From Acidimicrobiia bacterium (GTDB lineage: Bacteria; Actinomycetota; Acidimicrobiia; Spongiisociales; ZC4RG35): a stretch of 64,000 bases of DNA. Where the stretch lies: contig OZ244034.1 in NCBI GenBank assembly GCA_965215185.1, positions 3,057,535-3,121,534 of the forward strand. Direction: 5' to 3'. Positions 1-64,000 of this stretch are shown here, piece by piece. A program made the translations under genes and the position numbers. The notes under the pieces are model-generated. The model had not been told where the DNA came from, ran no database searches, and was given only the letters and a program-made list of their open reading frames with translations. The first letter of the stretch is position 1; every line of letters starts with the position of its first letter.

Positions 1-1
1 G

Positions 2-175
2 ACGATCTTCGTGAAGAATGTCGAAGCCACTTGGGACTACCTCAAGAAGAGGGGCGTCGACTTCGCCACCGATCCGTACACCGTCCGTGCAGAGGATGAA
101 CAGCCGGGCGTACACGGATCAGCCGTGGCGGCTATCGCTCCTGACGGACTGCTTGTTGAGTTCGTCCAGGCATAG
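2..175 (+). CDS. VOC/glyoxalase family protein, 3' part (gene begins before the window)
   Basis: Frame 2 reads TIFVKNVEATWDYLKKRGVDF...AAIAPDGLLVEFVQA*, clearly paralogous to the C-terminus of the VOC protein at 3133-3555. Confidence 0.75.
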   Translation, partial: TIFVKNVEATWDYLKKRGVDFATDPYTVRAEDEQPGVHGSAVAAIAPDGLLVEFVQA

Positions 176-237
176 CCACTAACGATCGGCTGCAAGTAGA
201 CGCGGCCCAGGTCGGCCACGAGGAAGGAAAGCGACAG

Positions 238-1518
238 GTGGTGGCTGCTAGCACCCGAAGGATGCCTGAGACTCGCACGAGGCTACTCCCGGATATCGAA
301 GAAGCCTTGGCATCGGGGGCCATTCATCGCAACCCCCACCCGGTGTACAGGGCCCTGCGCGAGGAGACGCCTGTCTACTGGAGTGGCCTCCTCAAGCAGT
401 GGCTGGTCACGTCGTATGACCTGGTAGTAGAGGTCCTTCTCAATTCGACAGTTTTCTCGAACTACGGGTACGAGTCGAGCTACATCGAGCGGCTCCCTAC
501 CGAGTTCCTGATCGAGGTCGACACCCTTCGCCATCACTGGAAGCAGGAGGGGCTCATGCATTCCGGCGGGCCGAAACACACTCGTCTCAGGCGCGCGGTA
601 GGCCCCTCTTTTACCCCGAAGGTGGTTTCCCGCCTCGAGGAGCGAATCCAGGATCGCGTCACGCATCTTCTCGAGAATGCAAAGGCGCGTTACGATCATC
701 AGTACGAAGTCATCCAAGGTCTGGCACAACCGCTCCCCGTAACCGTCCTCGCAGATGTGCTTGGAGTTCCCGAGAGGCATCGAGACCGCTTTCCGGTCTG
801 GTCGGCGAGCGTTCTCCGGTTCTTTGGTAGCCCGCAACCCGACCCCCTCAATGCCGCCGAACTCGATGCCAACCTCGTTGATTGGAGGCGCCTGGTTAGC
901 GATCTGCTACACAGCCGTTCTCGATGTCCCCGGGATGACTTTCTTACTACGGTCGCGAGAGCCATCGATAACGCTCAGATGTCTGCCGAAGACGGTCTGG
1001 CTATCTGCGTTCATCTTCTGATCGCCGGTCATGAGACCACGACCAATCTGATCGGCAACACCATCTACTGTCTTGTCACGCGTCCCGACCAGCTTGAAGA
1101 GGCGCGTGGATCGACGGAAGCTCTGCAGAGTGCCGTTGAGGAGACGCTCCGCTACGAACCGCCCATAGCGCGGATCAGGCGGGTGTGCGCTAAGAGCTAC
1201 GAGCTAGGCGGTGTACTCATTCGCAAGGGAGAACCGGTAGTGGCGGTAGTTGCAGCTGCGCATCGTGATCCCCAGACCTTTCAACGGCCCGACGAGTTTG
1301 ATCTCCATAGGGAGATGCCGAGGAGAGGGCATCTTGCCTTTGGCCTGGGACCCCATTTCTGCCTCGGGGCTCCCCTCGCCCGTTTGGAAGCCGTGGTCGC
1401 AGTACGGCAATTCCTCGATCGGTTTCCAGAGATACGTCTCGCACCCTCGACTGCACCGGCTTGGCGAGAGTCGATCAACCACCGGGGTCTCGAGAGCCTG
1501 TTGCTCGACACGGGATGA
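238..1518 (+). CDS. Cytochrome P450
   Basis: I-helix AGHETT, ExxR (ETLR), heme-binding FGLGPHFCLGA. Confidence 0.97.
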   Translation: MVAASTRRMPETRTRLLPDIEEALASGAIHRNPHPVYRALREETPVYWSGLLKQWLVTSYDLVVEVLLNSTVFSNYGYESSYIERLPTEFLIEVDTLRHHWKQEGLMHSGGPKHTRLRRAVGPSFTPKVVSRLEERIQDRVTHLLENAKARYDHQYEVIQGLAQPLPVTVLADVLGVPERHRDRFPVWSASVLRFFGSPQPDPLNAAELDANLVDWRRLVSDLLHSRSRCPRDDFLTTVARAIDNAQMSAEDGLAICVHLLIAGHETTTNLIGNTIYCLVTRPDQLEEARGSTEALQSAVEETLRYEPPIARIRRVCAKSYELGGVLIRKGEPVVAVVAAAHRDPQTFQRPDEFDLHREMPRRGHLAFGLGPHFCLGAPLARLEAVVAVRQFLDRFPEIRLAPSTAPAWRESINHRGLESLLLDTG

Positions 1519-1565
1519 GCCGGCCCAGGCGTCGCTCACAAGAGTGCCCTGCTGGCCGCTGCACA

Positions 1566-2405
1566 TCAGCCCAGCCCGAGTAAGCGCCGCGGGTTATGGG
1601 CTGAGATGGCCTGCCAAGCGGCCTCCGACAATCCGGCCGACTTCAGAGCCGTCACGTATTGCTCCACGTTGACCGCCGGATAGGAGGTCCCGAAGAGCAT
1701 CCGATCCATCAGAAACCCGTTCGCCGCAAGCGTGTAGTCGGATCTACCGGGAAGATTGGCCCAGTAGAGGTCCGGCATCACCCAGAAGTTGGGGCGCCGC
1801 CACGCTACGCCGAGGGTCTCGGTGACGAACGGCCAGCCTCCATGCACCGAAACCACCTGCAGGTTGGGGAAGTCGCGTGCTACCCGATCGAGGGGCGCCG
1901 GGAAGGCGTACGAGATATCGGGGTTCGCGTCGCCGCCGGACACGAAGACCGGAAGGCCGGTCGCATCGATCTGTTCATAAACGGGATAGAGCACGGGATC
2001 ATCCGCGTGCATGGGTGGATCGGCTATTCCCGGCTCGACGGTCACCCCGACAAACTCCAGTTGCCGGCAGGTAACCAGATCTGCTTCGGTATCGCCGGGA
2101 GTCAACCGAAGCGAGCCGACTCCGAGAAAGCGATCCGGGTGGGTCCGGACGAGTTCGGCCACGAATTCGTTCGAAGTACCGCCAATGAGGTCATTGGATG
2201 CACGTGCCGCCAGCACGGCGGTGTCGACACCGGCCCGTGTCATCTCGTCGAAGAAAAGGGGAAGTGACTGCCGTTCGAACGAAGGCGGGATATCGTATCC
2301 GCGCTGCCGGAGTCTGGCCCCCATCGCGCCAGGGGAGGTGAACATGCGCTGTTGCAGGAACTCGCCGGCAGGAGGCCTCGCCCGAAGGTCGATCGCACCC
2401 GGCAT
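1566..2405 (-). CDS. Amidohydrolase_2 family protein
   Basis: Motifs AIDLRARPP, HPDRFLG, DPVLYPVYE, HGGWP, RMLFGTSYP; start placed at ATG 2405, just after the upstream gene's stop. Confidence 0.85.
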   Translation of the reverse strand: MPGAIDLRARPPAGEFLQQRMFTSPGAMGARLRQRGYDIPPSFERQSLPLFFDEMTRAGVDTAVLAARASNDLIGGTSNEFVAELVRTHPDRFLGVGSLRLTPGDTEADLVTCRQLEFVGVTVEPGIADPPMHADDPVLYPVYEQIDATGLPVFVSGGDANPDISYAFPAPLDRVARDFPNLQVVSVHGGWPFVTETLGVAWRRPNFWVMPDLYWANLPGRSDYTLAANGFLMDRMLFGTSYPAVNVEQYVTALKSAGLSEAAWQAISAHNPRRLLGLG

Positions 2406-2418
2406 CAGGTCCCGGCTC

Positions 2419-2988
2419 TCATCCCCATTTGGCGGCCGGCGGCTGGTCACCGGTCGGCAGAGGCACCACGTCCCAGGGGTGATACGAGGCCCAGATCTTG
2501 TAGTGCAGCTCTGCCTCGGCGATCGTCCAGATGATCACCCACTGTCGCTCCGCATCGGCCTCCGAGGTGACCTGCATCGGCCAATCGCCGGAAACAGAAC
2601 CAGCCAGATGTCCGTGAGTCCAACCGTCGCCGAAGTGGGCACGCACCGTGATGGGGTCAACGCCACTCGACTTCTCGATACGATGCTTTACGCGGCGCTG
2701 CTCGGGCCAGGAGAGCAGCCAACGCACCTCGATACCTTCGCTGTGGTCGTGCACCGGTCCCTCGATGGTCCCTGATGAGGCAAGCATCAGATCGTTGAAC
2801 GCGGACAGGACGCGGGTGATCACAGGATCCAGAAGCTCCACCGCGCGCAGGAAGACGGTCTCGCGCTCAGATCGAGAACCGGCCGACTCGTACGTGTCCG
2901 ATCGGAGGTCCATGAGGTGTCGCTGGTAGTCCTGCACCCGACTATCCAAAGCTATCGACGGTGACCAATTCACGGCTCTGTGCTCCAA
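2419..2988 (-). CDS. Hypothetical protein, probably co-transcribed with the amidohydrolase
   Basis: 189-aa ORF of protein-like composition ending 13 bp before the amidohydrolase start; true start uncertain. Confidence 0.6.
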   Translation of the reverse strand: MEHRAVNWSPSIALDSRVQDYQRHLMDLRSDTYESAGSRSERETVFLRAVELLDPVITRVLSAFNDLMLASSGTIEGPVHDHSEGIEVRWLLSWPEQRRVKHRIEKSSGVDPITVRAHFGDGWTHGHLAGSVSGDWPMQVTSEADAERQWVIIWTIAEAELHYKIWASYHPWDVVPLPTGDQPPAAKWG

Positions 2989-3132
2989 TCGGCGTGTACC
3001 GCTCTTGTAGGATCGATTCTACAAGTGGCCGGATTGCTCGATCAAATATATGATCTATCGCATCCCGGCCCACGACTCGACGGTGCCAACAGTAGTCGTT
3101 GTGGGCCGAGCTATAGCGGGGAGGAAGCCGAG

Positions 3133-3555
3133 ATGGTTCACATTGATCCAGAGCGCCGAACAGTCGATGTTGCGATTACGTGCAGCAACTTCGAAGAGTC
3201 ACTCCACTTCTACCGGGACGTTCTCGGCTTCGAGATTGTGGTGGACACCGAGATCTCAGGTGAGATTGCCACTCGTCTCGGCGTGGCACCGCGAGGGTTC
3301 CACCAGGTGCGGCTCCAGGCGGGCGACAGCTTGATCAAGCTCATGGACATCGAGTCTCCGCCCCCACCGGCGCCTCACGGTTTCGCTTCCGGGGTCCGCT
3401 GGATCACCGTGTACGTGGAAGACATCGACTCGACCATCGAAGAACTCAAGAAAAAGGGAGTCGAGTTTCTCGCTGATCCCGTGAGAGGTCAGCACGCCGC
3501 CGCGGTGGCTGCGATTGCTCCGGACGGCATCCTGGTTGAATTCGCACAGGTCTAG
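3133..3555 (+). CDS. VOC/glyoxalase family protein
   Basis: VAITCSNFEESLHFYRDVLGF ... PDGILVEF; GGAGG RBS upstream of ATG 3133. Confidence 0.9.
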   Translation: MVHIDPERRTVDVAITCSNFEESLHFYRDVLGFEIVVDTEISGEIATRLGVAPRGFHQVRLQAGDSLIKLMDIESPPPPAPHGFASGVRWITVYVEDIDSTIEELKKKGVEFLADPVRGQHAAAVAAIAPDGILVEFAQV

Positions 3556-3827
3556 CGTGGCCAGGGCCCGAGTACGCCACCCTGGATTACGTCGACTGGC
3601 TCAACCGCCATGGGCTCCTCGAGATCGGTCGGGGACATACCAGCGATCGGACACCAGGCCACGCACGCACTCAGGCAAAACGGCCTCGATAGATTGCGCT
3701 GTTCACCGGGAACGTTTGGCCCGGTAGTGGGCAGGCGGACCGGTAGGTGGGTCACGGTACGGTACGGTACGATCGTGTCTTGCGGGGCTGATCCCTCGTG
3801 GCGTTGGCGTCCTAAGGAGGTTGTGAA

Positions 3828-4613
3828 ATGGGCCGGCTCGACGACAAGGTGGCGGTGGTAACCGGGTCCTCGCGTGGTCTCGGTGAAGGGATCGCCCGCC
3901 GGTTGGCCGCCGAAGGTGCGGCCGTGGTGTGCGCCGACGTGCTCGACGCCTCCGAAGTGGCCGCATCGCTGCCCGCTGCACCTTCCGGTGCCCGCGCTAC
4001 GGCCGTCCACCTTGATGTCACCGACAGCGCCCGGGTCGACGAGGTGATGCGCGACATTGCCGCCGAGTACGGAAGCCTCGACATCCTGGCCAACAACGCC
4101 GGGGTGGCGCAGCCGATCGCCGAGGTCATCGACACCTCCGACGAGGTGATCGATCGCGTGTTCGCAGTCAATATCAGAGGGGTGATCAACTGCTCCCGGT
4201 CTGCGGCCCACATCATGAAGGAGAACATGTGGGGCCGGATCATCAACACCGCCTCGCAGACCGGCAAGGTCGGCTGGCCGGGATGGGGCATCTACTCGGT
4301 CTCCAAGTTCGCGGTGGTCGGCCTCACCCAGGTGATGGCGCTGGAGTTGGCCCCGTACAACATCACGGTGAACGCCATCTGTCCCGGCACCATGTTCACG
4401 AACATGACCAAGACCGGGTTCGGGATGGCGGCCCAGATGGCGGGCCGTGACCGCGAGGATGTGCTGGCCGAGCACATCGCCACCATCCCGATGAAGCGTC
4501 TGGGGACCGCCGACGACATCGGGGCGATGGCGGCCTTCCTCGCATCCGACGACGCTAAGTTCACCACCGGGGCTTCCCTCAACCTGACCGGGGGCGAGCA
4601 GGTCTTCTTCTAG
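3828..4613 (+). CDS. Short-chain dehydrogenase/reductase (SDR)
   Basis: TGSSRGLG, NNAG, YSVSK catalytic motif; AAGGAGG RBS. Confidence 0.96.
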   Translation: MGRLDDKVAVVTGSSRGLGEGIARRLAAEGAAVVCADVLDASEVAASLPAAPSGARATAVHLDVTDSARVDEVMRDIAAEYGSLDILANNAGVAQPIAEVIDTSDEVIDRVFAVNIRGVINCSRSAAHIMKENMWGRIINTASQTGKVGWPGWGIYSVSKFAVVGLTQVMALELAPYNITVNAICPGTMFTNMTKTGFGMAAQMAGRDREDVLAEHIATIPMKRLGTADDIGAMAAFLASDDAKFTTGASLNLTGGEQVFF

Positions 4614-4716
4614 GAGGGTGGTGTGAAACCCCTTCACGGCCCGTTGATCGATGACATGATGCCTGTTCAGAGGAAGATGGGCCGTTGCTGCCCACCGTTT
4701 TAGACCACCCTTCTAG
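4610..4716. mobile_element. MITE-like element, family A, copy 1 (CTAG-flanked)
   Basis: CTAG-GAGGGTGGT...ACCACCCTT-CTAG inverted ends; highly similar second copy at 60451-60555. Confidence 0.7.
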
Positions 4717-4758
4717 GGAGGCTGGGGCTATCCTCCGGCCGGCCTCATTCGCTGTGGC

Positions 4759-5901
4759 ATGAGCAAGATGCGAGCCGCCGTCTACCACGGCAGGCGCGAC
4801 ATCAGGATCGAGGAGATCGAGGTACCCGAGCCGGGGCCCGGAGAGTTGCTGGTAGAGGTCCACGCCGCCGGGATCTGCGGCACCGACGCCTCCGAATGGG
4901 AACACGGACCGATGATGTTTCCGGTGTCGGTGCGCAACGACTGGTCCGGTCACCGCGGCCCGATGGTTCCCGGTCACGAGTTCGGCGGCAGGGTGGTGGA
5001 CCGCGGTCCAGGGGTGGAGGCGTTCCCTGACGGCACGCTGATGGCCAGCGGGGCGGGAGTGTCGTGCGGATCGTGCGGGCCGTGCCGGGCGGTGATCACC
5101 AACTTCTGCGAGCGGTACTTCACGGTGGGCCTGCAGCGGAACGGCGCCCTGGCCCAGTACGTTGCGGTGCCGGCGGGTATCTGCCTGGACGTTGGCGATC
5201 TGGGTCTCGACGATGATCGGGCCGCTCTGGTGCAGCCCATGTCGATCGCCCTCCACTCCCTCCGCCAGGGAGAGCCGGGTTCCGGTGACCCGGTGGTGGT
5301 GCTCGGAGTGGGTGGGGTGGGCGCCTTTCTCGTCTACGCGGCGGTCCGATCGGACCTGCGGGTGCTGGCCGCCGATCTCGACCCGGAGCGGCTCGAGATC
5401 GCCGCCGCGCTGGGCGCTTCGCTCACGCTAAAGGTCGACCGGGACGAACCACTCGCCCCCCAGATACGGGATGCCCTGCGCGGCCCTCCCGCGGTGGTCT
5501 ACGAGGTGACGGGAGTTCCCTCCGTCCTGACCGCGGCGCTGGAGGTGGTGGCGCCACGGGGGCGGGTGGTGGCCATCGGCCTCGGCACGGTTCCGGTACC
5601 GGTCGACGTACGCTCCCTCACCCTGCGGGAACTCTATCTGGTGGGTAGCAACGCCCATGTCTTCGCGGCCGACTTCGCGGACGCCGCCCGGCTGGTGGCC
5701 GGCCGCGCCGAGGGTTGGTCGGATGTCGCGCCGGTGGCCCTGCCCCTCGAGTGGCTGGTCGCCGACGGTCTCCGACCGATGGTGGAGCGGAGACCCGAAC
5801 GGATCAAGACGCTCGTCGACCCGTGGGCGGCCGATGTACGCCCGGCGGCGCGGGCAGGTCTGAGTGGTCTGTCTGCAAAGAGTGGTCTGTCTGCAGAATA
5901 A
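4759..5901 (+). CDS. Zinc-dependent medium-chain dehydrogenase (butanediol/sorbitol dehydrogenase-like)
   Basis: GICGTD, GHE, CGSCGPC...C structural Zn site, GVGGVG. Confidence 0.93.
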   Translation: MSKMRAAVYHGRRDIRIEEIEVPEPGPGELLVEVHAAGICGTDASEWEHGPMMFPVSVRNDWSGHRGPMVPGHEFGGRVVDRGPGVEAFPDGTLMASGAGVSCGSCGPCRAVITNFCERYFTVGLQRNGALAQYVAVPAGICLDVGDLGLDDDRAALVQPMSIALHSLRQGEPGSGDPVVVLGVGGVGAFLVYAAVRSDLRVLAADLDPERLEIAAALGASLTLKVDRDEPLAPQIRDALRGPPAVVYEVTGVPSVLTAALEVVAPRGRVVAIGLGTVPVPVDVRSLTLRELYLVGSNAHVFAADFADAARLVAGRAEGWSDVAPVALPLEWLVADGLRPMVERRPERIKTLVDPWAADVRPAARAGLSGLSAKSGLSAE

Positions 5902-5917
5902 CTTGCCGTGCTCCGCT
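5864..5917. repeat. MITE family B left end (GTGGTCTGTCTGCA, tandemly duplicated)
   Basis: Matches the left end of the complete copy at 22321-22485. Confidence 0.6.
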
Positions 5918-6190
5918 TTTATACCTCAAAAGCATCCCACCATCCACCGAAATGCCCCCAACATCGCCACAAACACCAGAAACTAACCGGCCCCACTACC
6001 TCCAGTCATCGTCGCCCCCCCCCAACCGATCGGTGGATTCAGGCTAAACGCGCAGAGCCCCCGGAACTGCGAATCGCAGCCAATCCGGGGCGTGCTGGCA
6101 CCAAGGCAAGTCGCCGTCTCAAGTTGACTACACGGAAGATCCCTACAAACTCTTGTGCAACTATATAATTTGCTTCTAGCTTCTTCTAGA

Positions 6191-7588
6191 TTAGAACTTG
6201 GCTCGGTCCTTGTTGCTTGCCCTGAGCCGCGCGCCAAGGTCGTCGGGAGAGACGAATACTCTTCGCCGACCCTCCACGCCGGCATCGAGCAGTCCATGGG
6301 ACGTCAGGTCGAGTAGGTCGGTACGAGCCGTTTGCAGAACTACATCATGGCTGTTGGCGTGGCTCCGGTATGTGTAGCGATACCCTGGATGCCGTAGGGC
6401 GTGTCCGAGGAGAGCCCGTTGTCTGTGGTTGAGCCCGGGCAGATCCCCGGCTAGGCGTTCCGCGGCCTGCATGCGATCGAGGGTCTCGTCGACGTAGATC
6501 GCCAATTCCTCGAAAGCCCTTCTCAAGACCTCGAGTTGGTGGATCAGGAAGTATGTCAGGTCGTTGCCGTCCGTCTCCGTGTGGAGGAAGGCGTGCGCGT
6601 ACTTTGCCGGTGCCTTCAGGACGATCTCGGAGATCGAGACATACTCGGTAAGCCAGTATCCGGCGCGTAGCGCGGACCAGTAGAACAAGGCGCGGGCCGC
6701 TCGACCGTTCCCATCGACGAACGGATGAATGTAAGCCAACCAAAAGTGGAGTAGGATGGCCTTGACCAGCGGATGGGTGAATGATTTTTCCCCGTCGTTG
6801 GCGAAGTTGCACATTCGTTCGATACGCTCCGGGATCTGTTCCGCGGGTGGCGGAGAGAAAACGACCTCATCACTGTGCCAGGCGACAACAGACACCCTGG
6901 TCTCGTCTGGCTGCTGGAAGCGGCCGCAGTCCCTCCGGTGTTCCAAGGTGTCTTCGGTGAGTATGGCGTGCATTCGCAGGAGTAGTTCCGGCGTCAGGTC
7001 CTCTGAGGCCGCTTCCTTGATGTGGCTGATTGCCCGGTAGTTGTTGAAGATCATGCGTTCGGACTTGTCTCGAGGATCCCGGCCTGACCGGAGCATCTGC
7101 TTGGCTACGACACGGGTTGTGGAGGCTCCCTCGAGTTGTGAGGACGACAGGGCTTCCTCGATGAGGCCTCGCACCTTGTAGCGATCCCGCGTGGTTCGAT
7201 CCACGACGGCCGCGGGCGCGGCAGACCGGCCGGTAGCCCGAAAGTCCAGGTTGTGGAGGCTCTTGAGGATCGGGTCCACAAGGCTGTAGGAAAACGGTAT
7301 CCCGTGTACGTCAACCAATCCGGTAGCCCGGGATGATTGATTGCGGGCGAGGCGCATGCCGGCCCACCACTGTTCGACCGTGAGACCCTCGGGGGGCTCC
7401 CGCCGGCGTACGTCATCCCAATGGAGGTATCGACCGTCCTTCAAGGTCGCGCCCACGTTGACCAACCGCACGAACGTTTCTGGCTCGAGGTCTCTTATCA
7501 GAGCGTATAGATCTGGAGGTTTGGCGATCCGCGTAGCCATAGCGTCTCCGTAACCGTGTGTAGTGATCGGAAGACCGGTCAAATCCAT
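6191..7588 (-). CDS. Fic family protein (AMPylase) with C-terminal HTH-like region
   Basis: Canonical HPFVDGNGRAAR; inhibitory-type SSQLEG motif. Confidence 0.95.
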   Translation of the reverse strand: MDLTGLPITTHGYGDAMATRIAKPPDLYALIRDLEPETFVRLVNVGATLKDGRYLHWDDVRRREPPEGLTVEQWWAGMRLARNQSSRATGLVDVHGIPFSYSLVDPILKSLHNLDFRATGRSAAPAAVVDRTTRDRYKVRGLIEEALSSSQLEGASTTRVVAKQMLRSGRDPRDKSERMIFNNYRAISHIKEAASEDLTPELLLRMHAILTEDTLEHRRDCGRFQQPDETRVSVVAWHSDEVVFSPPPAEQIPERIERMCNFANDGEKSFTHPLVKAILLHFWLAYIHPFVDGNGRAARALFYWSALRAGYWLTEYVSISEIVLKAPAKYAHAFLHTETDGNDLTYFLIHQLEVLRRAFEELAIYVDETLDRMQAAERLAGDLPGLNHRQRALLGHALRHPGYRYTYRSHANSHDVVLQTARTDLLDLTSHGLLDAGVEGRRRVFVSPDDLGARLRASNKDRAKF

Positions 7589-7667
7589 CTTCTAATCAAT
7601 ACCAGATTAGTACATAAGCCTGGATTGGCTAGGCGTTTGCCCTGGCCGTTAGGGGGACCGGATGGTT

Positions 7668-7791
7668 TGGCGACGCCTCTCGTTGCGTTCCGCCTCCTCG
7701 ATGTACCGCTGGGAGTACGCCTTCGTCGGCGGGCCTTGCAAGGAACGCCGCTGCCGGCGCATGCCACGCCGCCATTTCACGGACAGACCAC
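7668..7791. repeat. MITE family B right portion ending GACAGACCAC
   Basis: Similar to about 22360-22485 (GTTGCGTTCCGCCTCCTCG, GCGGGCCTTGC, CGCTGCCGG, CATGCCAC, ACAGACCAC). Confidence 0.65.
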
Positions 7792-7832
7792 TGGCTAGGA
7801 TCGGCCGCGCCTGCGACTGAAAGGCGGTTCCG

Positions 7833-9101
7833 ATGGAGATGACCGAGCGTTCGCCCGAGTTCCCGGTTGCCACCACTCCGGCTCCAGGTGTCATGGGGGT
7901 GGACTGGGAGCAGCGGGTCGACTTCGACCGGCTGCGCAGGTACCGGCTGGCGCGGGCCCGCCAAGCCCTCGAGGAGTCGGACCTCGGAGCGCTTCTCGTG
8001 TTTGACACCGCCAACATCCGCTACCTGACCGCCACCCACATCGGGTACTGGGCCTTCAACAAGATGGAACGGTGGGCGCTGCTGACCCGGACCGGCGAGC
8101 CGTGGATCTGGGATTTCGGTTCGGCGGCGCGGGTCCACAAGCTGCAGGCGCCCTGGCTGGTCCCCGAACAGTCGGTGGGAGGAAACACCGGACTGGCAGG
8201 ATCGATCGGTCCGGAGTCGGGTCTGGTGGCCAAGGCCGTTCGGGAGATACGGGACGTGCTCCACGACGAGGGTGTGGCCGGCATGCCCGTCGGGGTCGAC
8301 ATGGCGGAGACGGAGATGTATCTCGAGCTGGCGCGGGCGGGGATCGAGGTGCGGAACGGGCAGCAGACCATGCTGGCGGCCCGTGAGATCAAGAGTCAGG
8401 ACGAAATAATCCTCCTGACCCAGGCGTCGGCGATGGTCGACGGTGTCTACCAGGACATCTTCGAGGCCCTCAAGCCCGGTGTGCGGGAGTCGGACATAGT
8501 CGCCCTGGCCAACAAGCGGCTCTACGAGATGGGTTCCGAGCACGTGGAGGCCGTCAACTCCATTGCCGGGGAGCGGTGCAGCCCGCACCCGCATGTGTTC
8601 TCCGACCGTCTCATCCGGCCGGGTGACACTGCCTACTTCGACATCATCCAGGCCCACAACGGCTACCGCACCTGCTACTACCGCACGTTCGGGGTGGGTC
8701 GGGCGACGCAGGCGCAGCGCGATGCCTACAAGAAGGCTCGCGAGTGGATCGACGCCGCCATCGCCCTGGTCAAGCCGGGGACCACCACCGACGAGATCGC
8801 TCTGGTATGGCCGGAAGCCGAGGAGTTCGGTTTTCCCGACGAGATGGAGGCCTTCGGGCTCCAGTTCGGGCACGGGGTCGGCTTGGCGGTCCACGAGCGG
8901 CCGGTTATCAGCCGCCTCAATTCCATCGACACGCCGATCGAGTTGAAAGAAGGTATGTTCTTCGCGCTGGAGACCTTCTGCCCGGCGGCCGACGGCCGGT
9001 CCGCCGCCAGGATCGAGGAACAAGTCGTCTGTACGGCGGAGGGCCCCAAGGTCGTGACCCTGTTCCCCGCCGAGGAACTGATGGTGGCCAATGAGTATTG
9101 A
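7833..9101 (+). CDS. M24 family Xaa-Pro peptidase / creatinase-like hydrolase
   Basis: N-terminal NIRYLT, REIKSQDEI, GHGVGLAVHERP, ARIEE. Confidence 0.92.
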   Translation: MEMTERSPEFPVATTPAPGVMGVDWEQRVDFDRLRRYRLARARQALEESDLGALLVFDTANIRYLTATHIGYWAFNKMERWALLTRTGEPWIWDFGSAARVHKLQAPWLVPEQSVGGNTGLAGSIGPESGLVAKAVREIRDVLHDEGVAGMPVGVDMAETEMYLELARAGIEVRNGQQTMLAAREIKSQDEIILLTQASAMVDGVYQDIFEALKPGVRESDIVALANKRLYEMGSEHVEAVNSIAGERCSPHPHVFSDRLIRPGDTAYFDIIQAHNGYRTCYYRTFGVGRATQAQRDAYKKAREWIDAAIALVKPGTTTDEIALVWPEAEEFGFPDEMEAFGLQFGHGVGLAVHERPVISRLNSIDTPIELKEGMFFALETFCPAADGRSAARIEEQVVCTAEGPKVVTLFPAEELMVANEY

Positions 9102-10104
9102 TATGGACGACACGATGCATGCGGTACCGGATACCGATACCCGGATCGGCATCTACCGGTTGATGCTCGAAGCACGCATCTTCGAGCAGTACGCCTACCA
9201 GATGTTTCTCGAGGGGCTGGTCAAGGGCACCTCTCACCTGGCCACCGGACAGGAGGCGATCGCAGCCGGATTCGCCGCCGCCATGCGTCCGGCCGACCTC
9301 ACCTTCTGCACCTACCGCGGGCACATCCACACCCTGCTGAGGGGAACACCGCCCGGCCCGCTCATGGCGGAACTGCTCGGCCGGGCCACCGGCGTGTGCG
9401 GCGGGAAGGGAGGCTCCATGCACCTCACCTGGGCGGCGGCAGGCGCCATGGGTTCCTACGCCATTGTCGGAGCCCACCTTCCGATCGCCGCGGGAGCGGC
9501 CTGGGCAGCGATGGAGCGGGGTAGCGGGCAGGTGTCGGTCTGCTTCTTCGGTGACGGAGCTACCAACATCGGTGCGTTTCACGAAGCCCTCAACATGGCG
9601 GTCGTCTGGAACCTGCCGGTCGTGTTCGTCTGCGAGAACAACCAGTACATGGAGTACACACCTATCGGGTCGGTCACCGCCGTGGAGCGCCCGGCGGCCG
9701 ATCGTGCCTCCGCGTACGGGCTCGAAGCGGTTCTGGCGGACGGCAACGATCCCGACGATATGTTCGGTATCGCCCGGAGCTCTCTCGAAAGGGCCAGGGC
9801 CGGGGGAGGCCCCAGCCTCATCGAAGCTCTCACCTACCGCCACGGCGGTCACTCCCGCGCCGATCCCGGCAAGTACCGCCCGGACGACGAGGTGGAGAGA
9901 TGGAAGGCACGGGATCCGATCCCGATGTACAGGGAGAGGCTGGCGTCTGCGGGATCATCGGAGCAGCAACTGTCGGGTATAGAGGAGTCGGTAGAGGCGG
10001 CCATGCGCGTAGCCGTCGAGGAGGCGAAGGCGGCGCCGGCGCCCTCCCTGGCTTCGATATCCACCGAGGTATGGGCGGATGGGGGTTCGCAGTGGCGGAA
10101 CTGA
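9091..10104 (+). CDS. TPP-dependent 2-oxoacid/acetoin dehydrogenase E1 alpha
   Basis: GQEA, TYRGH, GKGGSMH, FFGDGA...ENN TPP motif, TYRHGGHSRAD. Confidence 0.96.
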   Translation: MSIDMDDTMHAVPDTDTRIGIYRLMLEARIFEQYAYQMFLEGLVKGTSHLATGQEAIAAGFAAAMRPADLTFCTYRGHIHTLLRGTPPGPLMAELLGRATGVCGGKGGSMHLTWAAAGAMGSYAIVGAHLPIAAGAAWAAMERGSGQVSVCFFGDGATNIGAFHEALNMAVVWNLPVVFVCENNQYMEYTPIGSVTAVERPAADRASAYGLEAVLADGNDPDDMFGIARSSLERARAGGGPSLIEALTYRHGGHSRADPGKYRPDDEVERWKARDPIPMYRERLASAGSSEQQLSGIEESVEAAMRVAVEEAKAAPAPSLASISTEVWADGGSQWRN

Positions 10105-11069
10105 TGACCTATCGGGAGGCGGTCGCCTACGGCCTCGCCCAGGAGATGGAGCGGGACGAGACCGTCTACCTGATCGGCGAGGATGTGGCTGCCGCCGGTG
10201 GGGTCTTCAAGACCACACCCGGTCTCCTGGAACGTTTCGGACCCCGCCGGGTGCGGGACACCCCCATCTCGGAGGAGGCGATAATCGGCGCGGTGATGGG
10301 CGCGGCGATGAACGGCCTGCGTCCCGTGGCCGAGATAATGTTCTCCGACTTCCTGGCCACCTGCTGGGATCTTGTAGCCAACCAGATCGCCAAGATCCGC
10401 TACATGACGGACGGCCAGGTGGCCCTGCCGCTGGTCATCAGGACCGCGAACGGTGGCGGGGTGCGCTTCGGGGCCCAGCACTCGCAGAGCCTCGAGAACT
10501 GGGCGATGTCGGTACCCGGCCTCAAGGTCGTTGCCCCCTCGACCCCGCGCGATGTCGTCGAACTGATGGCCGCGTCGATCCGCGATCCCGATCCGGTGAT
10601 CTTCTTCGAGCACAAAGCCCTGTTCGCCACCCGTGGGCCGATTCCGGATGGTGAGCTGGTCGGCGAGCTGGGCAAGGCAGCCGTCGTCCGCTCGGGATCG
10701 GACGCCACCATCCTGGCTCTGGCCGCCATGGTCCCGAAAGCGCTGGCCGCCGCGGAGGATCTGGCGGGACGCGGGATCGACGTTACCGTCGTGGACGTCC
10801 GCTGCCTGGTGCCCCTCGACACGCAGACGATCCTGGGCACGGTGGCCGAGACGGGGCGCGTCTACACGGTCGAGGAGAACCCGCGGTTGTGCGGATGGGG
10901 AGCGGAAGTGGTCTCGATAATCGCCGAGGAGGCTTTCTACGATCTGGACCAGCCGATCGTCCGGATCACCACCGACCACGTCCCGCTGCCGTCCGCCGAT
11001 ATCCTCGAAGACGCCGCCATCCCGTCGGCCGAGCGGATCGTGGCCACAGTGGAGAAGACGATCGAATGA
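10092..11069 (+). CDS. TPP-dependent dehydrogenase E1 beta
   Basis: GEDV, RVRDTPISE, AQHSQ, DPVIFFEHK; GTG start overlaps the alpha stop. Confidence 0.96.
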   Translation: MAELMTYREAVAYGLAQEMERDETVYLIGEDVAAAGGVFKTTPGLLERFGPRRVRDTPISEEAIIGAVMGAAMNGLRPVAEIMFSDFLATCWDLVANQIAKIRYMTDGQVALPLVIRTANGGGVRFGAQHSQSLENWAMSVPGLKVVAPSTPRDVVELMAASIRDPDPVIFFEHKALFATRGPIPDGELVGELGKAAVVRSGSDATILALAAMVPKALAAAEDLAGRGIDVTVVDVRCLVPLDTQTILGTVAETGRVYTVEENPRLCGWGAEVVSIIAEEAFYDLDQPIVRITTDHVPLPSADILEDAAIPSAERIVATVEKTIE

Positions 11070-11436
11070 TGGCGGCAATCGGCAGGCGCCGGTGCATGGC
11101 GATTCCCGCACGGGTACTTGCGTATCGGGGCCGCGAGTCGTCCTGTCGTCTCGCGAAAACCGTCACCGCCGGCTTGCTCGCCGGGCCCTCCCCCACCACC
11201 ACCTTTCCTGGGACCGGAACGCGTTCCGTCCTACCTCTGATCGGGCGGCCCGGTTCCGAGAATCATGATCCCTCGTGGGGTCGAATGACGTCCGTTCGAC
11301 ACCGCTCGGATGTTTGGCATCCCTCACTATGCAACGTGGGTGTGACAACTTCAACCCCCTCGCGCGGTGGACTTCCCGGAAGTGCATACCGGACTAGCGC
11401 GGCGCACCCTTCCGAGCCGGATGCGGGGAGGATCCG

Positions 11437-12330
11437 ATGAGTGACTTCCGGGATGCACGGGTGGGGTTTATCGGCCTCGGTAGGATGGGGTACCCCATGG
11501 CAGCCAACATCGCCCGCGCCGGGTTTCCTCTGACCGTGTGGAACCGGACGGCTTCCAAGTCGGAGGCGCTGGCCGCGGAGACCGGAGCGACGGTAGCGGC
11601 ATCCCCGGCGGATCTGGCACGTGCGGTCGATGTCCTGATCACCATGGTGGCCGATGGCCGGGTCCTGACCGACCTCTACACAGGAGCCGGCGCGATCTGC
11701 GGATCCCTGTCGGCCGGGACCGTCTGCGTGGATATGAGCACCGTGAGTCCGGACGAGTCGCGACAGGTGGCGGCGGCGGTGGAATCCGCAGGGGGACGGT
11801 TCGTCGATGCGCCGGTCTCCGGTAGCACGGCGCCGGCCAGCGCCGGAACCCTGACCATCATGGCCGGGGGTCGGCCCGAGGATGTCGAGCCCCTGCGGCC
11901 GGTCTTCGAAGCGATGGGGTCTCGCCTCTACCACATGGGGCCGGTGGGCTCGGGAGCGACGATCAAGCTGGCGGTCAACTCGATCGTGTACGGCCTCGGG
12001 CAGGCGGTCGCGGAGGCCTTGGTGCTGGCAGAGGCAGCCGGCATCGGCCGGGAGACCGCGTACGAGGTCTTCGCCAACAGCGCCATCGCCGCCCCCTTCG
12101 TTCACTACCGCCAGGAAGCCTTCCTCAGACCGGGCGAGGTACCGGTGGCATTCAGGATGGTCCTGGCCAAGAAGGACCTCGACCTGGCGCTCGATCTGGC
12201 GCGGTCGGTGGGCGCCTCCATGCCGCAGGCCGGCCTCAACCGATCGGAACTGGTGGAGGCCATCGCGGCGGGCTTCGGCGACCACGATATGTCGGCGGTC
12301 GCCGAGCGCCTGCGGGCCGCCCTCACCTGA
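11437..12330 (+). CDS. 3-hydroxyisobutyrate dehydrogenase-family NAD(P) oxidoreductase
   Basis: FIGLGRMGYPMA, DMSTVSP, FVDAPVSG, KLAVN, KDLDLAL. Confidence 0.93.
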   Translation: MSDFRDARVGFIGLGRMGYPMAANIARAGFPLTVWNRTASKSEALAAETGATVAASPADLARAVDVLITMVADGRVLTDLYTGAGAICGSLSAGTVCVDMSTVSPDESRQVAAAVESAGGRFVDAPVSGSTAPASAGTLTIMAGGRPEDVEPLRPVFEAMGSRLYHMGPVGSGATIKLAVNSIVYGLGQAVAEALVLAEAAGIGRETAYEVFANSAIAAPFVHYRQEAFLRPGEVPVAFRMVLAKKDLDLALDLARSVGASMPQAGLNRSELVEAIAAGFGDHDMSAVAERLRAALT

Positions 12331-12475
12331 CGGCAGGAAGCGTTCGCCTGCTTGGACACGCGAAAACCGTTCACGTTAGGATTCACCGGGTTGTCTGGAG
12401 GAAAGGCGGCATCCGGCAACGTCGGAGGTGCCGCGGATGGATGACAGAGCAGGACCCGAGTGAAGGGACGGAAGA

Positions 12476-13528
12476 ATGATGAGAGGTAAGCAGAAGTGGG
12501 CCGTGCTCGTCGCGCTACTGGCACTGGCGCTCGTAGCGTCGAGTTGCGCCGGTGAGGACGATGACACCGCCGGGGGGACGATCGTTGCCTTCATCCCGAC
12601 CACCACCAACACCTACATCGCCGAGTGGGGCCGCGGCGCTCAGGAGAGGGCGGCGGAACTGGGTTACAACCTGGTGATCATCGAGAACAACTTCGACCAG
12701 GCCGAACAGGACACCCAGGTACAGCAGCAGTTGGGCGCGGGCGATGATGACGTGGTGGCCTATGCTTGGTGGCCGTCGGACAACGAAGCCGGGGCGGCCT
12801 CCCTGCGGGCTCTCGCCGATACCGGTGTCCCGGTCATCCAGACCAACCAGTTGCCGTTCCCCGGATCCGAGAGGTACGTGGTCGGTTACGCGGGCGTGAA
12901 CGACAAGCTCAACGGCGAGGTAGCTGCCAACCTGCTCATAGAGGCCCGGGATCACATGATCGCCAATGGGATGGAACTCCACGGCGCCGGCGGGCATGCC
13001 ATCGTCATCGGCTTCGTGGCCGGTTACCAGGCCGGTATCGACCGCTCCGGTGCCGCGCTCCCGATTCTGGCCCGTCAGAATATCAGCGTGCTCGGCGAGG
13101 TCGATGTGGGCTTCGGTCCGGCCGAGGGGTACGACGGGACGAAGCAGTTGATTGCCGCCCATCGCAACGCCGGTATCGACCTGGTGTACGCCCACAACTC
13201 GGCTCTGGCCGAGGGCGTGATCCAGGCCTTGGAGGAAGAGGGCTATCACCCCGGTCAGGACGTGATGGTGGTGGGTGGTACCTGCCACGGCAACCTCGAC
13301 CATCTGATCGACGGCTCGGAGTTCGCCACCGGTCTGCAGGCCGCCCGTCTCGAGGGTGTGTTCAGCATCAACACCCTCGACGAGTACCTCACTGAAGGCA
13401 GCCTGGCGAGCTTCAACAACTTCATTCCCAACCCGCCGGTACACAGCCCGGCCTACACCCCCGGCAGCAACGAGATCGAGACCGTGATGGTCGAGGGCTT
13501 CGGCGTTGCCGACCTCTGCGTCTACTAG
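12476..13528 (+). CDS. Sugar ABC transporter substrate-binding lipoprotein
   Basis: Signal peptide with lipobox (ASSC); Peripla_BP-like sequence. Confidence 0.88.
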   Translation: MMRGKQKWAVLVALLALALVASSCAGEDDDTAGGTIVAFIPTTTNTYIAEWGRGAQERAAELGYNLVIIENNFDQAEQDTQVQQQLGAGDDDVVAYAWWPSDNEAGAASLRALADTGVPVIQTNQLPFPGSERYVVGYAGVNDKLNGEVAANLLIEARDHMIANGMELHGAGGHAIVIGFVAGYQAGIDRSGAALPILARQNISVLGEVDVGFGPAEGYDGTKQLIAAHRNAGIDLVYAHNSALAEGVIQALEEEGYHPGQDVMVVGGTCHGNLDHLIDGSEFATGLQAARLEGVFSINTLDEYLTEGSLASFNNFIPNPPVHSPAYTPGSNEIETVMVEGFGVADLCVY

Positions 13529-13669
13529 CCACTTCGGGATGGTGGGACGGCAGGTCATCGACCGCCGTCCCACCATCGACGACCACAAGACACACCGTGG
13601 GGGTCCGGAGCCACCGGATCGCTGCGAGGAACGAGTGTGCAGGAACGATGGCGTGATCGATAGCAGGAC

Positions 13670-14140
13670 ATGACGGCCACCAACCTGTTCCACGTGGGGG
13701 TGCTGGTGCCCGACCTCGCCGAGGCGACAGCGCGGTTCACCGAAGTGCTGGGTCTCACCTTCAAAGATCCGGCGGTCGCCCACGTCGATCGGTTCGAGCA
13801 GATGTCGCGGATGGAGCAACTCGACCTCCGCATCACGTGGTCCGTGGAGGGTCCGCCTCACCTGGAATTACTCGAATCCCAGGACAACGACGGTCTGTAC
13901 GGGCGGGCACGGGAGGGCCTGCACCACATAGGCCTGTGGGAGCCGGACCCCGAAACCCTCATCGAGCGGTTGCTGGGTCTCGGACTGAAGAAGGAGGCCA
14001 CCCAGTACATGCCGGACGACCGGATCCTGGCCACCTACACCGAGCCGAACGAGTTGTACGGCACCCGCCTCGAGTTCATCGAAGCGGGCCGCCGTCCCGG
14101 TATGGAGGCCTGGCTGGCTGGGGAGGAATGGCTGGACTGA
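13670..14140 (+). CDS. VOC family protein (Glyoxalase_4/epimerase-like)
   Basis: FHVGVLVPDL, HLELLE, GLHHIG, RLEF. Confidence 0.88.
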   Translation: MTATNLFHVGVLVPDLAEATARFTEVLGLTFKDPAVAHVDRFEQMSRMEQLDLRITWSVEGPPHLELLESQDNDGLYGRAREGLHHIGLWEPDPETLIERLLGLGLKKEATQYMPDDRILATYTEPNELYGTRLEFIEAGRRPGMEAWLAGEEWLD

Positions 14141-14231
14141 GTGTCGGAGGTCAGTGGCTGTGGCCGGTGGCCGGTTGAGTTGCCACCGCTCCACCAAGGG
14201 GTGAAACCAGAGCCTTTGCTGATGGTCGGAG

Positions 14232-15140
14232 TTGAAAGGAGTCCCTATCACTCTCTCTGAATCCGCGCCACCGTTCGACCTCACGGCGGGCCATTTCACC
14301 ATCGCCGGTTCACCGGTGGGCGCCGGTTACGGGACCGCGTCACCGTGGCCCTTCGAGGTCCGGGTGGAGGCGGCCGCCGCGGCGGGATACCGCTCGATCG
14401 GGATGGGCGAGGCGGACTACTCGGGAATGCGGGCTGCGGGCATCTCCGACGATGAACTACTGGGCATCCTCGACCGGCACGGGATCTGCGTGGCGGAGAT
14501 CGAGTTCCTCTTCGATTGGATGCACGACGACGAGGCGGCCGGGATCCCGGCCACCATCGCCGAGAACCTCTTCCACATGGCGGAGGTGTTCCGCCCCGAT
14601 CACGTCAACATGGGGGACGTGAGGTTCCCGCCCGGCCGCCCGATGGACGTGGTAGCCGACCGTTTCGGCGCGGTGTGCGACCGGTTGGCGCCGTTCGGTG
14701 TCAAGGCGGCGATAGAGTTCATGCCGTGGACGTCGATCCCCGACCTCGACACGGCATGCGAGGTGATCGAACGCGCCGGTCGAGACAATGCCGGGATAGA
14801 TCTCGACACGTGGCACTACTTCCGCGGCCCGTCCCACCTCGGTCAGCTGGCCGGGGTCGATCCTTCCCTCATCCTGGCCGTGGCTCTGAACGACGCCGGC
14901 CCCCCGCTGGACGACATGGTTCTTGATACCAGCCGGCATCGTCTCCTGCCGGGGGAGGGTACCTTCGACCTGGGGGGCTTCCTCGTTGCGCTGGCTGAGA
15001 CCGGCGCCCGGCCCCTGATGGGAGTGGAGGTCCTCTCCGATCGCCAGACCGCCCTGCATCCCTCGGAGGCGGCCCGGCTGTCCTTCGAAGCCGCTACCGA
15101 GGTCCTGCTGCGGGCGGGTTGGCCGGGAGGGACCGCATGA
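14232..15140 (+). CDS. Sugar phosphate isomerase/epimerase (IolE/xylose isomerase-like TIM barrel)
   Basis: AIEFMPW, LDTWH, LND, RLLPGEG, GVEV. Confidence 0.88.
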   Translation: MKGVPITLSESAPPFDLTAGHFTIAGSPVGAGYGTASPWPFEVRVEAAAAAGYRSIGMGEADYSGMRAAGISDDELLGILDRHGICVAEIEFLFDWMHDDEAAGIPATIAENLFHMAEVFRPDHVNMGDVRFPPGRPMDVVADRFGAVCDRLAPFGVKAAIEFMPWTSIPDLDTACEVIERAGRDNAGIDLDTWHYFRGPSHLGQLAGVDPSLILAVALNDAGPPLDDMVLDTSRHRLLPGEGTFDLGGFLVALAETGARPLMGVEVLSDRQTALHPSEAARLSFEAATEVLLRAGWPGGTA

Positions 15141-16651
15141 CCATGGCCACCGGCGCCCCCCTCCTGCATCTGTACTCGGTCTCGAAGTCCTTCGGTTCGA
15201 TCAGGGCGCTCGATCGGGTCGACTTCGAGGTGCGCTCCGGTGAGGTAATGGCTCTGGTAGGCGAGAACGGGGCCGGGAAGAGCACCCTCGTGAAGATCCT
15301 GGCCGGTATGTACACCCCCGACGAGGGGAGGATCAGCCTGGCGGGGGAAAATGTCGAGTTCAGCGGGGCCACCCGGTCGGAGCAGGCCGGCATCGCGGTG
15401 GTGCAACAGGAACTGTCGCTGGTCCCGACCCTCTCGGTCGCCGACAACATCTTCCTCGGTGATACCAGGCGAGGGTGGAGAGCCACCCCCCGCGCTCTCG
15501 CACAGGCCGCGGCGCCCTTCCTGGCCCAGGTCGGGCTGGGGGATCTCGACCCGCTGAGCCGGGTCGAGCGGCTCACCGTCGCCGAGCGCCAACTCATCGA
15601 GGTCGCCCGCCTCCTGGCGCGGGACGCACGGGTCCTGATCTTCGACGAGCCCACCGCGGCGCTGGCCGACCGTGAGATCGAACGGGTGAAGGCTGTGGTG
15701 CGCGCCCTCCAGTACCAGGGTTGCTCCATCATCTACGTCACCCATCGGCTGGATGAGGTGTTCGAGTTGGCGGACCGGGTCACCGTATTCCGCGACGGGC
15801 GCTCGATCCCTCCCGTTGCCACCGCCGACATCACCCTCGACGAGTTGATCTCGATGATGCTCGGCGGAAGCCTGGTGGCTCTCTTCCCCGACCGGGGCGA
15901 CGTGGCGGCCGGCGATGTGGTGCTCGAGGTGCGGGACCTCCTCACCGAGGCCCTTGCCGTCCCGGTGAACCTCGACGTGCGTGCGGGTGAGATCGTGGGA
16001 CTGGCCGGGCAGCTCGGCAGCGGCGCCAGCGACACGCTCCGGGCCATCGCCGGCCACGAGCCGCGGGTGTCGGGCAGCGTCACGGTGGCCGGCCGCCCGG
16101 TCCCACCCGACTCGCCCGCAGCCGCTATCCGCAGCGGAATCGGCTACAGCTCGTCGGACCGGAAGCGGGACGGGATATTCCTCCAGCGGACCGTGGTCGA
16201 GAACCTGACCTCCCCGAGCCTCGGCCTCGTGTCCACCGGGGGCTGGTTGAGCAGGCGGGCCGAACGGGCCATGAGCGACCGGATCGCCCGGACGTTCACG
16301 ATCGACCGGGCCCGGCTCGGGTCGTTGGCCGGCACGCTCAGCGGAGGGAACCAGCAGAAGGTGGCGGTGGGCAAGTGGACCGGATCGCGGCCCCCGGTGT
16401 TGCTGGTCGATGAGCCGACCCGGGGCGTGGACGTCGGCGCCCGGGCCGAGATCTACAGCCATCTCCGGTCCATCGCCGACGACGGCATGGCCATCGTCAT
16501 CGCCACGTCCGACACCCAGGAGGTGCTAGGGATAGCGGACACCGTGGTCGCCTACTTCCGGGGCGCTCAGGTGAGCATGCGGGACCGGGACGGTACCAAC
16601 TCGAGGCTTCTCACCCGTGAGATCACCCATCCGCAGGAGGCCGGGTCGTGA
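15137..16651 (+). CDS. Sugar ABC transporter ATP-binding protein (two NBDs)
   Basis: GENGAGKST, DEPT, LSGGNQQKV, DEPTRGVDVGA. Confidence 0.97.
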   Translation: MTMATGAPLLHLYSVSKSFGSIRALDRVDFEVRSGEVMALVGENGAGKSTLVKILAGMYTPDEGRISLAGENVEFSGATRSEQAGIAVVQQELSLVPTLSVADNIFLGDTRRGWRATPRALAQAAAPFLAQVGLGDLDPLSRVERLTVAERQLIEVARLLARDARVLIFDEPTAALADREIERVKAVVRALQYQGCSIIYVTHRLDEVFELADRVTVFRDGRSIPPVATADITLDELISMMLGGSLVALFPDRGDVAAGDVVLEVRDLLTEALAVPVNLDVRAGEIVGLAGQLGSGASDTLRAIAGHEPRVSGSVTVAGRPVPPDSPAAAIRSGIGYSSSDRKRDGIFLQRTVVENLTSPSLGLVSTGGWLSRRAERAMSDRIARTFTIDRARLGSLAGTLSGGNQQKVAVGKWTGSRPPVLLVDEPTRGVDVGARAEIYSHLRSIADDGMAIVIATSDTQEVLGIADTVVAYFRGAQVSMRDRDGTNSRLLTREITHPQEAGS

Positions 16652-17625
16652 CCGGCGGTGACGCCGCCCTCGACAGAGCCGGCGCCCCGCCCCGCTCGAT
16701 GGTCGTCCCGCTGGCCGTGCTGGGTGCGGTGGTGACGCTGGGGGTGGTGGGATGGATCACCACACCCGAGTTCATCACCTACCGGAACTTCCAGAGCATT
16801 GTGCGGGCGGCGGCCCTCATCGGGATTATCGCGGTGACGATGACCCTGATCACGATCGCCGGCAGCTTCTTCTCGCTGTCCGTCTCCCAGACTGCCGCCA
16901 TGTCGGCGATTTCCTTCGCCGCCTTCCTGAGTTGGGGATGGCCGGTCTGGGTGGCGCTCGTCTCGGTGATACTGCTGGCCACGGCCGTCGGTGTGCTGCA
17001 GGGCGGTGCGGTCGCCCTCGGTGGCAACCCCATCGTGGTCACGCTGGCGGTGGGGGCGGTGATCTTCGGGATGGTGGCCTGGCTGACGGACAACAAGACG
17101 ATGCGGACCGGCACCGACGCGGCCGAGTGGATAGGTAAGTCCCGCCCGCTGGAGATTCCCATTCAGACGTGGGCCTTCGTAGTGATCACCGCGGCGACCG
17201 CTATCGCGCTCACCCGGACCAGGTTCGGCCGTGAGGTGGCCCTCGTGGGCGCCAACCGTTTCGCGGCCATCACCGCCGGCCTCCGGCCCGGGCGCATCGC
17301 TGTCTACGTCTTTGTGGTGTCGTCGCTCGGTGCGGCCCTGGCCGGGATCTTCACCGCCGCTCAGTTCAGCCAGGGGCGCCTCGACTACTTCGACGGGGTC
17401 GACATCGACGCCATCGCCGCCATCCTGGTGGGTGGCGCCGCCATCCAGGGAGGGGAGGGCTCGGCCACCCGGACCGCGCTCGGGGCGGTCTTCATCGCCG
17501 CCCTCCAGAATCTGATGGTTCTGCGGGGGTTCAGCTTCGGGGTGAGGGTGTTCTTCGCCGGTCTGGCCATCCTCGTGAGCGTGAGTGCGTTCACCCTCAT
17601 CCGCAACCGGAGGCGGCTGGCATGA
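16648..17625 (+). CDS. Sugar ABC transporter permease
   Basis: Multi-TM protein; TRFGR, DAIAAILVGG; 4-bp overlap with the ATPase. Confidence 0.93.
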   Translation: MTGGDAALDRAGAPPRSMVVPLAVLGAVVTLGVVGWITTPEFITYRNFQSIVRAAALIGIIAVTMTLITIAGSFFSLSVSQTAAMSAISFAAFLSWGWPVWVALVSVILLATAVGVLQGGAVALGGNPIVVTLAVGAVIFGMVAWLTDNKTMRTGTDAAEWIGKSRPLEIPIQTWAFVVITAATAIALTRTRFGREVALVGANRFAAITAGLRPGRIAVYVFVVSSLGAALAGIFTAAQFSQGRLDYFDGVDIDAIAAILVGGAAIQGGEGSATRTALGAVFIAALQNLMVLRGFSFGVRVFFAGLAILVSVSAFTLIRNRRRLA

Positions 17626-18623
17626 GGCGGCCGGCGGCGCGAGTCGAGACGATCACGTGGGCCCGCCTGGCGTTGTTCGTGGGCGTGTTCGTGGTCTTCG
17701 CCATTGCTGACCGGCGTTTCGCCGCAGCCAACAACATCTTCACGATCTTCGAAGGTTTCGCCTGGCTGGGACTCGCCGCGCTGGCGGTCGGATTGACCAT
17801 CATCGCCGGCGAACTCGACCTCTCGGTCGGCTCGGTGGCTGCCGTCGCGGGGATCGTTGCCGTTTCCGTGGTCGAGGACATCGGCCTGGTCGCGGCGGTG
17901 GTGGTGGCGACCCTCCTCGGCCTCGCGTTCGGGGCCGCCCAGGGATACCTGATCCACCGGCTGAAGATCCACTCGCTGGTGTTCACCCTCGGGACGCTGA
18001 TCGGGTTGCGGGGCCTAGCCTTCATGATCTCGGGAGAGAACACCGTAGTCATGAAGAACCTCGACATCGCCGACGCGGTCCGCCACCAGCTCTGGATCTT
18101 CTCGCCCTTCAGCCTGGTGACGATCCTCGTGTTCGCCCTTGTCGGCCTGTTCCTCGTATACACCCGGTTCGGTCGGGAGATCTTCGCCATTGGAGGCGGG
18201 CGCCAGGAGGCGGCCGCGGCCGGCGTTCCGCTGGTACGTCCCCTGGTGCTGACCTTCGCCCTGTCCGGGTCCATGGCGGCCCTCGCCGGTGCGCTCACCT
18301 CGATCAAGTCGGGGAGCGCCGGGCCGGCCGCCTTCCAACAGCTGCTCCTTCCGGCGGCCACCGCGGCCCTGATCGGCGGGGTCAGCCTGCTGGGCGGCAA
18401 GGGTTCCGTCTACGGGATCGCCGTCGGGACGCTCACGCTGCGGTTCATCACCAGCGGGTTGAGTCTGGGAGGCGCGCCGTTCTACGTTCTGACGCTGGCC
18501 ACGGGGGCGGTCCTCATCGTGGTGGTGGTGCTCGAACTGGTCGTCGAGCGGCCGGCGGTGCGGGCCGGGCTGCGGCGATGGCGGACTCGCCGGCGCGCCC
18601 AGGCGCGAGGTCAGCCGGGGTGA
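17622..18623 (+). CDS. Sugar ABC transporter permease
   Basis: GELDLSVGS, TRFGREIFAIGG, IGGVSLLGGKG. Confidence 0.94.
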   Translation: MRRPAARVETITWARLALFVGVFVVFAIADRRFAAANNIFTIFEGFAWLGLAALAVGLTIIAGELDLSVGSVAAVAGIVAVSVVEDIGLVAAVVVATLLGLAFGAAQGYLIHRLKIHSLVFTLGTLIGLRGLAFMISGENTVVMKNLDIADAVRHQLWIFSPFSLVTILVFALVGLFLVYTRFGREIFAIGGGRQEAAAAGVPLVRPLVLTFALSGSMAALAGALTSIKSGSAGPAAFQQLLLPAATAALIGGVSLLGGKGSVYGIAVGTLTLRFITSGLSLGGAPFYVLTLATGAVLIVVVVLELVVERPAVRAGLRRWRTRRRAQARGQPG

Positions 18624-19378
18624 TACACGATCTGGGGATCACGAATATGTCCGTGCGGGCGCCGGACCGGGTAGTCATGGGTCCGGGGGCCTTCGACGAT
18701 CCCCGGATGCTGATATCGGTGGGTGTGCTCGGCAAGGGGGACTCGGTGGCGCCGCGGCCGTCCGGGCCCGGCCGGGAAGAGGTATGGATCGTCCTGGATC
18801 CCGGAGTGGAGACCCTCGGGGCCGGCGTCTCCGCGCTACGCCGCGAGCCGGGTATCCTGGCCGGCTTCTCGGGGTCGGTGCACGGGCTGGCCAACCCGGG
18901 TACCACTCCCATTCGCTACATACGAGTAGCCATGGGCGATGCTCTCACCGAGGACATCCCCGTAGCGGCACCGGCGGACCCGGAATGGGAACCGCTCGAT
19001 CAAATTCGGCTGGAGGCCACCAAAGCCCACGACGGTATGGGCGAGATCCGGTTCCGGAGATTGTGGGACGAGGAGCGGTTCGCCACCCCCTGGGGGTTCG
19101 TCGATCACGCGGTTGTCGATTCGGGAACTTCGGTCGGGTATCACCGCCACGATACGGTCCAGGAGTGCTACCTCATCCTCGACGGGACCGGCATCATGAA
19201 GGTCGACGACACCGTTTTCGAAGTGGGGCCCGGCGGCTGCGTCCCCAACCGCCTGGGAGGTTGCCACGGTCTCGTGGCCCATCGGGAACCGGTGGAGTTC
19301 ATCAACCTGGCCCTCTACACGGAGGGTCGTTTCGACGTGACCGACCTGGGCGACGATCTGTCAGGCTGCCTGCCGTAG
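18620..19378 (+). CDS. Cupin domain protein (probably bicupin)
   Basis: GYHRH...ECYLILDG...HG cupin motif; GTG start overlaps the permease stop. Confidence 0.85.
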   Translation: MIHDLGITNMSVRAPDRVVMGPGAFDDPRMLISVGVLGKGDSVAPRPSGPGREEVWIVLDPGVETLGAGVSALRREPGILAGFSGSVHGLANPGTTPIRYIRVAMGDALTEDIPVAAPADPEWEPLDQIRLEATKAHDGMGEIRFRRLWDEERFATPWGFVDHAVVDSGTSVGYHRHDTVQECYLILDGTGIMKVDDTVFEVGPGGCVPNRLGGCHGLVAHREPVEFINLALYTEGRFDVTDLGDDLSGCLP

Positions 19379-20223
19379 TCGCATCGACCGGGAACTCCTA
19401 TGTCTCGTGCCGTCCGGCCGGGGGTGTGCGGGTAGGCGCCGGACCCGGGGAACGAGCCTGGTGACGGTTGGTTGGTTCGTGGCGACGACCAGGGATCGGA
19501 CAGGCTGAATCTGGCCCGGGGAGTGGGCGATGCAGACCCCTCCGGCGGCTCATCCTCGGGGTGGCGTCACCAGATCGCGAAAAACGCCGCCGCCGACCTC
19601 TCCGCCGGGCCCACCCCCACCACCACCCAGCCAGGTCTCAGAGCGCGTTCTCCCCGCCCCCGGTGGGCTGTCCTATGCCGCGATTCGTGATCCCACGGGC
19701 GGTCGAAGGACATCCGGTTCGACACCGCCCAGGTGTTTGGTACTTCCATTGTGCAACATGGTCGTGACAGGATCAACCCCCTCGCGCGAGCAGGGTTCTC
19801 TCGAGTCGGCCTCCCGTCTGCCAGGGCCCTTTCAGGCGAGTACTCAAGACCGGGTGAAATGGTTGGGCCACCGTCCGGTGACCTGGCATTTTGGCATCGA
19901 CGGTCGGGCCAACCGGCCCGGCGGGTCTTGACACCCTGCCAGTCCCGTACCGGTCGAACGAGACCGGCAACGAAGGCTCTGATGTGCCTGGCCGCCCCGA
20001 GCGGAGGGTGTTGATGTGCTACGAACAGTTGCCGCAATGACGACGGCGGGCCGGAGCCGGCCGAACCCGGCGGTCTTGGGAGAGCGGTTGCGTGCCGTTA
20101 GTGTGACCGGGCTTCGCAATGCCGAAGCGGTCGAGGAGGTGCGGCTGTAAACCAGGTGCCGCAGGACCCGCCGACCGGCTCCGGTCTTCGTGTCCATGCT
20201 GTTCGAGATAGGGGAGTGGCGGG

Positions 20224-21006
20224 TTGCAACGTCCTGATCAAGACGGATCGCGGTCTCGGGGTCATGCCTCGGCCGGTGCGCTACGGGATCCGGCCGCCCG
20301 GATAGCGGGCGGGTTGTTGCTCCTGACCGCACTGGCAACGGTTGCCATGGTGGTCGGCCGGGTCGGCTCCGGCGCGGATGAACCCACGCTTGCCGAATCC
20401 CTCACCTCCATATCGCGGAGCCAGGGCCTGTACACGCTGAGCGGCGCCGGTCGGCTGCTCTCGGGGATCACCTTGATCACCGCGGCCCGGTACCTCTCCA
20501 GAACACGGATCATCAAGGAACGGTACGCCTCCTCGCTCACGCCGGCCTTCTTCTCGGTGTCGGGCGTCTTCACCGCAGTGTCGGGCGCGCTGGCGATCGC
20601 CCTGGCGGTGCTGGCATCCGATGTCGCTCTGCTCGGTGCCGGATCGCCCACCTACTCCCTGGCTGAGACGACGGCGGACATCAGGTGGCTCACCGGCAAG
20701 ATCGGCTTCGCGGCAGCCGGGCTGGCGTTACTCCTCATATCCCGGTACCCATGGCGGGTCGGGGGTCCACTCCGATACGTCGCGCCCTCGTCGTCGGTGG
20801 TCGGAGCTGCCATGCAGTTCATCTGGGTCGACTCCGCACCCGTCGCCCACCCGGTCGTAGGCGCCGCCTTCCTCCTCTGGCTGGTCGCCGTCGGGTGGAT
20901 GCTCCTGACCGGCCGGGCCGAGGAGCAGCTGCTGTTCATGGATACGCAGTCCGGCCGTGACGCTCCCCCCGGAGGGGGAGTGCACACCGGCGGTGATGGG
21001 AGGTAG
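20224..21006 (+). CDS. Multi-pass membrane protein (DUF4386-like); start uncertain
   Basis: About six hydrophobic segments. Confidence 0.6.
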   Translation: MQRPDQDGSRSRGHASAGALRDPAARIAGGLLLLTALATVAMVVGRVGSGADEPTLAESLTSISRSQGLYTLSGAGRLLSGITLITAARYLSRTRIIKERYASSLTPAFFSVSGVFTAVSGALAIALAVLASDVALLGAGSPTYSLAETTADIRWLTGKIGFAAAGLALLLISRYPWRVGGPLRYVAPSSSVVGAAMQFIWVDSAPVAHPVVGAAFLLWLVAVGWMLLTGRAEEQLLFMDTQSGRDAPPGGGVHTGGDGR

Positions 21007-21391
21007 CGCTTTGTTGAGGGTCGTGGGCATCTACAACGCGGACGGCGGGTTGTCGGGCGAACTGCGTTACGTCGTGGGCAAGGTGGCGGGCCGAAGCGAC
21101 TGCGGGTTGTGCGATCTCACCCATGGCTGGAACGCGTTCGGGAAGCGGTCCTGGCGCGAGGCCTGCCGGGCGAGCCCCGTTCCCCTTGAGTTGATCCACC
21201 GCAACAAGGCAACCCCGTCACAGTTGGCCGCGGCCGGATCTCTCCCGGTCGTGCTGGTGGGGGAGGAGGGAGCGTGGCGCCGCGCGGCGGACGCCGACCT
21301 GATTCGCTCGCTGCGCAAGGAACCGGCCCGCCTCCTGGACCACCTGGAGAAGGTGATCGCCGGCGGGCGTCAGGAGAATGCCGAACAATGA
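20996..21391 (+). CDS. Hypothetical protein with CxxC
   Basis: GIYNADGG...CGLCDLTHG motif. Confidence 0.65.
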   Translation: MGGSALLRVVGIYNADGGLSGELRYVVGKVAGRSDCGLCDLTHGWNAFGKRSWREACRASPVPLELIHRNKATPSQLAAAGSLPVVLVGEEGAWRRAADADLIRSLRKEPARLLDHLEKVIAGGRQENAEQ

Positions 21392-21640
21392 CGATTGCTG
21401 TCGGCCCGCTGCCCGCTGACCAGGTAGTTCCTGGTTGAACAACCCCCCGTTGGCCCGACGGTCGATGACAGAATGCCACGTCAACAGACGGCGGGTCAAC
21501 CATTCACCCGTTCTCATTCAGTACCCTCCCAGAACCGGTCGCCACCCTCGGCAGGCGTACGAGGTTGGAGGAGAACGCGCCTGCGCCGCGGCCCGTGTCA
21601 GTTCCCCCGGGTATGTATATACGTCATCCGCGAGATCGTT

Positions 21641-22309
21641 TCAAGCCCCTTGTAGCTGGTCGGGGGGGCCTGCCCACCGGCGGGCGCGTTCGAGGAGATC
21701 GATCACCTGGCTGTCCGGAGTGGCCCGGAAGTCGGCGTAGAACATCCCGATGGCGGAGAAGCGCCTGGGCATGGACACGGCCACGAACTCGTCGGCGGCA
21801 CTCTCGAAGATGGACGGGGCGTCTCGGGGCGCCACGGGAGTAGCCATGACGATGCGAGCCGCGCCCTGCCGTCGGGCGATGGGGCAGGCAGCCAGGGCGG
21901 TCGATCCGGTGGCGATCCCGTCGTCGACGATCACGGCGGTTTTCCCCTTCAGATCCACCGATGGGCGGCCGGCCCGGAACAACCCGGCCTGGCGGGCTAT
22001 TTCCCGGCGCTCACGCTGCTCCACCCGATCTATCTGGTCGGGACCGATTCGCAGGTGCTTCACGCGGTCCTCGTCGATGATCCTGATCCCGCCTTCGCCG
22101 ATGGCGCCCATGGCCAGTTCCGGCTGGACGGGCACGCCGAGCTTGCGCACCAGCAGTACTTCGAGAGGTGCGGATAGCTCGCGGGCCACCTCGAAACCGA
22201 CCGGAACGCCGCCCCGAGGGAGTCCCAGGATGACCGCGGGCTCTTCCCGCAGGTGACCGAGCAGGCCGGCCAGCTTACGTCCGGCGTGGGCCCGGTTCAT
22301 GAATCGCAT
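21641..22309 (-). CDS. Phosphoribosyltransferase family protein
   Basis: LGLPRGGVPV, VRKLGVP, IVDDGIATGST PRPP-binding motif. Confidence 0.93.
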   Translation of the reverse strand: MRFMNRAHAGRKLAGLLGHLREEPAVILGLPRGGVPVGFEVARELSAPLEVLLVRKLGVPVQPELAMGAIGEGGIRIIDEDRVKHLRIGPDQIDRVEQRERREIARQAGLFRAGRPSVDLKGKTAVIVDDGIATGSTALAACPIARRQGAARIVMATPVAPRDAPSIFESAADEFVAVSMPRRFSAIGMFYADFRATPDSQVIDLLERARRWAGPPDQLQGA

Positions 22310-22320
22310 AGCACCTCCTC

Positions 22321-22485
22321 GTGATCTGTCTGCAAAATGATCCGGCGTGCCCTGCTCGCCATCGACGGCCCTCGGTTGCGTTCCGCCTCCTCGGCGTATG
22401 CTACGGGTACGCCTAAGTCAGCGGGCCTTGCGAGGAACTCCGCTGCCGGTGCATGCCACACACCTCTACTCCACAGACAGACCAC
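22321..22485. mobile_element. MITE-like element, family B, complete copy
   Basis: Inverted ends GTGATCTGTCTG...CAGACAGACCAC; related pieces at 5864, 7668 and 23670. Confidence 0.65.
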
Positions 22486-22593
22486 TGCTCCCGGACCGAT
22501 TGTGCCAGGCGCCGGTGCGGTGCGGGGCCGGGAGATGTACGCGGTTTTCCCCGCCACATTGAAGTGGAGCCAGTAAATCGGTACGGTGGCGGG

Positions 22594-23670
22594 ATGTCTG
22601 ACTTTCTGGTTGCGCAAGCGGTGACCGACACGTGCGGTGCCGATCCGGGGGCTGTCTGCAGCCTGATACTCGACCTCAGCGGGAACTCGCAAGCGGCGCG
22701 CATCGCCGACCTCGCGGCCCGGCCGATCAAGGTCGTGCTCATCCTCGTGGTGGCGTGGATCGTCAACCGGCTCGTCCGTCGATGGCTGGACCGGGCTGTC
22801 GAAGGTTGGCTGACCCGGCGGGCGGAAGCCGCCGCGGAGGCCCGCGAGATATCGGACGAGGCTTCGGGCCGGATCGACGAGCTACGCGAGGCCGCGCTAC
22901 GGCGGGCCCGTCGCATGGTCGAGAAGCAGGAACGGGCCGGCCAACGTACCAGGACGCTCGGGGCGCTCCTCCGCTCCGTAGCCTCCGTCGCCATATACGG
23001 GTTGGCAGTGATGATGGCCCTAGGGGAGTTCGACGTGAACCTGGGTCCGCTGATCGCCGGGGCCGGGATCCTCGGCGTGGCCCTCGGCTTCGGCGCCAAG
23101 AGCCTGGTCCAGGACTTCCTGTCCGGAATCTTCATGCTTCTGGAGGACCAGTACGGGGTGGGCGACGTTGTGGACGTCGGTGATACGGCCGGGGTCGTGG
23201 AGGAGGTCAAGCTCCGCACCACCCAGGTCCGTGACATCAACGGCACCCTCTGGCACATCCCGAACGGGGCGATCCGCCGGGTCGCCAACATGACACAGGA
23301 CTGGGGACGGGTGGTGCTGGATCTCGACGTGGCTTACGACACCGACATTGCCGCGGCGACGACCGTGATCAAGGAAGTCGCGGACGCGGTGTGGCACGAG
23401 CAGCTGCCCTACGCGACCATCACCGAGGAGCCCATGATCGCGGGCGTCCAGAGTCTCGGCGACAGCGCCATCTCCATCCGCCTGATGGCCAGGACGGAAC
23501 CGGGGGAGCACTTCGCCGCTGCCCGGGAACTGCGAGGACGGATCAAGGATGCCTTCGACGAGGCCGGGATCGAGATCCCCTTCCCGCAACGCACGGTGTG
23601 GATGCGGACCGATCAGCCCGCGGCCGAGCCAGGCATCGAAATGGCGCGGGATCGCGAGGGGAAGTTCTAG
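22594..23670 (+). CDS. mscS: Small-conductance mechanosensitive channel family protein
   Basis: GAGILGVALGFGAKSLVQDFLSG, QYGVGD, GVVEEVKLRTT, HIPNG, GIEIPFPQ. Confidence 0.93.
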   Translation: MSDFLVAQAVTDTCGADPGAVCSLILDLSGNSQAARIADLAARPIKVVLILVVAWIVNRLVRRWLDRAVEGWLTRRAEAAAEAREISDEASGRIDELREAALRRARRMVEKQERAGQRTRTLGALLRSVASVAIYGLAVMMALGEFDVNLGPLIAGAGILGVALGFGAKSLVQDFLSGIFMLLEDQYGVGDVVDVGDTAGVVEEVKLRTTQVRDINGTLWHIPNGAIRRVANMTQDWGRVVLDLDVAYDTDIAAATTVIKEVADAVWHEQLPYATITEEPMIAGVQSLGDSAISIRLMARTEPGEHFAAARELRGRIKDAFDEAGIEIPFPQRTVWMRTDQPAAEPGIEMARDREGKF

Positions 23671-23740
23671 TGGTCTGCCTGTGAAATGGCGTCGTGTCAT
23701 GGCAAGCAGGGCACGGCAAGTTGTCTTGCATACAGACCAC
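23670..23740. repeat. MITE family B short, internally deleted copy (reverse orientation)
   Basis: GTGGTCTG...CAGACCAC ends; the inner GCACGGCAAGTT is the reverse complement of the 5899-5910 segment. Confidence 0.6.
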
Positions 23741-23855
23741 CGGCGGCAATTTTCCCACTGTCCGCTGAGAACGGGCTGCGGGATGACCTGGCGTGCCGGA
23801 GCGGGTTAAGGTTCTCTCCTGTGGAGATGCCCTCCCGTCATCGCGAAAGGACGGT

Positions 23856-24710
23856 ATGAACCGGGTTCTGGCTGCGGTCGATCTGAGCCCTCTCGCCAGG
23901 CGAGTAGCGGACCGGGCCCGTGTCCTGGCAGAGGCTCACGGTGCCGAACTCAGGCTGGTCCACGTGTGGGAGCCTCCCGATGTCCCGCTTCCCGACGACC
24001 TGCTCGAGCGGGTGTACCTCTACCGGCAGAGCCAGGCCGAGAACCTCCTGGCATGGATCAACTCACGGGCCCGGTGCCCCGTGGAGCTGGAGGTCCGCTC
24101 GGGGAGTGTGGCGGTGGACCTGACCCGGATGTCCCGACAGGCGGAACTCGTGGTGACCGGGACCTCATCGGTCGACCAGACCCGGATCGGTCCCCGGACC
24201 ACCAGGCTGGCCCGCAAGGTGCACTCCTCGGTGTTGAGCGTACGCCGGAGGTCGTGTGTCCCGTACCGGCGGGCGATCGCAGCCGTCGATCTGTCCGACT
24301 CGAGCGCCGCGGCGATCGACCTGGCCATCACCCTGGCCACCGGGGCCGACACCATCACCGCCGTGGCCTCCCTTTCCTCCTACGACGAGATGATCCTCTC
24401 CGATGCCGGGGTTTCTCCCGAACAACTCGACCGGGTGCGGCGCGCCCGCCTCTCGATGCTGGAGGAGCGCCTAGAGAAGTTCGTCGCCGGCTGGGGCGGA
24501 CTGGTCAGGACCAGGGTCCTCGACGGGCCGGCGGCGGAGACCATAGCCGAGTTCGCACGGCGCCGTAGTGCGGATCTGGTCGTGGTGTCCAGCCGGGGCG
24601 CCGGCAACTCCAGCATGGTGCTGCTGGGCAGCATCGCCGAAGCGACCATGTGGAGCGTCCCCTGCGATGTGGCCGTCGCTCGAGTTCCAGGGCGCTTCCG
24701 GCGACCCTGA
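23856..24710 (+). CDS. Universal stress protein (two USP domains)
   Basis: VLAAVDLS and IAAVDLS, ADLVVVSSRG...LLGSIAE. Confidence 0.92.
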   Translation: MNRVLAAVDLSPLARRVADRARVLAEAHGAELRLVHVWEPPDVPLPDDLLERVYLYRQSQAENLLAWINSRARCPVELEVRSGSVAVDLTRMSRQAELVVTGTSSVDQTRIGPRTTRLARKVHSSVLSVRRRSCVPYRRAIAAVDLSDSSAAAIDLAITLATGADTITAVASLSSYDEMILSDAGVSPEQLDRVRRARLSMLEERLEKFVAGWGGLVRTRVLDGPAAETIAEFARRRSADLVVVSSRGAGNSSMVLLGSIAEATMWSVPCDVAVARVPGRFRRP

Positions 24711-24805
24711 GTCCGTTGTCCGTTGTCCGTCGTCCGTCGCTCTTGATGGTATTCGACTACCGAGACAGCGTTTTCTAACGATAGGCTACAGGCGGTAGTC
24801 GTTTC

Positions 24806-25015
24806 CCTGGCACCTGGCACCTGGCACCTGGCACCTGGCACCTGGCACCTGGCACCTGGCACCTGGACACCTGACACCTGCACCTGACACCTGACACCTG
24901 ACACCTGACACCTGACACCTGACACCTGACACACCTGACCCCGGCCACCTGCACATCCTGGCACCTCGGCACCTGACACTGGCACCTGGCACCTGACACT
25001 GGCACCTGGCACCTG
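24806..25015. repeat. Heptamer tandem repeat (CCTGGCA)n/(CCTGACA)n
   Basis: About 200 bp of 7-mer repeats between convergent genes; a second 7-mer (GTCCGTT) tract lies at 24711-24739. Confidence 0.95.
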
Positions 25016-25016
25016 A

Positions 25017-25827
25017 TCACGGGCGGACAGCCAGTACCTCGCCGTGCAGGAAGGCCCAGAAGCCGTCGGGTCGGTCGGTCCAGCGCCGGAAGGCGGCGGA
25101 TATCTCCCCCAGTTCCGCCCGCGTGGCGTACCCGCCCGTGATGGCGTGGTCTGCGAAGTCGCTGTCGGTGACCCGCACCGCCCATAGCCCGCCCCAGATC
25201 GCTCGTTCTTCGGCGTTCCCGTAGGTGGTGGTGCTGCTGGTGACGGTCGGCTCCAGGAATCCGGCCTCGGTGATCCACGATAGGAGGAAGCGCCCTGCGT
25301 CGGCTTCGCCACGATTGGCGGCCGTTACCTGGTGGTAGAGGCGGCGCCAGCGGTGGATGGCCGGTTCGGTGGGCGCGTGTGGTGCCGTAGTCGGCGTCCC
25401 GCACAGCAACCAGCCCTCCCGGCTTGAGGACTCGGCGTGCCTCTCGCAAGGCCCGGACCGGATCGGCCAGGTGCTGGAGCACCTGGTGGGCGTAGACCAC
25501 GTCGAAGGTGCCGTCTTCCCAGGGCAGGTCGTAGGCGGAGCCGACCTCGAAGGTCGCGTTGGTGATTCCGTGCCTCGCTACCCGGCTTCGGGCCGCCTCC
25601 ACCATCTCGGCGGACGTGTCCAGGCCCTTTACCCGACCGGCGTAGCGGGCTAGGCCGGTGGTGATCGTGCCCGGTCCGGATCCCACGTCGAGCAGTACCG
25701 TGTCGGGTCGCAGGCGGGGCAGCAGGAAGGCGGCGCACTCCTCGGCCGTGCGCCGCCGGTAGTACCCGACGATGGCCTCGTGGTACCCGTGCGTGTATCG
25801 CTCTCCGTCAGGCCGTTCCAGCGTCAT
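25017..25827 (-). pseudogene. Class I SAM methyltransferase (UbiE-like), frameshifted near 25385
   Basis: LLDVGSGPG, FDVVYAHQVLQH, RVLKPGG; after RDADYGT the protein continues in another frame (HAPTEPAIHRW...HGEVLA); could be a sequencing error. Confidence 0.8.
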
Positions 25828-25897
25828 AGCACTCTCTTGTGTTTAGGATCGATTACAGGCGGAGGCGGCACGGGTGACCACCCGAGCGCCCTACAAA

Positions 25898-26431
25898 CTA
25901 CTCGGCAGGGGATGGGCCCTTGCCCTTGAGCCGGGCCAGGTCGGCAAAGAACTTGGGCAGGAGCACGCGCGGGACACGGTGACCATGGACGATGGCCGCC
26001 ACCGCTATCGCCGCCAACACCAGGACCAGTCCGCTTGTATCCTCGACGGACAGGATCTGGAGGAACCAGCCGTACGCCATCCCCTGCAGCAGCATCCCGG
26101 ATGCGGCGCTCCGGGCGAATACGAGCAGCCCTCCGAGGACCAGCGCCGGTATCAGCCAGGCCACGGGCGCGTAGCCGCCCATCACCAACCCCACCATCAG
26201 ACCGGCGCCGACCATGCCGTCGATGGTCGCGTCCCATGGACCGAGCCTGGTCATTCCCGGCGCCCGCCGCGCCAGGATCCCGTCCATCGTGTCGGTGGTC
26301 CAGCCACTCACGAGGATCACCGCGCCCAGCAGCAACCGGTCGCCGGCTATCACCAGGGCGAGCAAGACCGCCAAGGCCAGCCGTGCCAGCGTCAGCGTGT
26401 CCGCGGCCCGGGCAACTGCGACCGTAACCAT
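25898..26431 (-). CDS. CDP-alcohol phosphatidyltransferase family protein
   Basis: LTLARL, DTMDGILARR...LGPWDATID signature. Confidence 0.85.
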   Translation of the reverse strand: MVTVAVARAADTLTLARLALAVLLALVIAGDRLLLGAVILVSGWTTDTMDGILARRAPGMTRLGPWDATIDGMVGAGLMVGLVMGGYAPVAWLIPALVLGGLLVFARSAASGMLLQGMAYGWFLQILSVEDTSGLVLVLAAIAVAAIVHGHRVPRVLLPKFFADLARLKGKGPSPAE

Positions 26432-26509
26432 CGTATGTCTCCGGAGAGGTATCGCTTCTTGTCGGTTCAAGTATCCTAGAGGCGATCCGATCGGTGTATG
26501 GTCGGTCCG

Positions 26510-26583
26510 GGGCCCGTAGCTCAAGTGGTCAGAGCAGCGGACTCATAATCCGTTGGTTGCAGGTTCGAGTCCTGCCGGGCCCA
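26510..26583 (+). tRNA. tRNA with CAT anticodon, most likely tRNA-Ile2 (lysidine); CCA not encoded
   Basis: Acceptor GGGCCCG/CGGGCCC, D arm TAGCTCAAGTGGTCAGAGC, anticodon arm GCGGA-CTCATAA-TCCGT, T arm GCAGG-TTCGAGT-CCTGC, discriminator A. Confidence 0.93.
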
Positions 26584-26797
26584 CAGCGGGGTCTTCGCGT
26601 GTTGGGCCTGTGTTAGTTCGCGGGTTAGGGGTGTTGGTGGGGGTTCTGGCCTGTTTTCGGGGTGTTCGGGTGTGTTTGGCCGGTGTTCGGGGGTGTGTGG
26701 CGGTGGTTGCGGGTGGTGTTGGCCGCGACGGCCGGTTCTGGACGCGTTTGGTTTGACGGGTGGGGTTCCCGTCAGCGGGGAGCGGTAGGGGGTTGGT

Positions 26798-28588
26798 TTA
26801 TGGGGGTGCTCGGGTGGGTGTGAGCTGGCCTGGGCGTTGGGTTGGTGCGTCTGGTGGGGTGGTGTCGGGGTTCGTCTGTTCGGCGTGGTCCGCTGTGGCA
26901 TGGTTGCGGTTCTTGGGGCGGCGGGTTCTTCCGGTTTGTTCGAGGTTGTGGATGACGGCTGCCATGAGCGCGGCGAGTGTGTGGGGAGCGAGACCGAACG
27001 CGCGGCAGGAGTCCTTCTCTAGGCTGCCGTCGTCTTTGATCATGCCGTTGACGCCTTCGACGGGGTTGCGTCCGGCGTAGTCGGTTGCCCACTTCGTGGT
27101 GCCGTAGGCGTTGCGCTGGTGGTTGTCGAGTTCGTCGACACCGAGGGTGATCATCCCGTCGCAGCAGGTTTCCCTGTCGGCGACGGCGGTGACGGGCAGG
27201 GGGGTGCGGCGTTTGCGGCGGTTGGCCCGTTCGGATTTGCGGGTTTTGGCTGTGCTTCTGACTTTGCCTGCGCATTGGGGGCAGATGATCTTCTTCCGCC
27301 CGTCGGGGAAGCGTCCGATGACTACCCATGCGTATTTGGCTCGTTCGTCGAACCATTCTTGGCGGTCGGTTCCGGTCAGCCCGTCGGATGGGCTGAGTAG
27401 GTGTTCTGGTGTCCATTCGACGAGAGGGGTGCCACAGTTCACATAGATGGGGGTGTTGTTTCTGCCTGCGGTGATGAGCTTGACGCCTCCCTGTTTGTCT
27501 TTGGCCTGGTTCATTACGATCTCCCAGCCGTGTTCATGTAGGGGCCGGACGAAGGTCGTTTTCTTGGCGGTGTAGTGCTGGTCGGCTTTCACGACTTCGA
27601 CGCGGGGTGCTAGCTGCTTCGCTTTGGTGGCTACCTGATATCCGATGGGTCCGACGTGTTGGTCGGCGGCTGCGAGGACCATCGAGACAATGTACGGGGA
27701 GACAGGCTCCTGCCGTTTGCCCCGGATGGAGGCGCGTACTGCAACGGCTAGATGAGCGAAGTAGCCGTTGAACCCCCCGGCTGGGTGTTTCGACGTTGCG
27801 CTGCGGCGGCCGGAGCCGTCTTCGACGTCCTTGGTGTGTTGGATCTTGCCGTTGAGCTTGAAGATCGTTTCAGGGGGTATGCGGCCGGCGTCGATCTCTG
27901 ACTGGCGTGTGAAGTCGGTGGTGCGTGCCCAGGTTTGGTAGTCGGTGCCGTCGAGGGCGATCTCGGAGACCTTGCTAGCGACCCATTTGGGAATCGACGG
28001 CCCGAGGAAGCGGTCGACCATCCATTGCAGATCGATGCGGGTCCCGTCGGCTGTTTCCGCTCCGTCGCGGAGGAAGCGTTCGATGCGGTGGGCCTGACGC
28101 CAGACGAGGTTGTAGGACACGAGCGAGTCGCCACTGTCGGGATCCAGCAGACCCCATTCCACCGCGACTGCAGCGTCGAGACCCGAGACAACCTCGCACA
28201 ACGTAGTCCGCTTGTAGCTGCCTTGGTGCCGAGCGGCGAGGAGCATGACCGTAAGGATCATCCGGGTAGAGAGCACGGGCTGTTCCCCCGGATGGGCACG
28301 CAGGACCTCGTCTATGCGCTTGCAGACTCCGGTGTTGCCCACGTACTGATACATGCGCCGGGCGCTGAAGGCGGCAGTGAGTATCGGTCCCCGGCGGCGG
28401 ATTCCCTCCTCGGCGGTATCCCCCCAGATGTGGTCACCCGACCGACCTGTTTCGTGGTCGTCGGCGCTGGGATGGTCTCTGGGTAGTCTCCTCTGAGCGT
28501 TCAGCTCGTACAGCCGGGCCGGTTCCGGGATGCCCTTCTTGGCGTACCGGTCGCGGCAGCGGCGGGCAGCCCGGGCCGTGCTGCTCAC
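26798..28588 (-). CDS. DDE transposase, IS4-superfamily-like (596 aa)
   Basis: IALDGTD (D1), GYFAHL, VKADQHY (D2), YAGRNPVEGVNGMIK (YREK-type E); CPQC...CC in the insertion domain. Confidence 0.85.
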   Translation of the reverse strand: MSSTARAARRCRDRYAKKGIPEPARLYELNAQRRLPRDHPSADDHETGRSGDHIWGDTAEEGIRRRGPILTAAFSARRMYQYVGNTGVCKRIDEVLRAHPGEQPVLSTRMILTVMLLAARHQGSYKRTTLCEVVSGLDAAVAVEWGLLDPDSGDSLVSYNLVWRQAHRIERFLRDGAETADGTRIDLQWMVDRFLGPSIPKWVASKVSEIALDGTDYQTWARTTDFTRQSEIDAGRIPPETIFKLNGKIQHTKDVEDGSGRRSATSKHPAGGFNGYFAHLAVAVRASIRGKRQEPVSPYIVSMVLAAADQHVGPIGYQVATKAKQLAPRVEVVKADQHYTAKKTTFVRPLHEHGWEIVMNQAKDKQGGVKLITAGRNNTPIYVNCGTPLVEWTPEHLLSPSDGLTGTDRQEWFDERAKYAWVVIGRFPDGRKKIICPQCAGKVRSTAKTRKSERANRRKRRTPLPVTAVADRETCCDGMITLGVDELDNHQRNAYGTTKWATDYAGRNPVEGVNGMIKDDGSLEKDSCRAFGLAPHTLAALMAAVIHNLEQTGRTRRPKNRNHATADHAEQTNPDTTPPDAPTQRPGQLTPTRAPP

Positions 28589-29538
28589 GCTCTCAACCCT
28601 TCGAGGGCGGCTTCTACCGGATCGAGGTCAGCGGCCGCAGCTGCCAGCAGCGCGGTGAGGGTGTCACCCGACAACGGACCGGCGATCCGGCGCAGCGCCG
28701 ACAGGGAAGTACCCGCGTGTAGGTGGGCGACCAGCCATGTGGAACGGGCACGCCGCACCGAAAGGGTACGGCCACTGATCCCAACCTGCCGACACAACAT
28801 GTACACAGCGGTGCGATGCGTCGCCGAAACGAACCGTTCGCCGTCGGCCAGCTCCACAGCTTCGCGTACGAGGGATGTGTAATCGTGGCGTATCGGCACC
28901 ATGCGCGGATGCGTGCCCCCGACCCGTATACCGAGCCGGTCGTTTCCGAGGTTGACCAGATCGCCGGTCTCGGCTGCTGCGACCGCCGGACTGAGCAGAC
29001 CCGCCCCGAGAGTGGCAGCGACCACCCAGCGACGGCCCGCGGGCTCCACCCGGGCCGGCAAACGTGCCGACAGCCGGAACACTGCCTCATCTCCCGGCGT
29101 ATACGGGCTCGACGGGGGTATGCGCCCGATCGGTTCCCCAACAGGGGCCTCGACCCAGCCGTCCGGGAACACAGCCCGCCCCACCCGGCGTAGAATCCAC
29201 CTGGTGTGGCGCCGCCACACCACACTCTTATGAGCGTTCGCTTCGAACGCCCAGTACTCCACGTTGGCGGGACACAACATCCGGACATCCACCGTGGCAG
29301 ACACCCCGAATGTCCAGGCAGCGAACTGCGACGTAACGCGAAGCATCTCGCGGACCATCGAAACGGTATCCGGGTGAGCAGCCGCAACCCAGCAACGTAC
29401 CGTCGGCCATACCAGCGTTTCGAGGTCTCCGCTGTCATCCGGATAGGTGTCCCAAACCGGTGGGCGCCACAACGACAGCCTCGCCAGCACGTCAGGAACC
29501 AGATCGGCAGATAGCGGAGCCCGGGTGAAGCAGGTCAC
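28585..29538 (-). CDS. Tyrosine-recombinase-fold protein with degenerate catalytic residues
   Basis: LGAGLLSPAV (box I), RMVPI, RRARSTWLVAHLHAG..LSALRRIAGP...DTL (box II); 4-bp overlap with the transposase. Confidence 0.7.
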   Translation of the reverse strand: MTCFTRAPLSADLVPDVLARLSLWRPPVWDTYPDDSGDLETLVWPTVRCWVAAAHPDTVSMVREMLRVTSQFAAWTFGVSATVDVRMLCPANVEYWAFEANAHKSVVWRRHTRWILRRVGRAVFPDGWVEAPVGEPIGRIPPSSPYTPGDEAVFRLSARLPARVEPAGRRWVVAATLGAGLLSPAVAAAETGDLVNLGNDRLGIRVGGTHPRMVPIRHDYTSLVREAVELADGERFVSATHRTAVYMLCRQVGISGRTLSVRRARSTWLVAHLHAGTSLSALRRIAGPLSGDTLTALLAAAAADLDPVEAALEGLRA

Positions 29539-29645
29539 AGCCGCGACCTTGACCGTGGGGAGGCGGTCTGCCGCAGCCAGGGCAGCCGCATCACGGCCTC
29601 GTGTTGTATACTATACTGCACAAGAAGCCCCCCAGTGGGTGTAAG

Positions 29646-29692
29646 GCCCGCGGTGCTCAGAGTTTTGTCAGAACCGTTTGAGCACCGTGGGC
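29646..29692. promoter_or_regulatory. 14-bp hairpin upstream of the recombinase-fold gene
   Basis: GCCCGCGGTGCTCA...TGAGCACCGTGGGC; AT-rich TATACTATACT nearby at about 29606-29616. Confidence 0.45.
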
Positions 29693-30018
29693 TCTTCTGT
29701 TTTCGGCGCCCAGTGTAGCCGATTGGCCGTCCGTGGGCAAAGGATCGGCACGCTCGAAACGGTCGATAACCTGGCGTTTAGGTACTCATGTGCTCGCCAA
29801 GAGAGACTCCGTGGCAGGGCACCCAGAACCCGCTTCGAACGATCGCTGATCAGGCGCGATGCACTTCGCCAAGAGACTTCTGTAGGACGGTATCAGGATC
29901 ACGATCCCACTACGGCGCCCTGTAAAAGCACGCAAGGCCCTTCGCATGGCAGATCACGAAATAGCAGCCGCTGAACGGATCGTGGACGACAACTTTGATG
30001 AGATGCTGGAAGGGTGGT

Positions 30019-30615
30019 ATGACCATTTTCAACGATGATCTGGCAGTCGCCCAGTTAGAAGTCACCGACAGCGCGATACGTGTCTGGCTGAACGACGGCA
30101 GAACGCTGACTGTTCCCGTTGGATGGTTCCCCGACCTAGAATCCACCGACCCCTTACAGTGGGGTCGGTGGATTCCGACAGGTTCGGGGGTTCGCTGGCC
30201 GGATCTCGGCGTGGAAACCAAGTTGGGGGATTTGCTGGCGGATAGCCCACTCCAGCATCCCGAAGGGATCGACCATGCCCGTCTAGCCAACGTGGACGTG
30301 ACCAACCGTAGTCTCTGCGTCTGGTTAAACGATGGCAGAACGCTGACTGTCCCGCTCTGGTGGTTTCCCCGCCTATGCGACGGCACACCCGAAGAACGGA
30401 ACGGGTGGCATATCAGAGACGGCGGAACCGATATCGTTTGGAAAGATCTGGACGAAGTGTATTACCTAGAAGATCTGTTAGCTGGGGGCTGGTCGCGGGA
30501 ATCAGCTCGGTCGCTGGGTCGGTGGCTGCTCGCCCGCAGAGAAGGCCGACCCGTCGCCGCCTACCAGATTTCCAAGTTCCATAAGAGTATGCCCCAGCCA
30601 GAACCGTTGACCTAA
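30019..30615 (+). CDS. Tandem DUF2442-domain protein (antitoxin-like)
   Basis: Two repeats of VWLNDGRTLTVP..WFP.L, followed by G..WPDL and I.WKDLDE. Confidence 0.85.
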   Translation: MTIFNDDLAVAQLEVTDSAIRVWLNDGRTLTVPVGWFPDLESTDPLQWGRWIPTGSGVRWPDLGVETKLGDLLADSPLQHPEGIDHARLANVDVTNRSLCVWLNDGRTLTVPLWWFPRLCDGTPEERNGWHIRDGGTDIVWKDLDEVYYLEDLLAGGWSRESARSLGRWLLARREGRPVAAYQISKFHKSMPQPEPLT

Positions 30616-30746
30616 CGGGAGAATACTCATCGCTACGCCGCCCACCACCATCAGGTGGACCGACTCTGGTGGGGCTGCGAACAGGTTGCGGCTAGGCGAC
30701 GTGAGAAGCCTGTCTAACTGCTTATCTAGTTCAGGGAACAGAACCC

Positions 30747-31229
30747 TTAGCAGGGTACGCTGATCGAAGGTTTGTGACAACGGGCCGCTCTTTTAAGAGT
30801 TCTGTGCTTCTCTGGCGGCGTGCGCTGCGCGGAGCCGGGCGAACACATCCTTTTTATATTCCAGCATGTCGGCTTCGTAGTAGACGCCGTGTTTAGCGCA
30901 GGCGGGCGGCGCAAGCGCCCGACGGGGATCCACGCGGGAATCACCGCCATCATCTCCCGTGCCCGAACAGCGGCAGTCGCGTAATCATGCTTTCCGATAG
31001 CGTTCTGCATCTCGGACATGGACCCGAAGTACGCGTCCGTCGCGGCTGTCGGGGGTTCCCTGAACGCACCGCCAGAACCGAGATCGGACTCCGACGCCGC
31101 CTGAAGGGTGGCCGCGTCCTTCTGTAGCAACGCGCCGAGCTTCGTGGAATCACTAGTACTCATACACGACGTCCAGTCGACGAGGCGGGTTCCAGCCATA
31201 TGACCCTCCCCGCTGGTATCTCCTTCCAC
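30747..31229 (-). CDS. Hypothetical protein or gene fragment
   Basis: 160-aa ORF; central part protein-like, C-terminus probably junk. Confidence 0.35.
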   Translation of the reverse strand: MEGDTSGEGHMAGTRLVDWTSCMSTSDSTKLGALLQKDAATLQAASESDLGSGGAFREPPTAATDAYFGSMSEMQNAIGKHDYATAAVRAREMMAVIPAWIPVGRLRRPPALNTASTTKPTCWNIKRMCSPGSAQRTPPEKHRTLKRAARCHKPSISVPC

Positions 31230-32171
31230 GGCCCGACGTCAGAAGCGCTTGCCTTCGTATCGCACGGCCCCCCACCTGGACAACATCGCCATCTGACCTC
31301 CGGCCACCTACTTCGATCACTTCTACCTCCCCTGCTCAGCGGCAGCCGTGACGCTTCCGCCGCCGCTCCATGCCCATCTGGCAATTGATACCAACTGGGC
31401 CGCTGGCGATCAGCAACTAACCGTACCGGGCTAGCCGCGGGATGCGGGCAGGGCTCCCGCCTAGGCCGCCGGGGGGTCAATGTCAGCTCCACGTATGAAG
31501 GTGCCTTACGCGGACCGGGACGGCGTACTGGTTCACGCGTCGCAGGTGGAGCGGGGTTGGGCGTGCGGATGCGTCTGTGTCGGGCACCAAGACCAGACCT
31601 CATTTCGCTCATCACGCTGGTGCGGGGGATTGTGACGGGAGTGTGGAACCCGTCTGGTAGCTAGAAGGGCGTTGGCCGCTGTCTCGGCGACTGAGAAGAG
31701 GAGACAGACTCCCGGGACCCCTACCATTACCCCTGGTCAGGGGTGGTCGCGAAGACCCCACAGAGGGGTCTTCGCGTGTTATGGGCTGTTGAGTTCGCGG
31801 GTTAGGTGGTTTGGTCGGGTTCTTGGGTGGTTTCGGGGGTCTTAGAGCCGGTTTCGGCGGTGTTCGTGGTGGTTGTGGCGCCGGTTATGGGTGCTGGTGG
31901 TTTTGGTGGCTGGTTCTGGACGCGTCTGGTTCGACGGGTGCGTTCCCGTCAAGGATGAGCGGTAGGGGGTTGGTTTATGGGGGTGCGCGGGTGGGTGTGG
32001 ACTGGCCTGGGCGTTGGGTTGGTGAGGCTGCGGTGGTGTCGGGGGTTGCCTGGTCGGCGCGGCCTGGGGTGCTTGGGTTGTCCTTCTCGGGGCTCCGGGT
32101 TCGTCGGGTTTGTTTGAGGTTGTGGATGACGGCGGCGGCGAGTGTGTGGCTGTTACCGCCCTAGAGTCGGG

Positions 32172-32462
32172 TCATCGGAGCATCCGGTCAACGTCCCTGC
32201 GAATCTCCGCTACGTAGGCATCGTCCGCGAGGCGGCTCTTGGCAATTTCCATTATCTGTATTGGCCTGCGGCGCGCGTTCTGCTGATGGCGCATCTTCTT
32301 ATCTCCGGTGATCACCAACGCGAACCCGTCATCGACGGCTTTGTCCAACATCGCCCCGTTGGACAAACCCTTCCAACCCATGTAGTCGACCGTATAGGTT
32401 TCGTAGTCAGGGAACAGGTGACGCAGGCGAATATCCAGGTCTTCGTCTATCAGGATCTTCAC
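32172..32462 (-). CDS. PIN-like toxin (DUF5615/VapC45-like)
   Basis: MKILIDEDL, MGWKGLSNG, LVITGDK..HQQN. Confidence 0.85.
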   Translation of the reverse strand: MKILIDEDLDIRLRHLFPDYETYTVDYMGWKGLSNGAMLDKAVDDGFALVITGDKKMRHQQNARRRPIQIMEIAKSRLADDAYVAEIRRDVDRMLR

Positions 32463-32467
32463 AGGGA

Positions 32468-33055
32468 TTATCCCAGCGGTCCCTGGTAGCCCTGATCCGC
32501 GGCGTGGCGCAACACCGCTTCGACGTGTTCGTAGTCCACGTCGTATGTGTCGCTGAACTCGCGGGCTGTTCTCCCTGCCTTCAGGAAGTCGAACAACGCT
32601 TCGACGGGGTGCCAGGTGCCCGCGAACGTGGGCTCCGGCGGGGGTGTGAACCCCACGAAGTGGACGCCTGGCACGTCGGTCACGCAGGTGAGTTCCACGA
32701 AGGGGCAGCCTGTCAGATCGACCGTGCCCACCGGCGGGTCGCTGGTCATGTAGTCGTAGACAGCCCTGACAGGTTCCGTATCTATCAGGTGAGCGTCAGG
32801 GAAGGTGTCCAGGGTGCCGCCGCCTGTGGTCAGCCAGTCGACCAGGGTGTCCGCTGGGATACGACGCCCGATAAAGGTTGCCTGACCGCCTTTCCGTCCG
32901 GGAACGTATTCGAGGGCCGCACAGCCCCGCCAGTCAACCATCCGGAGAACCATCGGGTCGTCGTGACGCTCCGCCCACGAACCAGCAGGAAGCTCAGACG
33001 GTGTGTCTTCGGCTGCTCCACTCGTGGTGCCCGAATGTAGCAATGTGTCGCTCAT
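32468..33055 (-). CDS. Tandem DUF433 antitoxin
   Basis: PGRKGGQATFIGRRIP and EPTFAGTWHPVEALFDFL.AG...EF. Confidence 0.82.
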   Translation of the reverse strand: MSDTLLHSGTTSGAAEDTPSELPAGSWAERHDDPMVLRMVDWRGCAALEYVPGRKGGQATFIGRRIPADTLVDWLTTGGGTLDTFPDAHLIDTEPVRAVYDYMTSDPPVGTVDLTGCPFVELTCVTDVPGVHFVGFTPPPEPTFAGTWHPVEALFDFLKAGRTAREFSDTYDVDYEHVEAVLRHAADQGYQGPLG

Positions 33056-33464
33056 TAGCGTGCCCGACCTACTGTGGTTATCCGATAGAGAGTGTCTAGG
33101 CACATTCTACCCGAGAGGACGCTGCTGTGTAGCGTTCCTGCCCGTTCGATTCTCAGTTGGCGAGAGGAGGTGACAGATTCCGGCTGAGGAGGAGACAGAC
33201 CCGCAGGACCCCTACCATCACCCCTGGTCAGGGGTGGTCGCGAAGACCCCACAGCGGGGTATTCGCGTGTTGGTGGGTGTTGGGTTCGCGGGTTAGGGGG
33301 CGAAGTCGGGGTTTTGGCTGGTTTTGGGGGTTTTGGGGGTCTGGTGGGGTGTGTGCGGTGCTGTGGGGTGCCGGTTATGGGTGTTGGTGGTGTTGGCGGC
33401 TGGTTTTGGACGCGTTTGGTTCGACGGGTGGGTTCCCGTCGGTGTGGGATGGGTCGGGGTTGGT

Positions 33465-35295
33465 TTATGGGGGTGCCCGGGTGGGTGTGGGGCTGGTGGG
33501 GTGTGGGGGTGGTGTGGCTGATGGGGTGGTGTTGGGGGTTGTCTGGTCGGGGCAGGGGGTGCTGCTGTTGTGGTTGTCCCGGTTGCGGGTTCGTCGGGTT
33601 TGTTCGAGGTTGTGGATGACTGCGGCCATGAGCGCGGCGAGTGTGTGGGCGGCGAGACCGAACGCGCGGCAGGATGCTTTGTCGAAGCTGCCGTCGTCTT
33701 TGATCATGGAGTTGACTCCTTCGACGGGGTTACGTCCGGCGTAGTCGGTGGCCCAGTTGGTGGTTCCGTAGGCGTTGCGTTGGTGGTTGTCGAGTTGTTC
33801 GACGCTGAGGGTGATCATGCCGTCGCAGCAGTACTCGGTGTCGGGGACGGCGACGGTGGGCAGGTCGGGGTTATTCGGTGTCGGGGACGGCGATGGTGGG
33901 CTGGTCGGGGTTGTGGGTGCGGTTGGGCCGGTTGGGGTTGCGGGTCTTGGCGGTGGTCATAACGCGGCCCGCGCATTGGGGGCAGATGATTTTCTTGGTT
34001 CCGTTGGGGAAGGATTGGACGACCTTCCATTGGTATTTGGCCCGTTCGTCGTACCAGTCTTGGAGGGCGGTGCCGGTTAGGTTGTCGGGTTGGGTGAGTA
34101 GATGTGGTGGTGTCCAGACGACGAGGGGGGTGCCGCAGTGCACGAGGATGGGGGTGTTGCGTGTGCCTGCGGTGATCAGCCTGACCCGTTTCTGTTCGTC
34201 CGACGATTGGTTCATGACGATTTCCCAGCCCTGTTCGCGCAGCGGCCGGACGAAGGTGTCTTTTTTGCGGGTGTAGTGCTGGTCGGCTTTGACGACTTTG
34301 AGTTTGGGTGCGACGCGTTTGGCTTGGGTGGCCACCTCGTGTCCGATGGGTCCGGCTTCTTCGTCGGCTGGTGTGAGGGTCATAGCGACAATGTGTGGGG
34401 CGACGGAATGGTGGCGTCTGCCTTTTCGGATGGAGCGAACAAGTACAGCTAGATGAGCGAAGTAGCCATTGAAGTGTCCTGCCGGACGTTTCGACGTTTC
34501 GCTGCGGAACCCTTGCCCGGCATCGACGTCGTCTGTGCGTTGTATCTTCCCGTTGGACTTGAGGGTGGTTGTTGGCGGAACACGTCCGGCGTCGACCTCG
34601 GCTTGGGGGGTGTAGTCGGTTGTGCGGGCCCACGTTTGGTAGTCGGTGGCGTCGATGGCGATCTCGGTGGCAGCGCGAGCTGACCATTTCGCAACGGAGG
34701 GTGCGAGGAAGCGGTCGACCATCCATTGCAGGTCGATGTCGACACCGCCGGGGGTGACCGCCCCTTTCGTGAGGAATGCTTCGATGCGTCTGGCCTGACG
34801 CCAAACCAGGTTGTAGGAAACAAACGAGTTGCCGGTGTCGGGATCCAGCAGGCCCCATTCGATAGATATCGCAGCGTCGAGGCCTGCGAGCACTTCACAA
34901 AACGCCGTCCGCGTGTATTTGCCCGTCATTTTGACGGTCAGGAGCATGACCGTGAGGATCATGCGGGTGGTAAGCACGGGTTGCGAACCCGGATGGGCAC
35001 GCAACACCTGATCTATCTGTCTGCAAACCCCGGAGAGGCCCACGTACTGGCATATTCGGCGGGCTTGGGCGGGAGTGGTGATTATCGGCTCCCGGCGGCG
35101 GACTCCCTCCTCGTCGGTGTCCCCCCAGACGTTGACGCCCGCCGAGTCGGTGTCGTCGTACCGATCCGCGCTGGAGTGGTCTTTGGGCAGTTTCCGCTCA
35201 CAGTTCAGCTCGTACAGGCGGGCCGGGTCCGCCATCCCCCGCGCGGCGTAACGTTCGCGGCGTCGGCGGGCAGCCCGGGGCTTGCTCACGATCAT
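33465..35295 (-). pseudogene. DDE transposase copy 2, frameshifted by a 40-bp internal tandem duplication
   Basis: Paralog of 26798-28588 (IAIDATD, VKADQHY, YAGRNPVE); TCGGTGTCGGGGACGGCGA occurs at 33835 and 33875, with a stop at 33871. Confidence 0.85.
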
Positions 35296-35855
35296 GCGCC
35301 CAGCCCCCCGACTGCTGCGTCGACGGGGTCCAGACCAGAAGCGGAAACGGTGAGTAGTGCGGTGAGGGTGTCACCCGAAACCGGACCAGCAATATGGCGG
35401 AGCGCAGCCAGGCTGGTGGAAGCCTGCAGATGGGCGACCAGCCAGGTGGAGCGGGCTCGTCTCACCGACAGGCTGCCATGCCCACCGAACCCGACCTGGC
35501 GACACAACGTGGACACCGCGGTGCGATGCGTTGCGGATATGAGTCGTTCCCCTCCTACCAGGCCCAATGCTTCGGTGACCAAGGAGGTGTAATCGCGTCG
35601 GACCGGCACCACCCGCGGATGCCGACCCCGAACCCGCACAGCGACACGGCCACCATCCAAATCCATCACATCGCTTGTCTCAGCAGCTGCGATCGCGGGA
35701 CTCAGCAGGCCCGCTCCCAGAGTGGCGGCAACCACCCAACGGCGACCTGCAGGCTCCGCCCGAGCGGGAAGGCAGGCCGAGATCCGAAACGCGATCTCGT
35801 CGCCCAATGTGTACGGGCGGACGGGAACATGCTTGCGGGTCAGTTCCCCAACCGG
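35292..35855 (-). pseudogene. Recombinase-fold protein copy 2, 5'-truncated
   Basis: Paralog of the C-terminal half of 28585-29538; homology ends near 35855. Confidence 0.8.
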
Positions 35856-36498
35856 TGGGCTTTCAGCGTTGCTACAGCCCTAGCTCAAGGACTGCCGCCT
35901 CTTGCAGGAGCCCCCTCAAAATGGGGACACAAATTCGTAGACACTCGACACGTTCAGGTTCCTGAACGACTGTACGATTTCCTTGCCATAGCAGCCTTTC
36001 ACCACAGTGAACCCGAAGACCCGGAAATCCAGAACCCAGGACAGATCATCTTAATCAGCAACGGACTGGCCGGGGCCGGATGCCCCAGCGTCCTCGAGCG
36101 TCTCAACAGTCCCAAACTGTATCTCACGCCATTAGCCAAAGCCCTCGATTTTGCTGCCTCGATGCTCAATGAACCACCAGCTCCTGCCACGGAGGCGTCA
36201 ACACACTAAGTGTTGGGAGGTGACTGGGAGCCCCGGTATTTACCCGAGGTGTCGTAACATCTCAGAAGCAAGACAACTTAGGGTCTCAATGTCCGGCGTA
36301 GCGATCGCCGACCGCAAGTCAATGAATCCCAAAACCGTGACCGATAACGGTTTCGCAAATAACCAAAACTTGTTTCAGAATTGGCCGACAGTGGTTTCGC
36401 CGCCCTGTTCGTCGGGTGGTGTGCCGCAGTAGCGACCGCCGGGCATTATGGCGGTATGCCCCGAACACGAGGGAGCAATCCCCTAGGTTGGGATTACC

Positions 36499-36930
36499 GT
36501 GGTTGAGCAGAACGCTCGGCGGGCCGTGCAACCACCGCAACCGCGCCACCCGCGCCGCCGCGCCGCCGCCCGCCGAGGAGCGGCCGAAGTGCTAGCAGCC
36601 AACGCGGCCGCAGTCATCGACGCTCTACCCCAAGTCTTTATCGACACCGACCGCGAGGTCCGACAGCAAGCCGCGCGAGCGCTCCTAAACGTCGACCAAG
36701 TCGCAGCATCGGACCTCCAAGGCCCTGTTGGCGCCTTCGTACAGAGCCCAGCCTTCCCAGACCACATGGAGTTCCTCTTCCGAGGACTCGCACAGATATC
36801 TTCACGCTTACCACCAAACACCATTGATGCGTGCGAGCAGGCCGTCGCTACAGCTGGTGAAGAACTCACAGACATAGTGGCTCCTTGCGCATCTATCCTT
36901 CAGTACTGGCAATGGCCGATTGCTATGTAG
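36499..36930 (+). pseudogene. HEAT-repeat-like gene fragment
   Basis: LPQVFIDTDREVRQQAARAL, FVQSPAF; runs into the CRISPR leader. Confidence 0.35.
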
Positions 36931-36959
36931 CTAGACGCGTTCGAGCGTCTAGCCTAAGG

Positions 36960-36996
36960 GTCGTAGCCGGGGTTGACTCCCGGCGCTCATTGAGGG
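36960..36996 (+). CRISPR. Single CRISPR repeat with leader and trailer (collapsed copy of the 40615 array)
   Basis: Identical to repeat 1 of the array; flanks 36890-37219 are homologous to 40545-41095. Confidence 0.8.
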
Positions 36997-37970
36997 GGAT
37001 ACCGAGAGGGAACTTGAGGTCCCCTCGTTTACTGCTTGAAGTCCTACCCGGGACTCCCCCGGCTAAGTGCCTGGTAGGGGGTGATGAAGTGCCCGCACCG
37101 ACGGCCTCGTCCGTGGGCAGCGCCCCCCCATCTCGAGGTGTCGTCCTGCCCAGTTCGGAGGGGACGTCGTCCCCAGGCTCATATTGAACTGCCTGGTGGG
37201 GGGTGGTCGCGAAGACCCCACGGCGGGGTCTTCGCGTGTTGTGGGGTGTTGAGTTCGCGGGTTAGGGGGTTTGGGTGGTTTTAGGGGCTCCTACTGTCGC
37301 CGCTCTGGGACAACCTCCGTCGCGGATGGCATGACCAGGCCGCCGGTGGCTGGGGTAGCGCAGCCCCCACGTTTCGTGGAACGCGTGCTGGAACTCGACG
37401 ACGGGGCCGTCACCTGCTGGGGTCGGAACCATCCGCGGTGGGGTTCCCGAATCGCAGCGAGATGGGTTTCTATCGCATATAACTGGCTTAGATACTTCGA
37501 TCCCGACGGGGGCTCCTGGAGCGCGCTCCCCCAGGTTTGTGCGGGTCGGGGGGGTCACCATCCGCAGCTACCGCCGGAGTCGGAGTCGGGAAGCGGAGGC
37601 GACCATTGGTCCGCGCTCCGGCTACTTCTGGTACGGCGACGACAGCAATCCCCGCTGTCGCGCATAGCTCGACCAGTCTGGGTTGCCAAACAGTGGGGAT
37701 CGCCCACTCGCGTGAGTCCGCCCACCTGCCTCAGGACCTCCCTGAACCCTTTGGCGGAGTGGACTGTCCCGTCAGGCCTGCCACCTTACCGAGATGCTCG
37801 GTGGCCACGCTCAGCGGTGGGGGGTATGGAGGTTCCCAGCACGACGGCATGGAAGCGGAGTTGCGCTCCGGTGAGAGGCTTGGAGAGGTTACCAACGCAA
37901 ACCCGCTCACCACCCTCGAGTGCAGACCGCGTCTAGGTGGACAGACGACCGGGGATCACTCCCCGGTGTC

Positions 37971-38220
37971 GAGACCTGCCAGCAGTTGGTTTATCCTCCC
38001 GTTCAGTCAATCAGGTAGTCATCTCCCCATCGCCTCAGAGGCGACTGGCATGGTCAACTCCTAGCGGAGCACGCCCGCACTTCGTCAACCGTGGCGAGAC
38101 CTGCCAGCAGTTGGTTTATCCTCCCGTTCAGTCAATCAGGTAGTCATCTCCCCATCGCCTCAGAGGCGACTGGCATGGTCAACTCCTAGCGGAGCACGCC
38201 CGCACTTCGTCAACCGTGGC
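37971..38220. repeat. Perfect 125-bp tandem duplication
   Basis: 37971-38095 is repeated at 38096-38220. Confidence 0.9.
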
Positions 38221-38554
38221 GTGGCGGGCTCTGCAGTGTCCGCACTTGATACGAGTTACGGCCTCCGGGGGAACGGCTGCGACTCTCTCCGGGGTTGGGT
38301 GGGCTACTTGGGGTAACCCATAGGTACTGATAGTAGTTGGCACAGGCTCCACGTCCTAGAGACAATGGGGTTGCTCCAGCGGGCCTTCTGCCGTTTCTTG
38401 GGTCCTGATGGTGTCTGTCTCTTTCCTGCTGACCTCCCACCCAACCGGGGGTAGGAGCTCAAGTAGCAAGCAGGCGGGGACGACCTCAAGTTCCCTCTCG
38501 GTTGATGAGCAGCCGAGATGCCGGTCAAGGTCACCTGGGGGACTTGAACTACCA

Positions 38555-39394
38555 TCAGGGTCCCCATTCCTGCTTCTCGATGCCGACGACCCTGGGGACA
38601 TCGTGTTCGTCTAGCTCTAGGAACACGACCCAGGCGGTCCAGTCGAAACCGCTGTACTCATCTTTGTCACCTGGATCGTATATGACGACCCAAGGAAAGC
38701 TACCGCACTCTTGGGGGAGGTAGATGTAGCCGGGCCTTGGCAGACCCCGCATTGGCACCTGGACGTCGGGATCGCGGTAGTCGGATAGGAATTCGGTAGC
38801 GACCTCCTGCAGCGTCGCGGTTACAAGTTCCTCGTCGTTGCCATCGGCTACAAACCCCCAGTTGTACCTTGTACCCGCATGGAGGTCGGGTTCCACACGA
38901 ACCCATTTTCTGTAGAGGACGACATATAGACCCCGCCAGCAGCTGACCGTCTCGGCCAAACCTATCCCGGTCGTAAGGCCTGCCGCGAACCTGTCGAGCG
39001 CTGCGCGCCAACTCCACTCCATTAGCATTTCGGACGCGCACCACTGCTCGGTGACATAGCGTCCGTGAACCCACCCGGTTGCATACCCAGTATTGATCTC
39101 GTACCACGGACTCCCGTCAATGATGGCCGTCTGCCCTGTCGGGATGAGGTCGGTCTGGCCACTGTACAGCGCCTCGAGGATTGGAGAGTCGACACCCGGG
39201 TTCTCTCGCAGGTTCAGCAAATCGTCATAGGATACCAACACCACCTGCATGGTTCTCTGGGTGGCGGCGCCTTCCGTCGTCGGCCCTCGCCGCCGCCGGT
39301 GGGCCAATGCCGGTCCGTGGCGAAACGGTTTACAGGCTGAAGGACCGATACACACGCTGGGTTGGGGGAGGGGGGAGCGGTCAGGCGTTATCAC
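38555..39394 (-). CDS. SH3b-like domain protein
   Basis: LNLRENPG...IL, WYEI...GWVHGRYV; 4-bp overlap with the upstream gene. Confidence 0.7.
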   Translation of the reverse strand: MITPDRSPLPQPSVCIGPSACKPFRHGPALAHRRRRGPTTEGAATQRTMQVVLVSYDDLLNLRENPGVDSPILEALYSGQTDLIPTGQTAIIDGSPWYEINTGYATGWVHGRYVTEQWCASEMLMEWSWRAALDRFAAGLTTGIGLAETVSCWRGLYVVLYRKWVRVEPDLHAGTRYNWGFVADGNDEELVTATLQEVATEFLSDYRDPDVQVPMRGLPRPGYIYLPQECGSFPWVVIYDPGDKDEYSGFDWTAWVVFLELDEHDVPRVVGIEKQEWGP

Positions 39395-39879
39395 TCCCCT
39401 AGAGCAGCAGCGGGGGCCTCAGCCCCGCTAGGAGATATGCGCTGTTCGGTCGGCCCATAAGCAATAGCCCCGGGCCGTAAAGCTACCCCCGAAGGGCAGT
39501 CCCACGACCAGTCCCAACGGTAGCCTTCCGAGAACAGCCTCTCCCAAGGGTCAAGGATGAGCACATCCCAGTCGGCGGCCACCTGTTCCCAGTCCGGGAA
39601 CGGCAACATCAGGCCGGGCGGAATCGCATAGCGTGACGAGAAGCGGTTGAACTCGCGGGAGCGGTTGTCCAAGACAAGAACCCTGGCCGAGGGGTCGAGT
39701 ATCACGGGTCTTCGCCATCTCACTCCGTCTAGGAAGACGCTTCCGCTGCGGCACCAACGTTCCCACGCGTCGCCGACGGATAGCCAAACGCCCACTGGTT
39801 TGGTAGGACTCCGCCTTCGGGTGGGCCACCGAGGGATCTCCGGAGACGGTGAGTACTTGTATAGAACGGGGACCGTCAT
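39391..39879 (-). CDS. Trp-rich hypothetical protein
   Basis: KPVGVWLSVGDAWERWC...PDWEQVAADWD...WDCPSG; ATGA overlap with the HEPN gene. Confidence 0.65.
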   Translation of the reverse strand: MTVPVLYKYSPSPEIPRWPTRRRSPTKPVGVWLSVGDAWERWCRSGSVFLDGVRWRRPVILDPSARVLVLDNRSREFNRFSSRYAIPPGLMLPFPDWEQVAADWDVLILDPWERLFSEGYRWDWSWDCPSGVALRPGAIAYGPTEQRISPSGAEAPAAALGE

Positions 39880-40316
39880 AGCGCTGTCCATACCCGCCAC
39901 GCACACCGTATCACGTCGTTGACGATCAGCACCACGGCATCAATAGCGTCGGGATTGTACTTGTGTGATGTGACATGTCGATCAATAACCCAGGTTTCCA
40001 GGTCGTCCCGATCGCTGGGACCGATCAGGCCCTCATCGGCCGCCCGGCGCACAACCCAGTTGAAATTGGAGCCGATGCGCACTGGGCAGCCCCGTGCCAT
40101 GAGTGCTTCTTCCAACACAGCGTGGACGCTCGATATGACAGCCTCGAAGCGTTGCACCAAAGCATCGTGGTAGACGCTTAACTCCGAATCGGACCGGTCC
40201 GCTCCGCGGCCATCCACCAACCGCGCTGCGTACTCCAAATCGTGGAGAAAGCCTTCCAACATACTCTTGTTGTTGTCCACAAGCGCCAGCCCCCCGGCGG
40301 CTATCACCACCAGCAT
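39876..40316 (-). CDS. HEPN / nucleotidyltransferase substrate-binding (HI0074-like) protein
   Basis: DALVQRFE, RRAADEGLI, Rx4H motif RHVTSH; GGAGG RBS. Confidence 0.8.
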   Translation of the reverse strand: MLVVIAAGGLALVDNNKSMLEGFLHDLEYAARLVDGRGADRSDSELSVYHDALVQRFEAVISSVHAVLEEALMARGCPVRIGSNFNWVVRRAADEGLIGPSDRDDLETWVIDRHVTSHKYNPDAIDAVVLIVNDVIRCAWRVWTAL

Positions 40317-40614
40317 ACCCCCTCCTTCAGGCGGGCGCACCCGGCAGCCCCCGTGTGGAGGCTGACAGCTAGAGGGCCAATCAGGCCGGAGCGTGCTGCT
40401 GGTGCTCGGATGCCAGCCTGGTAGAATGAAATAGCCCTCCAGTGCTGTTCTGGGTGGAAGTCGCTACCTGCGGCGGCCCGGCAAACCCCGTTGCGAACCG
40501 TCGGTGATTCCACTGGGAGCACCCTTGACCAGTGGTTCCTTGCTCATCTATCCTTCAGTATTGGCAATGGCCGATTGCGATGTAGCTAGACGCGTTCGAG
40601 CGCCTATCCTAAGG

Positions 40615-40873
40615 GTCGTAGCCGGGGTTGACTCCCGGCGCTCATTGAGGGAGGTCTGTGCTGTCTGTTGACCAAGTAAGCAGGGCAGGTCGTAGTCGGG
40701 GTTGACTCCCGGCGCTCATTGAGGGTCCTGCGACCTGGTTGTCGGCGACGCCAAGTGGTTCGTCGTAGTCGGGGTTGACTCCCGGCGCTCATTGAAGGGT
40801 CGAGCTCAAGAGAAAGGGCCGCTACGGCACGCTTGAGTCGTAGTCGGGGTTGACTCCCGGCGCTCATTGAGGG
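40615..40873 (+). CRISPR. CRISPR mini-array, 4 repeats and 3 spacers, no cas genes in window
   Basis: Repeat GTCGTAG(T/C)CGGGGTTGACTCCCGGCGCTCATTGAGG(G) starts at 40615, 40689, 40762 and 40837; unique spacers of 36-39 bp; internal CCGGG/CCCGG stem and ATTGAGG end resemble type I-G repeats. Confidence 0.92.
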
Positions 40874-41311
40874 GGATAGCGAGAGGGAATTTGAGGTCCC
40901 CCCGTTTACTGCTTGGAGTCCTACCCGGACTCCCCCGGCTAAGTGCGTGGTCGGGGGGTGATGAAGTGCTTGCCCCGACGGCCTCGTCCGTGGGCAGCGC
41001 CCCCCATCTCGAGGTGACGTCCTGCCTAGTTCGGAGGTGACGTCGTCCCTAGACTTATATTGAACTGCCTGGTGGGGGGTGGTCGCGAAGACCCCACAGC
41101 GGGGTCTTCGCGTGTTACGGGGTGCTGAGTTCGCGGGTTAGGGCTGTTGGCGGGGGTTCTGGCCTGTTTCAGGGGTGTTCGGGTGTGTTTGGCCGGGGCG
41201 TGGGGGTGTGTGGCTGTGGTTACGGGGGTATGGCGGCCGCGACGGTTGGTTCTGGACGCGGTTGATTGGACGGGGTGGGTTCCCGTCAAAGATGAGCGGT
41301 AGGGGGTTGGT

Positions 41312-43096
41312 TTATGGGGGTGCGCGGGTGGGTGTGGACTGGCCTGGGCGTTGGGTTGGTGAGGCTGCGGTGGTGTCGGGGGTTGCCTGGTCGGCGCGGG
41401 CTGGGGTGCTTGGGTTGTCCTTCTCGGGGTTTTGGGTTCTTCCGGTTTGTTCGAGGTTGTGGATGACGGCGGCGGCGAGAGCGGCGAGTGTGTGGGGGGC
41501 GAGGCCGAACGCGCGGCAGGAGTCCTTCTCGAAGCTGCCGTCGTCTTTGATCATGCCGTTGACGCCTTCGACGGGGTTGCGGCCGGCGTAGTCGGTTGCC
41601 CATTTGGTGGTGCCGTAGGCGTTGCGTTGGTGGTTGTCGAGTTGGTCGACACCGATGGTGATCATGCCGTCGCAGCAGTATTTGGTGTCGGCGACGGCGG
41701 TGACGGGCAGGGGGGTGCGGCGTTTGCCGCGGTTGGCCCGGTTGCTGCGGGTTCGGGCTGTGCTTTTGACTTTGCCTGCGCATTGGGGGCACATGATCTT
41801 CTTCCGCCCGTTGGGGAAGTGTTCGATGACTACCCATTGGTATTTGGCTCGTTCGTCGAACCATTTTTGGCGGTCGGTTCCGGTCAGCCCGTCGAGTGGG
41901 CGGAGTAGGTGTTCTGGTGTCCATTCGACGAGGATGGTGCCGCAGTTCACAAGGAGGGGGGTGTTGTCTCCGCCTGCGGTGATGAGCTTGATGCCTTCCT
42001 GTCTGTCTTTGGCCTGGTTCATTACGATGTCCCAGCCGTGTTCATGTAGGGGCCGGACGAAGGTCGTTTTCTTCGCGGTGTAGTGCTGGTCGGCTTTCAC
42101 GACTTTGACGCTGGGTGCTAGCTGTTTCGCTTTGGTGGCTACCTCATATCCGATGGGTCCGACGTGTTGGTCGGCGGCTGCGAGGACCATGGCGACGATG
42201 TACGGGGGGACAGGCTGCTGCCATTTGCCCCGGATGAAGGCGCGTATTGCGACGGCTAGATGAGCGAAGTAGCCGTTGAACGCCCCGGCTGGGTGTTTCG
42301 ACGTTGCGCTGCGGCGGCCGGTGCCGTCTTCGTCGTCCTTGGTGCGTTGGATCTTGCCGTTGGGTTTGAGGATGGTTCCTAGGGGTATGCGGCCGGCGTT
42401 GATCTCTGACTGGGGTGTGAAGTCGGTGGTGCGTGCCCAGGTTTGGTAGTCGGTGGCGTCGAGGGCGATCTCGGTGACGTTGCGGATGGCCCGTTTGGGA
42501 ATCGACGGCGCGAGGAAGCGGTCGACCATCCATTGCTGTTCGATATGGATACCGCTGGGGGTGGTCGCTTCCTTCGTCAGGAAGCGTTCGATGCGTTGGG
42601 CCTGACGCCAGACCATGTTGTAGGACAGCAGCGAGTCGCCGCTGTCGGGATCCAGCAGACCCCATTTAATAGCGACCGCGGCGTCGAGGCCCGAGAGGAC
42701 TTCGCACAACACGGTCCGCTTGTAGCTGCCTTGGTGCTGGGCGGCGAGGAGTATGGCTGTGAGGATCATCCGGGTAGATAGCACGGGCTGTTCCCCCGGA
42801 TGGGCACGCAGCACTTCGTCTATGCGCTTGCAGACTCCGGTGTTGCCCGCGTACTGATACATGCGCCGGGCGTCGGCCTCGTTCGTGAGTATCGGTCCCC
42901 GGCGGCGGAGTCCCTCCTCGGCGGTATCCCCCCAGATGTGGGCACCCGACCGACCTGTTTCGTGGTCGTCGGCGCTGGGATGGTCTCTGGGCAGCATCCG
43001 CTGAGCGTTCAGCTCGTACAGGCGGGCAGGGTCCGGCAGGCCCCGGGCGGCGCAACGATCGCGGCGGCGGCGGGCAGCACGGGCCGGGCTGCTCAC
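41312..43096 (-). CDS. DDE transposase copy 3 (594 aa, intact)
   Basis: Close paralog of 26798-28588; IALDATD, VKADQHY, YAGRNPVE. Confidence 0.85.
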   Translation of the reverse strand: MSSPARAARRRRDRCAARGLPDPARLYELNAQRMLPRDHPSADDHETGRSGAHIWGDTAEEGLRRRGPILTNEADARRMYQYAGNTGVCKRIDEVLRAHPGEQPVLSTRMILTAILLAAQHQGSYKRTVLCEVLSGLDAAVAIKWGLLDPDSGDSLLSYNMVWRQAQRIERFLTKEATTPSGIHIEQQWMVDRFLAPSIPKRAIRNVTEIALDATDYQTWARTTDFTPQSEINAGRIPLGTILKPNGKIQRTKDDEDGTGRRSATSKHPAGAFNGYFAHLAVAIRAFIRGKWQQPVPPYIVAMVLAAADQHVGPIGYEVATKAKQLAPSVKVVKADQHYTAKKTTFVRPLHEHGWDIVMNQAKDRQEGIKLITAGGDNTPLLVNCGTILVEWTPEHLLRPLDGLTGTDRQKWFDERAKYQWVVIEHFPNGRKKIMCPQCAGKVKSTARTRSNRANRGKRRTPLPVTAVADTKYCCDGMITIGVDQLDNHQRNAYGTTKWATDYAGRNPVEGVNGMIKDDGSFEKDSCRAFGLAPHTLAALAAAVIHNLEQTGRTQNPEKDNPSTPARADQATPDTTAASPTQRPGQSTPTRAPP

Positions 43097-43758
43097 GCTC
43101 TCAACCCTTCGAGGGCGGCTTCTACCGGGTCGCGACCGGTAGCAGAGGCGGCCAGCAGCGCGGTGAGGGTGTCACCCGACAGCGGACCGGCGATCCGGCG
43201 GAGCGCGGACAGGGGAGTGGCGGCGTGTAGGTGGGCGACCAGCCAGGTGGAACGGGCACGCCGCACTGAAAGGGTACGGCCACTGATCCCGACCTGGCGG
43301 CACAACATGTACACCGCTGTGCGATGCGTGGCCCGAACGAAGCGACCGGTACCTACTAACCCTGCGGCTTCGGTGACCAGGGGGCTGTAGTCGGCTCGGA
43401 TGGGGACCACACGCGGATGCCTGCCCCCGACCCGTATACCGAGCCGGTCGTTTCCGAGGTTGACCAGATCGCCGGGCTCGGCTGCTGCGACCGCCGGGCT
43501 AAGCAGACCAGCCCCGAGGGTGGCGGCGACCACCCACCGTCGGCCTGCGGGCTCCGCCCGGGCCGGCAGGCAAGCCGACAGTCGGAACGCTGCTTCGTCT
43601 CCCGGCCCATACGGGCCGGACGGGGGTCTGCGCCCGATCGGTTCCCCAACAGGGGCCTTGGCCCAGCCGTCCGCGAACACAGCCCGCCCCACCCGGCGTA
43701 GAAGCCACCTCGTGTGGCGGCGCCACACCAGACTCCTATGAGCGTTCGCTTCTAAAGC
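43093..43758 (-). pseudogene. Recombinase-fold protein copy 3, 5' end removed at the ISL3 boundary
   Basis: Homology to copy 1 runs up to 43758, where the ISL3 IRL starts. Confidence 0.82.
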
Positions 43759-43881
43759 GGCTCTTCGGAAATGAGGGGGGAGTAGGGGGTCGGCTAGGTG
43801 GTGCCGTAATCCACCAGAAGTGATGGGGGGTCCTCCATAATCGGATGGTTGGTAACAGACATCCGAGGCAGGAGGACCCCT

Positions 43882-45185
43882 GTGGAAGCTGATCCTACGC
43901 GCATGTGCGAGAAGTTGGTAGGCCTGGGCGAGGTTGATCTGGTCGGGATCAACGACTTGGGCGAGGAGGCACCTTTGGAGGTGGTGATCGGGTCCCGCAA
44001 GGCCCGGCCGGTGTGTGAGGGCTGTGGCGGCCCTGTGTGGTCGAAAGGCTATCGGAGTGTGGTGTTGGTGGATTTACCGGCGTTCGGACGGCCTGTGCGG
44101 CTGCGGTGGAGGAAACGGCGCTGGACGTGTCCGAACTCGGGGTGTGAGATCAGGTCGTTCATCGAACAAGACCCCAAGATTGGTCCCGAACGGGCGTTGT
44201 TGACATCGAGAGCGGCTCGGTGGGTGACCATCGGGGTGGGTGGGCGGGGCCGTTCGGTCGACGAGGTCGCCGCGGAGTTGGGTTGTGATTGGCATACGGT
44301 GAACAACGAGGTCGTCCGTTGGGGCGAAGCGCTGCTGGGGGCCGACACCGATCGGATAGGCGAGGTCGGAGCTGTGGGCATCGACAAGAAGCGTTGTTGG
44401 GGCGGAAAGGCCGGTGGCGCACCAAGGTTTGGTGCACTTCTGTCGTCGATGTGGGAGGCCACCAGCCGGTTCGACATAGTCGGTGGTAGAACGGCTGATA
44501 GCGCGGTGTCGTGGTTCCGATCCCAGCCCCCCGAGTGGCTCGACGGGATCCGCTGGGCGGTGTCGGGTCATGTCAGGGCCTTATCGGAAGGCGTACGACC
44601 GGGTGTTGCCGAACGCTGTGCAGGTAGCGGACCCGTTCGGTGTCATCCGCTTGGCCAACCAGCGTCTCGACGACCTACGACGAAGAGTCCAAAACGAAAC
44701 CCTCGGGCATCGAGGACGCAAGGATGACCCGCTGTATCGGATACGGCGGCTCCTCACCGCCGCTTCCGAGAGGATCAGCGACCGCGGTCAAACACGGCTG
44801 CGTGGTCTCCTCGACGCTGGTGACCCCCACAGCGAAGTCCGCACCGCCTGGCACGCGAAGGAAACGGTCCGAGGCATCTACGGGGTCGACAGTCCCGCCC
44901 TCGCTCTCCGATACACCGTCGGGCTCGCGGACGACCTCCAGGACGAATCCTGCCCACCCGAGATCAACAAGTTGGGTCGTACCATCGCCCGCTGGACCCC
45001 CCAGATCACCAACTGGCACATCTCGAAGGTAACCAACAGATGCCACCGAAGCCCTCAACAACCTCATCAAGCGGATCAAACGAGCAGCGTTCGGGTTACC
45101 CAACTTCGCGAACTACCGAATCCGGGCACTTCTCTACGCGGGGAAACCCAACTGGGACCTCCTGGCCACCGTCACTCCCCACTGA
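43882..45185 (+). pseudogene. ISL3 transposase with several frameshifts
   Basis: CEGCG, DLPAFGRPVRLRWRKRRWTCP, VGID, QVADPF, HRGRKDDPLY, EALNNLIKRIKRAAFG spread over several frames. Confidence 0.88.
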
Positions 45186-45199
45186 AATCCACTCATACT

Positions 45200-45410
45200 T
45201 GGAGGGTTCCTGGGCTGGGACGGGTCTGACCCAACTGAAATCTGGCCTTGTGCCTTTTCATCGATCTGTCGGCCCGTTCCCGGCCTGGGGCGTGACCCCG
45301 TGACCCGGGGCGGATGTGACCTAATAGGAGCCTTCAACTTCTCCACCGTGAGTGGCCTGTCCAACCGCACACGGGTCCGGGATCAGGAAGTGAGTCTATC
45401 CCCTAGAGGA
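45200..45410 (+). ncRNA. Putative IS110 bridge RNA
   Basis: Left non-coding end carries target guides (45234-45242, 45258-45265) and donor guides (45324-45331, 45349-45355); transcript ends are approximate. Confidence 0.75.
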
Positions 45411-45420
45411 GAAGAGCATC

Positions 45421-46650
45421 ATGGGAGAAGCAGACCAGATTATCTACGGTGGGGTTGACACCCATCGGGACGTCCACGTAGCAGCGGTGGTGGATGGCGT
45501 CGGGCGGGTACTGGGATCGGAGTCTTTCGCGGTGGAGGAATCCGGTTATCGGCGAATGGTCACCTGGTTCGAGTCGCGGGGACAGTTGGTTCGGGTTGGG
45601 GTGGAAGGAACGGGTAGTTACGGCGCCGGCCTGGCCCGTTACCTGACCGAGATGAACATCGAGGTGGTGGAGGTCAACCGCCCCAACCGCCAACTACGCC
45701 GCCAGAAGGGCGGCAAGACCGACAGCGTCGACGCCGAGGCGGCAGCTCGGGCAGCTGCCTCGGGCGAAGCAACCGCGGTTCCCAAGTCCGGTGTGGGCCC
45801 GGTCGAGTGCATACGGATGCTGTGGGTGGTGCGCCGCTCCGCGGTCAAGGCCCGCACCCAGGCCGCTAACCAGATACATGCGCTGGTCGTAACAGCTCCC
45901 GAGCCGCTAAAACACCAGCTAAAGGGCATGAATCTCAAAGCACGGGTCAAAACCTGTGCCCGGTTCCGACCCGGCACAGACCACACCACCACCGCGTATG
46001 CGAAGCGTGCCCTACAGCATTTGGCCCGCCGGTATCAGGCTCTCGACGTAGAGATCGCCCAACTCGAAGCCGAGATCCGGCGTCTCTGCGCCCAGGCCAA
46101 CCCGGCCCTGCTGGCCACAGAAGGTGTCGGTCCTGACACAGCCGCCGCGTTGTTGGTCGCCGCCGGCGACAACCCCAAGCGAATGAAATCGGAACGGTCT
46201 TTCGCGGCGCTGTGCGGCGCCAGCCCCGTCCAGGCGTCATCAGGACGAACCCTTCGGCATCGTCTCAACCGGGGCGGCAACCGCCAAGCCAACAACGCGC
46301 TATGGCGGATCGCTACCACCCGGATGCGCACCGACGCCGCCACCAAAGCCTACGTGGCACGACGCAAGGCCGAGGGCAAGAAGAAAAAGGAGATCATCCG
46401 CTGCCTCAAGCGGCACATCGCCCGAGAAATCTACCGGCTCCTCACCAACCCGCACCCAACCCCGAACTGCGCCCGCCTACGCACCCGACGCCAACAACGC
46501 GGCATCACCCTCACCCAGACCGCCCAAGCCGTCGGAACCCACCCCAATCGCATCTCAGCACTCGAACACGGCCGAGACCACAACCACCACCTCGCCACCC
46601 GATACCAGAACTGGCTGCACACCCACCAAACCGCCCCATCATCGATTTGA
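45421..46650 (+). CDS. IS110 DEDD recombinase with C-terminal XRE-like HTH
   Basis: GVDTH, VGVEGTGSYG, KTDSVDA, ASSG, RGGNRQAN; tail ITLTQTAQAVGTHPNRISALEHG. Confidence 0.95.
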   Translation: MGEADQIIYGGVDTHRDVHVAAVVDGVGRVLGSESFAVEESGYRRMVTWFESRGQLVRVGVEGTGSYGAGLARYLTEMNIEVVEVNRPNRQLRRQKGGKTDSVDAEAAARAAASGEATAVPKSGVGPVECIRMLWVVRRSAVKARTQAANQIHALVVTAPEPLKHQLKGMNLKARVKTCARFRPGTDHTTTAYAKRALQHLARRYQALDVEIAQLEAEIRRLCAQANPALLATEGVGPDTAAALLVAAGDNPKRMKSERSFAALCGASPVQASSGRTLRHRLNRGGNRQANNALWRIATTRMRTDAATKAYVARRKAEGKKKKEIIRCLKRHIAREIYRLLTNPHPTPNCARLRTRRQQRGITLTQTAQAVGTHPNRISALEHGRDHNHHLATRYQNWLHTHQTAPSSI

Positions 46651-46674
46651 CAACCATAGGAGCATCGATGAGCC

Positions 46675-47092
46675 GCATTACTCTGGACATGTCTTCCATC
46701 GGGCTGAGGCCGTCGGTCCTTAACCTGGCTTGTATGTTCACAGGCATTATGGCTGTCACTTCTAAACCAACCTTGATACCGGACGTCGTGCTTATAAAGT
46801 CTGGACCTGATCCTCGTGTGTTGTCATAGAACTTCGTATCAAGTATCCGTTCGGCTTGTTGACGGGCAGTAGCCTCGGCCCACCTACTCAGCTTTCTTTT
46901 CGCCGACTCATGGCCCTTTCCATCAAACACAGCATTCTGGATGGCCATTATCCGCCAAGGGCCATCATGGCACTCACGACAGAGGAGGGTCATTAGGTCG
47001 TAGATGCCAAACCGCTTAGGGGTCTGGATCTCTTTACCACACTGTGAGCACCTACTCCAGCGATAGCCCGTGGCACGGGTTTCAGTCCTCAT
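46675..47092 (-). pseudogene. Zn-ribbon plus putative PD-(D/E)xK protein, truncated at the ISL3 end
   Basis: CSQC...CREC, then GPDF...VGLEVT. Confidence 0.5.
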
Positions 47093-47198
47093 AGACGCTC
47101 ACCCGTCTTCGGTCCTTCCGTGCCGCTGCGGGATGTGGAACCCCGGTCTCTAGATTTTGAGGGCCTGGGCAGCTATCAGCCATCGGGCACCGGCCCAC

Positions 47199-47750
47199 CT
47201 ATGTATATGGCCTGATCTGAGCTGCCTTCTCGGCCACGCTGAGCCACCCGTTTGGCGTTCGGGGTATGCGTGGAAGCTGACCGCGCTCGATTCGTCGTCG
47301 GTTGACAAACAGCCACGCCATCAAAATAGGCACGACGACAGCTTCGACGAACCAGATAACAGCCGGCACCAGCAGGACTATGACCGCAGCGACTGCCACT
47401 ACAACGATGCTGACATAGCGGGCCGTCGTCACCATCCTATCGGGAATGGGAACCCCCAGCCGGTTGCCTACTGATATCAGGGCATACCCAAGCAGGATCA
47501 GCGCGAGCGGTACAGCGCCTTGATACCATGGGTCGAAGTAGGCAGTAGTCGACGACCAGCCACGGTCGGAGAAGAATAGCCACCTAACCGTTTGGACGCA
47601 CCCGACGATCGTCAACACGAGGTAACTAGCCACCCATGGCGTCGGTTTGCCACCGCTATCGGGGTTCCATCGGTTGTAGCCCGACCCGGGCAAGTCGGTT
47701 GGGCGACCCGGCTCGGCTTCGGGCCTCTCAGATTCTCGGAGTAATTCCAT
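47199..47750 (-). CDS. Membrane protein (about 4 TM)
   Basis: Hydrophobic segments from MELLRES onward. Confidence 0.55.
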   Translation of the reverse strand: MELLRESERPEAEPGRPTDLPGSGYNRWNPDSGGKPTPWVASYLVLTIVGCVQTVRWLFFSDRGWSSTTAYFDPWYQGAVPLALILLGYALISVGNRLGVPIPDRMVTTARYVSIVVVAVAAVIVLLVPAVIWFVEAVVVPILMAWLFVNRRRIERGQLPRIPRTPNGWLSVAEKAAQIRPYT

Positions 47751-47835
47751 GGGTGGGATTCTAGCTCTGTGGGGAGACAAGACCGCATGGTCGGTGGCCT
47801 TACGAACTGGGAGCAGGCACCTGGGGTACGGGCGT

Positions 47836-47908
47836 ATTGGCGGCTGTCTCGGCGACTGAGAAGAGGTGACAGATTCCGGCTGAGGAGGAGACAGACTCGC
47901 GGGACCCT
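47836..47908. repeat. Partial right-end subterminal arm of the tandem element (no TIR)
   Basis: GAGAAGAGGTGACAGATTCCGGCTGAGGAGGAGACAGACTC...GGGACCC, as in units 1, 2, 5 and 8. Confidence 0.75.
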
Positions 47909-48080
47909 TGTTGAGTGGCTCTGATGTGTGAGTATCGGGGCTCGTTGCTCGCCGCGGCGGGCAGGGCTCCAACGCCCTCCTGGGGCCTATGCTCAAACCC
48001 TCAACCCGGACAACCACCCCTAGATTCTGCAGAGGGGGGACTCCAATAGGCGATAAGAAGGTTAGCGAGGCTATCTGCAA

Positions 48081-49133
48081 ATGTCTGTATCCGCAACGTC
48101 GCGTACCGTCTGTCCGGTAGTGGAGCTGACCGTCCGCGACCATCCTGACGCCGACCGTCTCGAAATAGCCGGCCACGGCGGCTATCAGATGGTCGTCGGG
48201 AAAGGTGTTTGGTCAACCGGCGACCGGGCCGTTTACGTGCCCGAAGCGTCCGTTCTGCCGGGCAGTCTCATCGAAGAGATGGGCCTGACGGGCAGGCTCG
48301 CCGGTAAAGGCAGGGACCGTGTCAAAGTGGTTCGGCTGCGGGGAGTGGTGTCGCAAGGGCTTGTAGTACCGCTCGGGTCGCCGCACCTTCCCACGTTCCG
48401 GAACCCGCCGGAGCTGGGAGACGACCTGGCGGAGGCGTTGGGGATCGTCAAATGGGAACCTCCGATCCCGCCGCGGATGGACGGCGTCGCCGAACCTTGT
48501 TCGTGGCCGTCAGGGTTCGACGTCGATTCGTGGCAGAAACATCCGGACCTGTTCGCGCTGGGGGAGCGGGTGCAGGTCACCGAGAAGCTTCACGGCACGT
48601 TCTGCCTGCTCGGATACGACCCCTATCAGGGTTCGGTGGCGGCGTCGAAACGGATGGCTGGCAAAGCCCGGTTCGTGCCCGACGCCGAAGAGAACGCCGG
48701 CAACCTGTATGTGCGGGCGTGGCGTGAACACGCCGACCGTATCGTCGGATGGGCAGAAACGCATGGGCGGAGGCTTCAACTGCTCGGCGAAATCGTCGGC
48801 CCGAAAGTGCAGGACCTCACCTACGGGCAGCAGCGTCCGACGTTCATGGCATTCGACGCCAAAGTCGGCTACGGCACGCTCAACCCGGAACAGACGCAGA
48901 CGCTGCTAGCCGACCTGGGTGTTCCGTCGGTGCCTGTCGTGGAGGGCAGCGTCCCGTTCGATCATGACCTGATGCTGCGGCTGGCAGCGGCGCCGTCAGG
49001 CTTCGGCGGCCTCCGCGAAGGGGTGGTGGTCCGTCCGGTCGAGTACCGCACCGCCAGCGGCGCGGGTCGGGTAATCGTCAAATATGTGAACCCGGCGTAT
49101 CTGCTGCGACGTGGCGGCACCGAACACAACTAG
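48081..49133 (+). CDS. ATP-dependent RNA ligase, DRB0094 family
   Basis: HPDADRLE, VKVVRLRGVVSQG, motif I TEKLHGT, GEIVG, FDAK, REGVVVR, IVKYVN. Confidence 0.9.
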   Translation: MSVSATSRTVCPVVELTVRDHPDADRLEIAGHGGYQMVVGKGVWSTGDRAVYVPEASVLPGSLIEEMGLTGRLAGKGRDRVKVVRLRGVVSQGLVVPLGSPHLPTFRNPPELGDDLAEALGIVKWEPPIPPRMDGVAEPCSWPSGFDVDSWQKHPDLFALGERVQVTEKLHGTFCLLGYDPYQGSVAASKRMAGKARFVPDAEENAGNLYVRAWREHADRIVGWAETHGRRLQLLGEIVGPKVQDLTYGQQRPTFMAFDAKVGYGTLNPEQTQTLLADLGVPSVPVVEGSVPFDHDLMLRLAAAPSGFGGLREGVVVRPVEYRTASGAGRVIVKYVNPAYLLRRGGTEHN

Positions 49134-49189
49134 AGAGGGCACCGGGTGGTAGGGGTCCGGTGGGCTTGTGTCGTTTCCAGCGGATGAAG

Positions 49190-49375
49190 GCGGGTATCGC
49201 CGGTTGGTCGCCTGGATGGAATCTGCGGGCCGGCTGGTCCGGGTCGGGGTGGAAGGAACCGGTAGCTACGGCGCGGGGTTGGCCCGGCATCTTGCCGAGG
49301 CCAACTACGCCGCCAGAAGGGCGGGAAGACCGACAGCGTAGACGCCGAGGCGGCAGCTCGGGCGGCTGCCTCCCC
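49190..49375 (+). pseudogene. IS110 recombinase remnant
   Basis: Near-copy of 45590-45760 (VRVGVEGTGSYGAGLAR, RQKGGKTDSVDAEAAAR) with an internal deletion. Confidence 0.8.
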
Positions 49376-49961
49376 TGACTGAATCCAAAGTCGCTGGTCA
49401 GGGATGGTCGCGTGGGGTGGCGCGGCGGGACCGCTAGGTCTAGGTCTACGAAGGTCGGTGACGGGTTACCGTCGCGGGAGGGATCGCAAGCGACATGCAA
49501 CGCTTGTGGCTGGCAGTCAGATACAGCGTCCTGGGAGGAAGCTGTCGAGGCGCTTGAGGAGCACGGACCTTGTGTGGGTCAGAACAATCGTCCGTCAACT
49601 GACCGCGGGGCCATAACCCCCCGGCGATAGCGGTGCCCTATTCACTGGCCCGGCTAAGCCGTTCGATTCGCAGTCAGTGCGAGGAGGAGACAGATTCCGG
49701 CTGAGGAGGAGACAGACTCCCGGGACCCCTACCATCACCCCTGGTCAGGGGTGGTCGCGAAGACCCCACGCAGGGGTCTTCGCGTGTTGTGGGGTGCTGA
49801 GTTCGCGGGTTAGGGGTGTTGGCGGGGGTCCTGGCCTGTTTCAGGGGTGTTCGGGTGTGTTTGGCCGGGGCGTGGGAGAGTGTGAGTCAGAACGATAACC
49901 CCACCCCAGACGGCTAATGTGGGCCGCCCTGCTGCGGATGACCGGGAGAAGTGTGGGCGAT

Positions 49962-50294
49962 ATGGAACTCGCTATATGGATTACATCAGGAGCCACCACG
50001 CTCACAGCGGTCGGAGTGCTGTATCAGATGTGGTCCAACGCTGCACGGAGAGTAGTGCCTGGGTATCAGACGCTCCGTGCGTCATATCGTTCTGAAGAGA
50101 ACAACCATTGGGTACGTGGCAGACTGTCTGACGGCGAATTGGTCGCTGGGAAGGTAGTCGGGCTTACTCGTGTCACCTGTCGGATAGCCCATCCCACAGT
50201 CTCCACAAAGGAATACCTGATAACAGCTTTCGTCGACTGGGAAACGTTGATCCGGAGCTCAGGCGAGTTCCCGGACTGGGAACCCTGTGGGTAG
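49962..50294 (+). CDS. Hypothetical protein with N-terminal TM segment
   Basis: 110-aa ORF; no recognised motif. Confidence 0.45.
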   Translation: MELAIWITSGATTLTAVGVLYQMWSNAARRVVPGYQTLRASYRSEENNHWVRGRLSDGELVAGKVVGLTRVTCRIAHPTVSTKEYLITAFVDWETLIRSSGEFPDWEPCG

Positions 50295-50449
50295 ACAGCG
50301 ATCAACTAGTTTCTCGGAATCGGGAGAGACAAGGACTTCCCTGAGACCTTTCCGATCACTGAGTAACCCGCCGGGCCACTTTCCTGACCACCCACGGTCC
50401 CCAGGCTGTGTGATCCACGCGACAACTAAGAGCGTGCCGCTAGAGAGCC

Positions 50450-50629
50450 CTAGATGTTCAATTCCAGACCCAGGGTCTCCCAGAAGAAGGCTTTGATACC
50501 CCAGCGCAGGACGTTCGTTCCCCACTCGACAAGTAGCCCCAACATCGGCGTGGCGAGAACCAGAAGGCAAACGGCGACGCCCAGCATCCATTGACTAAGC
50601 GGGTGTCGGAGGACTCCAGGTACTCTCAT
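50450..50629 (-). CDS. Small hydrophobic protein (59 aa)
   Basis: Manual translation MRVPGVLRHPLSQWMLGVAVCLLVLATPMLGLLVEW... Confidence 0.3.
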   Translation of the reverse strand: MRVPGVLRHPLSQWMLGVAVCLLVLATPMLGLLVEWGTNVLRWGIKAFFWETLGLELNI

Positions 50630-50654
50630 AAGTGTAATTCTAGCCCGATCATCA

Positions 50655-50909
50655 TCACCTGACCAGGAGTGGTGGCGATGTGGGCGGGGACGGCGGCCAG
50701 CCCGTCGCAGGCCGATCTGTTACAAGCCTGGATACGACCGAACGGTCGACGATCTGCCGGAACCCCTGGTCCATGCGCTGCTCTAACCCGGCGACATCGC
50801 CCTTCAACCCGGCGATGTCCGCGCTGAGCCGGGATTCCATAGCGGTCATCGCCGACTCGGTCATCGACGCGTAGTCCCTAACATCCATAACCCGAACCAT
50901 ACCCCCCAC
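50655..50909 (-). CDS. Small coiled-coil hypothetical protein
   Basis: MESRLSADIAGLKGDVAGLEQRMD heptads. Confidence 0.4.
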   Translation of the reverse strand: MGGMVRVMDVRDYASMTESAMTAMESRLSADIAGLKGDVAGLEQRMDQGFRQIVDRSVVSRLVTDRPATGWPPSPPTSPPLLVR

Positions 50910-51164
50910 CCCCGACCAGGCACTTGGGGGTACGGGCGCATTGGCGGCTGAGAAGAGGTGACAGATGCCGGCTGAGGAGGTGACAGACTCGTGGGACCCC
51001 TACCATTACCCCTGGTCGGGGGTGGTCGCGAAGGTTGTCCCAGAGTCCACCGGCCTCAACCCCGGAGCATGTTCTTTCAGGTCCACATTTCCCCCTCGCT
51101 GTGATCGAGGTCTACCTGCCCATGTCAGCCCCTGGAAGCAAGGGAGACAGTTATCCTATGTCGC

Positions 51165-51749
51165 ATGAGCGGATCATGGATATACGACACCACGGTGGTG
51201 GGGGTGGAGCCTTTAGGCGAGTTGTGCCTACGGGTTCGCTTCCGGGACGGGACAGAGGGCCAAGTCGAGTCCCCGTATGGTAAGTGGGACTACCCAGGTG
51301 GATTCTCGGCTGTGCGGATTCATCAAGGCGGAGTGGCCTGGGGAAGTGGGCACGAACTTCTAGACATCTCGGGCACATGGTTGTACCAGCAGGTAACCGG
51401 ACTGTCCGACATGGCCCTCGCCCCAGAACAGCACGCCACACGGGTTGTCGATGTCCAGCCTCGTGACAAGTATTGCGTGTGGGTTCGCTTCCGGGACGGG
51501 ACAGAGGGCATTGCAGACCTGGGCGACCTAGCCGGTAAGGGTGTGTTCAAGCAGTGGGACCACCCTGATGTCTGGGGATCAGTGCGAATTGAGGACGACA
51601 CCCTGGCATGGGGTTCTAGCGACCCAGCAGAGAGGCTGGACATAAGTAGGGGGTCGCTGTATATCAGGGTGACGGGACTGACCTGGGACGACCTGTCATC
51701 CTCTTCTTTCGCCCTTAGCTCAGCCAAGCGATTGAGCGTCAGTGCCTGA
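51165..51749 (+). CDS. Tandem DUF2442-domain antitoxin
   Basis: Two repeats of VRFRDGTEG...VRI...AWG...LDIS...LY. Confidence 0.85.
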   Translation: MSGSWIYDTTVVGVEPLGELCLRVRFRDGTEGQVESPYGKWDYPGGFSAVRIHQGGVAWGSGHELLDISGTWLYQQVTGLSDMALAPEQHATRVVDVQPRDKYCVWVRFRDGTEGIADLGDLAGKGVFKQWDHPDVWGSVRIEDDTLAWGSSDPAERLDISRGSLYIRVTGLTWDDLSSSSFALSSAKRLSVSA

Positions 51750-52002
51750 ACTATGCCGCATGGGCAGTCTCGTTATGAATATGTGGTTCGATGAGCACCC
51801 TGGACCGCATTTCCATGCCCACTACGACGGGAAATCAATATGTATCTACATCCGGACCCTGGAAGTCGAGGATATGGGAGGGTTCCATCCGAAGAAGAAG
51901 CGCTTAGCATTGAAGTGGGCTAGACAACGTCGTTCTGAACTACTGATCGCTTGGGAGCGGGTCGAGCGGCACCAGCCGCCTGGGCGGATCCCACCCCTCT
52001 GA
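51742..52002 (+). CDS. DUF4160-domain toxin
   Basis: MPEL, EHPGPHFHAHY, WA...ELL.AWE...RIPPL. Confidence 0.88.
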   Translation: MPELCRMGSLVMNMWFDEHPGPHFHAHYDGKSICIYIRTLEVEDMGGFHPKKKRLALKWARQRRSELLIAWERVERHQPPGRIPPL

Positions 52003-52329
52003 TCTAGAGGCAACCGGGCGGGTAATCGGGACGAGATTGACGGGTTCAGCGCGGGACCTGGAGACCACGGTGACACTCTTTGGGCCATTTGATCCACCCT
52101 CCCCCCACGAACCGCGTTTGTCGAGGACTCCCTTGCCGCCGCCTCCCGCGGTGCCGCTTCGTAGGCCGAGGTGACGTAGTCCAGGTTCAGGAGGTGACGT
52201 GGTCCAGGAACCACCACCGAAGTGCCTGGTCAGGGGTGGTCGCGAAGACCCCACGCAGGGGTCTTCGCGTGTTGGGGGGTGATGGGTTCGCGGGTTAGGG
52301 GTGCTGGCGGGTCGCTAGCCTTCGTTTTC

Positions 52330-52551
52330 ATGCCCCGGTTCTTGGAGTCTGCGTTGAGGAATGTGTCTGAGAGAGACATCCAGCGTGCGCTCGACGCCCC
52401 GTTCTATGACGAGGGTATAACTACCCGACGGGGGAACCCTGGACTGCTCGTGCAGGGACCATCCGCGTCGTCGGGGCTGCCGATCGAAGTACTCGGAGAG
52501 ATTGACCCGGACACAGGCGAACTGGTCGTGTACCACGCCCACTGGATGTAA
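52330..52551 (+). CDS. Small RelE/BrnT-like putative toxin
   Basis: SA...VSERDIQRAL...LVQGP...LPIEV...VVYHA; homolog at 58095. Confidence 0.6.
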   Translation: MPRFLESALRNVSERDIQRALDAPFYDEGITTRRGNPGLLVQGPSASSGLPIEVLGEIDPDTGELVVYHAHWM

Positions 52552-52580
52552 GGGAATCGGCGGCTGGTCGGCAACCGGCG

Positions 52581-52847
52581 CTAGAGAGCTGCGAGCTTTA
52601 CCTTTCGGCCTGTAGGCACCCCGTTGGATATCGCCGCGATCCAGACATGATCGGGCAGGTCCGGGTCGGTACGGACGATGCGGCCTTCGTCCCATGCGTA
52701 ACCGTCCGGTAGCTGACTGATCAGGTAGTCAAGGCCCCTCGCGAAGATGTGGTCGTACGCGCCGGCAGCGGCTTCGTCGGCCTGGCGGAGCAGCCGCGCT
52801 TCGAACTCTTCGCGGGTCTCAGTGCGGGTATCTGATCGGGTTGCCAT
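52581..52847 (-). CDS. Hypothetical protein, putative antitoxin
   Basis: YLISQLPDGY...DPDLPDHV; homolog at 58382. Confidence 0.65.
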   Translation of the reverse strand: MATRSDTRTETREEFEARLLRQADEAAAGAYDHIFARGLDYLISQLPDGYAWDEGRIVRTDPDLPDHVWIAAISNGVPTGRKVKLAAL

Positions 52848-53442
52848 CGCTGCTCACCTTGCCACCGTCAGGGCCGGTTGTCAAGGACAGCCAGCGGTGA
52901 CTGGAGTTACGCAATCGCCGAGAGACTCCGTGGCAGGGCGCCCAGAACCCGCGCCGCTGGGACATCGCGGTGTGCGACACGTTGGGGTGGGACATCGACC
53001 AGGTCGCAGAACTCGGGGAGCTACTGGCGAAAGAACCGACCGTGCGGGGCGTCGCGTACGGTCAGTGGAGAACGTAGGCCCCCGAACCTGCGCCGAGCGC
53101 GTGGTTGACCGTCTGTGCTGGGGTCGGCTGCCGGGCACACTACAGTCGAACAAGTACGAGAGTGCCCCTCCTCAGTCACTGGGGTGAGGTGACGTCGTCT
53201 GGTGTCTAGAGGTGACGTCCTCCCCTGCCCCCCACCTAACTGCCTGGTCAGGGGTGGTCGCGAAGACCCCACGCAGGGGTCTTCGCGTGTTATGGGCTGT
53301 TGAGTTCGCGGGTTAGGTGGTTCGGTCGGGTTCTTGGGTGGTTTCAGGGGTGTTCGGGTGTGTTTGGCCGGGGCGTGGGGGTGTGTGGCTGTGGTTACGG
53401 GGGTATGGCGGCCGCGACGGTCGCTCGGGTATCATCACACCT

Positions 53443-53802
53443 ATGACTTCGCCCGCCCGTTCGGTGACCGTATCGCGGACCCGCTTGTTGAGCCGCCCGC
53501 CTGTGTCCATCCCCGACGACATGGAAGACCGGACGCTCCCGAAAGCGTCCGGGGTGGTGACCCTACCCGGCCATGTGGCCTGGTCAGCGCCCCGCACATT
53601 CGACATGGACAACCAGCGCCAGCTAATAAGCATGTACCAGACGGTGATGACCGAGGGGTTAGACGACGACGTCCGCTACTACATCGACATCGACTTGCTA
53701 GTCGAATTGTGGGACGATCTGTGGCTGTCCCCCTATGTCCGCGAAGCATGGTCAGCGTGGCTGCACGACAGGGGACTGATCGACGACCCCGCTGGATGCT
53801 GA
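53443..53802 (+). CDS. Putative antitoxin partner of the AbiEii-like toxin
   Basis: GVVTLPGHVAWS...FD...YQTVMTEG..DD...LW..LWL...VR.AW; overlaps the next gene. Confidence 0.7.
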   Translation: MTSPARSVTVSRTRLLSRPPVSIPDDMEDRTLPKASGVVTLPGHVAWSAPRTFDMDNQRQLISMYQTVMTEGLDDDVRYYIDIDLLVELWDDLWLSPYVREAWSAWLHDRGLIDDPAGC

Positions 53803-54278
53803 CCGAACTACAGGAACGGACCTGGCGGATACTCGCAGCGGTTCCCGAAGCAGACGGGTTCGCGTTAGCGGGAGGCTCAGCGCTGATCCTGACCGGTGTA
53901 GTCCAGCGCGGAAGCAACGACCTAGACGTGTTCGGGACGTACCCTGGGTCAGCCATCCCCTTCGCTGAAGCAGCCCAGCGAGGTCTGACCAGCGAAGGGC
54001 TGAACCCGACAGTGGAACGATGGGGAGAGGGGTTCGTCCGTATGCGAGTCACTGACGGTGCTGACACAACATGGGTGGATATCGCGATCGATGTCCGCCG
54101 GCACCCGACGGTTGCAGACCCGACCGGACCGGTCCTGAACATCCGAGAGTTAGCAGCCGACAAGATGCTGGCGTTGGGGTTGATGCGGATGCTGGTGTGG
54201 TGTTCGAGCGTGGTTGGCCGTTGTCTGTGGTGGGGTTGTCGGTTGCTCGGAGGGCGTGGACTCGTCGGGTGTGTTTGA
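53796..54278 (+). pseudogene. AbiEii/AbiGii nucleotidyltransferase toxin, 3'-truncated near 54175
   Basis: FALAGGSAL, RGSNDLDVF, ELAADKMLAL, then no RDxxD; GT-rich junk follows. Confidence 0.8.
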
Positions 54279-54308
54279 GGGAACGGTACAATCAGGGGAA
54301 ATGGACGG

Positions 54309-54803
54309 ATGGCTATGACAACAAAAGAAGCGCTTCCCCAGCGGCTGTACGGATACCTGGACAGCGCCGGCAACTATCAACCGACAGCCGTCCCCAAAAT
54401 GGAGCTGACCGCCGCTGACCTGCCGCCTCTGATGGTCGTACCCGACCTTCGCGGGTCGTACAGGTATCCGCTGTTGCAGTTCATCTTCGACTGGAACAGG
54501 TCAGTCGACAAGGCTCGGTTGATCGCTGAGCCGCCTGTCTACGACGGGGACGACCCTGTGCTGCTGCCGTCTATCGCAGTGGTCGTTCACGCGCTCGCCG
54601 ACCGGGCCGGGATCCCTATACCCGGCTGGGTGTTCGAGCATCGCGCTCCGACCGACATCGCGTTGTTCGTTCCTGACTACATGCCGAAATACGCGGAGTG
54701 GCTCAAACGCAGGTCACATCCGCTGTCCAAGTACCATCGGGTTCATATTCATCCCCGAATGCTCGACAAAGGAACCGACGACTGGTGGCTGCCCTGGGAC
54801 TGA
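54309..54803 (+). CDS. Hypothetical protein, putative antitoxin
   Basis: LIAEPP...IAVVVHALA...IPGW; lies 3 bp upstream of the NTase. Confidence 0.65.
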   Translation: MAMTTKEALPQRLYGYLDSAGNYQPTAVPKMELTAADLPPLMVVPDLRGSYRYPLLQFIFDWNRSVDKARLIAEPPVYDGDDPVLLPSIAVVVHALADRAGIPIPGWVFEHRAPTDIALFVPDYMPKYAEWLKRRSHPLSKYHRVHIHPRMLDKGTDDWWLPWD

Positions 54804-54806
54804 CAT

Positions 54807-55346
54807 ATGTCTGAACGGGGACTGACCAGAGAACAGCTAATCGGCCTGTTCGAAGAGTTGGACCTGTGGCTCGCTGCGAGACAAGCCGCCCACTACCAGA
54901 TTCTGGTAGTGGGCGGTGCTGCTATCGCCCTGCAGTGGAATCCCTCCCGGCTTACCAACGACGTGGACGCTGTCTCGGAAGGTTTCACCGACGAATTACG
55001 GGAAGGGATCGCAGCAGTCGCCGCGAAACGGGGCCATGTGCGGGCTGATTGGCTCAACGACGCTTCCAAGATGTCGACTATCTCCCCCCAGGCCGACGCT
55101 TCCCCCACCCCCATATACGAAGGGACCAACCTGACCATCTACGGAGCAGGCGCCCGGTACGTGATGGCCATGAAGGCGATCTCCGGCCGTCCCGTAGACC
55201 TAGCGGACCTTCCGGTTCTGGTTAGGGCAGCCGACTTCGATACGCTCGACGAAGCGTTGGAGTGGATAGACCGCGCCTACCCACTCCGTTCGACACCTGT
55301 ATCAGCCCGATACGCTCTCGAACAGATATGGGCTGACCTGCACTGA
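54807..55346 (+). CDS. DUF6036-like nucleotidyltransferase
   Basis: VVGGAAIAL, RLTNDVDA, DWLND, AMKAISGRPVDLAD. Confidence 0.85.
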   Translation: MSERGLTREQLIGLFEELDLWLAARQAAHYQILVVGGAAIALQWNPSRLTNDVDAVSEGFTDELREGIAAVAAKRGHVRADWLNDASKMSTISPQADASPTPIYEGTNLTIYGAGARYVMAMKAISGRPVDLADLPVLVRAADFDTLDEALEWIDRAYPLRSTPVSARYALEQIWADLH

Positions 55347-56183
55347 TAATCCCGCAAACCACCACCCGTAGCCCGCCGCCACCCCGTCAGGTCGCAGCAC
55401 AGGAGCCCTTTCATCCCAGACCCATCATCGCGGAGCGGCTCCTCTCCCTCCGTCAAACCCCCACCAAATGAATTATCGGGGGTTGGAAATGGCCGAGTGG
55501 TTTATCGGCGAGATGAAGTCGATCTAGCCGACCCCGGACCCTTTCGACCATCGGCGCGGGATAGCGGTACGGTGTTCTACGCAGCGCAGGCGGCGAGCCC
55601 TACACGCACCATGTCCGGCCGGCGCATCATCTGGTCAGCAGCTACGACGCCATAGCCGTTGAATGGTTGAACGTGGCGGGGATGCTCCGCACCAATATGT
55701 TTTCGCACAGGATGGCTTCGCAGCGTTGGGCCGCCTATGACCACATATTGGAACGCGGGGAGTGGCCGAGTCGGCGAACGAACGGTGAGCAGGGGCTCGG
55801 GATACGGGCGAAACACCGATTCGCAGCGACTGGGAAGAGGAGACAGATTCCGGCTGAGGAGGAGACAGGCTCCTCGGACCCCTACCATTACCCCTGGTCA
55901 GGGGTGGTCGCGAAGACCCCACAGCCATCTCAGCCAGCCGCCGTGCCGTGCGCCGCCGCCGTCGGCGCCGCCCACATCACCACACCACAGCAACGCCGCC
56001 ACACATGTCACACGACACGACGACGGTGGAGTCTTCCGCGTCTTCGGCCTCGGGCCGGGCCAACACGGATCGCGTAGGACCGTACTCAACCAACCGCTGG
56101 GGGCAGCGACTCCGCTAGGATAGTTACGTAGCGTTGCGGATATACTCGATGTATTACGGGGTGCGTATTACCATCCGCACGTA

Positions 56184-56356
56184 ATGGTTGCAGCTACCAG
56201 GAGGACGAGCATTCTCGATCTCTTGGCTGATCGCGCCAGCATCTCGAGTGGTGAAGTAGCGGATTTGCTTGGCGTGACGCGACAGACCGCGCATCGCCAC
56301 CTGGCGGGGCTAGTCCGAACCGGAGATTTGGCGCGGACGGGTCAGGGACGCGCTAT
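56184..56356 (+). pseudogene. Winged-HTH N-terminal fragment
   Basis: ISSGEVADLLGVTRQTAHRHLAGLV..GDL...GQGR; the frame then loses protein-like character. Confidence 0.55.
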
Positions 56357-58108
56357 GTGCTTTCTCCAGAAGTATCGCTGCCGCCGCTTGCTCGGTGGCT
56401 TGACGAGTTGGTGGCCACCGAAGCCGCACTCCGCGATGTCCGCGACTCCGTGCGAGAGCGGTTATCTGACCGTGAAGAGCTGCACGCTATTGCTTGGGCC
56501 TTCGACTATCGGCTCGTTCTCGTCGAAGGTAAGAAACAACGGTCCAAAGAGGTGGGTCCGTTTCGTCCTTTGTGGGAGACGCCAAACGGCCAGTACCCGC
56601 CACCCTTTGAGGAGGTCGAGCCTGACGGGATGGCGCTCTGGGAGAAGCTCGGCAGGCTGGTCACGCACCCCTCTCTCCGCGCCCGTCTCCACGATCTGCT
56701 TTGGGAGCGGGAATAGTCTTCCGTCCCTTATACACACGCCCTCCAGGCGATCGATGCCTATTTAGAACTTGCTCCCACTACGGAGGACGGACTCGATTCC
56801 GCCAATGCGCTAGGCCGTGCGAGGTTGTTGGCTCGTCGGATCAACGACCATGCCCGTCTCCGTGACGCTGTTGACGCGGCATTTCGCCGAGCCGAAGTAG
56901 AACTATCGAGTGTCGATCCCAAGCCCGGCATCGTACTGAGGCTGCTGGACGTAGTGCTACATCATGTCGATGAGGATGCGAATCGTCACTTGGCTGAGAG
57001 GCTTTTGGAGCAGGCGAAGCGCACGTTCCAGGATCCGTGGATTCGTGATGACATCATCAGGCGCCAACTAAGCATCCCCGGTAGCCCCGAGCGGAAACAG
57101 GACCTGCGGTCCCAGGCAGTGGATCTGTGGCTCAAGGAGGCATCGGCCTTGTCCGGGGTGAAACGCACCTTGTTTCTAGAAGAGGCACTAAAGCGAGCCC
57201 AACGGTACGGTCTTCGAGAGAGTGCTGAAAAGATCCGGATAGAAATCCAGGAGAACGAACTAGACAGAGATGAGATGCAGAGCATCTCCGTCGATATGGA
57301 ACTGCCACATGACCACATCGAGCAGACTCTCGTTTGGATCAGTTCCGGCGATAGCTGGGATGGCTGTCTAGAACGTCTGGTGGCGTTCGGTCCCTTGAGC
57401 GGGCACCTGCAGCACAATCTAGAGGCGGTACGCCGCAAGGCAGGGGAGTTCCCTCTGCTACGTCTAATGACCCACCGTGTGCTCGGCCCTTGGAACGAGA
57501 CTCTCTTCACGCCGAGCAACGAGGAGCAATGGAATGAGCTCGAGTTATCCCGGTACGAGAAAGTCGGGATAGACATGGCCAGCTATGTCCTGGCTGAAGC
57601 GCTTGACCGCATCCATGCCTTCCACGGACTGCCAAAACGGCGAGAACTACAGTCGTTCTTCACTACATGCCTAATTGATAGAGAAGCCGCTGAGCGGATG
57701 GCGGCAGGCGTGGTGCATTACACACGGCGGCAGTTCGATGAGAGCATCCTAGTTCTCATCCCCCGCATTGAGGGAGTAATTCGCGAACTCGTTCGACAGC
57801 TAGGGGCGCCAATCTGGCGGGAACCTCGACCATTGAAGGAACGGCTTTCTTTCGGGAGGCAGATCTCTCTCGGGGACCTCTTGCGGACTCTTGGGGGCCA
57901 TTTGGATGAAAACTGGCACCGGTACCTAACCACTCTATTCGTCAACCCACTCGGCTCGAACCTGCACAACCTGTATATGCACGGACTGTTACCACAAGGC
58001 ACACGAGAGCATGCCGCAGCCACCATCCACGCTGTTGGGTTTCTGGCTTCTCTCCGACTGTCGCACGACGAACAACGGAATACCGGGGATGAGAATGGTT
58101 CTCTATAG
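56357..58108 (+). pseudogene. DUF4209/HEPN-like protein with one in-frame TAG (56714-56716)
   Basis: ORFs 56357-56716 and 56825-58108 share a frame; C-terminal LIPRIEGVIR, SLGDLL, GSNLHNLYMHG. Confidence 0.7.
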
Positions 58109-58319
58109 GAAGTCAGCCTTTAAGCATGGTTACGACCCTGAGGATATAGAGCGAGTGTTGGATCATCCCTTAAGCGTTCGGGAGGTTATCACCAGCAGAG
58201 GCTCCTCGGCGATATCCAAGATCGGATTCGCGTCAAATTTGACCCTGATAGATGTACGCTATCGATATCATCCCCACAGCGGGGAGCGCGTAGTGTTTCA
58301 CGCACAGAAGGTTCCCTAG
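58095..58319 (+). CDS. Small RelE/BrnT-like putative toxin
   Basis: SAFKHGYDPEDIERVL...IG...VVFHA. Confidence 0.65.
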   Translation: MVLYRKSAFKHGYDPEDIERVLDHPLSVREVITSRGSSAISKIGFASNLTLIDVRYRYHPHSGERVVFHAQKVP

Positions 58320-58381
58320 GAGCCTGTGCGGCGGTAGAAGCCCTACCATCACCAGTAGGGACTCCTTGACTACGCGGGACA

Positions 58382-58666
58382 GTGAAACTACCGTTCGAAG
58401 CGATGACCACTCTGAACCCTCCCACCACCTTGGAAGAGCACGAGGAGCAGTTATTGGACCTAGAGAGGGCCTCGGAGTCAGGCGAGTTCGACTATGTTGG
58501 CCAAGAGGCAGTCGAATACCTGATCAGCCAGTTGCCGGATGGCTACGTTCTCGACGACGAGAACCGGGTGGTGCGACTGGACCCCAGCCTGCCGGATCAT
58601 GTCTACATTCCCGCTCTCATCTTCGGCGTGCCGTCCGATCCAGTAAGAATCCCCGTCTACAGGTAG
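58382..58666 (+). CDS. Hypothetical protein, homolog of 52581-52847
   Basis: YLISQLPDGY...DPSLPDHV...GVP. Confidence 0.65.
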   Translation: MKLPFEAMTTLNPPTTLEEHEEQLLDLERASESGEFDYVGQEAVEYLISQLPDGYVLDDENRVVRLDPSLPDHVYIPALIFGVPSDPVRIPVYR

Positions 58667-58738
58667 CATTCACCTAGGTCCCCGTGGCGGAGACTGAGGG
58701 CGACGGGGTGACTTCCTCCCGGGTGTTCGTCCCGAGAC

Positions 58739-58895
58739 TTGCCGGAACTCAGTGTCATGCCCCGAGTCTGGTGGGTCGCCGCAGCCGAGACTGGCCATGT
58801 GGTCGACCTCGGTGGTGGTCGTGTCGGTGTGTGGATCAGGGGTCGGCTTCCGGCGTGTGGTCCCGAATACAAAGACTACACGCCGCTGATTACAG
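58739..58895 (+). pseudogene. Remnant of the recombinase-fold gene
   Basis: VAAAETGHVVDLGGGRVGVWIRGR...DYTPLI aligns with VAAAETGDLVNLGNDRLGIRVGG...DYTSLV. Confidence 0.65.
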
Positions 58896-59483
58896 GCAAC
58901 TCCAGCGCGGGTGGACGGCCAGTGGATGGTCTCCTACTTCGCCTATTGCCGTATTCCGAGCCGCCTCGGTCCCGGCAAACAGATCTGCCCGAAGGATCCC
59001 CGCCCGCACATCGCTTCGGAGACCGGAGTGCGGTCCGAGGGGTCCGGCACCTACGCCCCGTGGGACATATCGGACGCCGAGGCCGACGCTGTCCGCGATA
59101 CCCCAGCCTGGTAGGGGGACGGGGAGGCGGCCAGGGTCTCGGTTCTTGTTGAAGTCAGCGATGTCAGCACCACCAGCCTGGACGGCTGCAACACCCCCCG
59201 GGAAGGGATGGAGGTTATCGAACCGGCGGTGGCAAACGAGATTCGGATCAGGTCCGCCTAGACGCGAGTTGTACGCGACCTCACCCATTTCGGTCATGGT
59301 TTCTGTAGATCCGATATAGAGTGTTCTCCAATGGCGGCGATTTCGATATTGGGCAGTGGTTCCTCTTCCCACGACAGTCGACGGTGATGCGGATCGCGGC
59401 GAGCCGATCGGGCAGGAGACCGTCGTTGGTGTTTTCGGCCGTGGTTCGGTGCTGCGGTTGGGATCCGGCCCGGTGGTGCTGAG

Positions 59484-60305
59484 TTGAAGGCCACCGATCG
59501 TTGGCGGGCCGAGTTGGAGGCCTGGGTGATTCCCCAGAGCCTGCTTGACGCCGCAGAAGAGTCACCCTACGGGTGGGCGCCGTGCGTATGGGCACGCCTT
59601 TCCGCCGCTGCTCGCTCTGGACCGCCCCCGATCACCTTCGAGATCGTCCGGGACTTGCTCGGCGAGCACGGTTCGGTGCTCGATGTCGGAGCGGGGAGGG
59701 GACGGGCCTCCTTGCCGCTGGCGGTGTTGGGTCATGACCTCACCGCTGTGGAGCCCGACACCGGAATGGCAGATGGTTTTGAAGAAGATGCGGCCCGACT
59801 CGGTGTTTCCGCCCGGCTGGTCCGGGGACGCTGGCCGGAAGCGGCGGGGGAGATCCCGGAGGCAGATGTTGTCATGTCGGCTCATGTCGTCTATGACGTA
59901 CCGGGCATCGGCCCGTTTCTCGCCGCTCTCAACGACACCGCCCGGCGTGCCGTGGTAATCGAGATGACGGATCGCCACCCCCGAGTCGCCACGGCCCTCC
60001 TCTTCCGCGCCGTCCACGGTGTCGACCGTCCGGGAGGCCCGTCGGTTGACGATCTGGCTGCGGCGATCGTCGAGGAACTTGGCATCCGCCCCAATGTGGA
60101 GCGGTGGGAACGACCCGGGACGATTTGGTTCGAGAGTTGGGATGAGATACTCGCCTTCTACGGGCGACGGCTGACCCTGCCAATAGCCCGACGCCCCGAG
60201 TTACGGCCCCTCCTGGAGTCGCAGGTCACCGAGAAGAACGGCCGGCTATACGTCGGGGACCGGGAGGGGCAACACTGCACCCTGTGGTGGCGTACTGATC
60301 AATGA
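59484..60305 (+). CDS. Class I SAM-dependent methyltransferase
   Basis: VLDVGAGRG, AVEP, DVVMSAHVVY. Confidence 0.9.
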   Translation: MKATDRWRAELEAWVIPQSLLDAAEESPYGWAPCVWARLSAAARSGPPPITFEIVRDLLGEHGSVLDVGAGRGRASLPLAVLGHDLTAVEPDTGMADGFEEDAARLGVSARLVRGRWPEAAGEIPEADVVMSAHVVYDVPGIGPFLAALNDTARRAVVIEMTDRHPRVATALLFRAVHGVDRPGGPSVDDLAAAIVEELGIRPNVERWERPGTIWFESWDEILAFYGRRLTLPIARRPELRPLLESQVTEKNGRLYVGDREGQHCTLWWRTDQ

Positions 60306-60450
60306 AAGCGCCGGACGCGCAGGGTCTGGCTACCAAATGGCAGTGTGGCGTGCGCCGGGGCTGGCATTCGTAGCATGGCCCGACGCCCGCCGATCAGGCA
60401 TTCCCTGGATGAGCGATGGGCCAACCCTTTGCCCGTCTTGGGGCCCATTC

Positions 60451-60555
60451 CTAGGAGGGTGGTCAAAAACCCCTTAGCGGCCCGTCGACCGATGACATAA
60501 TGCCTGTTCAGAGGAAGACGGGCCGTTGCTCCCCCCGTCTTACACACCTTCCTAG
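60451..60555. mobile_element. MITE-like element, family A, copy 2
   Basis: CTAG-GAGGGTGG...CACCTTC-CTAG; homologous to 4610-4716. Confidence 0.7.
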
Positions 60556-63011
60556 CCGGCTTGGTCGGCGAAGCGCCAGAACCGGGTCACCCCGGACGCA
60601 ATGGCCAGGTCCCGCTCCCGGAAATCCTGGTCACTGCGGTAGCGGATCGTGAGTGACCACTGCCACACGCCGGGGAACGGCAATCCCCACACGCAGTCGA
60701 CGTCGACGCGGTCACCCGGTTCGCAGTCGCCGCCCAGCCACTTCTCGTCCTCGGGGTTCCCGAGGCCGACCCGCTGCATCAGCCGGCGCCCGTCGGCCTC
60801 GACGGCAGCCCGCTGGTCCGACGACATGGCCTGCCACTGGCGGTGCATCGCCGCTGACACCTGCCGGATATCCGACAGGTCGTTGTCGAACCAGGGGAAC
60901 AACGGCCGTGCCGCCGAGATGATCGCCGCCATCCGCCACTCGCAGCCCGTCGTGTCCGTCACGGCCAGGTCCTCATCCGAGGTCCACCACGGCCAGATGC
61001 GCGGGCTGCCCCCACCCACCCCGGGGTCGCCCGTCGTGATCAGGTAGCTGTCGCCGCCGGGTACGCCGCCGTGGGCGCCGGTCCGGGGGACGTCGGTACG
61101 CCACCCCACCGACTCGCGGACGCGGGCTATCTGGTCGCTGGGAATCGTCCGGGAGCACGCGATAGCGTCCGGACCGGGCAGGACCTCGAAGGAGCAGTCG
61201 ATGTCCTCCACGCCGTCGGGACGGGGTGACGGCCGCAGCGTTCCCTCCCACAGCCCCTCGGCGGTCGGTGTCCCCGACAGCTCCTGCGCCCAGATCCCGC
61301 TCACTCGTCGGAACCGCATTCGCATCCCGTCCGGTTCGTCCCCCGACCAGATATGCACCGTCGCGCCGTCGGCCACCGGCAGGATCCGGGTGTAGGAATG
61401 CCCGACCGTGAACGTCCAATCGCAGATACCCGACCAGCCCGGCGGAGTCGCCTCCACCACATAGAACGTACACGTCGTCCGGGGCAGGTCGGCGTACGCC
61501 ACCTCGTCGATCACCGCCGTCCAGGACACTGCCCAAGTGCCCTCCAACGCCGGTGACCCCCGCACCCGGTTCCCCTCCCGCGCCAGCCCGGGCGGCAGCG
61601 ACCCCGACGAGTAACGATCCACCCGCGGCCCCACCAACCGAGGCATCGCCAGGTCATAGTTCCGGTCAACCTCCAAGAAGAACTCACACACTTCGGGATT
61701 CCAACTGCCGGGGTCCACCACGATCGTGCAGGGCGTCTCATACCTGGCTCGCCCCACCCGAGCAACGACCTTCCCCCTGTAAGAGCCGTGGGACAGCGCC
61801 GTGCCGTACAAGAACGCCTCTCCCTCACCCCGCCCGGAGAGTATCCCGCGAGGCCGACGCCCCGAGTACCGATGATCGTCGTCGATGCTCGATCCCAGGT
61901 AGAACGGCAGATAGATCTCCGGATACTCCCGGTCCCCGTAATACTCACCCAGCTCCAACTCCTCATAGCATGGACCCGACCAGCCCGAAGTCGTCTGCGG
62001 CTGAGTAGTGACCGTCGTGCCCTCCCGCACCCGGAACACGCACGCCAACGTCAGAGGGTCCCCACTCGACACCGACGCCGTGATCGTCCCACGAGACACC
62101 TGCAGCGAGTTACCGTTCGACGTAGGCCGGCCGCTCAACGTCAGCGACGACGACCCCGACACCGACATCCCACCCGGCTGCGCTCCCGAATACGAATAGC
62201 CGGTCACCCTCGCATCCGAGTTCATCGGCAGCGCCTGCGAATACGACTGACCCACCTGGAAATCATACGAACACGTCCCGCTCCAATCCCCCGGCCCCGC
62301 CTCGGTCGTGGTCGTGACTTCCTCCCCCGCGGTGGTCGAGGTCGTCTCTGGGGTGTGGTCGTGCGGTACCCCCGCAGACCACCAGCCGCACCGGCGGCTA
62401 CCCCCGATGTCGTACTGGCTCGGCCGCGTCGAAGAACTGCCGTACTCCACCGACTCCCCCCGAGGCGGACCCGTGTTCGTCGACCGGGTATGACCCTGGA
62501 TCCCCGAACCCGGCAGAACGCACCGAGACGGGCCCGGCCGGTTCCCGATCAGCACTGTCCGGTGTGCTTGATTGGTGAACACCCACTTGTAGACCCCTTC
62601 GGTGTAGGAATCGTGCCGGTTGCAGGTCGCGCCGGTGGGAGCGTCCGCGTTCGTCAGGGCTACCTGCTGGCCGTTCACCACGTTGGCGGGTTTCCACTCA
62701 GGGCGGGCAGCACAAGTATCCTGCGGACGCTCCCGCCACTCCCCAGTGTCCTCCCAGGCGTCGCAATCGCCTGTGTAGTGGTTGAAGCGGACACATCGCT
62801 GCTTGATGTAGCGGTTGTAGTGCCAGAACTGGTACTCGGTGAGCCTCGTCGTTGTCCCCCGGTTCCAGGTGAACTGATATACGGCTTCGTCGTGGCCTGT
62901 ATGGGCGGCGCTGTCCGGTCCCGGGCCGAACAGCAGCACCAAGCCGAGCAGCACCGCGGCGGCCGCACCCGGTATCCAGACCTTGGGAGAGGCTAGGGTG
63001 CGGCGTGCCAT
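60552..63011 (-). CDS. Large secreted Cys-rich protein with four Ig-like (He_PIG-like) repeats
   Basis: N-terminal signal/TM; repeats W.G.C...F.VG..Y...LP...SG..P.G...L.G.P...G...C.F.V. Confidence 0.8.
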   Translation of the reverse strand: MARRTLASPKVWIPGAAAAVLLGLVLLFGPGPDSAAHTGHDEAVYQFTWNRGTTTRLTEYQFWHYNRYIKQRCVRFNHYTGDCDAWEDTGEWRERPQDTCAARPEWKPANVVNGQQVALTNADAPTGATCNRHDSYTEGVYKWVFTNQAHRTVLIGNRPGPSRCVLPGSGIQGHTRSTNTGPPRGESVEYGSSSTRPSQYDIGGSRRCGWWSAGVPHDHTPETTSTTAGEEVTTTTEAGPGDWSGTCSYDFQVGQSYSQALPMNSDARVTGYSYSGAQPGGMSVSGSSSLTLSGRPTSNGNSLQVSRGTITASVSSGDPLTLACVFRVREGTTVTTQPQTTSGWSGPCYEELELGEYYGDREYPEIYLPFYLGSSIDDDHRYSGRRPRGILSGRGEGEAFLYGTALSHGSYRGKVVARVGRARYETPCTIVVDPGSWNPEVCEFFLEVDRNYDLAMPRLVGPRVDRYSSGSLPPGLAREGNRVRGSPALEGTWAVSWTAVIDEVAYADLPRTTCTFYVVEATPPGWSGICDWTFTVGHSYTRILPVADGATVHIWSGDEPDGMRMRFRRVSGIWAQELSGTPTAEGLWEGTLRPSPRPDGVEDIDCSFEVLPGPDAIACSRTIPSDQIARVRESVGWRTDVPRTGAHGGVPGGDSYLITTGDPGVGGGSPRIWPWWTSDEDLAVTDTTGCEWRMAAIISAARPLFPWFDNDLSDIRQVSAAMHRQWQAMSSDQRAAVEADGRRLMQRVGLGNPEDEKWLGGDCEPGDRVDVDCVWGLPFPGVWQWSLTIRYRSDQDFRERDLAIASGVTRFWRFADQAG

Positions 63012-63031
63012 GTGTTCTCCTTCCCCGGGGG

Positions 63032-64000
63032 TTACCAGCCGGGGGTGGTGTTGACCCGGGTGCGCGTGGGATCGTCGGTCGGGTCATAAGCGGCGATCAC
63101 ATGCTCATTGGCCGTCACACGCGGTCGCGGGTCCGGAGGGCACGGATTAAGGGTTCCGCCGTGGTCCCTCACGAAGGGGATAGCAGCGTCGATGTACCGG
63201 CAGAAGCCCTGGTAGCTGATCTTCCACTCGCCGTCGACGTAGGTGAAGGGCACCACGTTCCACGCCCAGGCGAAGCTGCCGTCCTGCATCACCGTCCGGA
63301 TGCGCACGTCGATACGGTCCGGGTCGTTCCACTGCGCCCCGTACAGCTCCACCCGCCGTGTGCTGCGGTTGTCAGCGTCGGCCCAGACGCTGGTCCACGC
63401 ATCAAGGTCGTTGGCAGCTTCCTCCCCAAAGTACTGCTCAGCCGAGGTCTGCGACTCGGCGAACACCTGCGCTAGCAGGTGGCCGTCGCGGATCGTCGCC
63501 ATTCGCTGCTCGTGGCTCCCTGCCCGCCAGGCGAGGAACTCTTTCCGTACCTCGTCGAGCACGCATTCGTCCCGCACCTTGAACCACTGGTGGTAGTTGC
63601 CGGGGCAGTCCCCGGTGGCTTCGGGGTCGGGGCGGTGGTCGTCGGGTACTCGTAGGTGTGGCAGTGTTCCAATACGGCGTCGCCATGGTTGTGGTATACC
63701 TCACCGGTCTGCACCGCTTCGTCGTGATGCTCGTGCTCGCTCGCTTCCACCGGCGCCGCGGTGGTCGTGGTCGAGGTCGCCGCGGTGGTCGTGGGGACTT
63801 GGGTAGTGGTCGTGGGAGCCTGGGTGGTCGTAGTGGTCGGTTGGACGACCGCCACCATCGTGGTCGTAGGAACCGTGGTGGTGGTCGTGGCACTCGTTGG
63901 CGTGTCGGCGGCCACCGACCCCGAGGAAGTGGTGGTTGCCGGGGTGATCCTTGCGGTTGCTACCACGGTGGGGGCCGGCGCTTCCCGCGTGGAAGGGCTA
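63032..64000 (-). CDS. Secreted Thr-rich protein with NTF2-like C-terminus; apparent frameshift near 63625; starts beyond the window
   Basis: Poly-Thr linker and His-rich motif continue into EATGDCPGNYHQWFKVRDEC...YVDGEWKISYQGFC in another frame. Confidence 0.6.

What the first reader, a model, noticed from the sequence alone, without database searches (positions are those of the whole stretch)
26583..55925. Eight transposon-like units stacked head-to-tail at one site: the 3' end of a tRNA gene
Seen: the motif CGCGAAGACCCC-N5-GGGGTCTTCGCG occurs at seven internal junctions, with N5 at 31760 ACAGA, 33251 ACAGC, 37220 ACGGC, 41096 ACAGC, 49768 ACGCA, 52253 ACGCA and 53271 ACGCA. The left boundary has only the second half, directly after the tRNA (GGGCCC-ACAGC-GGGGTCTTCGCG; N5 begins at the discriminator base 26583). 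The right boundary has only the first half, followed by ACAGC (55921-55925). Units are 5172, 1486, 3964, 3871, 8667, 2480, 1013 and 2645 bp, all in the same orientation. Known: short TIRs with a fixed-length direct repeat are the product of DDE transposition, and IS4-superfamily elements are not generally known for orientation-fixed tRNA targeting. Inference: a site- and orientation-specific transposon family inserts repeatedly at the tRNA 3' end without disrupting it, building a 29.3-kb cassette-like array. The only unit with both core genes complete is tRNA-proximal, which suggests polarised growth. I do not recognise this as a described system.
Basis: partly seen in the sequence, partly recalled or inferred. 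Interest (0 to 1): 0.95.

Follow-up and report, generated by a model that had tools for sequence, protein, structure and literature searches.

The report
tRNA-homing transposon cassette array
A previously unannotated family of cut-and-paste-type transposons, each carrying a transposase plus a disabled integrase-like protein, lands a fixed five bases behind tRNA genes and has piled up here into a 29-kb head-to-tail stack of gene cassettes.

Summary
Seven 12-5-12 palindromic junctions, one half-site directly behind tRNA-Met and one at the far end delimit eight head-to-tail units. Two decayed junctions show at least ten ancestral units.

Unit 1 carries an intact operon. One gene is a 596-aa DDE transposase with a complete IS4-type YREK motif that reaches no curated IS model's cut-off. 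The other is a 317-aa protein with a tyrosine-recombinase fold and no catalytic tyrosine.

Relatives of this gene pair lie beside tRNA or tmRNA 3' ends in the same orientation in 16 of 20 evaluable sites in the order. The same holds in 3 of 6 distant Actinomycetota loci. In the close subfamily the element tip usually sits exactly five bases after the acceptor stem, and the flanking 5-mers mostly match and derive from the target.

Best reading: a new site- and orientation-specific DDE transposon family. The dead recombinase is probably its target selector, which is inferred, not shown. Non-autonomous toxin-antitoxin-like cargo units appear to be mobilised in trans.

Targeting is a strong preference, not absolute. 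The last 107 kb of this contig look foreign or chimeric. I found no description of the system in print.

The parts
26510..26583 (+). tRNA-Met(CAT), intact. This is the target gene. Its T-arm box GGTTCGA starts 26 nt before the element tip.
   Evidence: ARAGORN; Rfam RF00005 74.1 bits, model positions 1-71 of 71; box position.
26583..26587 (+). Left copy of the 5-bp target duplication ACAGC (discriminator A plus 4 nt).
   Evidence: Sequence. The same 5-mer stands at 55921-55925.
26588..31759 (+). Unit 1, the autonomous element. It has the left-end tip GGGGTCTTCGCG, a subterminal repeat at positions 29-42, the right end ...GGTCGCGAAGACCCC, and about 2.2 kb of cargo.
   Evidence: It is 99.9% identical to a unit in G174.
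26798..28588 (-). DDE transposase, 596 aa (P0001). Key residues are D213, D336 and E511, with Y504-x2-R507-x3-E511-x6-K518. A CxxC...CC insertion lies between D2 and E.
28585..29538 (-). Dead tyrosine-recombinase-like partner (dYR), 317 aa (P0002). Its stop overlaps the transposase start by 4 nt.
29995..30615 (+). Unit 1 cargo: DUF2442 protein.
   Evidence: Pfam E 2.3e-23.
31748..31776 (.). Junction 1/2: right tip - ACAGA - left tip.
31765..33250 (+). Unit 2, non-autonomous. It carries a transposase C-terminal remnant (31978-32148, minus strand) and a DUF5615 (32172-32462, minus) plus DUF433 (32468-33103, minus) pair.
   Evidence: Its cargo is 89% identical to a unit in G194.
33239..33267 (.). 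Junction 2/3: ACAGC. The left tip has one mismatch.
33256..37219 (+). Unit 3, a decayed autonomous element of a 64%-identical subtype. The transposase is split between two frames (33522-35295, minus strand). The dYR fragment covers aa 132-317 (35295-35855, minus strand).
   Evidence: A full-length relative lies at tRNA-Arg in G174.
37208..37236 (.). Junction 3/4: ACGGC.
37225..41095 (+). Unit 4, cargo only. It carries an SH3_3 protein (38555-39394, minus strand) and an NTase_sub_bind-like protein (39876-40340, minus strand).
41084..41112 (.). Junction 4/5: ACAGC.
41101..49767 (+). Unit 5, a composite.
- Intact 594-aa transposase (41312-43096, minus strand; 82% identical to unit 1's).
- dYR aa 88-317 only (43096-43785, minus strand), cut by a nested ISL3-type IS (ORFs 43849-45229).
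- A nested IS110-type IS (45421-46650).
- A truncated right end at about 47850-47907, marking a decayed junction.
- RNA-ligase cargo (48081-49133, plus strand).
49756..49784 (.). Junction 5/6: ACGCA.
49773..52252 (+). Unit 6, a composite. A truncated right end at 50970-51033 marks a decayed junction. A DUF2442 protein lies at 51165-51749 (plus strand).
52241..52269 (.). Junction 6/7: ACGCA.
52258..53270 (+). Unit 7, a 1-kb non-autonomous unit with no Pfam hit. Relatives at 77-82% identity occur at six or more loci of G122 and in G178.
53259..53287 (.). Junction 7/8: ACGCA.
53276..55920 (+). Unit 8, cargo only. It carries an AbiEii-like NTase (53334-54278, plus strand) and a DUF6036 NTase (54807-55346, plus strand). 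It is 95% identical over 1524 nt to an element at a non-tRNA site in G122.
55921..55925 (+). Right copy of the 5-bp duplication ACAGC, followed by flank CATCTCAGCC...

Best explanation
The array is a pile-up of members of an unannotated family of two-gene DDE transposons that home to the 3' end of tRNA and tmRNA genes.

Shown:
- Each unit has 12-bp terminal inverted repeats (GGGGTCTTCGCG) plus distinct left and right subterminal sequences.
- The autonomous form encodes an IS4-like DDE transposase, preceded in one operon by a tyrosine-recombinase-fold protein that lacks the catalytic tyrosine (dYR).
- The left end (the transposase C-terminal side) faces the tRNA.
- In the close subfamily, insertion is usually exactly 5 bp after the acceptor stem. 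The 5 bp (discriminator plus 4) is duplicated and the tRNA is left intact.

Inferred:
- The transposase makes 5-bp-staggered strand transfer.
- The dYR, a domesticated integrase, binds the tRNA gene's T-arm/acceptor DNA and positions the transposase there. A GGTTCGA-type box lies 26 nt from the tip. This would parallel TnsD and TnsF in Tn7-like elements.
- Each new arrival enters between the tRNA and the previous unit. The array therefore grows from the tRNA-proximal side, with older units decaying distally.
- Any left end paired with a downstream right end can move. This would mobilise cargo-only units and multi-unit blocks in trans, and would explain foreign N5s at internal junctions.

The cargo is mostly toxin-antitoxin-like or nucleotidyltransferase-type small genes.
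For: Anatomy
- 7 junctions and 2 outer half-sites, none expected by chance.
- Asymmetric conserved ends with direct subterminal repeats.

Transposase
- The DDE triad is invariant and Y-x2-R-x3-E invariant in 16 of 16 family members. K is at +7 in 14 of 16.
- Only sub-threshold hits to DDE_Tnp_1_6, IS1182 and IS5 models.

Partner protein (dYR)
- AF2 model with pLDDT 79.8. The best Foldseek PDB matches are XerA, Cre, Tn1549 Int and XerH (E 6e-6 to 1e-3; 43 hits at E <= 0.001).
- No conserved Tyr in the C-terminal 88 residues of 21 of 21 close sequences; 7 of them have no Tyr there at all.
- At the expected Tyr column, 70 further relatives plus P0002 read L 56, V 5, I 5, M 2. Arg II is kept in 70 of 71.

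Targeting
- The 30 loci reduce to 22 sites outside the G000/G174 tRNA-Met arrays.
- 15 of these have an ARAGORN-called tRNA or tmRNA whose 3' end faces the transposase C-terminus (Val x2, Leu x3, Lys x4, Glu, Ser, Met, tmRNA x3).
- 1 has a tRNA-Met 3' fragment, 2 are not evaluable, and 4 (all transposase fragments) have none within 1.5 kb.
- The dYR gene lies upstream of the transposase in 9 of the 14 loci tested.
- Of 27 tRNA-Met sites in 24 of 29 genomes of the sister family, 4 are occupied at the same offset with different N5 (ACGCA, ACCAC, ACAGC, ACACT). One is occupied 6 nt further on, and 22 are empty.
- Other arrays: tRNA-Arg (GCTCC), tRNA-Leu (ACGAA at all 4 positions), tRNA-Val (ACGGT x3).
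- The GGTTCGA box sits at -26 from the tip in 7 of 10 tRNA or tRNA-fragment sites. It also sits at -26 in 3 sites that are not tRNA genes.

Target duplication
- A solo element at a non-tRNA site has AAGGT on both sides.
- The window has ACAGC on both sides.
- Near matches: ACCAC/ACAAC, GCCTT/GCTTT, and CTGTG with a 1-nt shift.

Growth
- G174 has the same locus with flanks about 98.8-99.6% identical. It has two extra units between the tRNA and unit 1.

Mobilisation in trans
- Unit-8-like (95%), unit-7-like (77-82%, six or more loci) and unit-2-cargo-like (89%) sequences lie in other loci and genomes.

Depth of the association
- In 6 of 6 examined distant Actinomycetota loci, a dYR-like ORF is followed by a transposase-profile ORF. 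In 3 of 6 a tRNA or tmRNA faces it.
- A Streptomyces plasmid has the pair, with hhalign 99.3% for the dYR.

No guide RNA
- tRNA-Met and unit 1 share no 9-mer, against 4.6 expected.

Precedent
- An inactivated tyrosine-recombinase domain (TnsF) serves as target selector in Tn7-like Tn6022 (PMC10293859, passages read).
Against: - No experiment or binding prediction links the dYR to the tRNA DNA or to the transposase.
- 9 of 23 array-first left ends in the sister family lie at sites with no tRNA or T-arm-like box. Four transposase-fragment loci also lack a tRNA.
- The dYR was not detected beside 2 of 11 near-full-length transposase genes (L007, L017).
- Some flanking 5-mers do not match: G122 tRNA-Met has ACGCA/ACAAC, and G122:2020392 has GTAAC/AACTA.
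- Internal N5s in the window differ (ACAGA, ACGGC, ACGCA x3). Simple repeated insertion at one site does not predict this; block movement, excision scars or recombination must be added.
- 3 of 12 tRNA-adjacent sites of the close subfamily have 6-11 nt instead of 5.
- 3 of 6 distant loci and the Streptomyces plasmid show no tRNA nearby.
- The exact empty site for this locus was not found.
- The hhalign comparison of dYR with the genome's own XerC/D-like proteins was not significant (probability 0.08%). Residue equivalences therefore rest on the fold match and on the absence of any conserved Tyr.
Confidence: 0.72

Rival explanations
1. The units are moved by tyrosine-recombinase-type site-specific recombination, not by the DDE enzyme. 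The palindrome right tip-N5-left tip would be an attP-like core site (12-bp arms, 5-bp overlap) on an excised circle. It would recombine with an attB formed by the tRNA acceptor end, as with integron cassettes, dif modules or tycheposons. The 5-mer would be the overlap region rather than a target duplication.
For: - The junction has the form of a recombinase core site.
- tRNA and tmRNA 3' ends are classic integrase targets.
- A recombinase-fold gene is a core gene of the element.
- Exchange with non-identical overlaps would leave one element-derived and one target-derived 5-mer. This fits the mismatched pair ACGCA/ACAAC at G122 tRNA-Met and the foreign N5s inside the window's array.
Against: - The recombinase-like protein has no tyrosine at or near the nucleophile position in 21 of 21 close and 70 of 70 further relatives. 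It mostly lacks Arg I too.
- The DDE transposase is intact and conserved, and the ends carry typical subterminal transposase-type repeats.
- The N5 follows the local target across very different sequences (AAGGT at a non-tRNA site, GCTCC, ACGAA, ACGGT) and matches on both flanks there. An overlap-identity requirement would not allow this.
- A 5-bp overlap is shorter than the usual 6-8 bp (recalled).
- No tRNA 3' segment is duplicated at the distal end.
Confidence: 0.1
2. The family is a tRNA-homing DDE transposon, but the dead recombinase is not the target selector. The transposase itself would read the T-arm box, which resembles its own TTCGCG end repeats. The dYR would be an end-binding architectural factor, a regulator, or a relic of a lost resolution step, as in Tn3-family elements.
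For: - The tip and subterminal repeats (CTTCGCGTGTT, GTTCGCGGGTT) share GTTCG with the T-loop box GGTTCGA.
- Two near-full-length transposase genes next to tRNA-Lys and tmRNA lack a detectable dYR gene.
- The palindromic junction could be a dimer-binding site for a recombinase-fold protein.
Against: - The gene pair is kept together, in one order and overlapping or adjacent, from Acidimicrobiia to Streptomyces. It travels with the tRNA/tmRNA association.
- Recombinases of this fold are the proteins that ordinarily recognise tRNA-gene 3' ends.
- TnsF gives a precedent.
- The end repeats of distant subfamilies (for example TGTTGGCGATTTA) do not resemble the T-loop box, yet those elements still sit at tRNA genes.
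Confidence: 0.15
3. The stack is an assembly artefact: repeats collapsed or mis-joined in a metagenome-assembled genome.
For: - The window lies in the last 107 kb of a single contig. That segment is a compositional outlier: GC 0.648 against 0.582-0.626 for 70-kb windows, and tetranucleotide distance 0.22 against a maximum of 0.149.
- The segment is about 98.8% identical to a genome of another family, and the likeness stops exactly at the contig end. An IS lies at the inner boundary.
- No Logan contig that was listed bridges a junction.
Against: - The same kind of junction occurs in independent assemblies of at least four other genomes (G174, G122, G072, G178) and in two named records.
- G174 shares the unit 1/unit 2 and unit 7/unit 8 neighbourhoods but differs in the other units.
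- The eight units have distinct internal sequences, so this is not a collapsed repeat.
- A chimeric join 70 kb away would change the host assignment, not the array.
Confidence: 0.03

Closest known systems
Tn7-like transposons with dedicated target selectors: TnsD at glmS, tRNA-homing CAST types, and especially TnsF of Tn6022
   Same: - DDE transposition with a 5-bp duplication.
- Insertion just downstream of a conserved gene without breaking it, in a fixed orientation.
- TnsF is an inactivated tyrosine-recombinase-domain protein used as target selector (PMC10293859, passages read).
- Tandem accretion at the attachment site is recalled for Tn7-like islands.
   Different: - No TnsA/TnsB/TnsC/TniQ-type genes were seen in any unit (Pfam scans).
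- The transposase is a single IS4/IS1182-like protein of about 596 aa.
- The selector candidate has no zinc-finger N-terminus and is not related to TnsF by any test run here.
- Targets are many different tRNA and tmRNA genes rather than one protein-coding gene.
- The ends have one tip repeat and one subterminal repeat, not arrays of TnsB sites.
IS4 family and the related IS1634, ISH3, IS701 and IS1182 families
   Same: - DDE triad with the complete Y-x2-R-x3-E-x6-K signature, as defined in PMC2266710 (passages read).
- A long D2-E spacer as in IS1634.
- 5-bp repeats as in ISH3 and IS1634.
- Weak HMM likeness to IS1182 and IS5 models.
   Different: - No curated Pfam or NCBIfam IS model reaches its cut-off.
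- A full YREK motif together with a 5-bp duplication is a combination the 2008 classification does not contain.
- The ends start with GGGG rather than CA, CT or CRGT.
- There is a second, recombinase-like core gene.
- The element is site- and orientation-specific and carries cargo.
Integrase-borne genomic islands, tycheposons and integron cassette arrays
   Same: - tRNA and tmRNA 3' ends serve as landing sites.
- Tandem stacks of small cargo units, many of them toxin-antitoxin-like.
- Units without their own enzyme.
- A recombinase-fold core gene.
   Different: - The recombinase homolog lacks the nucleophile tyrosine.
- No tRNA segment is repeated at the far end.
- The units have inverted-repeat transposon ends and a DDE enzyme.
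- There is no attC-like structure and no IntI.
- For tycheposons I saw only the search listing and the start of the abstract.
Other tRNA-targeting DNA transposons: casposons and the eukaryotic Dada superfamily
   Same: DNA transposons that insert at or in small-RNA genes. I saw only listings and the starts of abstracts; the rest is recalled.
   Different: The enzymes differ: Cas1 casposase for casposons, and an unrelated eukaryotic DDE for Dada. The duplication lengths differ, and neither has a recombinase-like partner.

Membership tests
IS4 family (sensu De Palmenaer 2008, PMC2266710) | DDE triad plus complete YREK motif in the transposase | tested here: met
   D213, D336 and E511 are invariant. 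Y504, R507 and E511 are invariant in 16 of 16 sequences, and K518 is present in 14 of 16.
IS4 family (sensu De Palmenaer 2008, PMC2266710) | Target duplication of about 7-13 bp and CA/CT-type termini | tested here: not met
   The flanking repeats are 5 bp and the termini are GGGGTCTTCGCG. The table of the paper was read.
IS4 / IS5 / IS1182 / IS1634 (curated HMMs) | Score above the curated cut-off of a Pfam or NCBIfam transposase model | tested here: not met
   DDE_Tnp_1_6 scores 23.4 bits against a cut-off of 25.1. NCBIfam gives nothing at E <= 0.01. IS1182 gives a best E of 1.4e-6 in 7 of 16 members, and IS5_1 scores 13.8 bits against a cut-off of 275.
IS1634 / ISH3 / IS701 'emerging families' | 4-6 bp duplication together with an incomplete YREK motif | tested here: not met
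   The duplication length fits at 5 bp, but the YREK motif is complete (definition read).
Tn7-like transposons | TnsB-type transposase with a TnsC ATPase and a TniQ/TnsD selector | tested here: not met
   No such domains appeared in Pfam scans of 50 ORFs of the array. Not every small ORF was scanned.
Tn7-like transposons | 5-bp duplication and orientation-specific insertion downstream of a conserved gene | tested here: met
Active tyrosine recombinases (Phage_integrase, PF00589) | Two-domain recombinase fold | tested here: met
   Foldseek matches XerA, Cre, Tn1549 Int and XerH over 270-325 columns, with E down to 5.9e-6. TM-scores are only 0.35-0.46.
Active tyrosine recombinases (Phage_integrase, PF00589) | Catalytic tyrosine, with the R-K-H-R-H/W residues | tested here: not met
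   There is no conserved Tyr in the C-terminal region. The putative Tyr column reads L, V, I or M. Arg I is present in 13 of 71 sequences and Arg II in 70 of 71. Pfam PF00589 does not hit P0002 or any of its 20 aligned relatives. Residue equivalence is by inspection and a non-significant hhalign.
Integrons | IntI integrase, attI, and attC-flanked promoterless cassettes | tested here: not met
   There is no active integrase in the array. The junctions are transposon inverted repeats.
Tn3 family | A TnpA of about 1000 aa (DDE_Tnp_Tn3) with about 38-bp inverted repeats and a resolution system | tested here: not met
   The transposase is 596 aa with no DDE_Tnp_Tn3 hit, and the perfect inverted repeat is 12 bp. 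The 5-bp duplication and the GGGG start are shared; the latter is recalled, not tested.

The most novel reading that the evidence does not exclude
An old superfamily of minimal two-protein homing transposons is spread through Actinomycetota. A domesticated, catalytically dead integrase reads the T-arm/acceptor DNA common to all tRNA and tmRNA genes. It positions an IS4-like DDE transposase to insert exactly five bases behind the gene, always in one direction. Because the site is regenerated at the tRNA side, elements and their enzyme-less cargo derivatives pile up. The result is a polarised, integron-like store of exchangeable cassettes that moves between genomes as single units or as blocks.
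Probability: 0.4. Interest if true: 0.9.

Novelty: new variant of a known kind. Interest (0 to 1): 0.85.

Why it matters
Targeted DDE transposition with a dedicated protein selector is so far known essentially from Tn7-like elements, which need three or more core proteins.

This system appears to achieve site- and orientation-specific insertion with two proteins. It lands at a site that exists in every cell and is harmless to occupy.

It would be a second, independent case of an integrase being disarmed and reused as a target selector. It would also join the two great classes of DNA-mobility enzymes in a single element.

The system produces an integron-like cassette array by a different chemistry. 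Its partner-protein family is large (2625 clusters at 50% identity at E <= 0.001) and entirely unannotated, so many genomic islands next to tRNA genes in Actinomycetota may have been misread.

A compact, sequence-defined safe-harbour insertion system may also be of practical interest.

Tried and rejected
RNA-guided targeting: rejected. tRNA-Met and unit 1 share no 9-mer, against 4.6 expected. Rfam finds only the tRNA in 25000-57000.

Exact empty site: not found. None of the 27 tRNA-Met sites in 29 genomes of the sister family is followed by the window's right flank. That flank occurs only in G174. Empty sites of other tRNA-Met loci were used instead.

Read support: six runs of three studies hold 78-86% of the sampled words of 26400-36399. 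Only Logan contigs were available for the four runs laid. All 30 bins of 26300-46299 have cover at 95% or better. No listed piece spans a junction. The listed joints (for example 31759 to 37224 in three runs) have sides of at most 30 letters inside the shared ends, so they cannot be told apart from other arrays or organisms. I draw no conclusion from them about the assembly, about circles or about excision.

Profile comparison of the partner protein: the PDB sequence profile search gave no hit at E <= 10. Pfam on 21 members gave nothing relevant. hhalign against the genome's two XerC/D-like proteins gave probability 0.08%. Only the fold search was informative.

PADLOC on ten cargo proteins gave only two weak AbiEii hits for one protein. 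Calling the array a defence island is therefore not supported beyond the Pfam toxin-antitoxin-like domains.

Excision scars: extra 5-mers at G194 tRNA-Met (11 nt between tRNA and tip) and a run of three ACAGC behind a right end in G178 could be scars. This is only a suggestion.

Plasmid and phylum surveys: the transposase query gave one distant hit in plasmids, and the partner query gave none. In a phylum-wide sample the transposase profile hit 1 of 400 other genomes and the partner profile 10 of 400. Three of those genomes (G583, G456, G660) are marked unpublished. I did not open their loci, and only these tallies include them. Of the 7 published genomes I examined 6; the G675 hit sits at a contig start and was left out.

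In some searches I gave only 14 of the 30 loci. Twelve more followed, and the remaining 4 are the G000 and G174 arrays.

Supplements of papers were not opened. Supplementary figures of PMC10293859 may bear on how TnsF compares with this protein.

Full report
1. THE OBSERVATION

The motif CGCGAAGACCCC-N5-GGGGTCTTCGCG occurs seven times in the window, six times exactly and once with one mismatch. None was expected in 100 dinucleotide-preserving shuffles. There are 16 half-sites at up to one mismatch, against 0.74 expected: 14 lie in the junctions, one is a lone left tip at 26588 and one a lone right tip at 55909.

ARAGORN and Rfam place an intact tRNA-Met(CAT) at 26510-26583. The first 5-mer, ACAGC, therefore begins at the discriminator base, and the same ACAGC follows the last right tip at 55921-55925.

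Alignments of the eight left and eight right ends show more than a 12-bp inverted repeat. The left ends share about 42 nt, in which the tip motif CTTCGCGTGTT recurs as GTTCGCGGGTT at positions 29-42. The right ends share about 65 nt of different sequence. The ends are therefore asymmetric, as in transposons with a defined left and right.

The ends occur nowhere else in the 3.12-Mb genome.

2. WHAT THE UNITS CONTAIN

Unit 1 has two overlapping genes on the minus strand. One is a 596-aa protein whose only domain hit is a sub-threshold DDE_Tnp_1_6 match. The other is a 317-aa protein with no Pfam or NCBIfam hit.

In an alignment of 16 family members, D213, D336 and E511 are invariant. E511 sits in Y-x2-R-x3-E-x6-K (K in 14 of 16), and a CxxC...CC insertion lies between D2 and E. 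This is the IS4-type YREK signature as defined by De Palmenaer et al. 2008 (PMC2266710, passages read). That paper ties a full YREK motif to duplications of 7-13 bp, and ties 4-6 bp duplications to families with an incomplete motif. This element combines a full motif with 5 bp and fits none of those groups. NCBIfam gives only far-sub-threshold IS1182 and IS5 hits.

The partner protein folds with pLDDT 79.8 into a two-domain structure. Its best PDB matches are XerA, Cre, the Tn1549 integrase and XerH. None of 21 close relatives has a conserved tyrosine in the last 88 residues, and seven have no tyrosine there at all.

A profile search of 1.84 billion representatives found 2625 related clusters at E <= 0.001 and 1819 at E <= 1e-10. 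In 70 full-length relatives plus P0002, the column where the nucleophile should be reads L, V, I or M, while Arg II is kept in 70 of 71. Sources name these proteins 'hypothetical', or once 'Tyr recombinase domain-containing'. I therefore call it a dead tyrosine recombinase (dYR).

The other units are derivatives:
- Unit 5 has an intact transposase (82% identical). Its dYR gene is cut by nested ISL3- and IS110-type insertions.
- Unit 3 is a decayed copy of a 64%-identical subtype.
- Unit 2 keeps only the last 60 codons of a transposase.
- Units 4, 6, 7 and 8 have ends and cargo only.
- Truncated right ends inside units 5 and 6 mark two junctions lost by deletion.

Recognisable cargo includes DUF2442, a DUF433/DUF5615 pair, NTase_sub_bind, AbiEii-like and DUF6036 nucleotidyltransferases, an RNA ligase and an SH3 protein. 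PADLOC adds nothing firm.

3. RELATIVES AND WHERE THEY SIT

The transposase is rare in the word-indexed search, with 26 hits. In 401 genomes of the order it matches 17, in two families.

The 30 loci returned reduce to 22 sites outside the G000/G174 tRNA-Met arrays:
- 15 have a tRNA or tmRNA gene whose 3' end faces the transposase C-terminus within a few hundred bases. These are Val x2, Leu x3, Lys x4, Glu, Ser, Met and tmRNA x3.
- One has a tRNA-Met 3' fragment.
- Two cannot be judged: one is at a contig start, the other is inside an array.
- Four have no tRNA within 1.5 kb. All four hold only transposase fragments.
- All ten evaluable near-full-length genes are next to a tRNA or tmRNA.
- The dYR gene lies upstream in 9 of the 14 loci tested.

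For the close subfamily I looked at the target itself. In the sister family, 27 sites carry the same tRNA-Met 3' end. Four of them have the element tip exactly five bases after the acceptor stem, with N5 = ACGCA, ACCAC, ACAGC and ACACT. One has it 11 bases after. The other 22 are empty. The sequence downstream of the tRNA therefore varies, while the position relative to the tRNA does not.

Arrays at tRNA-Arg (GCTCC), tRNA-Leu (ACGAA at all four positions) and tRNA-Val (ACGGT three times) follow the same rule.

Of 41 left ends found by the 14-mer subterminal motif:
- 14 follow a right end.
- 4 lack a tip.
- 23 are array-first. Of these, 8 are at tRNA genes and 2 at tRNA 3' fragments. Another 4 are at sequences with a T-loop-like box, three of them exactly 26 nt from the tip as in the tRNAs. 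The remaining 9 are elsewhere.

One such element elsewhere is flanked by AAGGT on both sides. Two further elements have pairs that match in 4 of 5 positions, one matches with a 1-nt shift, and two do not match.

The association is old. In a phylum-wide sample the dYR profile hit 10 of 400 other genomes (three are unpublished and were not opened). In all six loci examined, a transposase-profile ORF follows the dYR-like ORF. In three of them a tRNA-Leu or tmRNA faces it, once with a GGGGTGTTCG tip three bases behind the tmRNA.

A Streptomyces clavuligerus plasmid has the same pair, annotated as hypothetical proteins, with no tRNA nearby.

4. HOW IT MOST LIKELY WORKS

Shown:
- Inverted-repeat ends.
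- An intact, conserved DDE enzyme.
- Target-derived 5-mers that usually match on both flanks.
- A fixed orientation and a fixed distance to the tRNA T-arm/acceptor.
- An intact tRNA after insertion.
- Cargo-only units with the same ends.
- Related cargo units at other loci and in other genomes: unit 8 at 95%, unit 7 at 77-82% in six or more places, and unit 2 cargo at 89%.

Inferred:
- DDE strand transfer with a 5-bp stagger.
- Recognition of the tRNA-gene DNA by the dYR.
- Growth from the tRNA-proximal side.

The last point has comparative support. A second genome (G174) has the same locus, with flanks about 98.8% (upstream) and 99.6% (downstream) identical and units 1-2 99.8-99.9% identical. 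It has two further units between the tRNA and unit 1, and different middle units.

The differing internal N5s (ACAGA, ACGGC, ACGCA x3) are not what repeated insertion at one site predicts. ACGCA is the N5 found next to tRNA-Met in G122. My preferred account is that blocks bounded by any left end and a downstream right end move as composites and carry their old junctions with them. Excision scars and recombination between arrays are alternatives.

The selector role of the dYR has a published parallel in TnsF, an inactivated tyrosine-recombinase domain that directs Tn7-like Tn6022 to comM (PMC10293859, passages read).

5. RIVALS

A recombinase-type mechanism would explain the palindromic junction, the tRNA sites and the mismatched 5-mers rather well. 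It needs a nucleophile that the protein family does not have. It also needs an overlap that matches targets as different as AAGGT and GCTCC.

The dYR may instead bind the ends or regulate, with the transposase reading the target. I cannot exclude this.

An assembly artefact is unlikely, because the same architecture recurs in independent assemblies with different unit content.

6. CAVEAT ON THE HOST

The last 107 kb of the contig, which contain the window, are compositional outliers. They are about 98.8% identical to G174, a genome of another family. The likeness ends exactly at the contig end, and an IS lies at the inner boundary.

The close subfamily's end motif is found in 8 of 29 genomes of that other family, but in only 1 of 130 other genomes of the window's own family. 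The segment is either a recent large transfer or a chimeric join. Either way the array belongs, by descent, to the G174 lineage.

The two named records that hold the junction motif are MAGs labelled Acidimicrobiia and Candidatus Spongiisociaceae.

7. NOVELTY

Eight literature searches found no description of a DDE transposon with a recombinase-like partner at tRNA genes. NCBI's annotation calls both proteins hypothetical.

The library lacks most subscription journals, and ISfinder could not be queried, so 'not in print' is limited to these searches.

I rate the finding a new variant of a known kind: targeted DDE transposition with a protein selector. The component set is unprecedented and the product resembles an integron.

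Noticed in passing
G000:C1:3014321-3121534 (window 1-64000 is its last 64 kb): The terminal 107 kb of the single contig have GC 0.648, against 0.582-0.626 for 70-kb windows of the rest, and a tetranucleotide distance of 0.22 against a maximum of 0.149. They are about 98.8% identical to G174:C1:1604336-1697880, a genome of another family. They hold second copies (74-75% identical) of genes present elsewhere in G000. The likeness stops exactly at the contig end, and an IS lies at the inner boundary. This is either a large recent transfer or a chimeric assembly join.
   Followed up: partly
window 43786-46678: Two other insertion sequences are nested in unit 5: an ISL3-type (ORFs 43849-44727 and 44483-45229, apparently frameshifted) and an IS110-type (45421-46650). 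Both have many 70-88% identical copies elsewhere in G000 and G174.
   Followed up: partly
L088 (G178:C2 about 4374700) and L057 (G194:C110 about 45370): Behind a variant right end in G178 stand three tandem ACAGC, followed by ACACGCACAAT, before the next left tip. In G194, tRNA-Met is followed by ACAACAACGCA before the tip. These could be scars of excised units, that is leftover duplications.
   Followed up: no
search of protein representatives (no coordinates): The dead-recombinase family is far larger than the word-indexed search suggested: 2625 clusters at 50% identity at E <= 0.001, and 265 at E <= 1e-30. Some long members are tandem or fused forms. One of them (P0164) also carries a Pfam Phage_integrase domain.
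   Followed up: partly
G000:C1:1983185-1983559 (outside the window): A 143-aa ORF matching positions 52-176 of the dead-recombinase profile (E 3e-35) lies in the compositionally native part of the genome. It may be a remnant of an older element of this kind in the window's nominal host.
   Followed up: no
L102 (G072:C1 about 900080) and L123 (G122:C1 about 945140): In two arrays, at tRNA-Met and tRNA-Arg, a right end is followed by ATATA and then the same sequence GGGTATA.TGCCCTAGAATAGCCAC.AGTTTGGCGGGTTC. This may be the end of another kind of unit that shares the arrays.
   Followed up: no
L140 (NZ_CP086232.1:255367-258095): Streptomyces clavuligerus plasmid pSCL3 carries the same gene pair: 322 aa (hhalign 99.3% to the partner family) followed by 579 aa (24% identical to the transposase). 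Both are annotated as hypothetical proteins. No tRNA lies within 3.7 kb.
   Followed up: partly
L098 (G174:C1:687300-692800): An array of this family at a site without a tRNA has junction 5-mers ACTTA, ACCAG and ACAAC. All begin with AC, like tRNA-derived 5-mers. This fits blocks that formed at tRNA genes and then moved.
   Followed up: no

Follow-up and report, generated by a model that had tools for sequence, protein, structure and literature searches.

A natural IS110-family element with readable bridge-RNA guides in the right inverted repeat of an ISL3 element from Acidimicrobiia

Introduction

IS1383, an IS110-family element, reportedly has the inverted repeats of IS1384 as its target in Pseudomonas putida (Muller et al. 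2001), and IS4321 and IS5075, which have DEDD transposases, are said to use the terminal repeats of transposons of the Tn21 family in this way (Partridge and Hall 2003). That IS110 elements can be directed at inverted repeats belonging to other mobile elements is thus already known. IS621 of Escherichia coli works with a bridge recombinase and a bridge RNA, as described in two papers (Durrant 2024, PMC11208160; Hiraizumi 2024, PMC11208158). The IS110-type seekRNA elements represent the same mechanism under another name (Siddiquee 2024, PMC11187229).

We analyzed an element of this kind in a stretch of 64,000 nucleotides of an Acidimicrobiia genome (the window, 64 kb). Like IS621, it encodes a protein with DEDD and Tnp_20 domains whose catalytic residues align. 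According to the IS621 papers, the two also share a guide RNA encoded by the left end, its target loop ahead of its donor loop, 5' loop sides that pair with the bottom strand and 3' sides that pair with the top strand, a promoter rebuilt at the circle junction (here predicted), and a crossover whose second base is fixed while the first is tolerant. The same papers give CT as the IS621 crossover, whereas it is NC here (target CC, donor TC). Other differences are an identity of about 21% in the fold alignment, a C-terminal helix-turn-helix (HTH) of about 65 aa, the lack here of a separate 5' stem-loop before the target loop, and a left guide that uses two registers among relatives.

The resemblance to IS1383 is that an IS110-family element specifically targets a second insertion sequence at its terminal inverted repeat. 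It differs in that IS1383 comes from a proteobacterium and in that its host, IS1384, is listed in the IS5 family, not ISL3, in a table of PMC5141477; IS1384 was accordingly rejected as a precedent from the ISL3 family. IS4321 and IS5075, with their DEDD transposases, likewise aim at a terminal repeat that is part of a different mobile element. Their group is IS1111, in which the inverted repeats are subterminal and the non-coding region follows the gene (PMC11187229), whereas the present element belongs to the IS110 group and has its non-coding region upstream. The IS110-type seekRNA elements, as presented in that same paper, share the upstream non-coding region, the short segments matching both target strands and the natural re-programming among relatives, a likeness to the IS110 type as a whole. 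Our literature search found nothing on IS110 elements targeting ISL3 ends, and the supplements of Durrant 2024 and Siddiquee 2024 may list such elements.

Results and Discussion

The ISL3 host and the boundaries of the element

The segment 45191-46666 (forward strand, like all features below) is very probably an intact IS110-family insertion sequence of the IS110 group that moves by bridge-RNA-guided recombination. It is a natural example of bridge-RNA use and mechanistically nothing new, since the mechanism itself was described in 2024. Its host is an ISL3 element that starts with a left inverted repeat (GGCTCTTCGGAAATGAGGGGGGAGT, 43759-43783) matching the reconstructed right repeat in reverse complement. 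The ISL3 transposase is a pseudogene with a broken frame (43849-45185), and its Pfam domains are split over two open frames of 305 and 236 aa; an 83.7%-identical copy elsewhere in the genome has 451 aa. Zn_ribbon_ISL3 and DDE_Tnp_ISL3 exceeded the Pfam cut-offs and HTH_Tnp_ISL3 stayed below its own (20.6 bits versus 27.4). Together with 25-nt terminal repeats that resemble each other, these matches place the host in the ISL3 family. Its right repeat is split into an inner part of 17 nt (ACTCCCCACTGAAATCC, 45174-45190), which contains the left target, and an outer part of 8 nt (GATGAGCC, 46667-46674), which is the right target. The outer end of ISL3 is 8 bp away from the element.

The earlier note on this DNA proposed that excision of 45190-46666 regenerates the ISL3 right end. 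This was not confirmed: empty sites have one more C. Uninterrupted ISL3 right ends read CTGA(A/T)ATCCGATGAGCC, and two copies in this genome agree on this. A pattern search of 121 genomes of the family, which permitted zero to two spacer bases, gave an empty end reading ...AAATCCGATGAGCC in all eight matches, found in 7 of the 121 genomes. Because the uninterrupted ends carry this extra C, the mobile unit is 45191-46666, that is, 1476 bp with one copy of the crossover. The target-side crossover is the CC at 45189-45190, the last two bases of the inner repeat part, and the right-side copy is the TC at 46665-46666. Empty sites show CC in the target versus TC in the donor, so that donor and target have only the second base in common instead of an identical dinucleotide. 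The crossover is therefore the common C alone, or a dinucleotide NC that is CC in the target and TC in the donor. An (A)TC core, as suggested before, was not supported: the empty sites of two different targets share only C or NC.

The element has 230 nt of non-coding sequence before the ATG and 16 nt after the stop codon, and its left end of 231 nt encodes the predicted bridge RNA. We found no terminal inverted repeats, as none of the 25 longest inverted pairs connects both ends.

The recombinase

The transposase, a putative bridge recombinase, has 409 aa (45421-46650) and matches the Pfam families DEDD_Tnp_IS110 (PF01548, 1.2e-23) and Transposase_20 (PF02371, 1.7e-19). The NCBIfam model NF033542, "IS110 family RNA-guided transposase," scored 210.3 bits against a cut-off of 140, with a match that spans residues 10 to 343 only. 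Residues D13, E62, D101, and D104 align with the catalytic residues of the RuvC-like DEDD domain of IS621, and S274 aligns with its serine (chain residue 243); S273 and S274 are invariant among 35 homologues. The AlphaFold2 model has a mean pLDDT of 85, and Foldseek returned chains of IS621 and ISCro4 as the ten best matches to it (E about 1e-9, probability 1.00, TM 0.39 to 0.51). The same two proteins are also the best matches by sequence. The identity as an RNA-guided transposase of the IS110 family, proposed earlier, is thus borne out by Pfam, NF033542, and the IS621 and ISCro4 structures.

Residues 350 to 401 (46468-46623) form a four-helix HTH without counterpart in IS621 or ISCro4. Its helices are confident in the AlphaFold2 model, and Pfam HTH_31 (27.6 bits, cut-off 27) and HTH_3 (25.2 bits, cut-off 23) both match it. 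The extra C-terminal HTH announced in the earlier note therefore exists, but it is extra with respect to IS621 only and is the norm in this subfamily.

Guides in the left end

All four internal motifs of the left end reported earlier are exact at their coordinates. The left target guide ACTGAAATC (45234-45242) has the same sense as the left flank 45181-45189 and equals it, ending in this copy one base before the crossover C; two registers of this guide are in use among related copies. The right target guide TCATCGAT (45258-45265) is the reverse complement of ATCGATGA at 46664-46671. Its TCATCG is the reverse complement of CGATGA (46666-46671), and it matches only six bases of the true target. 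The AU after TCATCG is complementary to the donor, as in a handshake guide, and a conserved GAU 3' of the right target guide complements the donor A-TC, not the target. This complementarity resembles the published handshake pairing. The left donor guide ATAGGAGC (45324-45331) is identical to the right end 46657-46664, and the right donor guide TGAGTGG (45349-45355) is the reverse complement of CCACTCA (45189-45195).

The sequence of the target loop fits the right inverted repeat of the ISL3 copy in which the element sits, in line with the proposal of a bridge recombinase programmed against ISL3 ends. The guide fits the right repeat only, as the left repeat deviates at guide positions. Within the 64-kb window, ACTGAAATC occurs twice versus 0.23 expected (none of 100 shuffles reached two), while ATCGATGA alone is no rarer than chance (4 versus 1.74 expected; 8 of 100 shuffles reached four). 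The real support for the guides is the comparison of sequences across the family.

Covariation of guides and flanks among relatives

In this genome and relatives, we collected 28 distinct flank/guide pairs and used 634 non-cognate pairs as controls. In 21 of the 28 copies, at least 8 of 10 positions of the left guide agreed with the copy's own left flank, a level reached by only 5 of the 634 non-cognate pairs; matches of 9, 8, 7, 6, 4, and 3 of 10 were found in 13, 8, 4, 1, 1, and 1 copies, respectively. At least four contiguous matches of the right guide were present in 9 of 16 cognate pairs versus 1 of 182 non-cognate ones. At least seven different targets track the guide sequence, and the proteins belong to one subfamily.

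There are exceptions. Two of the 28 distinct copies occupy sites unrelated to the guides they carry. One of them (L033/L113) lies within the ISL3 right repeat, yet carries guides of another class, and the other (L063) is 96 to 100% identical, in windows of 150 nt, to a cognately placed copy. The outcome that was to count against the reading, copies with the same guides at unrelated targets, was seen in small part, at these two sites. In addition, the right guide of L064/L067 does not fit its right flank.

These exceptions bear on whether the transposase itself recognizes the ISL3 repeat, for example via its C-terminal HTH, with the RNA-like matches being incidental or secondary. The presence of a confident and conserved four-helix HTH would agree with this, and so would the two copies whose own guides do not fit their sites. 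However, the seven or more targets follow the guide sequence while the proteins are of one subfamily, the HTH tail of this copy (c0) is 61% identical to that of another copy (c2) that has a different target, and each of the two non-cognate sites fits the guides of a different class found in this genus. We consider recognition by the protein highly improbable and retain guidance by RNA.

Another copy of this genome (c1), which has the same guides, sits in a second ISL3 remnant and is 81% identical to c0; the ISL3 surroundings of the two are 92% identical over 172 bp. The transposase genes of c1 and c3 had been taken as intact from the length of their open frames, a reading that we rejected since the alignment shows both to be frameshifted.

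Predicted structure of the guide RNA

The target-binding loop domain (45206-45293) has an outer stem formed by 45206-45230 with 45268-45293 and an inner hairpin at 45244-45254. In the outer stem, which has 21 pairs, 98.1% of the alignment cells are paired and 3 pairs show compensatory changes. The donor-binding loop domain (45307-45370) is closed by the stems 45307-45309/45368-45370 and 45312-45320/45359-45365, and no consistent fold was found for its interior. Over 23 aligned left ends, the 34 pairs of the structure are paired in 97.3% of the cells, versus 43 to 56% when the partners are slid, and compensatory change is seen at six pairs. The stems were counted on a fold in which the guide segments were forced to be single-stranded, so the structure is partly imposed.

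In this constrained consensus fold of the 23 left ends, there are two internal loops, the target loop first, with 5' sides reading the bottom strand and 3' sides the top. This is the published order and strand sense, as had been claimed from the order of the motifs. All four guide segments sit in unpaired loop sides. Guides outside loops would have spoken against the reading; they lie in loops, in a fold that is partly constrained. Unconstrained RNAalifold gave only a weak local hairpin in the donor-loop half, and in each of the 23 copies it let the right donor guide base-pair with the left end of the DNA. The single-sequence fold is unexceptional (z = -1.62; 12 of 200 shuffles fold equally well). 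An Rfam scan of 43000-50500 matched no bridge RNA family, from a library that may lack a bridge RNA model, and its sole match was a sub-threshold radC (21.5 bits versus a gathering score of 40).

Could the guide matches have arisen by chance in a GC-rich repeat region that makes no functional RNA? The frequency of ATCGATGA and the z of only -1.62 would fit such a case. Nevertheless, the covariation with the flanks far exceeds that of the non-cognate controls, compensatory pairs exist while the controls with slid partners are far lower, and ACTGAAATC occurs twice for 0.23 expected. We give chance practically no credence and favor guides within a functional RNA.

Repeated insertion at the same ISL3 position

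The check proposed earlier, whether other copies also sit in ISL3 inverted repeats, gave a positive answer: copies with the same guides occupy ISL3 right inverted repeats. An exact search for the right junction (18 bases, both strands, 596 Gb of genome contigs) returned 28 matches at 27 loci, where about 17 chance matches are expected if base composition is uniform. We rejected 11 of the 27 loci, which are without IS110 context and look like chance, and excluded them before counting cognate copies; these were in Streptomyces (four), Microtetraspora, Massilia, Jiangella, Acinetobacter, a cyanobacterium, and two Desulfobacterota MAGs.

One other Acidimicrobiia genome has nine full copies with the same two guides at the same ISL3 position. 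The left flank ends in ACTGAAATC in eight of them and in the variant ACTGAGATC in one, and the outer flanks differ among all nine. The identity of all junctions and the 92% identity of the ISL3 sequence around c0 and c1 might suggest a single insertion that was then copied by movement or duplication of the ISL3 host. Yet six of the nine copies are 99.3 to 99.5% identical to the copy in the window, whereas the ISL3 hosts differ from one another (84 to 94% identical to the window ISL3 at the seven of nine loci that were aligned), and between c0 and c1 themselves identity is just 81%. Moreover, the outer 8 bp are severed from the ISL3 repeat, which should hinder movement of ISL3. A single insertion is very unlikely in our view, and repeated targeted insertion is the preferred explanation.

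Proposed circle junction and mechanism

Transcription, the formation of a circle, and catalysis are inferred from the sequence, as is what the C-terminal HTH does, and the following steps are to be read in this sense. An excised circle would bring the TTGACA of the right end (46647-46652, 14 nt from that end), a putative -35 half, to 17 nt from the CATACT of the left end (45194-45199), the -10 half of a putative circle-only promoter. Both hexamers are conserved among copies, and four of the six positions of CATACT are invariant across 23 aligned copies. The earlier note gave this junction as TTGACA-N18-CATACT: both hexamers are there, but the spacer is 17 nt, not 18. The predicted circle junction reads ...GGAGCATC followed directly by ACTCAT.... 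In the integrated state, no promoter-like site was found at the CATACT region.

The junction promoter would drive an RNA of about 165 nt from about position 45206, expected to fold into two internal loops closed by stems. On the 3' side of the target loop, UCAUCG would pair with the top strand immediately beyond the crossover, and in the donor loop, AUAGGAGC and UGAGUGG would read the right and left ends of the element itself. The DEDD/Ser recombinase would then swap strands at the common C (target CC, donor TC), and insertion would take place 8 bp from the outer ISL3 end, always in one orientation, splitting the repeat.

All 24 public runs are available as assembled contigs only, and four were examined. 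None of their contigs joins 46666 to 45191 or skips the element, and contigs are unreliable for both. In these four runs, word depth inside the element was several-fold above that of the right-flank contig, a ratio that is not a copy number, and the loose contig ends after 46666 and 46674 vary between runs.

Targets of the subfamily

At this locus, each component of the bridge-RNA model is legible in the sequence: target and donor guides, handshake-like bases, a putative split promoter, and empty sites. More than 12 naturally re-programmed relatives in one genus provide high-GC orthologues for tests of guide rules, in a set where donor and target differ at the first crossover base, the left guide has two registers, and the recombinase has an added HTH domain. 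With ISL3, one more mobile element is seen to be hit at its ends by members of the IS110 family.

A broader reading, which we find rather doubtful, is that the IS110 subfamily of this Acidimicrobiia lineage forms a guild that hunts other mobile elements, disabling competitors and sparing host genes. Its guide classes would be aimed not only at the right repeat of ISL3 but also at sibling IS110 copies, in the -35 region of their right end, at a motif conserved within another IS110-type transposase gene, and at sites immediately adjoining the istB gene of an IS21 element and a transposase gene like that of IS1182. Five additional flanks were sampled in this genus. In the same reading, co-resident elements that have donor ends in common could lend target loops to one another in trans, and this would account for copies at sites fitting a neighbor's guides instead of their own. 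One guide class among the relatives reads CAACTCAACCAAGCC.

Guides, flanks and crossover

According to Durrant et al. 2024 (PMC11208160), the left end encodes the bridge RNA, in which the target loop is the first of two internal loops and the donor loop the second. All the motifs listed for c0, the IS110-family copy of the window (45191-46666), in an earlier note based on sequence alone were found exactly where it placed them, and the four motifs of the target and donor guides agree with the published order and strand sense. Within the 64-kb window, ACTGAAATC occurred twice, against 0.23 expected, and ATCGATGA alone showed no excess (4 matches, 1.74 expected).

This genome carries around 41 matches to the element, including full-length relatives at 70 to 81% identity, and matches were found in 15 of the 16 other genomes of the genus. 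We aligned the left ends and compared guides with flanks in 41 rows, corresponding to every copy with both conserved anchors among 49 sequences. The left flank was copied by the 10 nt following GGTCTGACyC, and the right flank was the reverse complement of the 6 to 7 nt preceding a conserved GATCTGTC. Among 28 distinct flank/guide pairs, the left guide matched at 9 of 10 positions in 13 copies, at 8 in 8 copies, at 7 in 4 copies, and at 6, 4 and 3 in one copy each, whereas 8/10 was attained by only 5 of 634 non-cognate pairs. Right guides showed at least 4 contiguous matches from the junction in 9 of 16 distinct pairs versus 1 of 182 non-cognate ones. At least seven distinct targets were read within this genome alone. 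This family comparison was the decisive test for the bridge RNA reading.

Deletion of 45190-46666 had been thought to give back the ISL3 end, which is refuted by the uninterrupted ends, since these hold one more C. The two uninterrupted ISL3 right ends of this genome read ...CTGAAATCCGATGAGCC and ...CTGATATCCGATGAGCC, and exactly one extra C was present in 8/8 uninterrupted ISL3 sites, from 7 of 121 genomes of the family, using a search pattern that permitted 0 to 2 bases at the junction. A target unrelated to ISL3 is provided by c3, a related copy (L004, G000:C1:978480-979955) located in another transposase coding sequence, also of the IS110 type (motif ...NRRGDRQLN|QAIH), and flanked by ...CAACTCAAC on one side and AAGCCATC... 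on the other. Empty versions of this site, from two related genomes (2/17 in the genus), read CAACTCAAC-C-AAGCCATC in 3 of 3 cases. Because the empty sites of two unrelated targets show one extra C, element and target have a single C in common, and not the (A)TC core proposed in the earlier note. Written as a dinucleotide, the crossover is CC in the target (45189-45190) and TC in the donor (46665-46666), and the mobile unit spans 45191-46666. If the element were circular with one crossover copy, TTGACA (46647-46652) and CATACT (45194-45199) would lie 14 + 3 = 17 nt apart, instead of the 18 nt first counted.

The conserved GAU following the right target guide is the complement of the donor A-TC and not of the target T-CC, so that the 8-base match ATCGATGA of the earlier note comprises six target bases (CGATGA) and two bases fitting the right junction after strand exchange. 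The handshake guides of IS621 behave alike (PMC11208158). The right donor guide is CC+ACTCA in c0 and AC+ACTCA in others, and its first base mostly follows the first of the two crossover bases in the target of the same copy. Left target guides of the relatives occur in two registers: the last guide base pairs with the shared C in one and with the base preceding it in the other. Which register is used seems linked to the last two guide bases, TC being found in one register and AC or CC in either. In c0 this guide stops one base short of the shared C, and a U-G wobble with the following base is possible. A near repeat of the right-guide region TCATCGATCTG (45258-45268), with 10 of 11 bases identical, is present as TCATCGATTTG (46639-46649) immediately before the right-end -35 box, which may be due to chance.

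Predicted RNA structure

RNAalifold on 23 aligned left ends predicted a long stem (45206-45230 paired with 45268-45293) closing an internal loop. The left guide lies in the 5' strand of this loop and the right guide in its 3' strand, with an inner hairpin of 3 bp between them. It gave no resolved structure for the interior of the donor loop; once the guide segments were held single-stranded, two further stems were predicted around the donor guides. In this constrained structure of 34 pairs, 97.3% of the cells were paired, versus 43 to 56% with the partners slid by 1 to 3 columns; compensatory change was seen in 6 pairs, and the observed covariation score was matched by 0 of 500 shuffles. Without constraints, UGAGUG was paired in all 23 copies with CACTCA of the DNA left end, which is the donor-guide complementarity itself. 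The single-sequence fold showed nothing unusual (z = -1.62).

Other copies in ISL3 ends

The idea that other copies also sit in ISL3 ends was borne out by c1, a related copy in this genome, and by nine Spongiisociaceae copies, all with the same guides. c1 is 81% identical to c0 and occupies the same position in a truncated ISL3 copy; two right-junction remnants and one left-junction remnant are also present in this genome. In the species-level genome collection, the exact 18-base right junction was found at 27 loci. Eleven had no IS110 context, consistent with chance, 11 (12 matches) belonged to one 5.06-Mb genome labelled Candidatus Spongiisociaceae, class Acidimicrobiia, and 5 to other MAGs, labelled Acidimicrobiia (4) and Dehalococcoidia (1). 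Within the fetched loci, the Spongiisociaceae genome had 9 full copies, all with the same two guides and all with differing outer flanks, the left flank ending in ...ACTGAAATC in 8 and in a variant in 1. Six of these copies are 99.3 to 99.5% identical to c0, whereas the ISL3 copies aligned at 7 of the loci are just 84 to 94% identical to that of the window, which argues for repeated, recent, targeted insertion and against the copying of one composite. The guides match the right ISL3 repeat only, which fits the single orientation observed. A minimal remnant (L100, OZ253443.1; minus-strand match at 1941-1958), where the left end CACTCATACTTG is fused to TAGGAGCATC beside GATGAGCC, is an internally deleted copy still within an ISL3-type end.

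Copies at non-matching sites and other targets

The copy L033/L113 (genome G011) lies in an ISL3 right repeat, yet its guides are those of the class reading CAACTCAACC/AAGCC, and no c0-like stretch was found anywhere over its length. L063 (genome G002) is 96 to 100% identical in 150-nt windows to L039, a copy in its cognate site; the site of L063 resembles the target of another guide class, a copy of which (L071) is present in the same genome. In L064/L067, the right guide had no match to the right flank. As donor ends are common to the relatives, these cases could be explained by a target loop from a neighbour, and a figure legend of PMC11208158 describes two RNA molecules supplying the target and donor loops of one synaptic complex. 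The positions of L033/L113 and L063 suggest that co-resident relatives targeted them in trans, or that a rearrangement came later.

The related copy c2, whose left guide is TTGACAAAC, lies inside the right end of another, c4, where it separates the -35 box of c4 (TTGACAAA) from CTAGGAGCATC (G000:C1:1095994-1098933; L003, L005). Two left-end fragments (f14 and f20) occupy the equivalent position in right ends of siblings, so the guide class of c2 would target relatives of its own family and split their junction promoter. L038 (genome G008) and L039 (G002) also adjoin other mobile elements, one lying where the frame of an IS1182-like DDE transposase ends and the other directly following an IstB_IS21 gene; no mobile-element flank was found in 3 of the 5 copies with sampled flanks.

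The transposase

The sole gene of the insert (45421-46650) encodes an IS110-family transposase of 409 aa, with Pfam matches to DEDD_Tnp_IS110 (1.2e-23), Transposase_20 (1.7e-19), and a C-terminal HTH barely over cut-offs. NCBI's own model, NF033542 (IS110 family RNA-guided transposase), already names it as RNA guided, with 210 bits (cut-off, 140) over residues 10 to 343. The recombinases of IS621 and ISCro4 are its closest solved relatives in both sequence and fold, and the IS621 catalytic residues, whose roles are described in PMC11208158, align with D13, E62, D101, D104, and S274. An AlphaFold2 model (35-row alignment, mean pLDDT of 85) predicted four confident helices at 350 to 401, past the part aligned with IS621. 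The C-terminal HTH of the earlier note is thus supported by Pfam and by the predicted helices, but it is "extra" only relative to IS621: around 67 among the 120 homologue clusters listed (counted by eye) have an HTH match in Pfam and around 409 aa is the usual length, making it a trait of the subfamily. Among the copies of this genome, the transposase frame is undisrupted in c0 and c2 alone, frameshifts being present in c1, c3, and c5.

Relation to known elements

Targeting of the terminal repeats of other mobile elements by the IS110 family is already on record. IS1383 reportedly inserts into the terminal repeats of IS1384, and IS4321 and IS5075 are said to insert into those of Tn21-type transposons. 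In a literature search of main texts, we found no paper on an IS110-family element aimed at ISL3. IS1384 belongs to the IS5 family in a table of PMC5141477. The mechanism matches the one described for IS621 and the seekRNA elements (PMC11208160, PMC11208158, and PMC11187229), and c0 and its relatives provide a well-documented natural series of it.

The host ISL3 element and its surroundings

The window is the final 64 kb of a single-contig genome of 3.12 Mb. In its ISL3-family element (43759-46674), the left inverted repeat, at 43759, is 25 nt long, and the right one is split by the 1.48-kb insert. The Zn-ribbon, HTH, and DDE domains of the ISL3 transposase are split over two frames (longest open frames of 305 and 236 aa); at another locus of this genome, a copy with 83.7% identity keeps an open frame of 451 aa. 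The 59 nt adjoining the left repeat on its left (43700-43758) recur at 88% identity around 14.5 kb upstream (29192-29250). A 594-aa ORF (41312-43096, minus strand), possibly another degraded transposase, had only a sub-threshold match to DDE_Tnp_1_6 (20.4 versus 25.1 bits). At 49168-49372 lies a short piece of the N-terminus of another IS110-type transposase; it shares 70% identity with positions 345 to 572 of the element and has a sub-threshold match to DEDD_Tnp_IS110. A 350-aa ORF (48081-49133) carries RNA_ligase (6.9e-19) and PHA02142 OB-fold domains.
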